DNA of 64,000 bases from Bryobacterales bacterium (GTDB taxonomy: Bacteria > Acidobacteriota > Terriglobia > Bryobacterales > UBA6623). The notes under the pieces are model-generated. The model had not been told where the DNA came from and searched no databases. It saw nothing but the letters and a program-made list of their open reading frames with translations. Of this stretch, positions 1 to 64,000 are shown one piece after another (the stretch's first letter is position 1; each line of letters begins with the position of its first letter). The stretch is taken from positions 96,001 to 160,000 of the forward strand of contig OY729427.2 of assembly GCA_963422375.2 (NCBI GenBank). The letters run 5' to 3'. The translations under genes were made by a program, and so were the position numbers.

Positions 1-1
1 C

Positions 2-91
2 CACGGCGCCCTGTTTCCCGGGAAGGCCACCGACGCTCCCGATTACGTGGCGGCCACGGTGGCCTGGTTCGACCGGCATCTGCGGAACTGA
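2..91 (+). CDS. 3' end of a probable alpha/beta hydrolase (S9/esterase-like), partial
   Basis: Frame from nt 2 reads HGALFPGKATDAPDYVAATVAWFDRHLRN*. The HG...WFDRHL ending is typical of alpha/beta hydrolases. Only 29 aa are visible. Confidence 0.5.
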   Translation, partial: HGALFPGKATDAPDYVAATVAWFDRHLRN

Positions 92-131
92 GCGCCTGTC
101 GGCGGCCTGCGAGCCGACGCGGCCCGTCCGG

Positions 132-1436
132 CTAGCGAGCGGGTACGGTGCCGGCGTCGGAGGACGCGATGACGCGCAGCTTGCGCCATTCGTAGAGCTT
201 GCGGGTGACGAGATCCGCCAAGGCCCTATCCTTCGAGAGCGACAGGTAGGCGGCGTAGGCCTTGGCGGCCCGAGCGTACTCCAGGCGGCCCTCTTGGACC
301 AATCCCAGGACAGCGTGGCTCTTGGGCCAGCGGTCCATTTCGCCCAGTGCGGCGAGGGCACTCACGCGTTCCTCGGCAAGATCAAGGTTGCCGAGGTTCG
401 CGGCGGCCGCGGCGCTCATGTAGAGGATCATGGGCGCCTCGGGCGAGAGCGCCAGATACCGCTCGGTCAGCCACTCGACCTCCTCCCAGTTCTGATCCGT
501 CATTTCGATCCGGATCAACCGCTGGTAGGGGGGCAGGAAGGCGGCGTCGGCGTTGACCGAACGGATGAACGCCTGCATCGCTCCGCCCTCGTTGCCAAGT
601 TCCCAGCGCGTCTCGCCCAAGGCGTGCCAGGCGGCAGCGAATCCGGGATAGGCCTCGACCGCGCGCTCGAACCGCGACTGGGCCCTCTGGAAGTCGGGCC
701 AGTCCTTGCGTAGCGCCTTCAATCCGCTGCCGAAGGCATTGCGCGCCTCTTCCGGCGCCTGCGCCGTCGTAGCGCTCGCAGGGCTGCGGGGGAAGCCTTC
801 GAGCGGACGGAGAATGACCGTGCCGAGCTCGATGCGGGGATGGTGGGCCACGAGAGTAAACCGGTCGCCCCAGATGTGCCCCGCCGGCACGAAATCGGAG
901 AGGTAGCCCTCCAGCGTGGCGCTCACCGCGCAGGGGGGCATGTACTCCGCCTCGTTCACCGCGAGCCTGATCAGTCCGTCCGGCTGGCCGCCGGCGCTCT
1001 TGACCCGCGCCGCCAAGTCGGGATGCAGCTGCGGCTTGAATCCGAAATAGCCGCTCGGCTGGGCAGGTCCCTCCGCTCGGGCCTCGCCCTCGCAATGCAG
1101 GACCACCCTTGCGCCGGCCGGAGGAGATTCCCCGCCTCCCAGCACCACCCGGCCCGACATTCGCTCGACAGCGAACCATCCTTCGAACTTGGGCTTGCAG
1201 TCCGCCGAGAACGCGTCCAAGTGGCTGCAGGGCTGCCCAGCGCTGGGCATTGGGATCGCGCTGAGCGGCGAAGCGGACTCCGCGGAGGTCTCGTCGCGGG
1301 ACGGGGAGACCACGATCTGCTCGACGCGACGGTTTCGAGCTTCCTCCGGCGCGATGGCAGGGGCCTGGGCCGACAGCCCGCTGCAGCCGACCGTCAGGCA
1401 CGACGCGAGAAAGCCGATCTGGCAAACGGACAGCAC
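132..1436 (-). CDS. Exported tetratricopeptide-repeat protein (possible lipoprotein)
   Basis: 434-aa ORF with a hydrophobic N-terminus (LTVGC) and C-terminal TPR-like helices (FERAVEAYPGFAAAWHALGE, AAKAYAAYLSL). Confidence 0.7.
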   Translation of the reverse strand: MLSVCQIGFLASCLTVGCSGLSAQAPAIAPEEARNRRVEQIVVSPSRDETSAESASPLSAIPMPSAGQPCSHLDAFSADCKPKFEGWFAVERMSGRVVLGGGESPPAGARVVLHCEGEARAEGPAQPSGYFGFKPQLHPDLAARVKSAGGQPDGLIRLAVNEAEYMPPCAVSATLEGYLSDFVPAGHIWGDRFTLVAHHPRIELGTVILRPLEGFPRSPASATTAQAPEEARNAFGSGLKALRKDWPDFQRAQSRFERAVEAYPGFAAAWHALGETRWELGNEGGAMQAFIRSVNADAAFLPPYQRLIRIEMTDQNWEEVEWLTERYLALSPEAPMILYMSAAAAANLGNLDLAEERVSALAALGEMDRWPKSHAVLGLVQEGRLEYARAAKAYAAYLSLSKDRALADLVTRKLYEWRKLRVIASSDAGTVPAR

Positions 1437-1729
1437 GTTCGCAGAGGCCGATCAGAACGGCAGTTCAGCATACCAGCAGATCCCGTTCGGGCACCCGCCA
1501 AGCAGAGGACTGGCAGCTGCCGTGGCGAAGCGGTCGGGACAGCGCGGGCGGCGCTCGTCGCAGAATCCCGGAGACGGGCTTGAGGCCTAGCACCCGCTAA
1601 GCCGTCACGCTCGCAATCGGAGCTGAGAAGGCTCCCTTGGGATTCCGGACCCTCACTCTGACCTCGGCAGTCTAGTCGAACCGGTCAGCCCTTGGTCCTC
1701 GATCTATTCGACTCGTGCTCGTTGCTCGC

Positions 1730-2185
1730 CTAACGGCCGATGCAAGCCTCGTCCATCTCCTGGGGACGGGAGAACGGCTCTCCCCGCATGACCCAAGTCT
1801 CGCGGATGCGATGCGCGAGGAACCGAGCCGTCCTCCTGGTCTCGCCTAGGTCTCGGTGGATCTTCGTGCTTGACGGTCCCTTCGGACCGGTCGAGAGTAG
1901 GTACAGCGCGATCACCCAGGTCTGGAGACCGCGCTTGGAGTTAGGCATGAGCGTTCGGGTCTTGGCCGAGAAGTCCTTGCGGCAGTCGCGGCAGCGGTAC
2001 GGCTGCGGTTTGCGCGTCGGTCGCTCCTGCACATCCTGCGATCTGCATTCCGGGCAGCACACAGCAGCAGGCCAGCGGTTGCTGACGAACCGTTCCTCGG
2101 CCGCCGCATCGTCCGGGAACATCCGCGTGATGTCCACGAGCGGGAGCCCAGCGCGCTCATGGCGTCCGCATGCCTTGTGTGTCAA
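1730..2185 (-). pseudogene. IS1595-family transposase, 5' fragment
   Basis: MFPDD...CPECRS...YRCRDCRKDFS zinc ribbon and HRDLG...AHRIRE HTH. Stops at EMDEACIG, the first DDE residue. Homologous to the element at 20.8-22.2 kb. Confidence 0.85.
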
Positions 2186-2338
2186 CTTCTAGTACTCTGT
2201 TCACCCTCGACGTGGCTGCGTGCAAGTTGAGTCTTGGGTCGCCCCCTCCCGTTGATCCCCAAACAAGTCCACTGTATTATGGATCAAACGGACGGATTCC
2301 GACAGCGAGAGCGAGAGGAACCGATCTTGGCCCTCAAT

Positions 2339-2380
2339 CAGCTACGACAGTACTGCTTGCAGCTACGACAGTACTGCTTG
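2339..2380. repeat. 21-bp perfect tandem duplication (CAGCTACGACAGTACTGCTTG x2)
   Basis: Read directly; intergenic, upstream of the porin gene. Confidence 0.9.
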
Positions 2381-2488
2381 GTGCGTGGCGCGGTCCTTCG
2401 AGGGCCTCAGAACGAGTCCGGCGGTCAGCGGGGACGCTGCAAGCGGTCCAGCCTCGCCCAAGCTGGCGACCGCGGGCTTGACCCGGTG

Positions 2489-3832
2489 ATGCGGTCAGCG
2501 CGGCAAGGTGCGGCTTGGCTCCTACTCGCGCTAGCCACAGGGGTCGTTCCGGCTCAGGAGCAAGACGCCGCAACAGACATTGGCGTCCAGGCCGACGAGC
2601 ATGGGACAGGCGAAGCGCCGGCCATTCCGAGTTGGCTATCGCTCGGAGGCGAGTTCCGAACTCGCTTCGAGAGTCGCGAAGCACTGGGTTATCTCAACGG
2701 CAGCGACGACGGCTATGCCTTGGTCCGCACCCGCGTGGACATAGGAATCGATGCAGCCGAATGGCTGCAATTCGGTTTTCAAGGCCAAGATTCGCGGGCG
2801 CCGGCGCTTCGCGAGAGCGTAGGGAGGCTCGGAGCCTTCGAGGACGGCTTCGACGTGCGCCAGGCGTACGCCAGGATCGGCGGCTCGAAATCCCCGGTCA
2901 GGGTCACGGTCGGGCGACAGCTGCTCTCCTACGGCGACCAGCGACTGCTAGGCGCGCAGGACTGGTCGAACACTTCGCGAGAGTTCGACGCCGTGAAGCT
3001 GGAACTGCAGTCCGGACAGGCCAAAATCGACGTCTTCACGGCCTCGGTCGTGCAGAACGACCCGGGTCGGCGCATCAACCAATCTCTCGAGGGCAACAAC
3101 CTCCACGGAGTCTATGCGGCGCTGGGTGGAATCGTCCCGCAATCGACAATCGAGCCGTTCGTCCTCTGGCAGACGACCCCGCATTCAATGAACGAACTGC
3201 AGATGCGAGGCGGCCTGGACAGGTACACGGCCGGGGTCCGCATCTGGGGCGAGGGTCTCGGCCCATGGGACTACGATGCGGCATTCGTGCGCCAGACAGG
3301 CGACGTGGCAGATGCGCCGATCAAGGCGTGGGGCTACTACGGGGAACTGGGCTACGCCATCGACTCGACCGGGAAGCCCCGGCTTTACACGAAATACAAC
3401 TTCGGTTCCGGCGACTCCGACCCGAACGACGGCGTGACCGGCGGCTTTGTGGACGTCTACCCGAGCGCACACCGCTGGTACGGCTACAACGATCTAGTCG
3501 GCTGGCGCAATATCAGGAACCTGCAGCTCGGAGCCGAGGTCAACCCGCACAAGCGGCTGAGACTGCAGTTCGATTTCCACTCCTTCTGGCTGGTCAGCGC
3601 TCGGGACGCGCTGTACAACGTCGGGGGGCGGCTGTCCGTGGCTCCGCCGGAATCGGGGGCCGCCGACAAGAAAGTCGGGGACGAGGTGAACGCCACGTTC
3701 TCGCTACCGGTCAGTGACTCCGTCGGCGTCACTGGCGGAATCGGGTACATGTTTCCCGGTCCGTTCGTGAAGGCGAATTCGCCGGGGCACGGGAACACCT
3801 TTTCGTTTCTCGCCATCCAGGTCGGGTTCTGA
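2489..3832 (+). CDS. Alginate-export (AlgE-like) family outer-membrane beta-barrel protein
   Basis: Signal peptide from ATG 2489. Motifs WLSLGGEFRTRFE, GRQLLSYGDQRLLG..DWSN..R.FDAVK, GSGD, YPSAH..YG..D.VGWRN. C-terminal Phe. Confidence 0.85.
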   Translation: MRSARQGAAWLLLALATGVVPAQEQDAATDIGVQADEHGTGEAPAIPSWLSLGGEFRTRFESREALGYLNGSDDGYALVRTRVDIGIDAAEWLQFGFQGQDSRAPALRESVGRLGAFEDGFDVRQAYARIGGSKSPVRVTVGRQLLSYGDQRLLGAQDWSNTSREFDAVKLELQSGQAKIDVFTASVVQNDPGRRINQSLEGNNLHGVYAALGGIVPQSTIEPFVLWQTTPHSMNELQMRGGLDRYTAGVRIWGEGLGPWDYDAAFVRQTGDVADAPIKAWGYYGELGYAIDSTGKPRLYTKYNFGSGDSDPNDGVTGGFVDVYPSAHRWYGYNDLVGWRNIRNLQLGAEVNPHKRLRLQFDFHSFWLVSARDALYNVGGRLSVAPPESGAADKKVGDEVNATFSLPVSDSVGVTGGIGYMFPGPFVKANSPGHGNTFSFLAIQVGF

Positions 3833-4326
3833 GAGGCATCCTCCGAGCGCGGGCTCGAATACGACCCTGTCGGCTCACCTTGTCCAGGCCTTGGCGCGAT
3901 TGCCGCTGACGGCAACGCTTCGAATCGATCCCGCAAGGCCGACGCGGATTCCCAGGCGGCTCCTCGCATCGACGGAGGGCGTGCCGAGTCAGCTTGTGGA
4001 GCTCACAATCAGGGCATCTATCCCGCGACGCAACGGGCACATTTCATGAGCCCTCGGCCACGGGCCCGACGGCGAATTGACTTGCGCGGGCTTGCAGCGA
4101 GAGGCACCGATATCGCAAGCAAGCCAAGGACGCGACGAAGGGTACTGTCACCGCGCCGAGGCGGCAGCGCACGCCTGCCCGCGTAATGCCCAGCCTCTAC
4201 TCGGCGAGAACTTAACCCCGCGAAAGTTGCCGCACATCCCCAGGGATTTCGGGTGTGCGCTCTTCAAGGCTGCCGGCCCCGGATCAAGAGCCGCGCAGAC
4301 CGCCACGTTTCTCGCGCGCTGGATCG

Positions 4327-7254
4327 TCAGGGAGTCCAATCCGCAGAAAACGAGCCCTTGAGGGAGGAGGTGGCGTATGACGGGCCCAAGCTCCAAGTTC
4401 CGATCACTCCAAGCGGGCCATCGATGCTCTCTCCAACAAACTTCCCCGTGAAGGTTCTCGACCCGCTCCACCGAGCGTCGGAACGACCGAAATTGAAGTA
4501 CCTCACTCGAACTTCGGGGTTGCTGGAGCTGAAGCCGATACCCGCTCGTGGGTTGGAAGACGTTACGGGGACGCCACGGAAGATGATCTCGTCGACTGCC
4601 GCGTTCCGGTAGACCAGCGGGTCTTCGCTGTCGATTGTGCGGAGGTCACGGATCACGGAGTTAACTCTAGCGCTCGACAGCCGCGCGCCCCACTGGACCG
4701 TGAGGCCGATACGGCCGGTGAAGACTCGGGCAAGCGGGGACTGTTCCACGGCGAGCGTGTCCCCTTCGTAGTAGCCGACACCTCCGCTGGGATAGCTCAG
4801 ATCGCCCGAGAAGTACGTGGTCTGCCTGAGCGGGCTGTAGGCGAAGGAGGAAGCGCCGTCGCTCTCCGCGCCTGCGCGAGCGCTGCGGCCGACGGTCTTA
4901 GCCCAGACACCGAAGCGTCCGTAGTTCGTGTGGCCGAAGTCGACCCTCATCGAGTAGAGCCGAATGTCGAATAGATCGTCGACGTCCGACACCAACCGCC
5001 TAGCAGTAGAGAAGATCCCGTCGGTCGCGAGCGAGTCTTGCAGCGTCGCGCGCGATTCGAGCGCGTCCGCGGCCTCGCGGAGGATCCTGCGGGCTTCGTT
5101 GTCGCGACGCGGACCGGAGGGATATGTCCCCAGCAATGTCCTAGCTGGATAGGCTGAACCGAACACGCGGCGCAGTGCGGCATTCGAATCGGACCAGATC
5201 TTCGTCCGCCTAGGCTGCAGGGTGGAATCGGAGGAACTCAAGTCGGTCCAGAAGTCGAGGATTCGGATCTGATTCTCGATCTCCTCCTTCGCCAAGTCGA
5301 CCAACGGCGTGCCTTGCCTCGCGGCGAAGCCGCTCGAATACAATTCGGAGACGTCGAATTCAAAATCTTCACCGTGAGGATCGCTCCCGCCGACGCGGAT
5401 CGCGCCGTCTGAATCGGGGGCGACCTCCAAGTGCGTTCTCGATGCAGTGCCTGAGTCATCGACAGCGGGCACCCGACGATCAGGCGACCTATCGTATTCC
5501 GCTCCGAAGGCTCCCGCCAGGATCGGCCTGGTGGAGCTCTCGGAGATCTCCCAAGTGCCAATCGCGGCCCCCCCGGGCTGCGCGCCCTCACCTACGAACC
5601 GGCCCTCGAGCTCGCCTCTCAATCGCCGAGGCCTAGGCCCGCCCGCAGCGAACGGATAGTTCACGACAGCGTAGCTAGAAGCCGCAACGCTGTCGAATGA
5701 GCCGACGCTACGGTTCAAACGGGCGGCTGGCAGGACGATCGATTCCGGACGCCATAGACCGAACCGCCACGAGGTGCCGCTGTCGCTGACCAAGTCCCTG
5801 ATCGTAACGCCGACTCGATTCGAGTTCAGCAGCACGTTCAGCTCGACGGTGCCGGCGTAGGACTCGCTCGGCTCGTCCGGCTGGACCGCGACGGTGCGAC
5901 CCACGAAGGTTGCCTGGCCGAAGCTCGGAAGTGCCGGCCTGTACGACGCATCCAGCGGGCTGTAGGCGAACGTGTCGAGACCCTCAGTGCGATTCAGGAG
6001 CTTGAGGTCGTCGTCCCAGCGATTGGCTCTCTTTAAGCGCATGTACGCCCCGAACCGCGTGTTCGGGGTTGTACCGAACCCAAGAATGGTCGCGCTGCGC
6101 ACTGCGTCGAAGGCATCGTCGACGTCGGCAAGGTCGATCGCTCCTCCATCGAAGATTCCGCCGTCCACGGCCGAACGGAAGTCCCTGATGCTCGAAAGCG
6201 CCAGTTGCGCGTCCTCCAAGCGCCCGTCGGCCGTGCGGACGTTTACCCGAGTGCCCCGCATTGGCAGGGTATACCCCAGAACCCGGTTAGCAGTCGAATC
6301 GCCAACAAGATCGGCCAGGGCCTGCCGAGCGGCCCTCCAGCGCGATTGCATAATATCCCTTAGGCCGCTTGCGTCGTCTTCGTAGAGGGACCGAAACGTG
6401 TCGAGGTTTTCTCGCACGGTCGCGATTACGTCGGCGGCATGCTGGGCGAAGGTCGTACTCCTGTTGACGCCTCCATCACGGGCCAGCTCCGTCAACGGGA
6501 AATCCACGCCGCCGATCCGGATCGACGTATCCCCGTTTGTGCCGCTCGCAACTGTCAAGGTGGGCTTCATGCCGACGTACGCACCCCGCCGGTCGTAGGC
6601 GAGCGAATCGATCGGGGCCGGGGTCGTGCCGCGATTACCCGGATCCGGCGTTCCCACGGACACCGGGTCTAAATGCCACGCGCCGTTACGCAAAGCGAAT
6701 CTGTAGGAGATTCCAGCTGAATCGCGCGCCCTGAGACCGGCTCGCAGAGGTCTACCCAGATAGGAATAGCTGCCGTCGCGGCTACGGAATATGCTGACCG
6801 ACTCGCCAGACCGGCCGAGCCGCACGCTGATGCGCTGCGAGGAGGGCTGCGCCTGCCACCTCCCCCCCGACCTCACCAGCGTGTACACCGTACCCTCGGC
6901 CGCCGTGACGACGTACCCGCTGGTCACGGGCTCGCCTCCCCACGAGAATCCGCCGGTTTCGATCTGTTTCAGGGTGATGGCGGAACCGCCGCTACCGAGA
7001 GCGACCCGCACCAAGCCCTGCAGGAACCTAGCGACGGGCCGCTCGCCCGAGACCGTAAGAACGTACTGGAGCCCGTTTCCGCCGATAACCACGAATCCAT
7101 CGTTCACGGTCTGGCCGTTCCATGTGTAGCCGCCGGAGTCCGATCGATTCAGAGTTGCAGTGCCGCCGTGATCGCCGAGCTGAACTGAAACCGGCTGCGC
7201 ATTGCCAAGGGCAGGAAGGAGCAGCACCGCAGAAAGCAACGCCGCAGTGCGCAT
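4327..7254 (-). CDS. Secreted surface protein: three ~60-aa repeats plus two TbpB-like (transferrin-binding-protein-like) beta-barrel lobes
   Basis: Sec signal (MRTAALLSAVLLLPALGNA-Q). Three V.LG.SG...Y.L....G.W repeats. Duplicated lobe motifs FG.T...RFG, FAYSPL, [FY].G.T.AV, G.FVGE....IGTW...G.F.A. Confidence 0.7.
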   Translation of the reverse strand: MRTAALLSAVLLLPALGNAQPVSVQLGDHGGTATLNRSDSGGYTWNGQTVNDGFVVIGGNGLQYVLTVSGERPVARFLQGLVRVALGSGGSAITLKQIETGGFSWGGEPVTSGYVVTAAEGTVYTLVRSGGRWQAQPSSQRISVRLGRSGESVSIFRSRDGSYSYLGRPLRAGLRARDSAGISYRFALRNGAWHLDPVSVGTPDPGNRGTTPAPIDSLAYDRRGAYVGMKPTLTVASGTNGDTSIRIGGVDFPLTELARDGGVNRSTTFAQHAADVIATVRENLDTFRSLYEDDASGLRDIMQSRWRAARQALADLVGDSTANRVLGYTLPMRGTRVNVRTADGRLEDAQLALSSIRDFRSAVDGGIFDGGAIDLADVDDAFDAVRSATILGFGTTPNTRFGAYMRLKRANRWDDDLKLLNRTEGLDTFAYSPLDASYRPALPSFGQATFVGRTVAVQPDEPSESYAGTVELNVLLNSNRVGVTIRDLVSDSGTSWRFGLWRPESIVLPAARLNRSVGSFDSVAASSYAVVNYPFAAGGPRPRRLRGELEGRFVGEGAQPGGAAIGTWEISESSTRPILAGAFGAEYDRSPDRRVPAVDDSGTASRTHLEVAPDSDGAIRVGGSDPHGEDFEFDVSELYSSGFAARQGTPLVDLAKEEIENQIRILDFWTDLSSSDSTLQPRRTKIWSDSNAALRRVFGSAYPARTLLGTYPSGPRRDNEARRILREAADALESRATLQDSLATDGIFSTARRLVSDVDDLFDIRLYSMRVDFGHTNYGRFGVWAKTVGRSARAGAESDGASSFAYSPLRQTTYFSGDLSYPSGGVGYYEGDTLAVEQSPLARVFTGRIGLTVQWGARLSSARVNSVIRDLRTIDSEDPLVYRNAAVDEIIFRGVPVTSSNPRAGIGFSSSNPEVRVRYFNFGRSDARWSGSRTFTGKFVGESIDGPLGVIGTWSLGPSYATSSLKGSFSADWTP

Positions 7255-7462
7255 GCGACTAGAATCCCCCATGGCAGTCACCTCGCTGTCGAATCCCTCA
7301 TGGCTGCTCGTTAGTCTACTCTACGGAGCAGACGAGACCTTCGACGGGATTCGGACTGAACTCTCCTCCGAAAGCTATGGGTCTTGGAGACACACCCCCA
7401 CGGTTCCGCCCCGGCGAGAGATTTCGACGGCCCGGTGGTTGGATTGACGTCAGGGACCGGCG

Positions 7463-8007
7463 CGGGGCGCCGTTCGCGCGGGCTTCCCCTTCGCACGCGC
7501 TGAGTGACCGAGCGCCCGGTCCGGCCCCGTCCTAGGCGAGTGCGGGCCGCTCAGCCGCTCCGGACCCCGGCTCCAGGGCCCTATCGGACTCGGCCAGCCG
7601 CCGTTTCTCGCGCGCGGCCTGCTGTCGCAGCAGCTCCTCCTGCACGCGCCGCGCCACCTCCGGCAGCAGCTGCGCCTTGCGCACCATCCGCAGCCAGCGG
7701 GACAGGTTCTTGCGCGCCGTCAACGCTTCCGGGTCGACGACCGGATCGCGGTAGGGCACGCCGTCGCGCAGCATCGCGAACGCGATGCGCAGGATCTTGT
7801 GCCCCAGCGCCACCGCCGCGCGTCCCGTGCCCCGCCGCGCGTCCCGTGCCCCGCCGCGCGTCCCGTGCCCCGCCGCGCGTCCCGTGCCCCGCCGCGCGGC
7901 CAGGGCGCGCTTGCGCGGGCCGAACTGCGTGTCCTTGGTGCGCGCCGCCGCGCGGGCGATCTCGCACAGGATGCGCCGTACGTACGCGTTGCCCTTGCGC
8001 CTGCGGC
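7463..8007 (-). pseudogene. IS110-family transposase, 3' fragment
   Basis: Reads KGNAYVRRILCEIARAAART...RRGTGRAAVALGHKILRIAFAMLRDGVPYRD (IS110 C-terminal domain). The 5' part is lost at the IS4 boundary. Confidence 0.8.
7813..7898. repeat. 19-bp tandem repeat (CCGCCGCGCGTCCCGTGCC) x4.5
   Basis: Read directly; lies inside the IS110 fragment. Confidence 0.95.
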
Positions 8008-10362
8008 CTGCCTTTTACCCATCAGTCTTGGTTGAGGGCAGATCTTGGTACAAGTTGCTGGCTTGGTCCAGGTCGATCAGCCGCTCGTACCTCTGCGTGG
8101 CCGTAGCGAGTCGCGTGTAGCCCTCCCGGAGAACCTCGTGCCCGGGCGGGGGGATCGTGCTTGCGGTTGAGACAGCTGCCGAGCATCGCCGTGGTGAGCA
8201 CCGCGCGATCTAGGTTGTCGGGCGCCGGCACCTGGCGAGCCTTGGCGAAGTCGCCCGGCGCCCACAGCTCGGCGTCGGAGAACAGATCGCTTGGCGGCAG
8301 TTCGGGCGTGTCCCGGCCCGGCAGCGTCATCACGGTCAGGCGCCAGGCGATCACCGCCTTGATCGTGACCGCCCGCTCGATCCGCTCGCCGCGGCGATGG
8401 CCGAGGTGTTCCGCCCGGCAGCCGGACTTGAGCACCCGGTACCAGTCCTCGATGCGCCAGCGCAGGCGATACCAGGCGAGGATGCGCTCCGCGTCCGCCC
8501 GCGTCCGCACCGGCACGCTCGTCAGCAGGAACCATTCCAGCGGCTCGGCGCCGTCCGGGGCCGCGTCTTCCCGCACGTGCACCATGTTCAGGCGAATCGG
8601 CTCGCTCCCGCGCTCGGGTCCCGCTGCCGGCGCCGGCAGCGGGACCGTCTGCCAGCGCAGCGCCACCTCGGCCGCGCGCGCCGGGCGCAACTCGCTCGGC
8701 GCACAGCTCGAACACGTCCGCCTCGCGGTCCATGACCGCGACCGGCCGGGTCCCCCGCAGCTGCCCGGCCAGCTCGGCCGTGTCCCGCAGCCCGCGCACC
8801 CAGCACTGCGTCTCGCGCAGCTCGGCCGGCTGGTGCTTCCCGGCCCGGCCGTCGGGGGCCTCGAACTGGATCAGCGGCACGCCCGGCGGGATGCCGTCGC
8901 CGTTGACGGCCGGCGTCGAGTGCATGTGCAGGCCGAGGGTGCCCTTGGAACGGCTGTTCCTGCCGATCAGCCCCGGGCCGACGCAGCCCGGACACTCGGC
9001 GAAATTGAGGTCGCTGCCGTCCTGGATGCACAGCACGACGGCTTGGCCGTCCATGCGCTCCAGCGTGCGCGCACGGTGGGGGGCGAGAATGCTGGCGGGC
9101 GTGACGGCGGCCTCGGCCGGCTGGTCGATCATGCGGTAGCAGGCTTTCATCAGGGCGCGGTCGGACCGGGCTGCGGAGACGAACGAGGCCCGCGGCGCGT
9201 CGGCCATGGCGGCCGCGCATTGCACCAGGCGGCGGCTCCAGCGTACATCTCCCAGCGGAGCGCCGCCGAACTCGCGCGGGGGCGGCGGGGGCGCGGGCAC
9301 GCCCGGCTGGCGGCGCCAGTCGTGCCGCAGGGGATACAGGAAGACGGCCTTGACGGGCACGGTCGCGCCGGTCGGGGCGCAGCGCCCGCGGCCGGCGGTG
9401 CGGCCGACGTGAATCCAGTTGGCGGCCTTGAAGCTGGTGCCGGCATGGTGCCGGCGGTCGACGAAGGTCTCCGCGAGCAGGGGCTCGTAGCCGTAGCGCT
9501 GCTGGAAGTCGGCGGGGAGGCGGCGCAGGCCCGGGGCGAGGGCCTTGGAGGCGAGGTTGCGGCACTGCGCGCCGGGCCGGATCAGGAAGCGGCTGAGGGC
9601 GATCACGCGATGCAGCCGGTTGCGGCGGCGCTCGGCGTCCCAGCCGATCCAGCGGTCGCGGTCGGCGAGAGCCAGGGCGGAGGCGGCGAAGCCGAGGGCG
9701 CCGAGGATGCCGTGCCGCGAGAGCGGCAGGTAGCGCAGCTGGGGGCCGACGTGGCAGGCGGCGCCGCGGGGATGCTCGCGGGCGATCAGCTCGGTCCGGA
9801 GCCGGCGGCTGCGGTCGTCGGCGACGAGTTCGAGGCGCAGGTCCTCGACGGCGCCGGCGCGGGCCGGCACGGACCGCGGGGCCCCGACGGGGTGGCCGAG
9901 CCGTCGCGGGCGGCCGTGCCCGCCGTGGCGGACGGGCGGCGGGAGAGCGATGCTGTCGCGGGCGTGGAGGGTCCGCAAAACCTTCAGGCAGGTGACCAGC
10001 TGGGGGTTTCGTCGTGGAAGCGGAAGTCGGCGCACACGTGCGCGGCGAGCGCGGTGCGGTGGGGGAAGGTCTCCGCGTCCAGCAGCGCTCGCAGGCGCAG
10101 GAGACCTCCGGGCCCGACAGCGTTTCGAGAATGCGGTTCCGGGGCATGACCCATAGAAGGCAGCTCGGCGTAGAAGGCAGCTCGGCGGCAGATTGTCGAG
10201 GGCTCCGTGGGAAAAAGATTGAGCGGCTGCGACCGTCCCGCTGCCGGGGTCTCGCCGACTGCGCGGACTGGCCCTGCCGTCTGCCTATCCGAAGGCCCCA
10301 CTCCGCGACTCCCTGTGCCCGGGGCTTCCGTTAGTCCAGGCCCACTTATGGGGCATGGGCAG
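8008..10362 (-). mobile_element. Decayed IS4-family (Tn5-like) element encoding a DUF4338-fused transposase, frameshifted
   Basis: DUF4338-like part: RDRWIGW...RFLIRP...NLASK..YGYEPLLAETFVD..GTSFKAANW..G.TAGRGR. IS4 motifs: EFGGAPLGD.R, IQDGSDLNF, DREAD, WFLLTS, YRLRWRIEDW.RVLKSGC. Imperfect TIRs CTGCCTTTTACCCATCAGT (8008) and CTGCCCATGCCCCATAAGT (reverse complement, ending 10362). Confidence 0.8.
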
Positions 10363-10491
10363 CCCACGCCTGACCCCGGCCCGGCGTTTGCTCCGAAGGT
10401 ATTAGGGTGATCCAGAGACACCTCCCCAGCTCCACTTCGGCGATGTGTTGTTTCGATAGCCGGCTGGCGGGCCTAACGGCAAGCACCCGTT

Positions 10492-10960
10492 CGGGGCGCC
10501 GTTCGCACGGGCTTGCGCTGCGCTAGCATCGAGGTGACGGAGGGCCCCGGGCCAGCTCCGCCGCGGGCAATGGCCGGACGATCGATGGCTACCCCTCCCC
10601 CCCCCCGGCAGCGGGACGGACCCGCTTCGGCCAGCCTAGGCTGCACGCGGAATACCCGCCGAAGCAATGTATTCTTCTCCACGCGCCGCGTTCGCCAGCG
10701 TTTCGCCCCGCGCACTATCTGGACCCAGCGAGCCAGGTTCTTCCCGTCCGCGCATCCGCGTCCATTCCGGAATCGCGACAGGGCTCGCCGCACCGCAGGA
10801 GCGCGAACGCAATGCGCAGGATCTCGCGCCTCAGCGCCGCCTCCGCATGGCACATGCCGCGCCTCACGGTCACGGCGCGCCCAGGCATGCCGCCCCGTAG
10901 CGGTCTCGCACACGATGGGCCGCGCAGACGCGTTGCCCTTGCGGCATCGGCCAGCAGCGG
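10492..10960 (-). pseudogene. Heavily degraded IS110-family fragment, paralogue of 7463-8007
   Basis: RKGNA.., EILRIAFALLRCGEPCRD and KNLARWVQIVR appear across shifted frames. Shares the distal motif CGGGGCGCCGTTCGC.CGGGCTT with the first fragment. Confidence 0.65.
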
Positions 10961-11427
10961 CCATTGCCGACCAACTCGTGATTGCCCGGGCACACAGCAA
11001 TCTTGGTTTGGCTCGCCCTGACACCCGATCGCTTCCTCGGCATGGAGTCGCGACCCGGAAAACTCAAGATTGTGGGATGGTTCGCGCTCACCCGTCATCA
11101 CTTCCGAATCTTGCAGTCGCGATACGAGAAACTCGCAGGGGCCGTGCCCGACCGAGACGGCTCGGTCCCCGCGGACTACTGGAACGGAACTACTGCAGGA
11201 AGAAATGGCTGGGCCAGACCAGGCGGGATGCCTGCGGAGCCGCGGCACTCTCAGCGCCGATCCCGGAAGGAAACTAATTGATCAGTTCAGGCAAGCGTCG
11301 GCGCGGGCGTCCCCAAGCGGATCTGCACCGCAGGACGGCGCGCCCCTTGCTGCCCGGCAGGAACAACGAAACTGGAATCGTCGTGCGAGCCCGGTCGCGG
11401 GCCGCGGCACAGTGGAAGAACCCCCTC

Positions 11428-12400
11428 ATGGCAGCGAAGAGCAAGATCGCCCGGAAGCAGACGTGGAAAGAGCTGGCGGTGATCGGAATCGACATCGGCA
11501 AGTGCAGCGTGCATCTGGTCAGCATGGACCGGCACGGCATGCCGCTGGTCAAGGCGAAGCGCACGAAGCAGAGGGTCGCGGAGGTGCTGGGCGCACTGCA
11601 GCCCTGCGTGATCGACATGGAGGCCTGCAGCGGGGCGCACTACCTGGGGCGGCTGCAGCGGGAGCTCCGTCGCGAGGTGCGGCTGATGCCGCCGAAGTAC
11701 GTCAAGCCGTACGTCAAGCGGGACAAGACGGACTTCGACGACCCGGAGGCCAGCCAGCGCCCGACGATGCGCTCGGTGCCGCTGAAGTCGGAAGAGCAGC
11801 TGACGATGCAGTCGCTGCACCGGCTGCGCTCGCGGCTGGCGCGCGCGTCGGCCCGATCAGCCAGATCCGCGGCGTCCTGCCAGAGCGGGAAATCGCGGTG
11901 TCGCAGGGCACGACCAAGCTGGCCGCGGCCCTGCCGGGCATCCTCGAGGATGTCGGCGACGGTCATTCGGACCGTATGCGCGCGATGGTCGCCAGCAGGG
12001 TCGTCGAGTGGGAGGAGCTGGACCGGCGCGAGGCGGAGCTCAACGGTGAGGTGGCGCGGGAGTGCAAGGGGAACGAGGCCTGCCGCAGGCTGGACGAGAT
12101 CGCGGGCATCGGCCCGCTGATCGCGACCGCGCCGGTGGGGGCAGCCGGCGACGGGGCGGCCTTCGAGCGGGCCCGGGACTTCACGGCTTGGTTGGGGCTG
12201 ACGCCCCGCGAGGACGCGACCGGCGGCAAGCGGCGCCTGGGCCGTCCCCAGCAAGGGTGAGCGCTTCCGCTCGGCTCCGGAGATCGCCGCCCGGGGGCGC
12301 CCGACGGCTGCCCGGCGCTCCGCGCCGGCGGTCGCGAGCGGCGGCCGGACAAGCCGGCCGCCGCGGAGCACCCGCGAGACGGGGCGCGAGCCCCGCATTT
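11428..12400 (+). pseudogene. IS110-family (IS1111-type) recombinase, frameshifted
   Basis: VIGIDIGK, MEACSGAHY, VRLMPPKYVKPYVKRDKTD, RPTMRSVPLKS.EQ, IAGIGPLIATA, AWLGLTPRE..TGGK.RLG. Several frameshifts and deletions. Confidence 0.9.
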
Positions 12401-12424
12401 CGCCCGCACATGCGAATCGAAGGA

Positions 12425-12565
12425 CCAACGGTCGCACCGTCGTTGCGGGACCCTGCCTGTTTGGATGGCCCTCGGAGGTCAGCGGCATTATCGGAAGTGT
12501 GAAGCGCGGAACACATCGTGGCCCGGGACCGGCAAGGCTCTGGGAGGTCGGATCTATTCGCGCGG
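12425..12565 (+). ncRNA. Putative seekRNA/bridge-RNA-encoding non-coding end of the IS1111-type element
   Basis: Downstream of the recombinase. The block order CGGTC.CACCG..., CCTG, GGCCCTCGGAGGTC, GCGCGGAACACATC.TGGCC, GAGGTCGGATCTAT resembles IS1111 right-end non-coding regions as I recall them. Not model-verified. Confidence 0.45.
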
Positions 12566-13009
12566 TTCCGTTCCGTCCGGAAAGACGCTGGCGCAGGTAC
12601 CAGACGGCGAACCAAATGTCCGAACATCGGCCGTTTTAGGTTGTCCAAGAGGCTCGCACCGCAGCCGACCGGGACGGTGTGGCCGGGGCGACGAGCTGGC
12701 CGCAGGGACACGCAGACGGCCTTGGGGCGAGCAGCCGCGGACGCATGGATCGGGGCCTTGGCGCCGGCACATTCGAGTGGGAGACCGGTGTCGCCGGTGA
12801 CTGCGCCTAGCACGTCGACCAGCCGACGGGGACGGGTGCCGGGAGCGGCGCGGTCTACGCCGGGGAGGGCCGTCGGCGGCCGCGACTGCGGACGCTCTCC
12901 GCGAAATCCGCCGCGGTCGGTAACGGCTAGCTTGGGATCCGGTCGGCGACCGTGGCCGGGTCCGGGCGCCGGGGAAGCCCGCGCTCCCAAAGCGGCGGCC
13001 GCGTTACGC

Positions 13010-13275
13010 CCCTGCCGGGCGCGGTTGAGGTCCTCAGTCAGCGGCCCGTACACCTCGTCGCGGGCCCGCGTGGATTGGCGCAGCAGGCTGACGGTGAGGG
13101 TGCCCGCGGCCGGGTCCTAGCGCAGGTCGGACTCGCTGCAGAACAACGCCTGCACCGGCTCGCGGGCCGTCTGGGGCTTGGCCGGCTCGGGCGCGACTAC
13201 GGCCGCCTCGGGCCGGAAGGCCGCCATGCGCACAGTCGCGAGGAGGTGGTGGCGCAGCGGTTCGGGCAGGGTCAT
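13010..13275 (-). pseudogene. C-terminal fragment of a putative transposase
   Basis: LPEPLRHHLLATVRMAAFRPE...QTAREPVQALFCSESDLR*DPAAGTLTVSLLRQSTRARD...LTEDLN, with an internal stop. Resembles the C-termini of a widespread 'putative transposase' family. Confidence 0.5.
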
Positions 13276-13342
13276 CACCTAGTCCTCCGGGTTCGGCTCG
13301 CCCGCCAAGATCTGCTGCCGACACTGGCTCATGCCCCATGCC

Positions 13343-15938
13343 CAGCAGTTCTAGATTTGGCCATAAAGGTGGTGGATGAACGTTGTTTCGGAGGATGAGG
13401 TGAACAAGTTGACCGAGAGGTCGCGCTTCGAAGGCCGCCCCGCGGGAGTGTCGGACGGCTGGCAGGGCTGTGTCGCGATCCCGCGACGGGTCCGCCTGGT
13501 GCCAGGCCCGCGGGCGGACGCACTCCGGCGGTAGCCTGCTGCCGCAGCCGGCCGCTCGCCGGACGCTGCCGAGGCGAAGCTGCGCGGAGGCTAGGCCCCG
13601 GCCGACTGGCAGCGCGGCGGCGCGCGTCCGTCGCGCACCGCCGCCAGCAGAGCCCGCCAGTCCGGGAAGCGGTATCAGCGCAGCGCGACCCTCAGCTCCT
13701 TGAACAAGTCGCGGCGCGTGACCCGCTTGCACCGGCACTGCCGCCACAGCGCGCAGACGCACTGCAGCACCGCATGGAGCACGAAGGCGAACAGGCTCAG
13801 CACAACCGTCACGTTGGCCGGCGCGGCCTTGCCGTGCCCGAAGTTGCAGCCGTGCCGCGCCAAGCAGTTGAAGCCCTCGTTCTCGATCTTCCAGCGCGCC
13901 CAGCCGACCCGCGCGATCCGCTCCGCGTTGTCCGTGGTGACCGCGAGACTGGTGAAGAACCAGTTGGCGTAGGTACGCTTGCCGCCGCGCTCCGCGGCGT
14001 ACTCGATCCAAGTGCTCGGCCGGGTCCGGGCCGCGGCAGCCAGCCGGTCGATTGCACTGCGCCGCGCGCCTGCCGATTCTCTGGCACCTCGTACGAGTCC
14101 TTGTGGGATCCGGGCTTGCATACCCGGACCTGATTACCAACGAACGTCAGCCGAGGATATGCTATACTGAAGGAGGTCGGAAATCTCTGACAGGAAAGGG
14201 GCTAGCAGCTGAAACGCAATCGCGTGCAATGCCAGAAGGGACTCAGCCCGGGCAAGTTCCTGCAGCGCTACGGCAGCGAGGGGCAATGCGAGCAGGCCGT
14301 TTTCAACGCCCGCCGGCCGGACGGCTTCCGCTGCCCGGAGTGCGGCTCCCGGCGGCACTGCCGCATCCGCTCCCGCAAGCTCCGGCAGTGCCATGCCTGC
14401 CACCGCCGGACCTCCCTCGTCGCCGGCACGATCTTCGCCGCCAGCAAGCTGCCGCTGACCGTCCGGTTCCTGGCGCTCCACCTGCTGACGCAGGGCAAGC
14501 ACGGCGTTTCGTCGCTGGAACTGGCGCGTCAGCCGGGCGTCAGCCGGAATACCGCCTGGAAGGTGAAGCACAAGCTCCTGCCAGTGCTGAAGGAGCGCGA
14601 CGAGCGCGTGCCGCCGGGCGGCATCGTGCAGGTGGACGATGCCTACTGGGGCCTGCTGGGGCGGGGAGCGGAGCGGCGGCAAGAGCGCGGTCGCGGCGCG
14701 GCGGGCAAGACGCCGTTCGTGGCCGCCGTGCAGGTCACCGCCGCCGGCCAGCCGGCAAGGATGCGCATGAGCAGCGTGGCCAGCGTGGCGGGCTTCCGCA
14801 AGAAGACGCTGGCAGCGTGGGCCGGGCGGCACTTGCAGCCCGGCACGAAGGTGCATTCCGACGGCCCGGCCTGCTTCCGGGGCGTCGCCGACGCCGGCTG
14901 CGAGCACGTGCCGACCGTCACCGGAGGCGGGCAGCGGAGCTGCGGGGATTCCCGCTTCGTCCGGGTCAACACGATGCCGGGGAACGTCAAGCAGTCCCTG
15001 GCGGGAACCTGCCATGCGCTCGACGGCAAGCACCTGCCGCGGTACCTCGCCGAGTTCCGCTACCGCTTCAACCGCCGCTACGATCTGGAGGTGCTGGTCC
15101 CCCGCCTGCTCCACGCCTCCGTGCGCACCCCGCCCATGCCTTACCGCCTCCTAACCTTGGCTGAGTCTTGTGGGTAATCAGGTACCCGGATGTAGTCCAC
15201 ATGCCAGCGGCCTCGCAGACCGGCTGGCAACAGTACAGGTCGTCGCCCGGCAGGACGGGGCGGTAGGCCTGCAGCCAGGCGCCGTGAGCGGCGATCCAGC
15301 GCTTGGCGGCGTTGCGCTCGCAGTCCTGCTTGCGCTCGTCCTCGCTCATGTCGGCGCGGGTCGCGGCCGCGTCCTGCTGCGGGCGCACGAACTCGGGCAT
15401 CAGCGGCAGGACGGTGGCGTGGCCGTCGGCCACCGCGGTGGCCGCGACCATGGTGTGGAAGTGATGCGGCCGGCGCTCGTCGAGGCGCTGGAAGGGCTCG
15501 AGCGCGCCCTGCGCGGCCACGGTTTCGAGGCACAGCCGGAACGGCGGGTCGAACGCGGCCGGGTCGAGGCCGTCGAGCAAGTTGCGGATCCGGTGGGCGC
15601 AGGGGATGCGGCCCACGCCGAACAGGGTCCGGCAGTTGGAGCGGGAGCCGTCCCGCTCCATGCTCCGCTGGAATTCGAGGAACGACTCGCACTGGGTGAA
15701 GAAGCAGGCCAGGGCGCAACCGGCGGCGTCGCTGACCAAGTAGCGCGTGTTGCGACCCGTGCGCCGGTCGGGCAGGCCGGCGGCCGTCTCGCGGATGGCG
15801 CTCGGCAGCGCGTCCAAGACATGCGACATACATCCCAACTCGCAGATTGCGCGTCAAGCACCTGCCTGCGCCAGCCTGCCTTCGACACCCTTCTGAGACT
15901 CTCTGGAAATCCCAGAATGCCCAAATTGAGAATCGCTG
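13343..15938 (-). mobile_element. Decayed ISNCY-type element, interrupted by IS1595 copy 1
   Basis: N-half 15190-15838: LPDRRTGRNTRY..SDAA..A..FFTQ..SFLEFQR...SNCRTLFGV. C-half 13675-14120: ARWKIENEGFNCL...NFGHG. Imperfect TIRs CAGCAGTTCTAGATTTGGCCAT / CAGCGATTCTCAATTTGGGCAT (17/22). Confidence 0.75.
14129..15182 (+). mobile_element. IS1595-family element, copy 1 (start codon mutated to CTG)
   Basis: TIRs CCTGATTACC.../...GGTAATCAGG. Exact 8-bp TSD TACCCGGA at 14121-14128 and 15183-15190. Zinc ribbon plus VDDAY, SDG and YLAEF.YRFNRR. Confidence 0.95.
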
Positions 15939-15980
15939 AGTTTCGACAAGGGCGTTCACAGACCGGCGAACCTGACGCGC

Positions 15981-16483
15981 TTGGAAGAGCTGCTCGCGTG
16001 CAACGCGATGCCGCGGAAGGGTCGTCTGTCGAAGGCAGCGAATGAGACTGAGGGTGCGCCGGAATTCGTGGCTGCGAGGCAGGCGCACACGGCCGTGGAG
16101 TCCGCGATCAACAATTTGGAGTGTCGCGGTCCGGACCGGGGAACGGAGGGATTCGAGCGGATGATCGGACTGGCCGCGAATGTTCATCGAGTGGGCCGGA
16201 TCCTGCGCCACAGAGAGCGGGAGGGTCTCAAGGCAAGGCGCTTGCTGCTGGCTGCATAGGCAGCCGGAAGCGATCTGGATTGCCTAAACTGGAACCTTGA
16301 AGAGACCAAGTTCACGAAACGTGTTCAACCAAAAGACAACTGACTGTATCCTCATATTGGCAGTGGAATACGAGGCGATGATTTCGAGTAATTGGTCGTA
16401 GTCTGTTCCTTCTGTAGAAATCATCTAGCCGCGTTCTATCGGCTAGAATCCACGAAAACTCAGGGTTTTGTCGAAAGCACTAG
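15981..16483 (+). pseudogene. 3' remnant of a DDE transposase (ISNCY/IS5-like) with its right end
   Basis: PRKGRLS...F.AARQAH.AVESAINNLE.RG.DR..GFER..AANVHRVG. Distal GGGTTTTGTCGAAAGCACTA resembles an IS end. Confidence 0.65.
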
Positions 16484-16493
16484 TCTAGGACCC

Positions 16494-19400
16494 CTACGGG
16501 GCAATGTCCGTGCCGAAGGCTCCATGCACTTGTAACGTGGACACCGTCCCTTTCCACTCCCCGAACAGCCCAAGAGGCCCGTCGAAGGAATCGCCGACAA
16601 ACCTAGCCTTAAGCTGCGCTTCTGAAATCCCCATTGCGGTGCTGATCGTTACTTCCTCCGCCAGATTGGTAGTGGTTGTGAATTTGATTTTATTATTTCG
16701 AAGCAGTCCGGTATCGCTTCCAACCCCCCTGAATTCGCTCATACTGACACTCATTGTGTCATTTCCCTCCGGATCCCACTCCACTTCTGCCGTCACGTTA
16801 CCTATGTGGAAGGAAACAGTATCGCCGGAGTGTTTCACGATCACTTGGGTTTTCCCTGAATACTGTGCCGTGAAAGAAAGATGCTTGAGATCGTCATTCA
16901 GTGAGGGCGCCAACGGACTGTAGGCGAATGCTGCGAATGCCAGCTCGTCGCTATTTTTGCTCTCCTTTGGAATGTGCCAAGCACCGAAGCGGGTGAACTT
17001 GGTACCTCTGAGATAGAAGTCTCCAATCTTAACAGACACATCACTACCTCTCCGTATGTTGATAGGAGTAGAAGTACCGGAGCCTGTGCCCCAGTCCATG
17101 AAAATCTGCTCGTAAGAGGTGCTTTTACCGCTGAGTTGCAATTGTGCGAGTGTAAGTTTCGTCTGATCTCGGTCATGGGAAACATAGGAAATCTCTGTGG
17201 CAGGTTGGCCCTGTACTTGAACTTCGGATACGGAAGTCGGATTCGGGGCTGGTTTGGCGTTTGACAAGGTCCCAGGCAGAGCCTTTCGAGCCGGGCTGTC
17301 CACACCGAACGCTCCGTACAGCTTTTCTTTGTTGTCTCCGAAACCCACGGACCACGTGCCAAAGGCATCTGTGGCGTCCTCTCTGATAAACTGACCGTAC
17401 AATCTATCGCTTTGCGGCGAAATTTCCGTTTTATCAACGCTGAATTTGCCTTCTTGACGCTCCAACTTGGCATCCGGGAGCTCGACTGTTCCTACCAGAG
17501 TTCCCCGTACCTTAAGGGCCCCCCCCCGTGCGTTCTTCAATGCGCTGACCTTGCCTTCGACGAGACTGCTGCTGAACGTGGCGACAAGTTCGATTGTTCC
17601 GTTATATGTCTTTGGATGTTCTTTGTTTGGCAGGCTGCTCAAGACTGCTACGGTGTTGCCCGTATAGGTATATTGTCCCCGTGCGGGCAGGCTTTCGGTC
17701 GAACTCAGTTGCTCAAGCGTGCTGTACGCGAACGAGCCGACAGCCCATTCATTATCGATGGTTTTGCGATTCGCGTACCCAACGAAACGCGTGTCGTCAG
17801 TGTGTCCGAAGACAAGTTTCGAGGTGACTGTTTCGAAGTCGCTGCTCGCGATTCCATAGTCTTGTGATGTCGACGCACTCGAAAGGGAGTCTGCTACCAG
17901 TTGCAAGTCCTCTATCAAGCTGTCGAATTGCCTGAGGCTTGTCGGTGAAGTCGATGGGAAGTTGCGGGCACCCGGAATGCGGTGGAACGCATGCGACGCC
18001 TCTTTCAAGACGCGGCTTGGGCTCAAAGTGCTCTTACCCTTGAGATAGTCGTCAGGGTTGATTTCGTACAGCGGCCTGTAGCGTTGAAGCTTCTCGATTG
18101 CCTCCTCGATTGCTACCTTTGCCGCGTCCCCTGCTCTGGACTCTATTCTGACGAGATTCTCGCTAACAAGAAGGTCGTCCATCGAATAGTCGACCACGTT
18201 CTCATCTGGGCCGACAGCGAGAATGCTGCCATCGCCTTTCCTATGCCTAGTCGCTCCTGCTCCGCTACGCAAGCCGAAGCCGACATCATCATCATCGCCC
18301 ACGGACAGGCTATCCTCGAACGACCTAATCGTATCTGTGTCACCGGTGCCTGAACCGGAACCCAAGTCGACGATTGGCAGGGATATCGAGCGTACGGCCC
18401 TCCACCCGCTGGAGCCTCGGGTGAGGCGATAGCGCACTCCGTCGACGGTATAAGTCCGCCCCGAACGGATCGTCCTGCCGTTCCAAGTGTACGATCCGTC
18501 AGCCCGCTTCGACAGCGTGATCGAGTCCCCGGAGGGGAGATCCACAATCTCCTTGCCCGCCCTGAAGCGAGCTGTCCAGCGACGGCCCCTAAGCGTCAGC
18601 TCGTACTCGTTGCCATCCGCAGTCACAATATCGCCACTGCGGATTTGTCGACCCGCGAACCAATAGGTGCCGTCCTGAACTCGAACGATCGGAATGCTGA
18701 ACTGTGAGTCCGTCACTGTGACTGTGATGACTTCCGGCACGTACTCGGCACTCCACTGCCCGTTAGCCAGCGTCAAGCGATAGACGTCGCCATTGGCAGC
18801 AGTGTGCGTTCCCCCGCTCTGGAAGGCAGAGCCCGACAGCCAGTACGTGCCATTTTCTTCTTGCACCAATATCACGCGCACGCCGCTATTCCCGAGAACG
18901 ACCGGTATCTCTCTCGGCTCAAACTGCGCACTCCACGTGCCGCCGGACCTCGTCAGGCGATAGACGTTTCCGTTCTCCGTAGTGCGGCTGTCCCCCACGA
19001 CTAGCGGCGTTTCGTCCGCGCTGTAACTCCCGTCTTCTTGTATTGTCACGACCAACGATTCGCCGCTTCGCCCAAGGGCAACGGTCTGCCCTGGCGGCGG
19101 CACCCACTCGTAAGTCCATTCGCCGCCAGCCAGAGTCAGACGGTATTTTTGCGACCGCACCGTCCAAGTCTCGCCGGACGCGAACTGCAGGCCGTTGGCG
19201 CGGTAGGTGCCATCCTCGTTCCGCTGGAAGACTACACGGAAACCGCTACGGCCAAGTGTCAGCGAGAATGGTTCTGGAGCTACGTACTCGGCGCGCCAGC
19301 TGCCATTAGCGAAGGTGAGGGTGTAACGGCTGCCGTTCGCCGCCGTCCACTGGCCTCCGTTCTCGAATCTAGTATCCCCAGCCTGGAAGCTACCGTCTTG

Positions 19401-20474
19401 ATTCCGGGTCGCGGTAAGTTGCAGGCCGCTCTTGCCCAAGGTGATCACAGCAGGGGGGGGCGGCTGGTATGTCGCAGTCCACGTGCCGCCCGTCAGAGTC
19501 AGCCTGTACTTGCCTCCGTTCGACGACGTAACCTCCCCGCCGCTCGCGATATCGACCTGCCCGGCCCCATAGGTACCATCTTCGTTCCGCGCGAGCGTCA
19601 CTTGGTCGCCGCTCCCTCCCAAGGCGACGGTCTGGGCCGCGGGAGCGATGTACTCCGGCACCCACTCTCCGTTGATCAGCGAGAGCGTGTAGCGGCTGCC
19701 GTTCACCGCCGTCACCGCGGCCCCGCTCTCGAACCTCTGCCCCAATGCCTCGTAGCTGCCGTCTTCATGCCGTGTCACGACCACCTGGCTGCCGCTCTTG
19801 CCAAGAATGACGACCGCGGGCGCCGGCGGCTCGTATGTCGCAGACCACCCCCCATCAGCCAGCGTCAGCCTGTACTGGCCACCATTTGACGACGTGACAA
19901 CCTCGCCATCGGCGATGTCGGCCTGCCCGGCCCGGAAAGTACCATCTTCGTTCCGCGCGAGCGTCACTTGGTCGCCGCTCCCTCCCAAGGCGACGGTCTG
20001 GGCCGCGGGAGCGATGTACTCCGGCACCCACTCTCCGTCGACCAGCGAGAGCGTGTAGCGGCTGCCGTTCTCCGCCGTGACCTGTCCCTTCTTCTGGAAT
20101 CTCTCATTTCCGGCTTGGTAGCTGCCGTCCTCGTGCCGCGTCACCGTCACTTGGTGACCGCTCTGGCCCAAGGTGACGGTCTCAGGGGGAGGCGGCTCGT
20201 ATTCCGCCGTCCACCTGCCGTTCGCCAGCGTGAGCGCGTAGTCCTGGCCGTTGGATCCCTTGACCGTGTGTCCGCTCGTGATCGCTTGGCCGTTCAGCGT
20301 GTATCGGCCAGCCTGAGACTGAAGAGTGATCGTGCCCCCGAAGCTGCCCAGCGTGACGTTCACGGGAATAGGCTGCGGGGGAGGAGGAGCGCTCGACTTC
20401 GATCCGCCGCACGCAGTCAAGCAGATCGCCAAGACGGCAAACGGGACAATGCGGTCCAACTTCAGAACACTCAT
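16494..20474 (-). CDS. Large surface lipoprotein: eleven ~60-aa repeats plus two TbpB-like beta-barrel lobes (1326 aa)
   Basis: Start MSVLKLDRIVPFAVLAICLTAC|GG (lipobox), then a Pro-rich linker and 11 repeats. C-terminal lobes carry FAYS[TP]L, Y.G.T, and FVGDSFDGPLGLFGEW...GAFG, matching the 4.3-7.3 kb paralogue. Confidence 0.75.
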   Translation of the reverse strand: MSVLKLDRIVPFAVLAICLTACGGSKSSAPPPPQPIPVNVTLGSFGGTITLQSQAGRYTLNGQAITSGHTVKGSNGQDYALTLANGRWTAEYEPPPPETVTLGQSGHQVTVTRHEDGSYQAGNERFQKKGQVTAENGSRYTLSLVDGEWVPEYIAPAAQTVALGGSGDQVTLARNEDGTFRAGQADIADGEVVTSSNGGQYRLTLADGGWSATYEPPAPAVVILGKSGSQVVVTRHEDGSYEALGQRFESGAAVTAVNGSRYTLSLINGEWVPEYIAPAAQTVALGGSGDQVTLARNEDGTYGAGQVDIASGGEVTSSNGGKYRLTLTGGTWTATYQPPPPAVITLGKSGLQLTATRNQDGSFQAGDTRFENGGQWTAANGSRYTLTFANGSWRAEYVAPEPFSLTLGRSGFRVVFQRNEDGTYRANGLQFASGETWTVRSQKYRLTLAGGEWTYEWVPPPGQTVALGRSGESLVVTIQEDGSYSADETPLVVGDSRTTENGNVYRLTRSGGTWSAQFEPREIPVVLGNSGVRVILVQEENGTYWLSGSAFQSGGTHTAANGDVYRLTLANGQWSAEYVPEVITVTVTDSQFSIPIVRVQDGTYWFAGRQIRSGDIVTADGNEYELTLRGRRWTARFRAGKEIVDLPSGDSITLSKRADGSYTWNGRTIRSGRTYTVDGVRYRLTRGSSGWRAVRSISLPIVDLGSGSGTGDTDTIRSFEDSLSVGDDDDVGFGLRSGAGATRHRKGDGSILAVGPDENVVDYSMDDLLVSENLVRIESRAGDAAKVAIEEAIEKLQRYRPLYEINPDDYLKGKSTLSPSRVLKEASHAFHRIPGARNFPSTSPTSLRQFDSLIEDLQLVADSLSSASTSQDYGIASSDFETVTSKLVFGHTDDTRFVGYANRKTIDNEWAVGSFAYSTLEQLSSTESLPARGQYTYTGNTVAVLSSLPNKEHPKTYNGTIELVATFSSSLVEGKVSALKNARGGALKVRGTLVGTVELPDAKLERQEGKFSVDKTEISPQSDRLYGQFIREDATDAFGTWSVGFGDNKEKLYGAFGVDSPARKALPGTLSNAKPAPNPTSVSEVQVQGQPATEISYVSHDRDQTKLTLAQLQLSGKSTSYEQIFMDWGTGSGTSTPINIRRGSDVSVKIGDFYLRGTKFTRFGAWHIPKESKNSDELAFAAFAYSPLAPSLNDDLKHLSFTAQYSGKTQVIVKHSGDTVSFHIGNVTAEVEWDPEGNDTMSVSMSEFRGVGSDTGLLRNNKIKFTTTTNLAEEVTISTAMGISEAQLKARFVGDSFDGPLGLFGEWKGTVSTLQVHGAFGTDIAP
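18400..20370 (-). repeat. Intragenic tandem repeat array, 11 units of ~180-183 bp
   Basis: Consensus V.LG.SG..V...R.EDG.Y...G.....G......NG..Y.LTL..G.W..EY.PP. Near-identical DNA at a 366-bp offset (~19575-19705 vs ~19940-20070). Confidence 0.9.
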
Positions 20475-20807
20475 CCTGTACTCCAATTCACTGGCTGCAT
20501 ATTTCAGCTGCTCCATTCTAGCACGATCCGACCCAGAGGAGAGGTGTGGTCTAACACAATGGCGTGCCGAACATCGAACGCACCCTCGATTTCTGGTTGG
20601 ACAGCTAAGGCTGCGGATACGTGCGCCCCCTTCAGCCCCGTCGCCGATATTCGCCCTGTCGCGCAGTCTCGGAGCAGGTCCGCTCACCAATGCCGCGTGG
20701 TGCCATGACCGTGAATCGCCCGACCGTTGCGGCAACCCGTGGGCGATTCGGCATTGCGTACGCGATCCCACACGAGGTTGCTGTCTTCTTCGGAAGCCCC
20801 TTCTATT

Positions 20808-22213
20808 GGGAATTATATATCTGAGTGCCGACGACGCCATATCCGGCTAGAACTGCTCTGCTTGGGGACGTCGGCGTCTAGCTCGGATCTTTCGTGTGCG
20901 GCCGAGGTGGGCACCGAAAGGTCGGTTCGTATCTGAATTGCGCCTGCAAGCGGATCTCGCGACGGACGGACTGGAGAGGCTCCCCTTCCAAGGCGGCTGC
21001 ATCTATGAATCGTCCGGGCCGGACACCGGTCGCGGCGCGGGATTCCGGATCCGGAGGGCCCTTCGCACCGAGCGTGAAGACAGGCCGCAGCGGACCGGCC
21101 AGGCCGTGCTCGGGCCGCGACCGCGGCCTTGCCGACCAGCTGCCAGTAGGTCAGCGTCCGGCCGACCGGGCCCCGCGCCATGCGCCGCATCCGTTCCGCG
21201 GTGTCGCAGTTGCGGGCGTTGCACCGTCCCGCGAACTCCGTGAGGTAGCGGCCCGAATGTTGGACGCTCATCCGATGATAGGTTCCGTAGAGGCCGCGCT
21301 TGAACAGGGACCGGAACGACTCGATGCCGTTCGCATGCGCTGTCCCGCGCACGTACTCGCCGCCGGAGTGCCTGACGGCTTCGTGCGGGAACTCTTCCAT
21401 GCCGGCGCAGGCCGCCGCCTCGTCGGAGCGGACCTGCGCGCCCGGCGCGACCCGGCCGCGCACGAAGCCCTGCAGGTCGCCCTCGGTCGTGCCCGGCAGC
21501 GGCCGGGCGGCCACTTCGTTCGTGGCGCGGTCCCGCGCGCCCGCCACGGGGGTCTTGCCGACGGGCCCGCGCCCGGCGCGGGCCTTCTTGCTCTCGTGCT
21601 TGTTGCGCTCCTTGCCGCCGACGTACGTCTCGTCCACTTCCACCGGGCCGACGAACAGGTCCCGGTCCCGCTCCCGGCACGCGCGGATGCGGTGCGCCAG
21701 GTGCCGGGCCGACTTCCGGCTGATGCCCGGGTCGCGGTGCAGCTTCATGCTGGAGACGCCCTTGATGCCGGTGGCCAGCAGGAACAGGGCGATGGCCCGG
21801 ACGCGGTAGCCGAGCTTGGTGTCGGCCATCACGCTGCCGGTGCGCACGGAAAAGCGCTTGCCGCAACCGCGGCAACGGTACGGCATCGAAGGGTGGGCCG
21901 CGCCGGACTGCACGCTGGAGCCGCGGCAGCGGGGGCATGCCGGACCGTCCGGCCAGCGCATGGAGGCGAACCACTCTTCCGCGGATTCGTCATCGGGGAA
22001 CATGGCGATCACTTCGATCAAGGTGATGCCTTTACGAAATCAATTCCCGGGACATTTCTGCTTCGACTGCTTCAACTATGACCTCCTATATTGAAACTAT
22101 TCTATCAAGAATATCCACAGACTGTCAACAGATATACGGAAGAAATATCAAATTGATTTATGGATTGATAATTTGCCAAATCGGTTGCCTAGGCACTCAG
22201 ATATATAATTCCC
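20808..22213 (-). mobile_element. IS1595-family element (different subgroup from copies 1-3) with a decayed transposase
   Basis: Perfect 22-bp TIRs GGGAATTATATATCTGAGTGCC (20808-20829; reverse complement at 22192-22213). Flanks CTTCTATT/ATTCTATA are an imperfect TSD. Motifs EVDETYVGG, SDE, NGIESF. In-frame stop near the N-terminus. Confidence 0.9.
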
Positions 22214-22214
22214 A

Positions 22215-24329
22215 TTCTATATGCACGGTATTCGGCTGTATTGGCCAGACCAAGTTTCTAACCGATGCAGAAGTCCGTAATATGCGCTCGAGAAACCACT
22301 ACGTAACTCGTTACTTCGCGAGACCAATGGCGGCGTATCTAGGGAACATATCGCAGCTATTGGACTTCGGGAAAGGAGTGACACTGAAGAAGAGTTTAGA
22401 GCTGGTTCGATAAATCTATTGAGCTGCACAACAACAATGGAACTTGGGGTAGATATTGGTGATTTGGATGCCGTGCTATGTAGGAACGTTCCGCCGGGTA
22501 TCTCAAATTACCTGCAACGTGTGGGGCGTGCGGGACGCCGAGGACAAGTTGCACTGGTGGCACTGACGGTAGCACGAAGGAGCAGGTATGATCAAGCTCA
22601 GTTTCATAAGTTGGAGAATTATCTCAATTCCAAGCCGCCTGCTCCCTATGTTACCGTGGACAACAGCAGCTTCTTCCGGCGTCATCAGTGTTCAACCGTA
22701 GTCTCCGGCTGGCTCGTGCACCGCTTGGCCGACCGGAGGCAGCTTGGGGCCCCTAAGCTTCGGGACGTATTGGGAGACGATCTAAGCGAAGAAGTGGAAA
22801 TGGCTATCTGTGGAGATTTCAAATTTTGGATTTCCGGTGATTCGGGGCGGGATGCGATTGCGAATGCAGAGGATTTGACCGAATCTCTGCCAAATGAACT
22901 GTCAGCGGTAGGAGTGAGAGGGACTGAGCTGGCTTCTCACGTTTGCAGTGTGATTCGTGGCTGGATCGGTGATGTTTCTTCTAGATAGAGGACGATGAAA
23001 CGAGCTGCTGATGCGGAGCTAATTGTCCAGAACGATCCGGATGCTACACAGTCTGAAAAACAGATATCTAGTCGGCGCCTTTCGGCTCGCCAGACTGATA
23101 TGAAACGCTATCTGGACCAGTTTCTAGTCGAATCACTATCTCGGGGTGCCGTGATTCCAACATATAGCTTTCCAGATCACTCAATTAGCCTCGAAATCGT
23201 CGAGTCGCATCAGTCGTTTTCTCGAGACGAACGTGCCCTAAGACTTGATCGCAATGCTGCACTGGCAATCAGTGAGTATTCTCCAAGCGCCGAGGTCATC
23301 GCTGGAGGCAGAATCTGGGTCAGTCGCGGTATTGTCCGGCGGAGTCCGGTTACGGGTGAGGAGAGCTGGGTACTGCGACGGTGGTATAGAGTGTGCCGGT
23401 CTTGCGGCCATCCGGAGATCCACGACAAACGAGAACAATACCACTCTTCCTGCAAATAATGTCAATCTAGCCCGAAGAGCTCGCCTCTGGAATTCATTGA
23501 GCCAATTGGGTTCCTTGCCTCGTATTCTGACAGAATGGGGCGAGACCTAGTAAGCTCGAAGCTTGGCGTTCGACACAGTAACGAGGCTCGGTTGCTGACT
23601 CCAGCAGGGATGTCGGACTTTCAAGAGACCGACTTGAAGGACGTGAAGACGTTTCTTGTCGTGGCTAATCCAAGGGATGGAGGACCACAGGGGCACATGG
23701 TTGTCATAAACAGAGGTCCTCATGGATCGGGATACGTCTGGTGTCACTGGTGCGAGTATGCTGAGTCCGTTCTTTCGAGGGTCAGTCGGTTTGGGAGAAG
23801 CGATGTTGAAGCGTTGCACGATAATCCGCGCACGGGGGAGCGCTGCCCGATTTCCCATTTGAAAAATCCCATCGATTGGGGCCATCTGTTTGAAACCGAT
23901 GTACGAATACTCTACTTTCGGCGAGAACTCCCTGAATTTGATAATCTCGCTCCCGAGATCGATAGCGATTTGGTGCGGGAGGGATTCAAGAGAACCTTAT
24001 CAGAGGCAATCCGATTGGCGGCCACTTCTTTGTTGGAGACTGCGAGTCGTGACCTGCGAAGCACTTTTGAGACACGAAATGGCCGTTTGTTCGTTGTGCT
24101 GTCCGATGTGATTTCTGGTGGAGCTGGATACTGCCGACGTCTAGCACGTGACCCGGGTGACCCCAGATTCTCCGCTTCAAAGATCGTAGCCCAAGCGATT
24201 GAGATTCTTGACTGTTCAAACAAGGAGTGCGTACTGAGCTGCACTCGATACCTGAACGAGTATTCGAATCAGATCTTCTGGGATAGTTTTGGGAGGATTC
24301 CCTGCTTGGAGTGGCTAAGTCACCTTTGA
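22215..24329 (+). pseudogene. DEAD/DEAH-box helicase with C-terminal DUF1998 (MrfA/DruE-like), 5'-truncated with multiple stops
   Basis: [23 protein letters not shown]...[15 protein letters not shown]1998-like SDVISGGAGY...CSNKECVLSC..LNEYSNQ. Stops at 22988 and 23459 plus frameshifts. Lower GC than the flanks. Confidence 0.85.
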
Positions 24330-24916
24330 TCTATTCCTTTCGTCGTCGGAATCTTTGTCTTGCACGGTAGGATGCCGCGAGAGCACGAGAGGTCTGATGC
24401 CTTGCGGGGCCTCGTACCGGAGAGCGTGTCGTCGCGAGTGCGACACGCGCTACCGTTCCACTCCACCTCTAATGTTCTCGTCGTGGTTCCCGTTGCCAAC
24501 GATGGGATGATGGTCCTTTCCGGGAATGCTTCTTGGCGAACGCACCGACCGTTCGGATGGCGGGCGGCGATATTGGTCCGATCGCTTTGATCCGTTGAGT
24601 GATGGCAAACTATTCTATTTTGGTTGGCGCGGCCTTTTCGCGGGCGTCAGTCCCAAGCGTGGATCAACGGCCGCTCCCGGAGACGGGTTTGCACTTGATA
24701 GGGCGGGAGAACCTTGCCCCGGGCACGGATATCACCGTTATCGAAGTTCACGAACAGGTCCGCAACAACAGCGCAGGGAGGCGATGACGGAGTCGGGCTG
24801 CATGGCGGAGCAGCACGCGGAGTGCCACCTCGGGCGCACCCAGCTCCCTCGTCGGCCCGAGGCGTAGACTTGGGAGTCGCTAGTCGTCAAACTGGAAGGA
24901 GCGAAACAGGAGGAGG

Positions 24917-26806
24917 GTGAATACGATGCGTCAACGCAAGCATCCGTGGTCGCGTCGGCGCCAGTGGGCACTGAGCGTCGCCTGTCCGATTCTGGCTTGG
25001 TCGACCCTCGGGTGCGGGACCGTGGACCGGCCCCGGGATCCCCGACCCAACGTGATCATCGTCCTTACCGACGACCAAGGCTACGGCGACGTTTCGGCGC
25101 ACGGCAATCCTGTTCTCCGCACTCCGAACATCGACCAGCTGCACGACGAGAGCGTCCGCCTGACCAACTTCCACGTCGCGCCCGTCTGCACGCCCACCCG
25201 CGGCGAGCTGATGACCGGCCTGTACGCCCTACGCAACAAGGCCGGTATGGTGCCATCCGGGCGCAACCTCATGCAGCGCGACATTCCCACCATGCCCGAG
25301 ATCTTCGCCGCCAATGGTTACGCCACCGGCCTCTTCGGCAAGTGGCACCTCGGGGACACCTATCCGCACCGACCGCTCGACCGCGGCTTCCAGCGAGCCG
25401 TGTGGCACAAGGGTTGGGGCCTCGCCTCCGAGATCGAGTACGACAACGACTACTACTACACGCGCTATATCGACCAGACCGAGACGCGCTACTCCGACCG
25501 CTTCTGCGCCAACGTCTGGTTCGACGAGGCGATGGAATGGATGGGCGAGCGGGCCGCGCAAGGAGAGCCGTTCTTCGCCTACATCGCCCTCAACACGCCC
25601 CACAGCCCGTTCCACGCGCTCGCGAAGGACTTCGCCCAGTACGGGGCCGCGTTGGAAGACCCGACCCTCGCGCACTTCTTCGGGCTGATCCGCAATGTCG
25701 ACGAGAATCTCGCCCGCCTGGACGCATGGCTCCGAGAACGACACCTGCGCGACAACACCCTGCTCGTGTTCATGAACGACAACGGCACATCCAAGGGCGA
25801 GATGTTGTTCAACGCCGGGATGCGCGGCAAGAAGGGCAGCCCGTATGACGGAGGGCACCGCGCGATCTGCTTCCTGCGCTGGCCGAGGGGCGACCTGGGC
25901 AGTCCCCGTCCGGTGAGCTACGCTGCGCACGTCACCGACATCCTCCCGACCGTCGCGGATCTGGCCGGAGTCGGCGTGCCGCTCGAGGCGGCGTTCGACG
26001 GCGCGTCTCTCGCGCCGATCCTCCGATCGGAGGTCGACAAGGGCCCGGACCGCATGATCATCGTCCAGTACGGCGGGCGAATCCGCCCCGCCAAGTACTC
26101 GCAGAGCGCCGTAATCTGGAACCACTGGAGACTCGTCGGCGAAACCGAGCTCTACGATCTCGCCGCCGACCCCGGGCAGCGGATCGACGTAGCGAGCGAC
26201 CATCCCGACATCGTGGAGGCCATGCAGGCCCGCTACGAGCAGTACTGGTCGTCGATCGAGGCGTCGATCAACGAGATCGAGCCGCTCGTGGTCCGCGCGG
26301 AGAGCGAGACCTACACCGATCTGACCTCGAACAGCTGGATCGAAGTCGATTGCGACAACCGCACGCGGGTCGCAATGACCTGCGGGCCGCCGCGCGGCGG
26401 CGTCTGGCAGGTCGAGGCGGAGGCGAGCGGGACCTACTTGGTGGATCTGAGACGATGGCCGTTCCACCTAGAACGCGCCCTGACAGCGGCCGGCCCCGCC
26501 TCGACTATCGGAGGCGTGCCCATCACGACGGGCAAGGCCTTGGAAATCGCTTCGGCTAGGCTGAGCGTCAACGGTAGGGCGCCGCTAGAGGCCTCCGCGG
26601 GCACGGACGCGGCCTCGGTTCGATTCGAGGCTTCCCTGCGCGAGGGCCCGAACACCCTGCAAGGCTGGTTCGTCGACTCGACGGGCAAGGATCTGTCCGG
26701 GGCGTACTACGGCAGGGTGAGCCTCGACTCGTCAGAACGGAGGGCCGCCAGATCGCCTGCTCCCACCAGCCGCGCATTGGCCGCCGGTGCCTCGGGTACG
26801 CCTTGA
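24917..26806 (+). CDS. Arylsulfatase (formylglycine-dependent S1 family)
   Basis: PNVIIVLTDDQGYGD, CTPTR, GKWHLG, NDNG. RBS GGAGG just before GTG. Confidence 0.95.
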   Translation: MNTMRQRKHPWSRRRQWALSVACPILAWSTLGCGTVDRPRDPRPNVIIVLTDDQGYGDVSAHGNPVLRTPNIDQLHDESVRLTNFHVAPVCTPTRGELMTGLYALRNKAGMVPSGRNLMQRDIPTMPEIFAANGYATGLFGKWHLGDTYPHRPLDRGFQRAVWHKGWGLASEIEYDNDYYYTRYIDQTETRYSDRFCANVWFDEAMEWMGERAAQGEPFFAYIALNTPHSPFHALAKDFAQYGAALEDPTLAHFFGLIRNVDENLARLDAWLRERHLRDNTLLVFMNDNGTSKGEMLFNAGMRGKKGSPYDGGHRAICFLRWPRGDLGSPRPVSYAAHVTDILPTVADLAGVGVPLEAAFDGASLAPILRSEVDKGPDRMIIVQYGGRIRPAKYSQSAVIWNHWRLVGETELYDLAADPGQRIDVASDHPDIVEAMQARYEQYWSSIEASINEIEPLVVRAESETYTDLTSNSWIEVDCDNRTRVAMTCGPPRGGVWQVEAEASGTYLVDLRRWPFHLERALTAAGPASTIGGVPITTGKALEIASARLSVNGRAPLEASAGTDAASVRFEASLREGPNTLQGWFVDSTGKDLSGAYYGRVSLDSSERRAARSPAPTSRALAAGASGTP

Positions 26807-26865
26807 CCCCGCACCCGCGAACAGCGTACAGTGCCCATGCTGGAAGCTGGGGCGAGCGACAGACC

Positions 26866-29541
26866 ATGAGTGCGCCTTCCATCGCGGTCGCCATTCGAGC
26901 CGTCGCAGCGACGCTGGCGGCTGTCGCCTTTGCGCTCCCGGCCAGCGGCGCACCGGACTTCCGTACCGAAGTACATCCGATTCTCCTCAAGTGCCTGCCC
27001 TGCCACGGCCCAGACGAGGAGGCCCGCATGGCGAACCTAAGGCTCGACTCCATCGAGTCGGCGACCGGCCGCGACGGCGGACACGCGGGCTTGGTGCCCG
27101 GAAACGCTGCGGAGAGCCGGGTCATGGCCCGCATCCGCGCCGACCGGAACCCCATGCCTCCGGTCGGCGAGCGGCTCTCGACCGAGGAGATCGCGACACT
27201 CGAGCGCTGGATCGAATCGGGCGCGGGCTACGAGCGCCACTGGGCGTTCGATGCACCCCTCCGCCCCGAGCTGCCGCCCGTGTCCGACCCGAGCTGGCCG
27301 CGCAACGACATCGACTGGTTCGTGCTCGCGAGGCTCGACCGCGAGGGCCTGCGCCCCTCCGACCAGGCCGACCGGTACGTTCTAGCCCGGAGGCTCGCGC
27401 TGGACGTGACGGGCCTGCCGCTGATTCCGGCCGAGGCGGACGCATTCGCCGCCGACCCGTCCCCGGCCGCCTACGAGGCCTTGGTCGACCGCCTGCTCGC
27501 CTCGCGCGCCTACGGCGAGCGCTGGGCCCGCGTCTGGCTGGATCTGGCACGCTACGCCGACTCCATGGGCTACGAAAAGGACACCCTGCGCACGATCTGG
27601 CCCTATCGCGACTGGGTGGTCCGAGCCTTGAACGACAACATGCCGTTCGACCGCTTCACCGTCCTCCAGCTCGCTGGGGATCTCCTGCCCGAGCCCACCG
27701 AGGACGACCTCGTGGCCACGGGCTTTCACCGCAACACGATGACCAACACCGAGGGCGGCACCGACGACGAGGAGTTCCGCGACGCCGCGGTCAAGGACCG
27801 CGTCGCCACGACCGGGCAGACGTGGATGGGCCTGACATGGGGGTGCGCCCAGTGCCACTCTCACAAGTACGACCCGATCTCGCACGAGGAGTACTACTCG
27901 CTCTACGCCTTCTTCAACCAGACGGCCGACGCGGACACGAATGACGACGGCCCGAAGCTCGAAGTGGCCCCGGACGTCTCCACGCCCGTCCTCGAGGAAC
28001 TGTCTCCGGACAAGCGCCGAGAGACCTTCGTCCACCAGCGCGGCAACTACAGGAACCCCGGCGAGACAGTCGAGGCCGGCGTGCCGGACGCTTTTCACGA
28101 ATTCCCCGCGGACGCTCCCAAGAACCGGCTCGGGCTGGCCCGCTGGCTCGTTTCCGAGCGGAACCCCCTGACCGCGCGCGTAGCCGTCAACCGCGTCTGG
28201 GCCCGGCTCTTCGGAGCCGGCATCGTCCGGACCGAGGAGGACTTCGGGACGCAGGGCGCGCTGCCGACCCACCCGGCGCTGCTCGACTGGCTCGCGACGG
28301 AGTTCATGCTGGGCGGCTGGGACCTCAAGACCCTCGTCAAGACGGTCGTGACCTCCGCGACCTACCGCCAGAGCTCGGACGCATCGCCCGAACTCCTCCA
28401 AGCCGACCCGGACAACGAGCTGCTGGCGAGAGGGGCGCGCTTCCGGCTACCGGCCGAGATGGTCCGCGACCAGGCTCTCGCCGCCAGCGGGCTGCTCAGC
28501 GGCAAGATGGGCGGGCCGCCCGTGATGCCGTGGCAGCCGCCGGGCATCTGGCAGGTCGTCTACAGCAGCCGCCAGTGGGAGACGAGCCGCGGGGAGGACC
28601 GGCACCGGCGGGCGCTCTACACCCTGTGGCGCCGCACCTCCCCGTACCCGTCGATGACGACCTTCGACGCCCCATCCGGCGAGACCTGCACGGTCCGCCG
28701 CATCCGGACCAACACCCCGCTGCAGGCGCTCGTCACGCTCAACGACCCGACCCTCATGGAGGCGGCGCAGCTCCTCGCCGAACGCGCCCTAGCGGAGTCA
28801 GGGCCGGGCGAAGAGGAAGTCTTGGAGCGGCTGTTCCGCCTCGTGCTGACGCGCCCGCCGACTGCGGCCGAGAGCGCGCGGCTGCGGGACCTGCGCGCGG
28901 AAGCGGAGCGCGGCCTGGCGCGCGACGCGGCCGCGGCGGCCAAGCTCGCCAGCTATGACCGCGTGCTCTACACATCCGCACGCAGGCAGACTCTTGTGGC
29001 AGACTCGCGGAGCGAGGCTGCCGAATGGCGTTTCACGACCGAGACTCCCGCCTCGGACTGGACTAGCCCGGAATTCGACGACTCGCACTGGGAGTCCGGC
29101 TGGGGTGCGTTCGGACGAGGGGACGGCTACAAGGACAGCCTGAGCTCGGACTGGAGCACGACCGATCTGTGGTTGAGGATCCGCTTCGACGCTAGGGAGC
29201 CCGGCCTCGACGGCTTCCGCCTCGAGGTTCGCCATTCCGGGGCCTTCGCCGCGTTCGTCAACGGCGTCGCCGCGTCCGGGGACATCAACGGCTCCGGTAG
29301 CCATTCTCCGCATCCGCTACCTCCGGCGGCGCGCGCAGCACTCCGTCCGCGGGGCAACGTCCTAGGAATCCGCGCCACGCATACCGGCCTGACCGACGGG
29401 GCACGGAACATCGACGCGGGCCTTACCGCCCTGCGACCCCCAGAGCTCGAATCCGCCGGGACGGACGTCGTCGAGAAAGCCGCGTGGGTGGTCGCTGCGA
29501 ACGTCGTCCTCAACCTGGACGAAGCCCTGACCAAGCACTAG
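26866..29541 (+). CDS. PSD1/planctomycete cytochrome c domain protein (DUF1549/DUF1553)
   Basis: CLPCH and CAQCHSH haem motifs, [43 protein letters not shown]. Jelly-roll insertion near the C-terminus. Confidence 0.9.
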
Positions 29542-29545
29542 ACCT

Positions 29546-30991
29546 ATGAAACCCGCACGAGAGATCGCCCGGAGGCAGACCCGCCGCCACTTCCTAGGGG
29601 GATGCCAGCTGGGCCTCGCCTCGATGTTCCTGGGGTCCCTGCAGCCGACCGGCGCGGTGCCATCCAGGGCGATGGCCCCGAAGGCCCCGCACCACGCACC
29701 GCGGGCCAACTCGGTCATCTACCTGCACATGGCCGGCGGACCGTCGCAGCTCGAGCTGTTCGATAACAAGCCCGAGCTTCGGAAGCATAGCGGGGAGGAC
29801 TGCCCGCAGCACCTGCTCGACGGCAAGCGCTTCGCCTTCATCAAGGGAGTCCCGCAGCTGCTGGGCTCGCCGTACGAGTTCGCGCGGGCCGGGCGGGCCG
29901 GCACCTGGGTCAGCGAGCTGCTGCCACGCTTCGCCGAGGTCGCCGACCAAGCGGCGATCGTGCGCTCCATGACGACCTCGGAGTTCAACCACGCCCCCGC
30001 GCAGCTGCTGCTGCAAACCGGCAGCCAGCGCCTCGGCTCCGCCTCGGTCGGCTCGTGGGCAACCTACGGCTTGGGCACGGAGAACCAGGACCTCCCCGGC
30101 TTCGTGGTGCTGGTCAGCGGGAACAAGACTCCCAGCGCGGGCAAGAGCCTGTGGGGCAGCGGATTCTTGCCGTCGGTCTACCAGGGGGTCCAGTGCCGCA
30201 CGCAGGGCGACCCGGTGCTCTTCCTCAGCAACCCCGAGGGCATGAGCCGCTCCCTGCGGCGCAGCACGCTGGACGCGCTGGCCGACCTCAACCGCTTGGA
30301 GCAGCGCAGGTCGGGGGACCCCGACACGCTGGCCCGGATCGAGCAGTACGAGCTGGCCTACCGCATGCAGGTCGCCGTGCCGGAGGTCATGGACATCTCC
30401 AAGGAGCCCGATGCGATCCACTCGCTGTACGGCACCGAGCCGGGCCGGCTCTCGTTCGCGAACAACTGCCTGCTGGCCCGCCGGCTGGTCGAGAGCGGCG
30501 TGCGCTTCGTGCAGCTCTACGACTGGGGCTGGGACCACCACGGCAACGCTCGCCAGACGGACATCCGCCTCGACCTTCCCGACCGGGCCCGCGACATCGA
30601 CCGCCCGGCGGCCGCGCTGATCGAGGACCTCAAGCAGCGCGGGCTGCTGGACCAGACGCTAATCGTCTGGGGAGGCGAGTTCGGTCGCACGCCGATGCGG
30701 GAGAACAGGCAGGGCGACAAGACGGAGTACTACGGGCGGGACCACCAGCCCCAAGCCTTCACGATGTGGCTGGCCGGCGGAGGGATCAAGGGCGGCGTCA
30801 GCCACGGGTCGACGGACGACCTGGGCTACTACGTCGACAGCGACCCGGTCACGCCGCGGGACCTGCAGGCAACGCTGCTCCATCTGCTGGGCCTGGACCC
30901 GTACCGCCTGCACTTCCCCCACCAAGGACTGAAACAGCGACTGATCGGCCCGACCGACGAGGGCCGGGTCATCGAGGAGCTGCTCGCCTGA
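29546..30991 (+). CDS. DUF1501 domain protein
   Basis: Tat-like TRRHFL, GGPSQLELFD.KP, CLLARRLVESGVRFVQL, WGGEFGRTP, GRDH. Confidence 0.95.
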   Translation: MKPAREIARRQTRRHFLGGCQLGLASMFLGSLQPTGAVPSRAMAPKAPHHAPRANSVIYLHMAGGPSQLELFDNKPELRKHSGEDCPQHLLDGKRFAFIKGVPQLLGSPYEFARAGRAGTWVSELLPRFAEVADQAAIVRSMTTSEFNHAPAQLLLQTGSQRLGSASVGSWATYGLGTENQDLPGFVVLVSGNKTPSAGKSLWGSGFLPSVYQGVQCRTQGDPVLFLSNPEGMSRSLRRSTLDALADLNRLEQRRSGDPDTLARIEQYELAYRMQVAVPEVMDISKEPDAIHSLYGTEPGRLSFANNCLLARRLVESGVRFVQLYDWGWDHHGNARQTDIRLDLPDRARDIDRPAAALIEDLKQRGLLDQTLIVWGGEFGRTPMRENRQGDKTEYYGRDHQPQAFTMWLAGGGIKGGVSHGSTDDLGYYVDSDPVTPRDLQATLLHLLGLDPYRLHFPHQGLKQRLIGPTDEGRVIEELLA

Positions 30992-31054
30992 GAGCGAGTT
31001 GATCGAGGCCGTTCCCGGCCGGGCGGCTTCGTTCCCTGCTCCGGAGGATCAGAG

Positions 31055-31912
31055 TTGCCCGCAGCGCGAGTGGGTCTGATCGGCATCGGACTGCTCGGCT
31101 CGGCCATAGCCGAGCGACTCCTGGCTTCCGGCGTCGCGGTCCACGGTTTCGACATCGACCCCCGCGGCCGAGAGCGCCTCGCCGCGGCCGGCGGCACGGT
31201 CGGGGAATCGGCCCCGGCCGTCTTCCGGGAATGCGCCGACCTGTTTCTCAGCCTCCCGGACTCGGTCGTCGTCGGAATCGTCCTGGACTCCATCGACCGC
31301 GCCTGCCTAGCCGGGAGGACTGTCATGGACACGACCACGGGCGCACCGCGTGACGCGGCCCGCTTCGGCCAGGAGGTAGCAGCCGCGGGCGGCTGCTACC
31401 TCGACACGACGGTGGCGGGATCCAGCGAGCAAGTCAGGCAGCGCGAGGCGATTGTGATCGCCGGAGGGGAGCGCGCCGCACTGGACCGGTGCCGGCCGCT
31501 CCTAACGTGCCTGGGACGGGCGGTATATCACGTGGGGCCGTGCGGCAGCGGCTCGAGCATGAAGCTGGTGTTCAATCTCGTGCTCGGCCTGAACCGGGCC
31601 GCGCTCGCGGAGGGGCTGTCCCTCGCAGAGGCTTCCGGGCTGCCCGTCCATACAGCGCTGGAGATTCTCCAAGCAGGCCCGGCGCACTCCCGCGCGATGG
31701 ACCACAAGGGCATCAAGATGATCTCCGGCGAATTCTCTCCGCAAGCGCGGCTGCGACAGCACCTCAAGGACGTGCGCCTGATGCTGGCGGAGGGCGCCCG
31801 TCACGGGTGCCGGCTCTCGCTGTCCGAGCAGCACGCCGCCCTCCTCGAGACCGCCGAGGCCATGGGCTTCGGGGACGCGGACAACAGCGCGGTGATCAAG
31901 GCGTACGACTGA
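31055..31912 (+). CDS. NAD(P)-dependent oxidoreductase, beta-hydroxyacid dehydrogenase family
   Basis: GLIGIGLLG Rossmann motif, G..GSGSSMKLVFN, HLKDVRL, G.GDADNSA. Confidence 0.9.
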   Translation: MPAARVGLIGIGLLGSAIAERLLASGVAVHGFDIDPRGRERLAAAGGTVGESAPAVFRECADLFLSLPDSVVVGIVLDSIDRACLAGRTVMDTTTGAPRDAARFGQEVAAAGGCYLDTTVAGSSEQVRQREAIVIAGGERAALDRCRPLLTCLGRAVYHVGPCGSGSSMKLVFNLVLGLNRAALAEGLSLAEASGLPVHTALEILQAGPAHSRAMDHKGIKMISGEFSPQARLRQHLKDVRLMLAEGARHGCRLSLSEQHAALLETAEAMGFGDADNSAVIKAYD

Positions 31913-32918
31913 GACCGGCCGGGCCCACCGTCGCAGCGGCGTACCGCTCGAACCAGCGCTCCAATTCGGAGGGGCCTGCCCAGCCGTCGTGAATCAGCAC
32001 GCGATACCGGAGCGAGAGCCTCCCGTTTCGAGGCAGCGTGTAGCCGCCGTCGACCACCCGATTCCCGGTGAAGTCGGACAAGCCGAACGGATTCGCGGAG
32101 CACAGGCTGTAGCCGCGGGCGTGCCAGCGCGTGGGGTGGCGCAGGTTCGACGGGTGATCCAGGATCGCAACGCCAGCCCGCCGGCCATCGACTACGGCCG
32201 CGTAGTCCACCCATCGCGCCTCGCGGCCCCAGATGCTCTCGGTGCCGCGCCCGCCTGCCGAATTCGTCAGCGCGGCTCCTCGGTCCTGGCGGAACTCGTC
32301 TGCCAGCCGCATCGCGAAGCCACCGTCCTCGGTGTCCCCGAAACGCAGGTCGGCCCCTTGGTCGGCGCGAAACTCGATCAGCGCGTCGATCCAAGTCAAG
32401 CCGCCCGCGCTCGCGAATGCGAAGCACTGCGCCGCGGTACCGACCAAGTCGCCCTCGGAAGACCGAAACCCGAGCTCCGCCGAGATCTGGCCGGGCTCGA
32501 CTTCTGGCTCGGCCAAGAGGACGATCGTGCCGGTCCGGTCGCGGCCGAGCTCCCGCCAGAAGTCGTGGCCGCTGACGTCGCCGTGCCCGTACCAGATGCC
32601 GCGGTGCCACGCGTGATCCGCCTCCTCCCCCTCCCGCGGCTCCAGCGGGTAGCCTCGCGAAACCGTCAGTCCGGCAGGCGTTCGCAGGGGATGCAGGAAC
32701 GGCTTGTCCCATTGCTCCCCGTAATGGAATGTCGTGACGTGCCGGCCGCCGAGGAACACGCGGACCCGGCCTTCGCCCCGCTCGAACGAGACGGCCCGCG
32801 ACTCGCTCTCCCCATGCGGGGTCACGTCATCGGGCGGCCCGGCATCGCCGCCGCAGGCGGCACCCGCGACGGCCAGAACGGCCGCCAAGAGTCCGGTTCG
32901 TTCGCGAGCAGCTCGCAT
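31896..32918 (-). CDS. DUF6807/'PmoA-family' lipoprotein of unknown function
   Basis: Lipobox AAC. KPFLHPLRTP.G..VSRGYP, DHAWHRGIW, FGDTEDGGF..R, DHPSN..HPT.WHARGY...ANPFG. Confidence 0.8.
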   Translation of the reverse strand: MRAARERTGLLAAVLAVAGAACGGDAGPPDDVTPHGESESRAVSFERGEGRVRVFLGGRHVTTFHYGEQWDKPFLHPLRTPAGLTVSRGYPLEPREGEEADHAWHRGIWYGHGDVSGHDFWRELGRDRTGTIVLLAEPEVEPGQISAELGFRSSEGDLVGTAAQCFAFASAGGLTWIDALIEFRADQGADLRFGDTEDGGFAMRLADEFRQDRGAALTNSAGGRGTESIWGREARWVDYAAVVDGRRAGVAILDHPSNLRHPTRWHARGYSLCSANPFGLSDFTGNRVVDGGYTLPRNGRLSLRYRVLIHDGWAGPSELERWFERYAAATVGPAGLSRTP

Positions 32919-33028
32919 CGCCGCAGCCGATCGCCATGATCCCACGAAACGCCTCGAGGGCGCCCGGCGAGCGCGAGTTCGCCCGCGGGGCCTTGCGGCG
33001 CGGGTTGCGAGGGGCGGACAATCAGGGC

Positions 33029-33982
33029 ATGTCGCAGCTGCGCTCGTTCCGCGGAATCCTCCCGGCCATGCAGGTGCCGTTCAGAGATGACATGAGCGTC
33101 GACGATGTCGAGCTCGCTCGCTTCGCGCGCTGGCTCGCCGGCCACGAGGGCATCGGCGGCCTCGTGACCAACGGCCACACCGGCGAGGTCTACGCGCTCA
33201 GCCCCGAAGAAAGGGCGCACGTCACGCGGGTCGTGGCCGAGGCCGTCGAAGGCCGCGTTCCGGTCATTTCCGGCATCTGCTGCGAATCGCTCGGGGAGGC
33301 CGCGGAGCACTCCGAGATGGCGAAGGATGCCGGCGCCACCGGACTCCTAGTGATGCCGCCGCACTACTGGCTGCGGTTCGGCATGCGGCCGGAGCACGTG
33401 CTCGATCACTTCAAGGCCGTTTCCGACGCAGTCGACCTGAGCCTGATCGTGCACGTGTACCCCGCGTGGACCAAGGCTCGCTACCCTTCGCAGCTGCTTG
33501 CCGAACTGGCGCGGTCCCCCAACGTGACAACTTTCAAGGTCGGCACGCGGGAGATGTCGAAGTACGAGCGCGACATCCGCGCAATCCGCGCGGCCAACCC
33601 GCAGTGCGCCGTACTCACCTGCCACGACGAGTACGTGCTGGCCTCGATGGTGCAGGGAGTCGACGGCGCCCTCGTGGGCTTCGCGTCGTTCATTCCCGAA
33701 CTGCTGGTCGAGCTCTACGATGCGGTCCGTGCGGGCGACCTGCATCGCGCGGGACGCGTTCACGAACCGATCACGGTCCTCAAGGAAGCAGTCTATGCCG
33801 ACGAAGAGCCCTCGGGCGACGCCCACGCCCGCATGAAGGCCGCCATGGTCGTGGCGGGCCGACTGAAGTCTTGCGTGACGCGGCCCCCCACCCGACCGCC
33901 ATCCCCGGAACGGATGGAAGCGATTCGTGTCGCCGTGCAGGCCGCCGGACTGCTGCGGCAGCGCGAGCCTGTCGCAGCGTAG
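33029..33982 (+). CDS. Dihydrodipicolinate synthase-family aldolase/lyase (not DapA-like)
   Basis: GILPA..VPF, NGHTGE, LLVMPP, Schiff-base Lys in FKVG, GVDGALVG. Confidence 0.9.
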   Translation: MSQLRSFRGILPAMQVPFRDDMSVDDVELARFARWLAGHEGIGGLVTNGHTGEVYALSPEERAHVTRVVAEAVEGRVPVISGICCESLGEAAEHSEMAKDAGATGLLVMPPHYWLRFGMRPEHVLDHFKAVSDAVDLSLIVHVYPAWTKARYPSQLLAELARSPNVTTFKVGTREMSKYERDIRAIRAANPQCAVLTCHDEYVLASMVQGVDGALVGFASFIPELLVELYDAVRAGDLHRAGRVHEPITVLKEAVYADEEPSGDAHARMKAAMVVAGRLKSCVTRPPTRPPSPERMEAIRVAVQAAGLLRQREPVAA

Positions 33983-34007
33983 CGTACCCTAGTTGGCGCG
34001 TGACGCG

Positions 34008-35006
34008 ATGAGGATGAGGCGCAGGCAGTTCCTTGCGCTCGCAGGCACGCACGTCGGCCTGCTCGGAGGCTGCAGCGCGCCGGAAGGCGAGCGCATCAGC
34101 ATCGGTGCCATGCCGCCGGGGACGTCGTGGTACGTATTCGCCGCAACGCTGGCGCAACTGCTCCGCGACGCCGTCCCGGCCGGGACCAGCATCGAGGTAG
34201 TCGCGCGAGGCGGGGGGATCGGCAATCCGATCCTCGTGGACCGGGGCGAGGAGACCATCGCGATCGCCCAAGCGGCGACCGCGGCATGGGCCTACGCCGG
34301 CAATGCGATCGCCTACGACCACAGGCACGGTAACTTGCGGGCGCTGGCCGGAGGCCTGAACAGGGTCTGGATGGCCGCCCTGATGACCGAGGACTACATC
34401 GAGCGCACGGGCCACGAAACCCTCAAGGAAGCCCTCCAGTCCGGTACGCCGCCGCGAATCGTCATGAAGCCGCGCGGCAGCACAGTGCCCGTGGTGGCGG
34501 ACCTCCTGTTCGAAACCCTCGGCACCAGCCGCGAGAGAATCCAGGCCGACGGCGGGGACATCATCCAAGTGAGCGCCAACCAAGTGTCCGCGATTTTCCG
34601 GAACGGCCAGGCCGACCTCTATCTCGAGACGGCGATCCGCTCGCATCCGACCGTCACCGAAGTCTCGACCACGACCTCCGTCCGCTTCCTGGACTACCCG
34701 GAGGAGACGATCACGAAACTGGTGGGACCCGGCATCGAGCGCACTCCGATGCCCGCCTGGTTCCGCGGCCAGAGCGGCCCGCTCGACTCGGTGGACATGG
34801 GCACCGTGCTGATCATCCACAAGGACGCGCCGCGCGATCTCGCGCACCTGATCACGAAAGCAGTGTGCGAGGGACGCGAAGCGATGGCGGAAGCGCACAG
34901 CGCCTGGGAGGACTTCAGGCCCCAGCAGGCGGCGCGCCTCGAAAAGACCGGAGTCCCGCTGCATCCGGGGGCGGAAGACTACTACCTCCGGCAAGGATGG
35001 ATCTAA
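34008..35006 (+). CDS. TAXI-family TRAP transporter solute-binding subunit
   Basis: Tat/lipoprotein signal RRRQFL..GGC, G..GTSWY, GGGIGN, PLHPGAEDYY. Confidence 0.9.
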   Translation: MRMRRRQFLALAGTHVGLLGGCSAPEGERISIGAMPPGTSWYVFAATLAQLLRDAVPAGTSIEVVARGGGIGNPILVDRGEETIAIAQAATAAWAYAGNAIAYDHRHGNLRALAGGLNRVWMAALMTEDYIERTGHETLKEALQSGTPPRIVMKPRGSTVPVVADLLFETLGTSRERIQADGGDIIQVSANQVSAIFRNGQADLYLETAIRSHPTVTEVSTTTSVRFLDYPEETITKLVGPGIERTPMPAWFRGQSGPLDSVDMGTVLIIHKDAPRDLAHLITKAVCEGREAMAEAHSAWEDFRPQQAARLEKTGVPLHPGAEDYYLRQGWI

Positions 35007-35051
35007 CCCGGAAGGCCGTCCGGCTGGCGATCCTCTTCCCGTCCGACCACG

Positions 35052-36917
35052 ATGGCAGCGCGACTCCTGCCCGCCGTCAGGATCGGACTAGGGTCGTTCT
35101 GGATCGCCTTCCAAGCCTACATCCTCTTCCACCCGCAAGCACCCCTCGTGGAGCGTCCGCTGCATCTCGCGCTCGCCACCACGATTCTGTTCCTGCGCGA
35201 GCCCAGTCCCGGCTCCGAGCGGGGCAAGGCCCGGATGCTGGCGGACGCGGCCCTAGCGTTGGTCTCGGCGGGCTGCGGGGCGTACTACCTGCTCTCGTCG
35301 GATCGCTTGACGGGGCGAATGGAGGGGGTCGATGCCGTCCTGCCGGTCGACGTAGTCTTCGGACTGCTGGCGGTCACCGTCCTGATCGAAGGCGCGCGGC
35401 GCGCGGCCGGATGGCCGCTCCTAGCGGTGGTGACGGCGTTCCTCTTGTACGGATTCGCCGGCGAGTGGATGCCCGGTTGGCTGCGCTTCTCGGGCTTCGG
35501 ACTCGAGGACTCGATCGAAATCCTCACGCTGTCGCTGAACGGCATCCTCGGCATCACGACCGGCACGTCGGTGCAGTTCGTGTTCTATTTCATTCTGTTC
35601 GGGGCGCTCTACAGCGCAGTCGGCGGGGGGCGGCTGATCATTGACTTGGGCATGCGCCTGACCGGATCGCAAACCGGCGGCCCGGCCAAGGCTGCCGTGG
35701 TCTCGAGCAGCCTGATGGGCAGCGTCACGGGAAGCGCCGTGGCCAACGTCGCGGGTACCGGCGTGTTCACGATTCCGCTGATGCGGCGCGCCGGGTATAC
35801 CGCCAACGAGGCAGGCTCGCTGGAAGCGATCGCGTCCACGGGCGGCCAGCTGATGCCGCCCGTGATGGGCGTGGCGGCATTCGTCATGGCCGAAATGCTC
35901 GGAATCGACTACGGGCAGGTGGCGATGGCCGGCGCGATACCCGCCCTCGCGTTCTACGCGGCACTCTTGATTTCCGTGGATCTCCGGGCGCGCAAGACGG
36001 GAGTCGGAGCGGCACCCGGCTACTCGCGGGCTGCGCAGGAGCCCATCGCGCCTCGCCTGCACCTGCTAGCCCCGCCTCTCATGCTTGTCGGTGCTCTAGC
36101 GACGGGCTACTCCGCGACCTACGCGGCCGGGATCGCCAGTCTCGCCTGCGTCGCTCTCGGGCTTGCCGGAAGGGACGACCGCCCGCTACGGCGCAGGTTC
36201 ACAGAATTCGTCGAAGACTCGACTCGCCAAGCTAGCCAAGTGGCTGTTCCCATCGCGGCGATCGGCATCATCGTCGCGGTCGCGATCCAATCCAATCTCG
36301 CACTGAAGTTCAGCTCGGAGCTCATCGGCGGGAGCGGCTCGCCGCTCGGCGCTATGGGCTTGATCGTGCTGGGCTGCATCGTCATGGGGATGGGCCTCCC
36401 CACGGTCGCCGCCTACCTCATCGGCGCCATCCTGTTCGTGCCGGCCCTGAAGGAGCTCGGGATCGCGGAACTGCCCGCGCACTTCTTCGTCATGTACTAC
36501 TGCGTACTGTCCATGGTGACGCCGCCGGTGGCTCTGGCGTCCTTCGCAGCCGCCGGGATCTCGGGAGGCAGCGCGATGCGAACAAGCGTCCAGGCGTTTC
36601 GCGCCGCGCTGGTGTGCTTTCTCATTCCGGTCTCGTTCGCGTTCGAGCCGCGGCTGCTCGGGCAGGGAGAGCTGCTCCCCACGGCTGCAGCGGGCCTGGC
36701 CCTGCTGGCAGGCACAGCCGGGTGGGCGGTGGCGTTGGTCGGATACTTCCTGCATCCACTGCGGGGCGTCGAGCGCGTGGCTGTCGGCACGGCATCCGCC
36801 ATCGTGATCTGCTTTCCGACCGGGACGATGGCTTGGACGTGGGCGATCACCGGGTTGGTGCTTTTCGCAGCATGGACGCTGGTGACGCGCAGGATGCCGA
36901 CGGCCGGAGGATCTTGA
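35052..36917 (+). CDS. TRAP transporter fused 4TM/12TM permease
   Basis: GGPAKAAVVSSSLMGSVTGSAVANV..TG.FTIPLM, ASTGGQLMPPVMG, GMGLPT.AAY, TPPVALASFAAAGI. Confidence 0.95.
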   Translation: MAARLLPAVRIGLGSFWIAFQAYILFHPQAPLVERPLHLALATTILFLREPSPGSERGKARMLADAALALVSAGCGAYYLLSSDRLTGRMEGVDAVLPVDVVFGLLAVTVLIEGARRAAGWPLLAVVTAFLLYGFAGEWMPGWLRFSGFGLEDSIEILTLSLNGILGITTGTSVQFVFYFILFGALYSAVGGGRLIIDLGMRLTGSQTGGPAKAAVVSSSLMGSVTGSAVANVAGTGVFTIPLMRRAGYTANEAGSLEAIASTGGQLMPPVMGVAAFVMAEMLGIDYGQVAMAGAIPALAFYAALLISVDLRARKTGVGAAPGYSRAAQEPIAPRLHLLAPPLMLVGALATGYSATYAAGIASLACVALGLAGRDDRPLRRRFTEFVEDSTRQASQVAVPIAAIGIIVAVAIQSNLALKFSSELIGGSGSPLGAMGLIVLGCIVMGMGLPTVAAYLIGAILFVPALKELGIAELPAHFFVMYYCVLSMVTPPVALASFAAAGISGGSAMRTSVQAFRAALVCFLIPVSFAFEPRLLGQGELLPTAAAGLALLAGTAGWAVALVGYFLHPLRGVERVAVGTASAIVICFPTGTMAWTWAITGLVLFAAWTLVTRRMPTAGGS

Positions 36918-37419
36918 GTCCCGGCGCGGCACGCGAGAGCTCCCGAGCCCTCGACCATGCGATCGAGTACTCCCTCCGACGGGGCAGCATTCAGTACCCT
37001 GCAGCTAGCTCGTCCGGCTTCTGGCTGGAACTCGCGTCTTCCAACCGCACCGGATCTCCTCGCGCAGTCGGCCCGATCCCTCTCGGCGGCCATTGGCCGA
37101 CCTATTCTAGAGTGTCGCGATTGAAGTCGTAGAGTGCAACCGCATTGAAAAGCTCACGGTGACGTACAGTGGGAATGACGCCGAATGGGACGCACGATGC
37201 CCGAGGATCTGGCTTGGATCCAGTTCAGGCCCGTAGCATCACGCGGCAGTTCGATTTGCCTATCTGTCGGGCAAACGAGATATCCCTCAATCCCGACCAT
37301 TGATCACGGCCCGGCCCTCAGCCGACAGACCGGCGCAACTGCCGGTCAGAATACAATGAGGAATCGCAACTTTGGATCAGACGAAATTGCCGCACGATGT
37401 CGCTTGCTTTCCCACAGGA

Positions 37420-37664
37420 TTCTTGAGGATGAACTTCTCGCTTGTAAACCTGATTCCGAGTTGAGTTCAGCGCTCATGGGTCTTGACGATACTTGTACAG
37501 ATGATGTGAGTGTTGAGGAATTGAAAGACTATCTTAGCAAGAAAAAGAACAAGACTACCTATGCGGCAAGGCTGGCTAGGGCTCTGGCCGCCAACAAGAT
37601 CCGCGGAGACCGTATTCTTAAACCATTCAGGGACGCAATCGTATACTTGGGAGAAGCAGCATGA
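37420..37664 (+). pseudogene. C-terminal remnant of a probable OLD/TOPRIM nuclease (GajA-like)
   Basis: ILEDELL...DYLSKKKNKTTYAARLA...KPFRDAIVYL. ATGA overlap with the UvrD gene; lower GC. Assignment rests mainly on context. Confidence 0.4.
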
Positions 37665-39364
37665 CTGGTCTTGACCTTAACCAGTCCCTAGCCACTCTTA
37701 CTGATGTTCAACGTCGTGCGGTCGAGTGGGACACCGGGGCCTTGCTTGTACTGGCGGGTCCGCGATCTGGGAAGACTCAGGTACTAGCATGTCGAATCGC
37801 AAGGCTGCTGGATGCGTCACGAGACAGTCACTTTCGAATTCTAGGTTTGACCTTCACCAACAAGGCAGCTGATGAAATGAAGGTTCGTGTCCGAAATCTT
37901 GTCCCTGGACTACAACGACGGGCCAACATAGCTACGTTTCATGGATTCTGCGCTCAGGTTCTCCGTCAACATGGTGCCCACATCGGCATTCGCTCGGACT
38001 TTACAATATATGCCCTGGAGGCTGATCGCAGAGCCGTATTGAAAGATGCATTGCAACGTGCCGAATCACAAGGAGTGCCCGCATCTTCTGATGACATGTG
38101 GTATTTGACACTCATTGATCGTGTCAAATCCAAGCTAGTGTTCCCTGATGATGTCACTTCAGCCATGACTCACTTCCATGACGTCCAAAAGGTCAAGCTG
38201 GTCTATAGACTCTATGAGGAGGAACTTCGTCCACTTAATGCACTTGACTTTAGTTCCCTACTACTCGAAGCATACAGATTGATCCAAACATATCCAGCCT
38301 TCTCAAGGAGATATCTCCGGGTATACCCCTACTGGATGGTTGACGAGTTTCAAGATACAAGTAGACCGCAATATCACTTCTTGAAAGCAATGTCAGGCGA
38401 TCAGTTCAATGACATCTTCGTTGTTGCGGACGATGACCAGATTATTCTTCGGTGGAACGGGGCAAGCTATGAAACTATCGTGGATTTCGTTGATCACTTC
38501 AAGGCAGAGGTGATTCAGGTTTCCTCCAATTACAGGTGTCCCCCATCGATCATCGGTGCTGCAAACACGCTTGTCGCACACAACACTCAGCGGACAGTTG
38601 GAAAGCAACGGATCAAGCCTGTTAGAATTGAACATGCAACCCCAGCCTCACGGATCCGTGTAAGAGTTTTCGAGACCGACAAAAAGAAGCGGATGGAGTT
38701 GCGACCGAGATTGCTACGATGGGTGCTGGACACTGGGGCAGAATTGCTGTTTTGGGTAGAATGCGTGCTCTCTTGGATCGATTGCACCATGCTTTGAACG
38801 AGCAGGACGTCCCAAGCCACCTCGCTCAGCGACGCAATGAATTCCTGTCTCCTGAGATCCGCTGGTTTAGCTCGTCACTCCCCCAAGTGAACCGGCCTAT
38901 GGACCTGCGTAATTTGCGTAACCTAGTCGAATCGTTCAACGACTTCGGCCGACTCGCGATCAACCTAGATGATGTTGTGTCAGAGTCCAGTCTAACCGGA
39001 AAGAGTTTTTTAAGTCGTGGCTCAGCATTGTAAGTAATAGGGTTGCAGGGAAGCCCATCAGTACGATTCCCATCAGTACGATTCTTGATCACATGGATCG
39101 CCTTGCGATGGATCAGTCCAATTCGCTGCAATTGGCGAAAGATGTCATCGAGCTATTCTCCTCACATACTAGAGAACGAGGAGATGACCCGGACTTTAAT
39201 GAAGACATTCGTCTGTGGCGTCAACTCTTTGGCGATCTACGCTCTCATTATGGTGTCGCGGTGCGCCTGAGTGAGATTGTCCACGAGGTCCAACTCCGCT
39301 CAAAGGCACCTGATCCTCCCAAGGACGTGGTAACGCTGATGACGATTCATGCGGCAAAGGGAAA

Positions 39365-40397
39365 CCTGATTACCAACGAACGTCAGCCGAGGATATGCTA
39401 TACTGGAGGAGGTCGGAAATCTCTGACAGGAAAGGGGCTAGCAGATGAAACGCAATCGCGTGCAATTCCAGAAGGGACTCAGCGCGGGCAAGTTCCTGCA
39501 GCGCTACGGCAGCGAGGGGCCATGCGAGCAGGCCGTCTGCAACGCCCGCTGGCCGGACGGCTTCCGCTGCCCGGAGTGCGGCTCCCGACGGCACTGCCGC
39601 ATCCGCTCCCGCAAGCTCCGGCAGTGCCATGCCTGCCACCGCCGGACCTCCCTCGTCGCCGGCACGATCTTCGCCGCCAGCAAGCTGCCGCTGACCGTCC
39701 GGTTGCTGGCGCTCCACCTGCTGACGCAGGGCCAGCACGGCGTTTCGTCGCTGGAACTGGCGCGGCAGCTGGGGGTCAGCCGGAACACGGCTTGGAAGAT
39801 GAAGCACAAGCTCTTGCAAGTGATGAAGGAGCGCGACGAGCGCCTGCCGCCGGGCGGCATCGTGCAGGTGGACGACGCCTACCGGGGCGGGGAGCGGACC
39901 GGCGGCAAGCGCGGTCGCGGCGCGGCGGGCAAGACGCCGTTCGTGGCCGCCGTGCAGGTCAGCGCCGCCGGCCAGCCGGCAAGGATGCGCCTGAGCAGCG
40001 TGGCGGGCTTCCGCAAGAAGACGCTGGCAGCGTGGGCCGGGCGGCACTTGCAGCCCGGCACGGAGGTGCATTCCGACGGCTTGGCCTGCTTCCGGGGCGT
40101 GGCCGGCGCCGGCTGCGAGCACGTGCCGACCGTCACCGGAGGCGGGAAGCGGAGCTGCGCGGATTCCCGCTTCGTCCGGGTCAACACGATGCTGGGGAAC
40201 GTCAAGCAGTCCCTGGCGGGAACCTGCCATTCGTTCGACGGCAAGCACCTGCCGCGCTACCTCGCCGAGTTCCGCTACCGCTTCAACCGCCGCTACGATC
40301 TCGAGGCGCTGGTCCCCCGCCTGCTCCACGCCTCCGTGCGCACCCCGCCCATGCCTTACCGCCTCCTAACCTTGGCTGAGTCTTGTGGGTAATCAGG
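39365..40397 (+). mobile_element. IS1595-family element, copy 2 (transposase ORF 39445-40392)
   Basis: Same TIRs as copy 1; open 315-aa ORF. Confidence 0.95.
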
Positions 40398-40630
40398 AAA
40401 GCCTTTTCCCAAGATACGGGCCATACTCAGTCGACTTCCTATTCAGGCTGCCATCATAGCAGCCCAGAGATAGAGTCTTGAATTCTAAAACTTAGGCCTG
40501 CATATTGTGATATACCGTAACTATCTACACAGTATATTGCGTACTTAAATTTGGAAGGCCTCCTTCTTAGCAGACTGCTTGGGAACTCAGTTGCCAGTAC
40601 ATTCTGGCCTGGCCGATCCGAAAAGACTTT

Positions 40631-41675
40631 CCTGATTACCAACGAACGTCAGCCGAGGATATGCTATACTGAAGGAGGTCGGAAACCTCTGACAGGAAAG
40701 GGGATAGCTGATGAAACGCAATCGCGTGCAATTCCAGAAGGGACTCAGCCTGGGCAAGTTCCTGCAGCGCTACGGCAGCGAGGGGCAATGCGAGCAGGCC
40801 GTCTTCAACGCCCGCTGGACGGACGGCTTCCGCTGCCCGGAGTGCGGCTCCCGCCGGCACTGCCGCATCCGCTCCCGCAAGCTCCGGCAGTGCCATGCCT
40901 GCCACCGCCAGAGCTCCCTCGTCGCCGGCACGATCTTCGCCGCCACCCAGCTGCCGCTGACCGTCTGGTTGCTGGCGATCCACCTGCTGACGCAGGGTAA
41001 GCACGGCGTTTCGTCGCTGGAACTGGCGCGGCAGCCGGGCGTGAGCCGGAACACGGCTTGGAAGGTGAAGCACAAGCTCCTGCAAGTGATGAAGGCGCGC
41101 GACGAGCGCGTGCCGCTGCACGGCATCGTGCAGGTGGACGATGCCTACTGGGGCGGGGAGCGGACCGGCGGCCAGCGCGGTCGCGGCGCGGCGGGCAGGA
41201 CGCCGTTCGTCGCCGCCGTGCAGGTCACCGCCGCCGGCCAGCCGGCAAGGATGCGCATGAGCAGCGTGGCGAGCTTGCGCAAGAAGACGCTGGCAGCGTG
41301 GGCCGGGCGGCACTTGCAGCCCGGCACGGAGGTGCATTCCGACGGCCCGGCCTGCTTGCGGGGCGTGGCCGGCGCCGGCTGCGAGCACGTGCCGACCGTC
41401 ACCGGAGGCGGGCAGCGGAGCTGCGGGGATTCCCGCTTCGTCCGGGTCAACGTCCGGGTCAGAACGATGCTGGCGCACGTCAAGCAATCCCTAGCGGGAA
41501 CCTGCCATGCGCTCGACGGCAAGCACCTGCCGCGGTACCTCGCCGAGTTCTGCTACCGCTTCAACCGCCGCTACCACCTGGAGGCGCTGGTCCCCCGCCT
41601 GCTCCACGCCTCCGTGCGCACCCCGCCCAGGCCTTACCGTCTCCTAACCTTGGCTGAGTCTTGTGGGTAATCAGG
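40631..41675 (+). mobile_element. IS1595-family element, copy 3 (transposase ORF 40711-41670)
   Basis: Same TIRs; open 319-aa ORF with a 12-bp internal duplication. Confidence 0.95.
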
Positions 41676-42311
41676 AAGGGAAAAGAGTTTTCTGAGGTGT
41701 TCCTAGTTGGGTTGGCCGAGGATATATTGCCGTCGTACCAGAGCAAGAGAAGAGGTGATCGGAGTCCTGAGATGGAGGAAGAGCGTCGCATCTGCTACGT
41801 AGCGATTACTCGTACGATGGAGCAACTACACATCATCCGAGCGAAATCCTACAATGGAAGGCCTGGGAAGTCGTCGCGATTTCTGCGAGATATGGGCTTG
41901 GAACGCACGTTTGACAATTAGGGTACCTATAGTTTATCCGAAAAACCACGCACGTCGGATTGCACGCTCTCAGGCCACTATGACGTACGGCCTTGTCCAT
42001 GGATGACTATCATCACTAAACGTCACTTCGATTGCACAGTCGCGTCGGATCGATACTCCAACTTGGGCGACCATGGTCCCGTGGCCAGCGGACGCGGAGT
42101 GGGAGCGAGAAGGCGTCGCTAGACGCACGGCACTCCGAGGGTCCCACGGCCCATGTGTAGCGAGGAATCGAGTGGCTTGGGATCGCTGCTCAAACTGAAT
42201 CACAGACAGGCTGTCGATGGATCAGCTTCGTACGCTCTGCCGCAACAGGCTGGGTGAGTGGGACGCGCTGAACACGGCTAAGGTAGTGACGAGGGCATCT
42301 CCGGGGAGGCT

Positions 42312-43100
42312 ATGACGCACGAGATCGCAACGGCGGAACTCGCGTCTCCCGGCAACGTCCGTCTCGCCTGCCGCGAGGGCAGGCACTCCGGCACGACCCG
42401 CGGCCTCGCCATGGGCTTCGTGCAGTGCAACCTCGTAGCGCTCCGCCAGAAGTACGCCTGGGAATTCCTGCTCTACTGCCAGCGGAACCAGCGGGCCTGC
42501 CCGGTCCTCGAAGTCACGGACACGGGAAACACCGAGCCAAGGCGCACGGCGCCAGGCGCCGACCTCCGAACCGACCTTCCGCGCTATGCGATCTACAGGA
42601 ACGGCGTTCGCCAAGCCGACCTCACGGATGTCGCGCACCTGTGGCGCGACGACTTCGTGGCGTTCCTGATCGGATCCGGAATCACGTTCGACCAAGCGCT
42701 CGAAGACTCCGGCGTGCGCACCACCAAGGACAGGTGGGTGCTCCGGACCTCGTTGCCGACCGAGCCCGCGGGGCGGTTCGGCGGGCCGCTGGTTGTCACT
42801 ATGCGCTGGCTCCCCCCCGACCAAGCGATCACCGCCACCCAAGTCACAGCCCGCTACCCGTTCAACCACGGCGCGCCCGTTCACATCGGGGATCCGCGGG
42901 CTATCGGCGCCGATCTGGAAGACCCGTACTTCGGACCGCCCGTGTCCCAAGTGCCGGCCGAGGTCGTCCCCGTCTTCTGGGCCTGCGGCGTCACGCCGCA
43001 GGAAGCCGCGATCAACTCGGGAATCGACATGGTGATCACGCACTCGCCGGGGCACGGGTTCGTGACCGATCTGCCCGCGCGCTCCCTCGCCCTGCCATGA
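42312..43100 (+). CDS. DUF1445 putative hydro-lyase (D-glutamate cyclase-like)
   Basis: FLLYCQRNQRACPVLE, DLRTDLPRY, GPLVVTMR, HGAPVHIGDP, PVFWACGVTPQ, ITHSPGHGFVTD. Confidence 0.9.
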   Translation: MTHEIATAELASPGNVRLACREGRHSGTTRGLAMGFVQCNLVALRQKYAWEFLLYCQRNQRACPVLEVTDTGNTEPRRTAPGADLRTDLPRYAIYRNGVRQADLTDVAHLWRDDFVAFLIGSGITFDQALEDSGVRTTKDRWVLRTSLPTEPAGRFGGPLVVTMRWLPPDQAITATQVTARYPFNHGAPVHIGDPRAIGADLEDPYFGPPVSQVPAEVVPVFWACGVTPQEAAINSGIDMVITHSPGHGFVTDLPARSLALP

Positions 43101-43165
43101 CGCGCGAGTTCGATGGGGTTCTGGACCCGCCGCCTGGGTCGGCATGCCATACAATCGCGGACTGC

Positions 43166-44680
43166 ATGAGATTCGCGCCACTCCTACTTCCCGTCACTGC
43201 GGTGCTGCTCGGTGCCTGCTCGAGGGCCCTCGATCACGAAACGGCAGGCGAGCATCCCAACGTCGTGCTATTCGTCAGCGACACCCATCGCTGGGGCGCC
43301 ATGTCGTTCACTCAGACCCCCCAGATCCGCACGCCCCAGATGGAGCGCCTTCGCAGCCAAGGCGCCTCGCTCGACCGGCACTACGTCAACCTGCCCATCT
43401 GCACCCCCTTCAGAGCGCTGCTGATGACGGGCCGGTGGCCCTACCAGCAGGGCCTGATGGCGAATCACATGTCGCTCACCCAGCGCGTCGACATGCCGGA
43501 GGGCCGCCGAGAGCGCGGCACCATTTCCTGGGCCTTCAAGGACGCGGGCTACGCTACCGCGCATTTCGGGAAGTGGCACTTGGGCGGGCGCGACGCGCGA
43601 CCGTTCGGTTTCGACAGGTCGGTCATCTGGCAGGGCACCAACAACCACCGGCGCAGCCGCTACTCGGTCGACGGCGGCGAACTCGTCGACTGGGAGGGCC
43701 TGTCGAACTCGACAGCGACGACGGACCAAGCCTTGGAATGGATCGAGTCTTCCTCGGCTCGCGAGCGGCCGTTCTTCGCGGTGATCTCGGTCAACCCGCC
43801 GCACGGTCCGTTCCACGACGCCCCGGAGGAAACGAAGGCGCTGTACCCGGACGAACAGGCGCTGCCGTTCCACCCGCTTGACGTGACGCGGGACTTTGAG
43901 CAGCACCGGGACTACCACGCGCTGATCAGCGCCATGGATTCCGATCTCGGCCGCGTCATGGACCGGTTGGACGCGCTGGGGATTGCCGATTCCACCATCC
44001 TCGCCTACACCTCGGACCACGGCGGCATGACCGGCATCGACGGCGTCGCCTACGGCCAGAAGCGTCATCCCAACGACGAATCGGCGCGCATTCCGTTCCT
44101 AGTCCGCTGGCCGGGCCAGCTGCCCGCTGGCGTCCGCCTCGACGCCCCGACATCGACTATCGACGTGTTCCCTACCCTCGTCTCGCTGGCCGGCCTCTCC
44201 CCATCGGACCTCGGCGATTCCGCCGAGTACGCGGCATCGCTACCCGGCACCGACCTGTCCGGGCTCCTGCGGGGGGAGGCGAACGCCGCCCGGCCCGACT
44301 CGGTGTTCCTCGCTCACCCGTCGAACATGAACAATCGCGGCAGCCGCCACGAGATCGTCTGGCGCGCCGTCGTCACAGACGACTTCACCTATGCCGTGAC
44401 CGAGCAGGGCGAGCATCGGCTGTGGGCCAACACCGACGGCTACCAGAGCGCCAACCTGCTGGCCGCCCCCGCCCACGTGGACACCCGCAAGCGCCTGTGG
44501 GGGCGTCTCGACCGCTGGATGGACGAAGCCGAGAGGCCCTTCTACGACAACTGGTTCGCCCGGGCCGCCCCGAGAGAGGTGGCCGCCTGGAACGCCGAGC
44601 ACGGGCTCGAGGACAAGGGCGCGGACCGGGAGGCGGGCCGCTCGGCGGTGTTCGACCTGAACGCTTCCAAGCCCGAATAA
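43166..44680 (+). CDS. Sulfatase (S1 family), lipoprotein-type signal
   Basis: LLGAC lipobox, PNVVLFVSD, CTPFR, GKWHL, NPPHGP, TSDHG. Alternative start at 43097. Confidence 0.9.
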   Translation: MRFAPLLLPVTAVLLGACSRALDHETAGEHPNVVLFVSDTHRWGAMSFTQTPQIRTPQMERLRSQGASLDRHYVNLPICTPFRALLMTGRWPYQQGLMANHMSLTQRVDMPEGRRERGTISWAFKDAGYATAHFGKWHLGGRDARPFGFDRSVIWQGTNNHRRSRYSVDGGELVDWEGLSNSTATTDQALEWIESSSARERPFFAVISVNPPHGPFHDAPEETKALYPDEQALPFHPLDVTRDFEQHRDYHALISAMDSDLGRVMDRLDALGIADSTILAYTSDHGGMTGIDGVAYGQKRHPNDESARIPFLVRWPGQLPAGVRLDAPTSTIDVFPTLVSLAGLSPSDLGDSAEYAASLPGTDLSGLLRGEANAARPDSVFLAHPSNMNNRGSRHEIVWRAVVTDDFTYAVTEQGEHRLWANTDGYQSANLLAAPAHVDTRKRLWGRLDRWMDEAERPFYDNWFARAAPREVAAWNAEHGLEDKGADREAGRSAVFDLNASKPE

Positions 44681-44700
44681 CGGGCCCCTCGCGCCTCCGC

Positions 44701-46221
44701 TCACTGCCCAAGCAGCGGCGACGGCATGCCCTCCAGCTTCCAGTTCGGATTCTGCAGCAGCCTCCAGGAACTCGTGAACGGGTACGCGTCCCATGGCGTC
44801 GCACCGCGCTGGCGCGGGTCGTCGTGGGCTTGGAGGTAGGCGTTCAGCCGCCATTGCAGCTCCTGCCGGACCGCGGTCATCGCGGGATCGCCGGCGACGT
44901 TCCGCAACTGGTGGGGATCCTCCCGCATGTCGTAGAGCTCCTCCGCGGGCCTGCGCCCGTACGCCATCAGGTAGTAGGGGCGGATCTCTGGATCCAGCGC
45001 GTTGGCCATCAGGAAAGCCTTGGTCACGCCCCGGTCGACGTCCCCGAAGAACCCCTGCGGCGGCGCGTTGTAGTCGGGGTCGCCCGCCGGCCAGCGGTCG
45101 GGCTCGTAGTTGCGGATGTACGCGTACCGGTGTGTGCGGATCGCGCGCATCGGATACCCGACGCCTCCGCGCCGCGCGATGGTGTGACGCTCGAAAGCCG
45201 TCACTGCGAAGTCCCGCGACTCGTCAACCAAGCCGCTCTCTGAGGACCGCGCCACCGGCCACAGGCTCCTGCCGGACATCGCTGCGGGCACCTCGACCGA
45301 GGCGGCGTCGAGGATCGTCGGAGCGATATCGACGAGGCTCGCCAAGTCGTCCACGGTGCGCCCTCCCGGAATCGCCCCCGGCAGGCGGATCGCCAGTGGG
45401 ACGCGCGTTCCGGAGTCGTACAGATTGCACTTCGAGCGCGGCAGCGGGTTGCCGTGGTCGCTCGTGACGATCACCAAGGTGCTGTCGAGCTCGCCGTCCT
45501 TCTCGAGGGTCGCCAAGGCCCGCCCGAGGTGGCTGTCGAAATGCTCGATCTCGATCCCGTAGTCCAGGATCTCTCCGCGAACCTCCGGACGGTCCGGCAG
45601 CGCGCCCGGAAGCAACGCGTCGGCGAGGCTCTTGCCCGCCCTCTTCCAAGCTCCGATGTCATAGCGCTGGTGCGGCTCCGACGTGCCCAGCCAGAAGAAG
45701 AACGGCTTGTCGCGGTCCCTCTGCGCGTAGAAGTCGTCGAAGTTGGCCGCGTAGTCCAAGCTGTTCAGTCCCGGTCGGCGCTGCGACTCGGGTAATTCGC
45801 GATCAGCGAACCTCTTGCCAAAGATTTCCCGCTGCCAGCCCTCCAGCCGGCCCGGCCCCCAAGTCTTCCCGGTGGCGCCCAATTCGTAGCCGGCGTCCTC
45901 GAGCAGCAGGGTGAAGACGGTGAACTTGGACCGCAGGATGCCGAGCAGGATGCCGCCTTCCTCGAGCTCCCAGATATTGCGGCCCGTCAGTATCGCGCTG
46001 CGCGAGGGGGCGCACGACGGCGCGGAGGTGAACGCGTACCTGAACAGCACGCCCTCCCGCGCCACCCGGTCGAAGGCCGGCGTGCTGACGCCGGTGGCTC
46101 CGTAGGCGCCCGCATGCATCGCGGACTGGTCGTCCGAGATCGCGAAGAGGACGTTGGGACGGCCCTCCTGCGCGGCGGCCGCCGAAAGTGCGAGGAAGAA
46201 AAATGCCAAGCCTGCGCGCAT
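44701..46221 (-). CDS. Sulfatase (N-sulfoglucosamine sulfohydrolase-like)
   Basis: RPNVLFAISDDQS, CAPSR, TSDHG.P.PRSKCNLYD.G, YPMRAIRT, EELYD. Confidence 0.9.
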   Translation of the reverse strand: MRAGLAFFFLALSAAAAQEGRPNVLFAISDDQSAMHAGAYGATGVSTPAFDRVAREGVLFRYAFTSAPSCAPSRSAILTGRNIWELEEGGILLGILRSKFTVFTLLLEDAGYELGATGKTWGPGRLEGWQREIFGKRFADRELPESQRRPGLNSLDYAANFDDFYAQRDRDKPFFFWLGTSEPHQRYDIGAWKRAGKSLADALLPGALPDRPEVRGEILDYGIEIEHFDSHLGRALATLEKDGELDSTLVIVTSDHGNPLPRSKCNLYDSGTRVPLAIRLPGAIPGGRTVDDLASLVDIAPTILDAASVEVPAAMSGRSLWPVARSSESGLVDESRDFAVTAFERHTIARRGGVGYPMRAIRTHRYAYIRNYEPDRWPAGDPDYNAPPQGFFGDVDRGVTKAFLMANALDPEIRPYYLMAYGRRPAEELYDMREDPHQLRNVAGDPAMTAVRQELQWRLNAYLQAHDDPRQRGATPWDAYPFTSSWRLLQNPNWKLEGMPSPLLGQ

Positions 46222-46309
46222 ACCGAATCCGGCCGCCCATTATGGCAAGGCTGCGCGGTCCCGCCGGGGCCACCGGGCTGACCCCGGGGATGCGGGCCCG
46301 GCAGGCCCG

Positions 46310-47740
46310 CTAGGCCAGCAGTCCGCCCTGCACCTGCCCGCTGACGTCCGTCAGGCGGAATTCCCTGCCCATGAAGCGGTAGGTGAGCTTCTCGTGGTCG
46401 ATGCCCATCAGGTGCAGGATCGTCGCCTGCAGGTCATGCACGTGAACCGGATCCCGCGTGATGCTCAGGCACAGATCGTCGGTCTCCCCGTGCACGTGGC
46501 CCGGCCGGACCCCTCCGCCCGCCATCCACATCGAGTAGGCCGTCGGCTGGTGGTCCCGGCCCGCGTTGGCCGCCTCTTCCGGCTTGCGGATCTCGACCAT
46601 CGGCGTGCGCCCGAACTCCCCGCCCCAGACGACCAGCGTCTCGTCCAGCAGGCCGCGCTGCCGGAGATCCTTGATGAGCGCGGCGGTGGGCCGGTCGGTC
46701 TCCTGCATGCGCTGCGGCAGCTTCCGGTTCAGGTAGGTGTGGTCGTCCCACGAGGCGTCCATCATCAGCACCGAGCGAACCCCCCGCTCGACGAGCCGAC
46801 GCGCCAGCAGGCAGTTGGTGGCGTACTGCCGACGGTGCTCGTTGTCGCTCTCGATGCCGTACATCGCGAGCGTCTCGGGGGTTTCGTCGGATAGATCGAC
46901 CAAGTCCGGCGCCTCCGCCTGCATGCGAAACGCCAGCTCGTAGGCGTTGATGCGCGAGGCGATCTCCTCGTCGCCGGTCGCTGCGTAGCGAATCCGGTTC
47001 ATGTCGCTGACGAAGCCGATGGTCTCGCGCTGGATCTCGCCGGTCACGCCCGGCGGATTGGACAAGTAGAGGATCGGGTCGCCCTGGTTGCGGAAGAGCG
47101 TTCCTTGGAAATGGGAGGGCATGAAGCCCGACGAGAAGTTCGTGGTTCCCCCGGACGTGCCCTTGCCCGAGGCCAGCACGACGAACCCGGGCAGGTTCCT
47201 CGACTCGCTGCCCAGGCCGTACAGCAGCCAGGACCCGAGGGTCGGGCGGCCCGGCACGGTAGCCCCGGTAAACAGCAGCAGCTGGCCCGGGTGATGGTTG
47301 AACGCATCCCCGTGCATCGAGCGGACCAGGCAGATCTCATCCGCGACGGAACTCAGGTGCGGTGCCAGCTCGGACAGCTCCATGCCGCACTCGCCCCGCG
47401 GCTCGAACCGGTAGCGGCTCGCCATGACCTTGGCCGTGGGCTTGATGAAGGCCAGCGTCAGGTCCTTCGTGACCGACTCTGGCAGCGACTGGCCGTCCCA
47501 GCGCTCGAGCTCGGGCTTGGGGTCGAACAGTTCGTACTGGCTGGGCCCTCCCTCCATGAACATGAAGATCACGTTCTTGGCCTTCGGGGCGAAATGCGGA
47601 GCCTTCGGCGCGAGGGGGCCGGCAGCGGTCAGGCCGTCGTCCGCCAGGAGCTCTCCCAACGCCGCGGCGCCAATGCCGCCGGCGACGGCGCGCAGGAAGT
47701 CGCGGCGTCCGTGGATCGCCCTAAACTGCGCGCGTGTCAC
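46310..47740 (-). CDS. DUF1501 domain protein
   Basis: GRRDFL, GGPSQYELFDPKP, CLLARRLVERGVR, WGGEFGRTP, GRDH. Confidence 0.95.
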   Translation of the reverse strand: MTRAQFRAIHGRRDFLRAVAGGIGAAALGELLADDGLTAAGPLAPKAPHFAPKAKNVIFMFMEGGPSQYELFDPKPELERWDGQSLPESVTKDLTLAFIKPTAKVMASRYRFEPRGECGMELSELAPHLSSVADEICLVRSMHGDAFNHHPGQLLLFTGATVPGRPTLGSWLLYGLGSESRNLPGFVVLASGKGTSGGTTNFSSGFMPSHFQGTLFRNQGDPILYLSNPPGVTGEIQRETIGFVSDMNRIRYAATGDEEIASRINAYELAFRMQAEAPDLVDLSDETPETLAMYGIESDNEHRRQYATNCLLARRLVERGVRSVLMMDASWDDHTYLNRKLPQRMQETDRPTAALIKDLRQRGLLDETLVVWGGEFGRTPMVEIRKPEEAANAGRDHQPTAYSMWMAGGGVRPGHVHGETDDLCLSITRDPVHVHDLQATILHLMGIDHEKLTYRFMGREFRLTDVSGQVQGGLLA

Positions 47741-47824
47741 GGCCAGTCGCACACCATTGTACAGGCGAGGCTCCCGGGCCGAGCCCGGTTCGGGGTCCGG
47801 CGCGCTCGTCGGGGCGCCTGCCCG

Positions 47825-48106
47825 CTAGCTGCCGCGGAAAAACACGAAGAACACCGCTCCCAAGACGATCGCGACGATGAAGAACAGCCGCCACGGAAAC
47901 GGGTCCGGCTCGTAGCCGGACCGTCCCGATTCGTAGTCCTCGCGAAGCTGCTTGCGGAAGTCCCACGAGGCTAGGGCGTACGCGGATAGGCCTACCAAGC
48001 AGGCCAAGGTACCCACGTCGCGGTACTTCTCCTGGAAGAGGCCCAGCGTGCCGAGGACCGCTCCCACGCCCAACGATACGAGGCTGGCTACACCTAGCTT
48101 GCCCAT
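47825..48106 (-). CDS. Small hypothetical membrane protein (about 3 TM)
   Basis: 93 aa with three hydrophobic segments; co-oriented with the flanking genes. Confidence 0.6.
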   Translation of the reverse strand: MGKLGVASLVSLGVGAVLGTLGLFQEKYRDVGTLACLVGLSAYALASWDFRKQLREDYESGRSGYEPDPFPWRLFFIVAIVLGAVFFVFFRGS

Positions 48107-48141
48107 CGGGCCTCAGCGTACCCCAGACCGGCCCGGAGCGA

Positions 48142-49581
48142 TCAGGCCCCGCCGTAGTCCGCCCCTGCCGCGCTTCGCGCGCACGACTCGTCCCACTCGC
48201 GCAGCTCCCTCTTCATGGCAGCGGCAACGCCGGGCAGCGCCTCGACCAAGTTGTGACGCTCCCCCGGATCGACCGCTAGGTCGAACAGCATGTCCTCGCC
48301 GTCCCGCTCGCTGTCCAGATAGGAAAGGAGCTTGTAGCGGTCGCCGACCAGCGCGTGGTCCGGGGATCCCAGCCTGCTGCGCTTGCCGTTCTCCGCGCCG
48401 TCCGGGCACTGGAACGCGATCCGCTTCCCGCGCTCGGTCATCCCGCCGTCGATCACCGACACGAGGCTCAGCCCGTCGGCCGGCCGACCGCCGGTGGGAG
48501 GGTCCAGCCCCAGCGCGGCAGAAACGGTCGGGAAAAAGTCGCTGGTGGAAGCGGGCACGCTCGTGGACCGGCCGGCCGCGACGCGGCTCGGCCATTCCAG
48601 CAGGCCCGGCACGCGGACGCCGCCCTCGAACAGGCTGCGCTTGCGCCCGCGCAGGCCGCCGCTCGAGCCGCGGTTGTTGCGCACTTGGGGCGTCCTGCCC
48701 TCGGGCCCGTTGTCGCTGCAATACCACAGCATGGTGTCGCCCGCGACGCCCAAGGCCTTCAGTTCCGCTCGCAGCCTGCCCACTTGCTCGTCGAGCGCGG
48801 TGATGCAGCCGTAGTAGTGCTGCTCGCCCTCGCTGAATTGCGAGTACTGCGCCCGATGGGCCGGCCCCGCCAGCACCGGGCTGTGGGGCGCGTGGAACCA
48901 GATCACCGCGAAGAACGGCTTGCCCTGCCCCGTCGCATCGCGGATGAACGGGATGGCGCGGTCCATGATCACCCGCGAGTCGTCGCCCTCGAGATTCTCG
49001 GTCGCGGCCTCGCCCGGCCCGGTCCAGTACTGCGAGGGAAAGGCCTGGTCCGCCATCGGATTCCACGTCGGCATCTGCACCTCGGCCGAGAAGGAGACGT
49101 CGAAGCCGTGCTCCCAAGGCGGCGCGTAGTGCTCGGGGCGGCGTCCTCCGCGACGGCCGTCCTCGGTGTCGTTGGTCAGCGTCCCGAGATGCCACTTGCC
49201 GAAGTGTCCGGTCGCGTAGCCCTCCTGCCGGAGCACCTCCGCCAAGGTGATCTCTCCGTCCCTGATGTGGCCGGCATTCGCCGTGGGGATGCCGTAGCGA
49301 TACGGATGCCGTCCGGTCAGGGCGCTGCCGCGCGTCGGCGAGCAGACCGGGGCGCCGGAATAGAACCGGTCGAAGCGCAGACCGGCGCGGCTCATGGCGT
49401 CGAGATGAGGCGTCTTGAGAAACGGATGCCCGTTGTAGCCGGTGTCGCCCCAGCCTTGATCGTCGGCCATGCAGAGGATCACGTTCGGCCGCTTCGCTCT
49501 CGCGCCCGCGCACGCGGCAAGCGACGCGCCGGCCAGGGCCGTGGCGCAGCCTAGGACCTCCCTCCGGCTCGGCTTCTGCAT
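48142..49581 (-). CDS. Tat-exported sulfatase (GalNAc-6-sulfatase-like)
   Basis: SRREVLG Tat motif, PNVILCMADDQGWGD, CSPTR, GKWHLG, SDNGP. Confidence 0.92.
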   Translation of the reverse strand: MQKPSRREVLGCATALAGASLAACAGARAKRPNVILCMADDQGWGDTGYNGHPFLKTPHLDAMSRAGLRFDRFYSGAPVCSPTRGSALTGRHPYRYGIPTANAGHIRDGEITLAEVLRQEGYATGHFGKWHLGTLTNDTEDGRRGGRRPEHYAPPWEHGFDVSFSAEVQMPTWNPMADQAFPSQYWTGPGEAATENLEGDDSRVIMDRAIPFIRDATGQGKPFFAVIWFHAPHSPVLAGPAHRAQYSQFSEGEQHYYGCITALDEQVGRLRAELKALGVAGDTMLWYCSDNGPEGRTPQVRNNRGSSGGLRGRKRSLFEGGVRVPGLLEWPSRVAAGRSTSVPASTSDFFPTVSAALGLDPPTGGRPADGLSLVSVIDGGMTERGKRIAFQCPDGAENGKRSRLGSPDHALVGDRYKLLSYLDSERDGEDMLFDLAVDPGERHNLVEALPGVAAAMKRELREWDESCARSAAGADYGGA

Positions 49582-49606
49582 CTCGTGCATCCCGTCCACC
49601 TACTCC

Positions 49607-51052
49607 CTAGCGATCCAGCGCCGCTGTCGCGCCGACGGCCCCGGCCGTCTGGCCGAAACAATATATGCGGCCGGCGGTGCGGACGAACAGCCGACCGCCG
49701 GCGATGGCGGGAGTCGCATAGACATCCTCTCGCAGGTCATTCGTTCGCAACACCTTCCAGTCGGGCCCGGCCTCCAGCACGACCACCTTCCCGGCATCGC
49801 TAACCATATACACCTTGCCGTCGCCGGCCACGGGCGACGCGTAATACCCCTCCAGCGCCTCGCGCAAGCGCCCCTGCTTGAGCACGCTGCCGGACAAGGG
49901 GTCGAGCGCGGTGACGATTCCCCCGTTGCGGACCAGGTACAGCACGCCCTTGTAGAGGATCGGCGAGGAGACGTCCGGCAGGGACTTCCGGTGGCGCCAC
50001 AGCACGTGCGACTGGGTGACGTCGCCGCTCCCGCCCAGCCGAATCGCGATGCAAGCGTTCTCTGAAACGCGCCGAGCGCGATAGTGGGCCCAGTCCCTAG
50101 CGTTCATGGTGCCGTTCTTGTTGCGGTCGTGCATCTCCCAGTTGCCCGGCAGCCACCCCGCGGGGACTTCCGCCTTGTCCAGCTCGCCGTCCTGGTTCGC
50201 GTCAAACTGCGCACGCATTTCCTCGAACCGAGGCAACTCAAGGCGCACCTCCGGCTCCCCGCCGGGAGCCCATCCGTTGAAGAACAGCCGGTCGCCATGC
50301 ATGACGGGCCCGGACTTGACCTGGTAGGTCAGGCCGTCGATGCGCCAAACTTCCCGCCCGTCCGCGGCATAGGCGGTCATGCGGTACGATCCGGGCACGA
50401 CGATTTCGGTAGCGCCGCCGGCGGGTTCGTGAATCACGGGCGTCGAGAAGCTATGCACAAAGTCGGGCCGCGCCTGCTTCCAGAGAATCTCGCCGTTGCG
50501 TGGATCCAACGCCAGAATGTGAGCGTCCAGATCCTGGTCGCAGACGAGGACAAGCTTGCCGCCGACCAGAATCGGTGAGGCTCCCATCCCGTGAAAGTTC
50601 GAGAAAGGCCCCAGCGGCAGGGTCCACAGCTCCCTGCCGTCGGCACCGTACGCCACTACGCCGAACCCGCCGAAGAAGGCGTAGACGCTGCTCCCGTCAG
50701 TCACCGGGGTCGGCGATGCCTCGTCGTTCAGCCGGTGCATCTGTTCGACCCGCGCGGAAGGCGCGGCCCTGCGCCAAAGCTCGTTGCCGGTGGCTCGGTC
50801 AAGAGCGAGCGTTAGCAGCTCGCCGCCCTCGTGCCCTGTCAGGAAGACACGTGTCTCCGTCAGGACCGGGGAGGACTTGCCGGGCGGCAGCGCCGTGGAC
50901 CAGACAACGTTCGAATCGGGGCCGAATTCGACGGGCAGCGGCCCCGCCTCCGACACCCCGCTGCCGTTCGGCCCGCGGAACCGAGTCCAGTCAGACGCGA
51001 GAGCGACATTCGTGCAGAGCAAGGCCGCAAGGATCACCGCACCCAGCCGCAT
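49607..51052 (-). CDS. PQQ-binding-like beta-propeller protein with an EF-hand-like insert
   Basis: Signal peptide then DWTRFRGPNGSG, repeated SSP/ASP and G..LW motifs, DANQDGELD and DRNKNGTMN loops. Confidence 0.88.
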   Translation of the reverse strand: MRLGAVILAALLCTNVALASDWTRFRGPNGSGVSEAGPLPVEFGPDSNVVWSTALPPGKSSPVLTETRVFLTGHEGGELLTLALDRATGNELWRRAAPSARVEQMHRLNDEASPTPVTDGSSVYAFFGGFGVVAYGADGRELWTLPLGPFSNFHGMGASPILVGGKLVLVCDQDLDAHILALDPRNGEILWKQARPDFVHSFSTPVIHEPAGGATEIVVPGSYRMTAYAADGREVWRIDGLTYQVKSGPVMHGDRLFFNGWAPGGEPEVRLELPRFEEMRAQFDANQDGELDKAEVPAGWLPGNWEMHDRNKNGTMNARDWAHYRARRVSENACIAIRLGGSGDVTQSHVLWRHRKSLPDVSSPILYKGVLYLVRNGGIVTALDPLSGSVLKQGRLREALEGYYASPVAGDGKVYMVSDAGKVVVLEAGPDWKVLRTNDLREDVYATPAIAGGRLFVRTAGRIYCFGQTAGAVGATAALDR

Positions 51053-52009
51053 CGCTAGAGGATAGCCCATGGGAGCGGCCCTGGCCGCCTGCCCCGAGGG
51101 CGGAGACCGATGAACGGAAGTCCGGACATCGATTGCCTGAATTCGGGAATGCGGGCTGTCACGTTGGTCCGCCGGCATAGCGGATTTCGAATGGCCGCGA
51201 CCATGGTGCGGCTGCCGAGACCGGGAATCTCTCGGCTCCGTCGCGTCTGGCACCGGCCGAGCGGGCGACCTGCTAGGCGATTGGCGGATTCGTCCGCTTC
51301 TCGGCGGGCCCGCCGGTCGCGGGAGCATTGCGCCAGGACCGTGCTGCCGCGGTAAGCGGCAGCGCGGGCGATCCCTCGCAGCGTCTTCCGAGCTTCCAGC
51401 AGACCAGCATCACAACCTAGGGTGGACGTCCAGCCTCGCCCGGCAGAACCCGAATGTGCATAGGTGCCAAGATGTCCCCGCTCCACTGCCTCTTCAGGGA
51501 CGCCAGCGCGCTGGAGCGCGGCGAGGCGCACCCCGACGAATAGAAGCGCTATGAATCGACGTCGGCCATCTCGACCATCCTGGCAGTGCAGAGCCATGAC
51601 AAAGTAAGGCTCGTCATGCCGAACAACAGAACGGCAGGGAATCAGCTACGGACCTCGAACGGCGACAGCAAGGAGTTACGAATCTCATTGGGCCGGTTGA
51701 TCTCACATCAGCGGTGCATCCGACACAGTGCTACATAGACGATACGGCGCTCAGGGGAGAGTAACTCCTAATCACATCAAATCACATGCATTCGGAGCAA
51801 CATATTTGCCTGCTATTTCAATTCATTCTTATTCTGTCAATCTGCTGACAAATCCTGCATTAATTGAATTGGAAATCTCGATCTCATTGTGTTAGAACTA
51901 TCAGTGTTTGGAGACAGAAATCAGAAACATGCTGGCTACATATTGGTGCATTTTCGGTTTGAAAAATTGGCTCAATGTCGAGGTCGAACTTAGTTAACTT
52001 ATCGTACAC

Positions 52010-53023
52010 TCAGGTCTTGATATTGACCCTATTTAGGATCGATTCGGCGAGACTTTGAAAACAGTCCAAGGCATCTCTCACAGCGGCGGCGTGACCTCCG
52101 AACGCGCCATCTGCATTTGTCAACCTAAAGATAGGCTTGCGGGCTTCCTGTGACATAGACACTAAACTACGGTAATGCCGAATCGTCGAAAGACAGTTTT
52201 CATCTTCTAGAGGTGTCGATGGGAAAGGGCCAACGCATTGACCTCCAAGAGCTGATGCGTATTCCTTAGGAATCCTATTGAACCACTTATCGTTTGCTTT
52301 GATTGGTCGCTTCAAGCGAACCGAATGCTGCTGAACAACGTATCCAATTGGCTTCACCTGTCCAAGAGGCAAAGGGAACTCCGGTGGATCCCAATCTTTG
52401 CGCCGTCTAGCCCAGCTTTCCCTCCACTTATTTAGAGTCGGCCCTAGATTGCGTAACGCTTGTAGAGAGAATATATCGGCTCCTAATGGTACAACGATAA
52501 AGTCGGTACAGATGAGTACAGATCGGTTGATGGCACCAAGATTAGGGCCAACGTCAACCAGAATGATTGAAGCGTCCATATCGTGCGCAGCTTGCTGAGC
52601 AACGATTGAAAACGACGTGAGAATGCGGAACGGCCGGAATCGTTCGTCCGCACCTATAGCTCTGGGCCACTCCATGGATAGAGAATCTTCAAACCACGAA
52701 AGTCCTAGGTCCCCCGGGATCAATCTCAGATTTGGATTAATCGAGGCCAATTCTGGAAACTCAATATCACCAATTTGTGTCAATGGCCTGACACATCGGT
52801 AAATGGTTGTGAGAGAGTAATTCTCGGGATTCCAGATTGTCTCGAGGCGATCTTCACTGAGAAATGCAGCCGTTAGATTCGCTTGCGGATCGAAATCACA
52901 GGCCAGCACCCTCTCACCCATATCCGAAAGCATCCATGCCAAATGGTAGACTAGAGATGTCTTCCCGACTCCTCCCTTATTGTTAAATAGGGTTACAACA
53001 GGGACATGCAGCGTGTCCATCAA
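52010..53023 (-). CDS. ParA/AAA_31-family ATPase (no parB adjacent)
   Basis: FNNKGGVGKT deviant Walker A, DFDPQANLT, DVGPNLGAINR, HYRSL..MSQEARKPIF. Lower GC; 4-bp overlap with the upstream gene. Confidence 0.88.
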   Translation of the reverse strand: MMDTLHVPVVTLFNNKGGVGKTSLVYHLAWMLSDMGERVLACDFDPQANLTAAFLSEDRLETIWNPENYSLTTIYRCVRPLTQIGDIEFPELASINPNLRLIPGDLGLSWFEDSLSMEWPRAIGADERFRPFRILTSFSIVAQQAAHDMDASIILVDVGPNLGAINRSVLICTDFIVVPLGADIFSLQALRNLGPTLNKWRESWARRRKDWDPPEFPLPLGQVKPIGYVVQQHSVRLKRPIKANDKWFNRIPKEYASALGGQCVGPFPSTPLEDENCLSTIRHYRSLVSMSQEARKPIFRLTNADGAFGGHAAAVRDALDCFQSLAESILNRVNIKT

Positions 53024-54267
53024 TTCGCTCCTCTCTCAATTCGCGCAGGCTTGACAGTCACGAGCACGTAGTTGTCAGTAGCATGGAATTGAGGCTCGGG
53101 ATGTCCGGCATCGCTCAAGAGCTTACGAGCTATGCTGAGTCCGATACCGAATCGTTGGACAAAGCCTAATACTTTCATTGACTCCGCGAGATTGGGGTTC
53201 CGATAATCGGCTACGCCGGGTTCGCCGAAATTGGTAGTCTTGACGTACCCGAATGGACCTCCGGGGCTATGTATTTCAATCCGGTCATCAAACCATGTAA
53301 CCCTAACAGGAGCATTGGTCGCCTCGTAGGCTCGGTGCATAAGAGCATTTGACGTAAATTGACGCAAGGCCTCCAGGGGATAGGTTTCTGTCCTGCGCTC
53401 AATAATATCTGAGAGAATATCAACGGCAACTCGGTTGTGAGATCTGAGCTTTTCATTCAATCTTCGTGCGACGTCACTAATCGTGCCCGTAATCTCTTCG
53501 TCATCGATAATACTATCGGAAAGACTAGTTCCGTTCACCCTTAGGAATTGCACATAGGTTCCGGGCAGCAGGTCTTGTGGGCATTTGCCAAGAATAAGGA
53601 TGCCAAGAACCGTAGCAGTCTCGTCTTCGTGAGAATCGATCATTTTGGTTGCCGCAAGCTGTTGCGCCAGGGTCCGGTCGTTAGCTGCCAATGTCTCGGC
53701 GCTCACTGCACGCGAAAGATACTCGTATTCGAATGCGGCCAGATTCAAGTCTGCGATCCCAGTACTAGGTATCGCGAAAACGTCGAATGGCTGATCGCCC
53801 CATCGTCGGCGTTCGTTTAGGATGGCCTCTTCTTGAGATGTTGCGATGCCTCTCCTCGGGCCAATTCGAACATGAATCCTCCCCTTGAACCGTACCGGAG
53901 GCGAGGTCGAAGGCAACACCACCACGATGGCGACGTGAAAATCCTGATAAGAAAGTTTCTCAACAAGCATCACCGGAGCAGGTGTAATGTTCCCGGAACT
54001 ACGGATGTCTGAGAGCGAAATCAGCATACTGTCTGTGACCGTCTCGCCCGTTGATTCGCCTTTATCCGAAATGCCAATAACGACGACGCCCGGCTGTCCG
54101 GACCTTGGCAGGTCGTTGGAAAACGCGCAGATTACTTCTTGAATAGCTTCTTTGGCCTTGCCGCGCAGCGACTCCTTGAACTCCGTTTTCCAGCTCTCAC
54201 CCGCACTGATCCGGTCGGACAGCGCCTCGTCTGTCAAGTGAAGCGTGGTGTGAGTACCGTGTGCCAT
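53020..54267 (-). CDS. Schlafen/AlbA_2 domain plus HATPase_c_4-like domain protein
   Basis: GESWKTEFKE, ICAFSND, IGISDKG (AlbA_2). NALMHRAY, DRIEIHSPGG, YRNPNLAE.MK.LGFVQRFG.G. Confidence 0.88.
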   Translation of the reverse strand: MAHGTHTTLHLTDEALSDRISAGESWKTEFKESLRGKAKEAIQEVICAFSNDLPRSGQPGVVVIGISDKGESTGETVTDSMLISLSDIRSSGNITPAPVMLVEKLSYQDFHVAIVVVLPSTSPPVRFKGRIHVRIGPRRGIATSQEEAILNERRRWGDQPFDVFAIPSTGIADLNLAAFEYEYLSRAVSAETLAANDRTLAQQLAATKMIDSHEDETATVLGILILGKCPQDLLPGTYVQFLRVNGTSLSDSIIDDEEITGTISDVARRLNEKLRSHNRVAVDILSDIIERRTETYPLEALRQFTSNALMHRAYEATNAPVRVTWFDDRIEIHSPGGPFGYVKTTNFGEPGVADYRNPNLAESMKVLGFVQRFGIGLSIARKLLSDAGHPEPQFHATDNYVLVTVKPARIERGAN

Positions 54268-55317
54268 GCGTTACTGTCGCTTCGTGTGCAGGTCGTATGC
54301 ATGTGCCTCGACTGAGGCTCCAATGATGAATCTAGCACACCTCCCACAGTAACGCAAGGACCAAATCTTAGCCCCTGCGACCTTCGGTGTTTCCCTCCCG
54401 CTGTAGCCGGTCAGGCTGCCCATCTGAGCGGTCTGGAGCAACGGATCCGGGAAGCGCTTCTACGACAGTGACACTAGCCGCATTCCAACATGGCGCACAG
54501 GGTAGGCCCAAGCTGGACCAGTGGACCGACACGAGCACCATGAGATGAACTGGCGGGGAGCTCCCCCAGCATACTATCGGGCGAACGGAGATTGCCAGCT
54601 CGTACCGTTCCCGATAGTCGAATGGCGAGGCGGTCGCACTCGGCAGCCCTGCCGCGGGGTCGGCAGTGGCGACTCAACTCGCATCCAGCGCCCATTCCCC
54701 GCCACGTCAGCGCACAGCTGCTACAGCCGCTTAGGCCGCTTGCCTAGTGCCCCCACAACCGTCTCCCGAACGCGGTCCAGTTCGTGCCTCGGCGTAGACG
54801 CTAGGACGAGCAAGTCGCGCGCATGCAACCTGCCTCGAGGGCTCCACGAGCTGCTGGTACGAGTGCGCCGAGAGTCCGGTGCCGGAGAACCGTAGCCCGC
54901 CGCGAGACGCTGGTCTACGGCCTGCGGGCCGTGGGTTCTGGATACTCGAGTCTAGGAGGATCTGGTCAGTGCGGGCCAGTTGCGCGGCTGGTAGCATCTC
55001 GGTCGTGGCGAGCGCTCCAATTCGAGCTGGAGCGATCGTCCGTAGTCCCGCCATCAGTCCGCTGGGCGAATTGCCGCGCCCGCCCCTACGTCGTCCCAGA
55101 TCAGTCGCGCCCTCGCCGAGTGCGGACCCGGCTTCGCGCCCCGCCCCGGCGCTTCGATCCGCAACCAGCGCAAAGGCCATCCAGAGCGTCTGACCATGGG
55201 GCCGGGTCCATATTATTCGCCGCGGTCCCGTGTCGAGCAGCCCTCGCCAAGACGAGACCCAGTCTGCCCCTACCACCACGACCGCCAAATCTGTGAGAGA
55301 TTGAGATTGGCTTCCTG

Positions 55318-58300
55318 GTGAAATCCTACCTGCCAGTTCAGGGAAGCCTCTTCCCCGAGGACTTTCTCGCCGGTTCTATTGCCCAAACGCCCGACTGGCT
55401 GCTGTCCGGCCTGCCTGACGCCGAGCAGCTCGCTGCGTCCCTGACCTCCGTATTCGACCGGTTTCCCATTGGGCAGCGACCGAACGAGGGCCAGACCGAG
55501 TGCGACTTGGTCCGTCCAATCCTCGAGATCCTAGGCTGGACGGCCAGCCTCGCCCAGCAGAACCTGAGCGCGCGTGGGCGCCAAGACGTCCCCGACATCC
55601 TGCTGTTCGCCGACAGCGACTGGAAGGAACGCGCCAACGCGGTCCCCGAGGAATGGAAGCGATACGCCATGGGCTCGGCGATCATCGAGGTCAAGCGCTG
55701 GCAGCGCCCACTCGACCGCCGCTCAGGTTGGTCGGACGAAGTGACCGCCCCGGCGACCCAGATGCTGCGCTACCTCCGCCGCGTCGACGACCCGACTGGC
55801 GGCCGCCTCCGCTGGGGCATTCTCACCAACGGCCGTCGCTGGCGGCTCTACTGGCAGGGCGCCCGGTCCGTCGCGGAGCAGTTCTTCGAGATCGACCTCG
55901 CCGCCGTGCTCGGCATCCCGAGTGCCGCCGGAGACGCCATCGCCCCGGAAGAAAGGGGGCACTGGCTCAGGGTATTCGCGCTAGTCTTCCGGCGGGAGGC
56001 CTTCCTTCCCGGGCCGTTGGACAGGCGCACCTTCCACCAGCGCGCCATCGACGAGGGCCGCCATTACGAGGAGCGCGTCGCGGCCAGCCTCGCCGCACTG
56101 GTCTTCGAGGGCGTCTTCCCCGAGCTAGCGCGCGCCCTCGCGAACGCCCGTCCCGACGCGCCCCTGAAGGAGGTTCGCAACGCGACACTCATCCTGCTTT
56201 ACCGGCTGCTGTTCATCTTCTACGCCGAAGACCGCAACCTGCTGCCGGTGCGAGACCCGCGATACGCCCCCTACGCGTTGCGCGGCAAGGTCCGCGAGGA
56301 CGTCGGCACGCGCAAGGACCGAAACGACATCTTTTCGGAAACGGCGGCCTGTTCCGACGCGACAGCGCTCCCCTCTTGGACAGGGCTCAGGTCGGGGACC
56401 GCGTCCTAGCCGACGTGATCGACGCGCTCTCCTTCGAGCGGTCGCCGACAGGCCGCCGCTACATCAACTACCGGGACATTGGCGTCCAGCAGCTCGGCTC
56501 GATCTACGAGCGCCTTCTGGAGCACCAGCTCGTCCGCGAGGGGGACGGCATCGTCGTACGCCCCGACGCCTTCGCGCGAAAGGCCACCGGGAGCTACTAC
56601 ACACCCGACGATCTGGTGCGACTCGTCGTCGCCGAGACAGTCGACCCGATCGTGCAGGCCCGGATTGACGACTTCAAAGCCGTCATCCGCAGACTTCCCT
56701 CCGGTCCGCCAGGAGCTGACCCTCGCGCCTCGAAGACCGTCCTGCCCGACCCGGCAGAAAGAATACTCGAACTCAAGATCTGCGATCCCGCAATGGGTTC
56801 AGGGCACTTCCTCGTCAACCTGGTCGATCATCTCACGGACCGCGCGGTGGCTGCCATCGCCGAGGCGGAGTCCGTGCTGGAGGGGTACCAATCGTCGATG
56901 GCGTTGCGGATCAACGACATCCGCGACCGCATGACAGAGAACGCACGCGAGCAGGGCTGGACGCTGAATCCTAGCCAGCTCGACGACCGCCACATCGTGC
57001 GGCGCATGATTCTCAAGCGGTGCGTCTACGGCATCGACAAGAATCCCATGGCCGTCGAGCTCGCCAAGGTCTCGCTGTGGCTGCACACGTTCACGGCCGG
57101 TGCGCCGCTGAGCTTCCTCGACCACCACCTGCGCTGCGGCGACAGCCTGTTCGGGGCTTGGGTACGCACGGGCATCGACCGGGCCCGCCAGAAGGGCGGC
57201 GCACTGTTCCTCGAACGCTCGATCAGCCGGGCGCTCAAGGCCGCGGCGTCCATGCAAACGCTGGAGGGCCTGACAGACGTCGTGATCTCCGAGGTCCATC
57301 GCTCCGCGGACATATTCGAGGAGGTCCTAGGGCAGACGATGCCGCTGGACGCATTGCTCTGCCTGCTCCACGCCTTCGAGTGGCTGGGCCCGGTCGACCG
57401 CGCAGACCGCGCGGCCGTGACAGCCTTCCTGTTCGGGGGATTCGGCGACCCGGTGGAGATCGCCGTAGGCCAGCTCGGGATCGGCGGCGAGACCGAGGAG
57501 GCCCGCCGGATGGCGAACCTGCTGGAGCGGGCCCGGGCAATCTGCCGCCGAGAGCGCTTTCTTAACTGGCAGGTCGCCTTCCCCGGGGTTTGGAGGAATT
57601 GGGATGCCGATGGGCTCGAGGGCGGCTTCTCCGCCGTGATCGGCAACCCGCCGTGGGAGCAGCTGAAGCTCAGGCAGGTTGAATGGTTCGCTCAGAGGCG
57701 CCCGGAGATCGCGCACGCCGAGAGGGCGGCTGATCGGCTGCGCATGATCAATGGACTGAAGGGGAAGAAGGACCCTCTCGCCGCGAACTACGCAGCTGCC
57801 CGCCAGCGCGCCGCGTCGGCGGCGCGGGTCGCCCGCAACGGCGGCGATTACCCTCTCCTAGGCAAGGGCGACATCAATTTATACTCACTGTTCGTCGAGC
57901 GGGCTATGACGCTGGTTCGACCCGACGGACTCGTCGGGCTGCTCGTGCCTTCTGGCATCGCAGGCGACCTAACGGCGTCCAACTTCTTCCGCAGGGTGTC
58001 GCTTCAGGGCCGGCTGCGCTCAATCTACGACTTCGAGAACAAGGCAGCGAGCGACGAGCCATTCTTTCCCGACGTGCATCGGAGCTTCAAATTCTGCACA
58101 TTCGTCGCGGGACGGTCCCCGACTGAAGAGCCGACTCGCTTCGCATGCTATCTGCACGACGTCGCCGAACTTGACGACCCCGAGCGCCGCTTCATGCTCG
58201 CTTCGCGAGACTTCCTCGCCGTGAATCCCAACACGGCCACGGCCCCGATATACCGGACGCGACGCCGACCTAACCGGCGCAATTTACGCCCGGCTGCCGG

Positions 58301-59340
58301 TCTTGGTCAATCGGGCCTCCGAGGCGACGGTTCATGCGTGGCCCGTCAAGTACTGGCGGATGTTCGACATGACGATGAGCTCGAGGGAATTCCGGACGAG
58401 GGGCGAGCTGGAGGACAAGGAGGGCGCTTGGCCTGCGGGCGGCAATCGCTTCCAGAGTCCCAGCGGCGACTGGGTGCCTCTCTACGAAGGCAAGATGGTG
58501 CAGGCGTTCGACCATCGTGCGGCCAGCGTCCGGGTCAACCCAAGCAACCGGCACCGGCCCGGTCAGCCCGTCGCGACCACGCCGGACCAGCACCGCAACC
58601 CGGACTTCCTGCCCGAGCCACGCTACTGGGTGCCCGCCAGGCAATGCGGCTGGCCCGCGGGGCCGGGCTGGACGCTCTGCTTCAAGGAAATCACGGCGCC
58701 CACCAATTCGAGAACCTTTATCGCAGCCATCGCCCCAACCGTCGGCTTCGGCAACAAGATCCCCGTCCTCAAGGGGACGTGCGACAACCGAGCCGAGTGG
58801 CTGCTGGCGGCCAACCTCAACGCCACCGTCCTGGACTACGTGACCCGCAACAAGCTCCACGGCCAGACGCTCAACCTGTTCGTCATCGAGCAGCTGCCCG
58901 TGGTCCCGCCCGAAACCTACCTACGAGTCAGGTTCGGCCCCAAGACAGCCGGGGAGATCGTTCGTGAGGCCGTGCTGGAGCTGTCCTACACCGCGTGCGA
59001 CCTGGAGCCTCTGGCGCGGCATCTCGGGCATTTCGACTCAAACGGCGACGCGCTCGCCCCGTACCCGTGGGATGAGGACCGCCGCCTCGTGCTCCGCGCC
59101 AAGCTGGACGCTCTCTATTTCCTGCTCTATGGCCTGACGGACCGGGACGACGTACGCTACGTCTATTCGACATTCCCGGCCGTCGAGAGGAGGGAGATGG
59201 CGGCCCTTGGCCACTATCGGAGCCGCGATCTGTGCCTAGCGTGGATGAATGCGCTAGCTGCGGGACAGCCGGACGCTGCGGTTGAGCCCTATCAGAGTTC
59301 GGTGCGGAGTGCCCTGACCGATGACCGGCGAAGCGTTTAA
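55318..59340 (+). pseudogene. Type IIG (Eco57I-like) fused restriction-modification enzyme with two frameshifts
   Basis: PD..LF/IEVK nuclease motif, WGILTNG, LGSIYERLL, GSYYTP, DPAMGSGHFL (motif I), GNPPW (motif IV), TRD-like C-terminus. Frame changes near 56345 and 58265. Confidence 0.9.
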
Positions 59341-59486
59341 GCGCTCCTCGTTGCAGCCGCAAGGAGCCGACAAGACTAGCGGTATCGCAGGGTGGAGGGC
59401 GGTTGGCATCAACGAGAGCACAGGCCAAGCAACCGGCACAAGGCATTCGGAGGCTCTGAACAGCCTTGATCTCGGTGGTTGTAGGC

Positions 59487-60119
59487 TTATGTGTGTTCCT
59501 CGCCTAGAGACTCGACAATCAGCGAGGCCAAGAACGGATAAATTCGCGAATAAAGATCAAGATACGGCTTGATTTCCGGTGGTATATCGAAACTTACGTC
59601 AGGCAGCTGCGCTGCTGCGCCACCCGGCCCCTTGATGGGAATCCTTGGCAATCCAACGAGAAGTTTTCCCGCAATATTGTATTCCTAATAAATTCCATCC
59701 ATTCCGCCTACAAAGACTGATCCTGACACTCCAATGTTACGTGCATAAGTCAGCATCAAATATCTCATTTTCGATAGAATCTTATCCAACGTATCGCACC
59801 TATCTGTCCAATGGACCTCACCGACTCCAGAGATTTCTAAGAGCAATGGATCGTCTTGGATAGCTCTATCAAACCACTTTGATTGAAATATGTTTACTTT
59901 TCTCTTGATTCCTAACTCGTGTGAGATCATCAAGATCATCGGCGTCATCGTTGGATGTTCACCGAGCAGTATCCGCCCATCACTCAACAGGATTTCCAGT
60001 GAAATGGCTGACACCGCATCAGCAATCTCTGCGGGATCGTAGGGCCTGACCTTCATGCCTCTCTCTGCAGATGGAAAACTTGCCGACAGGAACACTGCCT
60101 TGCCATTGAGTGATCTCAT
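59487..60119 (-). pseudogene. SLOG-superfamily (cluster 3-like) protein with one in-frame TAG
   Basis: VFLSASFP, G[E]HPTMTP, QS.WF, L..MR..M, VFVGGMDGI. After the TAG (59685-59687) the frame continues EY...PIKGPGGAAAQL...* to 59487. Confidence 0.7.
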
Positions 60120-61166
60120 GATGTCAACTTTCCCTGAGAGAGCGGTCCAGAGCTACTTCCACTCCGCGCCGCCAAGGCTGCCCCACCCAATTCAATAGTC
60201 AAAGCTGAGGACCACACGCCTGCGGATCTTTGGTTTCCATCGTACGCCATCAGACGAAGAGGTCTCAGACTGCCCGAGGTCGAGGGGTGGGGCGAGGCCC
60301 GGGCCTGTAGAAAGTCCTTGCGCAATGCGCACGGTCTTCTCCGAGGGTTCGCACCGTCCAATCTACATGTTGTGGTGTCTTGTTACGCGTGCCTGTATGG
60401 AGGACAGCACTCTGAAATCACGTTTACCGCACCGAGCAACTTCACTAGCAGTTTCCGGGATCGGCGGAATGCCGCCCCTCTCATTCGCCCTGTGATTGCC
60501 GCTGACGCCTGCAAGTCTGCCTGCGTAAAGCCGGTCGGAGTCCCGCTGTGCCTGTTCCTCCCCGACTCTGTCTCCGTGGGTGCGGGCCGTTCAATTCGGC
60601 ACCCGGCAGCGCCGGCACGACGCACGAGCCTGGGTCGAGCGAGAACCGCCTGCAGTGGCGTCTCACGTCGATCCGGACTCGAGCACAGCTCGTCAACTGG
60701 CCCGCCCAGTGACCGAACCGGGCGGGCGCCCGATGAAGGCGATCCTTCGCTCGTCCGTGCCACCCGGACGCTCGCGCCCGCTTGAGACTCCGACGGTCGA
60801 ATGGGCCGGATTGAACTCAGGCCCGGCAGTGCTGCCTCCGCCCGCCCTACGGTCATGACCCCATCGACCCGCGCCCCGAGGGCAGGATCCCCGTCGTGCC
60901 GACCAAGTTGCGATCGCCGAACAGCGTGCATGCCCACCCTCTTCGACACCACCGAGAGCGACCGAGTGACACCGTCCAGGGACTCGGCAACCCACCCTGT
61001 GGGCTTCGCTATCATCGCCTTGCCGGCCAGTCCGCATGTTCTGTGATCGGCGCGCGGAAGGGCCTGCGTAGGTCCATGCTTCGCGCAACGGGACCCGCGC
61101 AAGCTCTCGGTCGGCGGTGGGACAGGCGCACCGCCCGATCCCACCCGGCGAGCCCGTAAAGTTACG

Positions 61167-63488
61167 ATGTCCGTGTCGGTGCAAAGATTGCTCGCAGCAG
61201 CCATTCTTGGCTTGGCCGCGCTAGCGACGCTCGCCCCCTATTTGTCGGCGGAGGCGAAGAGGCCCGACCCGCAGTTCACCGCGAGGTACTGCATGGCCTG
61301 CCACAGCCACGCCGCCCGGACAGCCGGGGTGTCGCTCGAGGGCCTCGACACGGCTGAGGTCTCGCTGCAACCGGCCGTCTGGGAGAAGGTGCTCCGCAAG
61401 GTCGAGACCGGCGAGATGCCCCCGCCGGACATGCCAGCGCCCGAGCCCGGGGAGCGCGCGGCGTTCTCCCGCACGCTCGAGGGCGCCCTCGACGCGGCGG
61501 CCGCCGCGAACCCGGACCCGGGGCGGCCGCCGGCGCACCGCCTGAACCGCGCCGAGTACGCCAACGCCGTCCGCGACCTTCTGGACCTCGAACTCGACGT
61601 CGCGTCGATGCTGCCCGTGGACGACTCCGGCTACGGCTTCGACAACATCGCCGACGTGCTCTCCCTGACACCGGCGCTGCTGGACCGCTACATGTTCGCC
61701 GCGCGGCGCGTCAGCCGACTAGCCGTCGGGGCCCCCCTCGCCAAGCCTCAGAAGGACATCTTCGTGCGCAACCGGGAGACGGGATTCCGCGAGCAGGGCC
61801 ACGCCAGGGCGTCATTCGGCGACTTGCCGCTCGGGGCGGGCCGAGGCGTCGCGCTGCGCTACCGCTTCCCGCGAACCGGCGAGTACTTGATCGCTCTCGC
61901 ATTGGACCAAGGCGACTCGCGGGAGGCCTACAAGCACGAAGAGACGCGCGTGAGCGTCGACGGCGGATTGCGGACGCTGGCGTTCGCCTTCCCCCGGGAG
62001 TCCTCGCGGCCCGAGCGGGCGGGCCCGGCCGCATCGAGTGCGGTCCCCCGCCCCCATCCGCCTCTCGACGTCCGCTTGGACGGACGCCGGCTGCATCTCG
62101 TGGAACTGCCCGAGGCCGCCAGGCCCTACTCGATCCGCCGGATCTCGATCGAAGGCCCCTTCGCGGACCGGGGCCCGGGCGACACGCCCAGCCGCCGCCG
62201 AATCTTCAGCTGCCGTCCGTCGTCGCCGTCCGACGCGGGAGCCTGCGCCGAGCGAATCCTGAGCAAGCTGGCCCGGCGGGCCTACCGGCGGCCGGTCACC
62301 GGCGCGGATCTGGGCCCGTTGCTGGCGGTCTACGAGTCGGGGCGCTCCGCTGGAGGCTTCGACCGAGGCATCGAGCGGGCGCTGCGGGCGCTGCTCGTCT
62401 CGCCCGGCTTCCTCTTCCGCACGGAGGATGATCCGGAAGGGGCCCGTCCCGGTAGCCCGTACCAGGTCAGCGACATCGAACTCGCCTCCCGCCTGTCCTT
62501 CTTCCTGTGGAGCAGCCTCCCGGACGAGGAGCTGCTGGCGGCCGCCCAGCGAGGAGACCTCCGCAAGCCGGGCCGGCTCGAGCGGCAGGTCCGCCGGATG
62601 CTCGCCGACAGCCGCGCTTCGGCGCTGGTCGAGAATTTCGCCGGGCAGTGGCTCGAGCTGCGCAAGGTCTCCAAGGTGAAGCCGGACGAGATCCTGTTTC
62701 CCGAGTTCGACGCGGATCTGCGTTACGCCATGCGACGGGAAACCGAGCTGGTGTTCGAGGACATCCTCCGCAACAACCGCAGCGTGCTGGAACTGCTCGA
62801 CTCAGACCGGACGTTTCTCAACGAGCGCCTCGCCCGGCACTACGGCATCGACAGCGTCCACGGCTCGCAGTTCCGCGAGGTGCGCCTGTCCGACCCGCGC
62901 CGGGGCGGACTGCTCGGCCAGGGCAGCGTGCTAGCGGTCACGTCGTACCCTAACCGAACTTCCGTGGTGATCCGTGGCAAGTGGGTGCTTGAGAATCTCT
63001 TCGGCATGCCCCCGCCCCCACCGCCTCCGGACATACCCGAGCTGGAGGAGGCCGCGGCGCGGGACGCGAAGCTGACGCTGCGCGAGCTGATGACCCTGCA
63101 CAGCCGGAGCCCGACATGCGCCAGCTGCCACGTCCGCATGGACCCGATCGGCTTCGCCCTGGAGAACTTCGACGCCATCGGCCGGTGGCGGGACACGGAG
63201 GGCGAGGCGGCGATCGACGCCTCCGGGGAACTACCCGGCGGGATGGAATTCGACGGCCCGGCCGGGCTGAAGCGGGTACTCTCTACGCAGCTGCGCAAGC
63301 GATTCGTTCAAACGGTGGCAGAAAAGCTGCTCACCTACGCGCTGGGCAGGGGCTTGGAGTATTACGATAGGGCTACGGTACGCATGATCGCGAGGCAGGC
63401 GGAGCAGTCGGGTTACGGCTTGGCGGACATGATCGTGACCGTGACCGAGGCGATGCCGTTTCAGATGAGGAGGTTGCCGCAATCGTGA
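61167..63488 (+). CDS. DUF1592/DUF1587/DUF1588/DUF1585/DUF1595 cytochrome c-type protein
   Basis: CMACH, RLNRAEYANAVRDLL, GYGFDN, ELASRLSFFLWSS.PD, TSVVIRGKWVL, CASCH..MDPIGFALENFD, YALGR. Confidence 0.95.
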   Translation: MSVSVQRLLAAAILGLAALATLAPYLSAEAKRPDPQFTARYCMACHSHAARTAGVSLEGLDTAEVSLQPAVWEKVLRKVETGEMPPPDMPAPEPGERAAFSRTLEGALDAAAAANPDPGRPPAHRLNRAEYANAVRDLLDLELDVASMLPVDDSGYGFDNIADVLSLTPALLDRYMFAARRVSRLAVGAPLAKPQKDIFVRNRETGFREQGHARASFGDLPLGAGRGVALRYRFPRTGEYLIALALDQGDSREAYKHEETRVSVDGGLRTLAFAFPRESSRPERAGPAASSAVPRPHPPLDVRLDGRRLHLVELPEAARPYSIRRISIEGPFADRGPGDTPSRRRIFSCRPSSPSDAGACAERILSKLARRAYRRPVTGADLGPLLAVYESGRSAGGFDRGIERALRALLVSPGFLFRTEDDPEGARPGSPYQVSDIELASRLSFFLWSSLPDEELLAAAQRGDLRKPGRLERQVRRMLADSRASALVENFAGQWLELRKVSKVKPDEILFPEFDADLRYAMRRETELVFEDILRNNRSVLELLDSDRTFLNERLARHYGIDSVHGSQFREVRLSDPRRGGLLGQGSVLAVTSYPNRTSVVIRGKWVLENLFGMPPPPPPPDIPELEEAAARDAKLTLRELMTLHSRSPTCASCHVRMDPIGFALENFDAIGRWRDTEGEAAIDASGELPGGMEFDGPAGLKRVLSTQLRKRFVQTVAEKLLTYALGRGLEYYDRATVRMIARQAEQSGYGLADMIVTVTEAMPFQMRRLPQS

Positions 63489-64000
63489 TCTTGACAGGAA
63501 AGTCCCTCTCCAGGCGCGCCGCGCTGCGCGGCATGGGCCTGTCGGTTTCCCTGCCGTTTCTGGACGCGATGGTTCCCGCGATGGCGGCCCCGCGCGTGCG
63601 CGCCTCCGAGCCGGCATTGCGCATGGGCTTCGTCTACGTGCCCAACGGGGTCATGGACTTGAAGGGCGAGTGGACGCCGCAGGGCGAAGGCACGGACTTC
63701 GAGTTCAGCGAGATCGGGCAGGGCCTGGCGCCGTATCGCAGGCACCTGACGTTTCTGAGCGGCCTAGCGCAGCTGAACGGGCGCCCCGGCGCCGACGGAG
63801 CCGGGGACCACGCCCGTGCCGGGGCGACGTTCCTGACAGGGGCCCGTCCGGTCAAGACCGAAGGCCTCGGCATTCGGGCCGGCGTTTCGGCCGACCAGAT
63901 CGCGGCGCGCGCGCTGGAGGAGCACACGCAATTCGGCTCGCTCGAAACCGGGATCGAGGAGCCCAGCGTCGCCGGCGGCTGCGATTCCGGGTACAGCTGC
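63485..64000 (+). CDS. DUF1552 domain protein, partial (runs off the window)
   Basis: GTG overlapping the upstream stop; LSRRAALRG.G..VSLPFLDAMVPA, FVYVPNG, GDHARA, SADQIAA. Confidence 0.92.
   Translation, partial: MILTGKSLSRRAALRGMGLSVSLPFLDAMVPAMAAPRVRASEPALRMGFVYVPNGVMDLKGEWTPQGEGTDFEFSEIGQGLAPYRRHLTFLSGLAQLNGRPGADGAGDHARAGATFLTGARPVKTEGLGIRAGVSADQIAARALEEHTQFGSLETGIEEPSVAGGCDSGYSC

Follow-up and report, generated by a model that had tools for sequence, protein, structure and literature searches.

Three copies of an IS1595 element in a 64,000-nucleotide stretch of a Bryobacterales genome (contig OY729427.2, positions 96,001 to 160,000; hereafter the window) differ repeatedly by CTGG or CCAG in one copy and CCGG in another. 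The locus thus raises the question of what drives these changes, and whether they amount to a bacterial analogue of repeat-induced point mutation (RIP), as a sequence-only reading had proposed by invoking a strong CCGG-directed T:G to C:G activity. At all seven pairs of sites listed by that reading, one copy indeed reads CTGG/CCAG where its partner reads CCGG, and each of its 13 peptide motifs can be found with its odd codon falling within CCGG, GPG being too short for unique placement. What it overlooked is that such flips are only 5–7 among the 41–57 substitutions separating the three copies (Table 1). There are 87 near-full copies of this element across the genome, all of them already broken, so that the inactivating role proposed for the CCGG changes is no more than a possibility: the damage may have come before or after them.

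Table 1. Mobile-element remnants of the window and their CCGG changes (positions are those of the window; "ISNCY" is a putative family label taken from the sequence-only reading).
Feature	Position	Strand	Basis and remarks	CCGG changes
IS4-family element, 3–5 copies, frameshifted	7994..10368	-	NF033590 below cut-off; approximate ends, taken from BLAST hits	W>R and L>P, e.g. 9798, 8913, 8886, 8321
IS110 remnant	11076..12709	+	PF02371; no copy at >=85% identity; ends approximate	12132 (ATAPVG motif)
Fragments of ISNCY-like repeat families, downstream part (~40 copies; F03/F04)	12619..14128	-	BLAST copies; ends approximate	
IS1595 (ISXO2-like) copy 1	14129..15182	+	dead; PF12762/PF12760; carries short tandem duplications	derived: 14249, 14314, 14383, 14408, 14464, 14534, 14546, 14615, 14867, 14962, 14978
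ISNCY-like element, upstream part; adjoins IS1595 copy 1	15183..15940	-	ends approximate	VLPGDD (motif start 15256)
Second IS1595 family member (F02, 69 copies)	20808..22213	-	Pfam match, copy count	W>R and L>P: 21799, 21730, 21706, 21313
IS1595 copy 2	39365..40397	+	dead; indel-free; PF12762/PF12760, NF033547	derived: 39485, 39619, 39644, 39700, 39782, 39851, 39883, 40177
IS1595 copy 3	40631..41675	+	dead; PF12762/PF12760; bears 12-bp duplication	derived: 40885, 41036, 41048, 41348, 41455

When polarised by outgroup proteins, the direction proposed earlier is upheld: CCGG is the derived and damaging state at 13 IS1595 sites (L>P, W>R, Q>R), with carriers ranging from 9 to 85 of the 87 copies, and it is ancestral at no IS1595 site having at least three carriers among these copies. 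This test covered IS1595 type a, IS1595 type b and IS4 sites; in F02 it polarised the changes W96R, L119P, W127R and W258R, and the damage in the IS4 element was judged against intact relatives. Context was assessed like for like, by comparing outgroup-conserved Leu codons (CTG followed by G) and Trp codons (TGG preceded by C) with the same codons elsewhere. In families of more than five copies, CTGG had become CCGG in 608/1350 cases vs 9/1071 in the control contexts, the copies not being independent; counted by site, the same test gives 12/16 vs 1/12 (p=0.0006). The excess over control contexts expected from the sequence-only reading is also found in families of two to five copies (21/68 vs 0/57) and in single-copy remnants, which have no sister at >=85% identity (14/52 vs 3/58, p=0.003).

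In unpolarised counts the effect is masked (CTGG 0.052 vs CTGA 0.050), since derived alleles have often become the majority. A rule by which A/T is taken as ancestral if present in at least 6% of copies overstates A/T>G/C counts, and the main claims are built on outgroup-polarised counts instead. Under the 6% rule the T>C preference is graded, NTGG ranking above T before a purine, and both C[T]AGG (2/7) and C[T]TGG (9/26) look warm. CCNGG or CCSGG as the real motif was rejected, since C[T]CGG is cold (2/34). Templating by hairpins or palindromes was likewise rejected as the main cause: creation of inverted or direct repeats goes with a rise of only 1.2–2.5-fold in the hot fraction vs the type-matched expectation (unpolarised data).

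CTGG>CCGG is the strongest component of a broader A/T>G/C drive in dead IS copies, making up 1101 of 12215 derived A/T>G/C alleles (~9%; nine families, 6% rule). Alleles of T>C outside CTGG, T>G and C>G spread too, and therefore no single CCGG-directed activity is at work; of the earlier claim, the strong context effect stands and the oneness does not. At outgroup-conserved residues of two large families, A/T>G/C alleles comprise 35 singletons, 21 doubletons, 13 at 3–9% and 28 at >=10%, vs 53, 9, 2 and 0, respectively, for G/C>A/T (difference between directions, p=1e-9), while the singleton input per site is nearly equal in both directions (62/314 vs 135/713). The drive is independent of protein function, as non-synonymous changes make up 58 of the 78 frequent coding variants, and many variants hit outgroup-invariant residues. 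Measured against a C>T clock, T>C damage stands at 0.105/0.0026 in families of more than five copies and 0.074/0.028 in single copies; this ratio climbs with copy number, although age is a confounder and single-copy remnants also carry the CTGG change. The low C>T load of large families may reflect youth rather than purging: the claim of purging is weakened because the T>A load, which a GC bias should leave alone, is low as well (~20-fold lower in large families, 0.0009 vs 0.018; small counts). In single-copy remnants, radical A/T>G/C changes outnumber G/C>A/T by 38:20.

Conflicting allele sharing among copies, already remarked upon from the letters of the window, is confirmed by linkage. For polymorphic sites 8–20 bp apart r2 is 0.05, and for those more than 250 bp apart it is 0.019, linkage dropping within 20–60 bp, and 95% of site pairs more than 20 bp apart fail the four-gamete test. 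Decay with distance is seen in six of eight families tested (permutation p<=0.011), being absent in F05 and F08, and the co-sharing of rare variants declines with distance in F02, F05 and F07, and weakly in F01. Identical tandem duplications of 9–14 bp occur in up to 10 copies per exact form, variant forms adding more, and the genomic distance between copies has little influence on their similarity. Linkage decay and the shared duplications and tracts suggest that dead IS copies swap sequence.

The most probable explanation, which we hold with moderate confidence, is that dead IS copies undergo GC-biased short-patch gene conversion among themselves and that an orphan Vsr resolves T:G at CTGG. 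Dispersed dead copies would trade short patches by non-allelic gene conversion, and the mismatch between donor and recipient in the putative heteroduplex would be repaired more often to a G:C pair. Because of this repair bias, a new A/T>G/C allele could spread through the family whilst G/C>A/T alleles stay rare, and because patches would be tens of bases long, neighbouring sites would lose linkage. The bias would depend on context and peak at T:G in CTGG/CCGG, fitting the Vsr nick-and-patch reaction, and T>G (A>C) changes could arise from MutY-type removal of A at A:G. In vitro, the Neisseria Vsr V.NgoAXIV cleaves T:G in a CTGG/CCGG substrate (PMC6116569), and MutY is described as removing A from G:A (PMC12606429). 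The search for vsr called for earlier found an intact gene (TIGR00632, 154 bits vs a cut-off of 97.85) whose catalytic motifs GRPD, HGCFWH and ERD align with those of E. coli Vsr (1cw0). Like mutS, mutL and a MutY-like gene slightly short of the TIGR01084 cut-off (282 vs 286.5), it has an open frame. The 3.2-kb vsr locus holds no methyltransferase, and there is no PF00145 match near vsr.

A simulated copy pool, which is a rough hand fit (10 settings, four runs each) and not an estimate, roughly matches the loads and the lack of frequent G/C>A/T alleles when conversion is biased, and fails to match them without conversion or without bias. It misfits in giving 56–82 A/T>G/C alleles at 3–8 copies vs ~24 observed, a shortage of frequent C>G alleles, and short-range linkage weaker than the real one. 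Biased conversion does not explain the C>G drive, nor the CTGG changes in sister-less remnants, which would need lost sisters or an extra mutational hot spot. The CTGG enrichment and the 38:20 lean in single-copy remnants tell against conversion, as do the low T>A load, the missing linkage decay in F05 and F08, and the sub-threshold score of the MutY-like gene. Also against it, vsr occurs genus-wide (29/30 relatives), yet a CTGG effect is not clear in the broken IS copies of relatives (3/341 vs 2/251), and L>P changes in intact single-copy genes are 4-fold commoner before G (10/1007 vs 7/2818, p=0.005), in this lineage only.

The rival nearest in spirit to RIP, which we regard as rather unlikely, is repeat-associated de novo mutagenesis, in which error-prone strand invasion or repair synthesis, with Vsr and MutY fixing toward G:C, would alter copies recurrently and without a donor. 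The single-copy remnants speak for it, as do four of the nine still-cold CTGG/CCAG sites in F01 that already have singleton CCGG, and two degraded copies in G015 with W>R on CCGG where sister copies retain W. Perfect tandem duplications of 10–14 bp point the same way: high-copy repeats have 23 per 100 kb and unique non-coding DNA has 2.6, although shared events inflate this contrast. However, local context foretells hot sites poorly (AUC 0.63–0.72), sites with an identical 7- or 9-base context agree in hotness only at 0.16–0.21 vs a base rate of 0.126, the singleton input lacks a G/C skew, and the copying of alleles is evident from linkage decay and shared tracts. An added de novo component beside copy-to-copy transfer is possible.

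Still less probable is a mutation spectrum that leans to GC across the genome and has a CTGG hot spot of Vsr type, apparent only where selection has lapsed, the repeats not being causal. Such a spectrum would agree with the L>P enrichment before G, with a GC content at 4-fold sites of 0.86–0.87 vs 0.81 and 0.74 in two relatives, with the A/T>G/C lean of 21:8 in the relatives' broken IS copies, and with a lean of 7:1 in six multi-hit host pseudogenes. A reshaping of tetranucleotide content across the genome, such as Vsr-type repair is known for, is nevertheless contradicted by the data: CTGG is observed at 1.05–1.08 times expectation, it is depleted neither at synonymous sites nor in unique non-coding DNA (1.3 Mb), and 4-fold sites resemble those of relatives, with no CTGG-specific loss (GG/GA ratio 1.13 vs 1.05 in G005 and 1.15 in G004). 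Furthermore, Q>R shows no enrichment at CCAG (58/869 vs 57/1053), and the frequency skew and linkage decay are left unexplained. The 46 disrupted single-copy genes, identified with 2.0 Mb of sequence from G005 and G004 and mostly bearing one lesion each, give 22:24, the same as intact genes, and test little because they are apparently young. The effect is strongly concentrated in IS repeats, those in at least 10 copies forming ~0.53 Mb of dead DNA with a T/(T+C) at C_GG of 0.223 vs 0.333 in unique coding DNA, and it reaches single-copy remnants and, faintly, genes.

Inheritance of shared alleles from damaged masters amplified in trans is very unlikely. A few near-identical copy pairs (98.7–99.7%) and some nearly fixed changes (85/87) are in its favour, but the failure of the four-gamete test leaves no tree-like linkage and largely refutes it, and inheritance by itself is directionless. 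Even more doubtful is an error of sequencing or polishing at methylated sites, unfixed within repeats. The concentration in repeats would suit an artefact, and X7, the only raw Illumina run among the four runs (of nine) that were compared, has no reads over the stretch. The variant alleles are, however, present in contigs of independent runs: those of X1 (2015, a separate study), X3 and X5 bear identical variant letters, IS1595 copy 2 included, X3 has both alleles of the CCGG site 39619, and X3 and X5 agree over 15,390 unique bases with no difference. A duplicated 21.5-kb segment is moreover flip-free despite holding 381 CTGG/CCAG and 382 CCGG words. Finally, the reverse course, CCGG decaying to CTGG by 5-methylcytosine deamination, is scarcely credible despite 18 C5 methyltransferase (PF00145) matches in the genome. 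It is refuted by polarity, since outgroups make CTGG ancestral at 13/13 sites, and CCGG shows no rise in C>T: one count gives 24/132 sites, lower than most contexts, and a second gives 0/24, 0/46 and 1/570, its CCGG rows alone being used because its C>T total takes in conservative differences fixed in a family. The CCGG-specific methyltransferase that had been supposed was not identified among these matches, there being no methyltransferase adjacent to vsr and no C>T excess at CCGG.

Fungal RIP turns C into T by means of a methyltransferase-like protein and involves no copying from one repeat to another. The dead IS copies resemble it in that one-way changes, gathering mainly in repeats, wreck transposases; no candidate for a dedicated effector of that kind could be linked to them. 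The proposed analogy nonetheless fails, as the direction is opposite, toward G/C, transversions are included and alleles pass between copies. More tentatively, orphan Vsr and MutY acting on copy-to-copy heteroduplexes might form a copy-number-dependent ratchet, driving damaging G/C alleles through all copies, masters included, and extinguishing an abundant IS family; this would be a functional counterpart of RIP by biased conversion, without a dedicated gene. If the drive also wrecks active masters, it would offer genomes a route to end IS expansions.

Closer parallels exist in bacteria. GC-biased gene conversion (gBGC) was proposed by Lassalle et al. 2015 (PMC4450053) from GC content versus inter-strain recombination, with mismatch repair pointed to, and shares with the present case a recombination-linked G/C transmission bias able to fix harmful alleles and a direction-skewed spectrum. 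Here, by contrast, exchange would take place on dead DNA between dispersed paralogous IS copies of one genome, in patches of tens of bases and with a strong CTGG context, and C>G also spreads. Vsr repair, as described for E. coli Vsr (1cw0) and V.NgoAXIV (PMC6116569), has the same T:G>C:G outcome, CTGG/CCGG being a tested V.NgoAXIV substrate, and the intact orphan vsr recalls the orphan VsrA of Caulobacter (PMC12907096). It differs in that no linked methyltransferase or genome-wide tetranucleotide signature is found here, repeats bear the bulk of the effect, and CTGG accounts for the smaller part of the drive. In Wolbachia wBm, non-functional IS copies have been described as undergoing gene conversion (Cordaux 2009, as cited in PMC3205602), and likewise all copies of the examined families are dead and swap sequence; the citing account, as far as available, mentions no directional or context bias, whereas here conversion appears to spread damage and not merely to homogenise. 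The literature covered, which leaves out most subscription journals, yielded no account of directional conversion among IS copies in bacteria.

According to a 2026 paper (PMC13548323), the cause of the G/C favour in bacterial recombination is "actively debated". The dead IS copies most likely offer a rare direct view of gBGC in bacteria: evidence is usually drawn from genes and is confounded by selection there, whereas dead repeats are free of protein selection, allow patch lengths and context preferences to be read along with polarised allele frequencies, and implicate named enzymes testable in vitro. Caution is due in one practical respect, as the majority consensus of such IS families is the damaged sequence and not the ancestral one.

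The dead IS families of the genome under study (6.0 Mb, 67% GC, 3 contigs) undergo a real, directional and context-weighted erosion toward G/C. In the IS1595 family of the window, with 87 near-full copies whose pairwise distances have a median near 4%, the sequence-only reading had seen a change from CTGG or CCAG to CCGG; all seven pairs that it had named between copies are found in the sequence, and all 13 peptide motifs that it had singled out as odd residues of IS elements lie on a CCGG. Fourteen outgroup transposases confirm the direction, giving CTGG/CCAG as the ancestral state at 13 sites; depending on the site, between 9 and 85 of the 87 copies have CCGG. When conserved Leu and Trp codons of four families are compared like for like, CTGG has become CCGG in 608 of 1350 cases against 9 of 1071 in control contexts for families of more than five copies, in 21/68 against 0/57 for families of 2–5 copies and in 14/52 against 3/58 for single-copy IS remnants; counted by site, the values are 12/16 and 1/12. 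Since these counts exceed their controls, the excess of CTGG over other CTGN contexts, on which the proposal had been staked beforehand, survives.

The further proposal of a CCGG-directed activity stands in so far as CTGG is the hottest four-base context (42/110 hot T>C sites versus 51/323 at CTG[ACT], nine families), but the drive is not confined to CCGG: CTGG accounts for only 1101 of 12215 derived A/T>G/C alleles under a polarity rule that inflates A/T>G/C counts. By the same inflating rule, each IS1595 copy bears about 38 A/T>G/C, 2.8 G/C>A/T and 7.6 other changes, and every near-full copy has at least 21 of the first kind; thus, none is intact. The context preferred by T>C is a following GG and, next to that, a following purine of either kind; T>G favours a preceding T or a following C, and C>G a preceding T. 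Under strict outgroup polarity in the two large families, alleles present in at least 10% of copies include T>C at 18 of 198 possible sites, T>G at 10/212 and C>G at 8/366, with none for C>T (0/274), C>A (0/363) or T>A (0/212), although singletons are more numerous for C>T than for any other change. By way of comparison, 22 variant alleles in total occur among 57 homologous copies of an unrelated genome, and 12 IS4 copies of genome G042 are 98.6–99.5% identical, their minor alleles having no G/C skew.

Short patches of sequence are also traded between IS copies. Of the site pairs separated by more than 20 bp in the 87-copy family, 95% fail the four-gamete test, and r2 between polymorphic sites is 0.051 at 8–20 bp, 0.029 at 21–60 bp and 0.019 beyond; the decay of linkage is significant in six of eight families, with no significant decay in the repeat families F05 and F08. 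Identical 9–14 bp tandem duplications occur in several copies on unlinked backgrounds, and two neighbouring copies have four rare variants in common across 313 bp. In a simulated 88-copy pool, biased conversion is needed to obtain high A/T>G/C loads without frequent G/C>A/T alleles; mid-frequency alleles are too many there and C>G too few, and the true bias should therefore be more site-selective. Short-patch GC-biased gene conversion (gBGC) between copies is the best explanation, somewhat more probable than not, and mixtures with the two processes considered next are likely.

Repeat-associated de novo mutagenesis would make the changes arise anew in different copies, and is held to be unlikely. 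Some results do sit badly with a simple conversion model: single-copy IS remnants lean 38:20 toward G/C and carry the CTGG change, although some of them clearly once had sisters, as two have both L721P and a stop in common. Compared with single copies, large families show 11-fold lower C>T and about 20-fold lower T>A; because T>A is reduced along with C>T, these families may just be younger. What holds is that, measured against the C>T clock, the amplification is about 15-fold for T>C and about 3-fold for T>G. Identical 7–9-base contexts seldom agree in being hot (0.16–0.21 versus a base of 0.126) and the AUC of a model built on context is no better than 0.63–0.72, so hot spots are not set by context alone. 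In relatives, 24 of 88 IS loci are flagged as broken and lean 21:8 toward G/C, with CTGG changes in only 3/341 versus 2/251. The analogy with repeat-induced point mutation (RIP) drawn earlier is apt in that repeats are struck in one direction; the drive fails the defining tests of RIP.

A genome-wide bias, which would act on all DNA alike, is a still weaker candidate and distinctly improbable, as the erosion leaves unique DNA largely untouched. The share of T at 4-fold sites is 0.078 before GG and 0.069 before GA in this genome, with 0.144 versus 0.137 and 0.228 versus 0.198 in the relatives G005 and G004; there is no CTGG-specific loss relative to these two, when a 27% loss as in single-copy remnants would give a GG/GA ratio of about 0.8 (our own estimate, with the relatives as starting state). 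In its non-coding part, unique DNA shows the same behaviour as that of relatives. Among 582 intact orthologs, Q>R at CCAG is not enriched and L>P before G is (10/1007 versus 7/2818), which is either a faint genome-wide trace or due to cryptic pseudogenes. Radical changes in 46 disrupted single-copy genes, loci that look young, divide 22:24 as in intact genes; the six multi-hit genes among them lean 7:1. At 4-fold sites, the T of NCT codons is half as frequent as in G005 where any G follows, and 0.7–1.3-fold where A, C or T follows; the 4-fold pattern is a CTG>CCG trend of wider reach in genes and not CTGG-specific.

A sequencing artefact is made very improbable by contigs of three public runs (three samples from two studies, platforms not on record, one sample perhaps the source of the assembly; the Illumina run X7 contributed no raw reads), in which variant letters inside IS1595 copies 2 and 3 recur, for example those at 39467 (T>G), 40011 (C>G) and 39619 (a CCGG site, both alleles in run X3), and by a duplicated 21.5-kb segment without CTGG/CCGG flips among its 763 CTGG/CCAG/CCGG words. 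The population is nearly clonal: over window 24000–39389, runs X3 and X5, which stem from separate samples, agree in all 15,390 unique bases and in where the IS is inserted. In the 2015 run X1, a few letters deviate there, at low depth.

In a heteroduplex, the mismatch is T:G or C:A where the two copies differ by T/C, and A:G or C:T where they differ by A/C; taking T from T:G, or A from A:G or A:C, yields G:C in every case. Removal of this kind may operate in this cell, in which open frames are found for mutS, mutL, a MutY-like gene (score just below cut-off) and two uracil-glycosylase-family genes. No candidate enzyme for the C>G drive is found among the repair genes. Matches to C5 methyltransferases number 18 genome-wide, some broken and with no target sites assigned, and no C>T hot spot at CCGG is found. 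The single vsr gene has no methyltransferase beside it and is matched in 29 of 30 congeners, with about 65–83% identity in most; a genus-wide orphan is unusual, since vsr normally accompanies a methyltransferase. Passages of published reports describe orphan vsr genes (PMC12907096), in vitro cutting of a CTGG/CCGG T:G substrate by a Neisseria Vsr (PMC6116569) and removal of A from G:A by MutY (PMC12606429). The drive belongs with processes already known, namely gBGC, very-short-patch repair and conversion among dead IS copies; a literature search of limited coverage found no published description of it.

Coordinates of repeats and genes discussed in the text (G000, genome under study; L009, its 3.2-kb vsr locus; window, G000:C1:96001-160000)
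Feature	Location	Remarks
vsr	L009:1285-1722 = G000:C2:2578401-2578835	intact, single
~30-kb element	G000:C1:1-21509, C1:1832394-1844793, C2:1307817-1341367, C3:1-19793, C3:479729-494719	near-identical, three copies (98.9-100%)
IS1595 copy 1	window 14129-15182	
IS1595 copy 2	window 39365-40397	
IS1595 copy 3	window 40631-41675	
IS4-like element	window 7994-10368	
UvrD-type helicase N-terminal frame	window 37661-38797	
AlbA_2/HATPase and Eco57I-type genes	window 53020-58967	

Repeats with at least 10 copies span about 0.53 Mb, and 14 families have at least five copies. The ~30-kb element carries two C5 methyltransferase genes, two of its copies being split at contig ends, and represents either an integrative element of recent date or a point where the assembly breaks. 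The density of perfect 9–14 bp tandem duplications in high-copy repeats is about nine times that in unique non-coding DNA; in the 87-copy IS1595 family (for example, copies 1 and 3) a few exact units are common to many copies, and a hot site often distinguishes the two units of a duplication. These duplications may be footprints left by transposons or may stem from slippage in the course of conversion. Frames matching the IS4-like element are open over about 780 aa in relatives, as against a 405-position IS4 profile, and the relatives carry dozens of identical, intact copies. The UvrD-type frame, possibly a disrupted gene, stops just upstream of the two tandem IS1595 copies, and the AlbA_2/HATPase gene and the Eco57I-type restriction-modification gene (1155 aa) lie close to a ParA-like gene.
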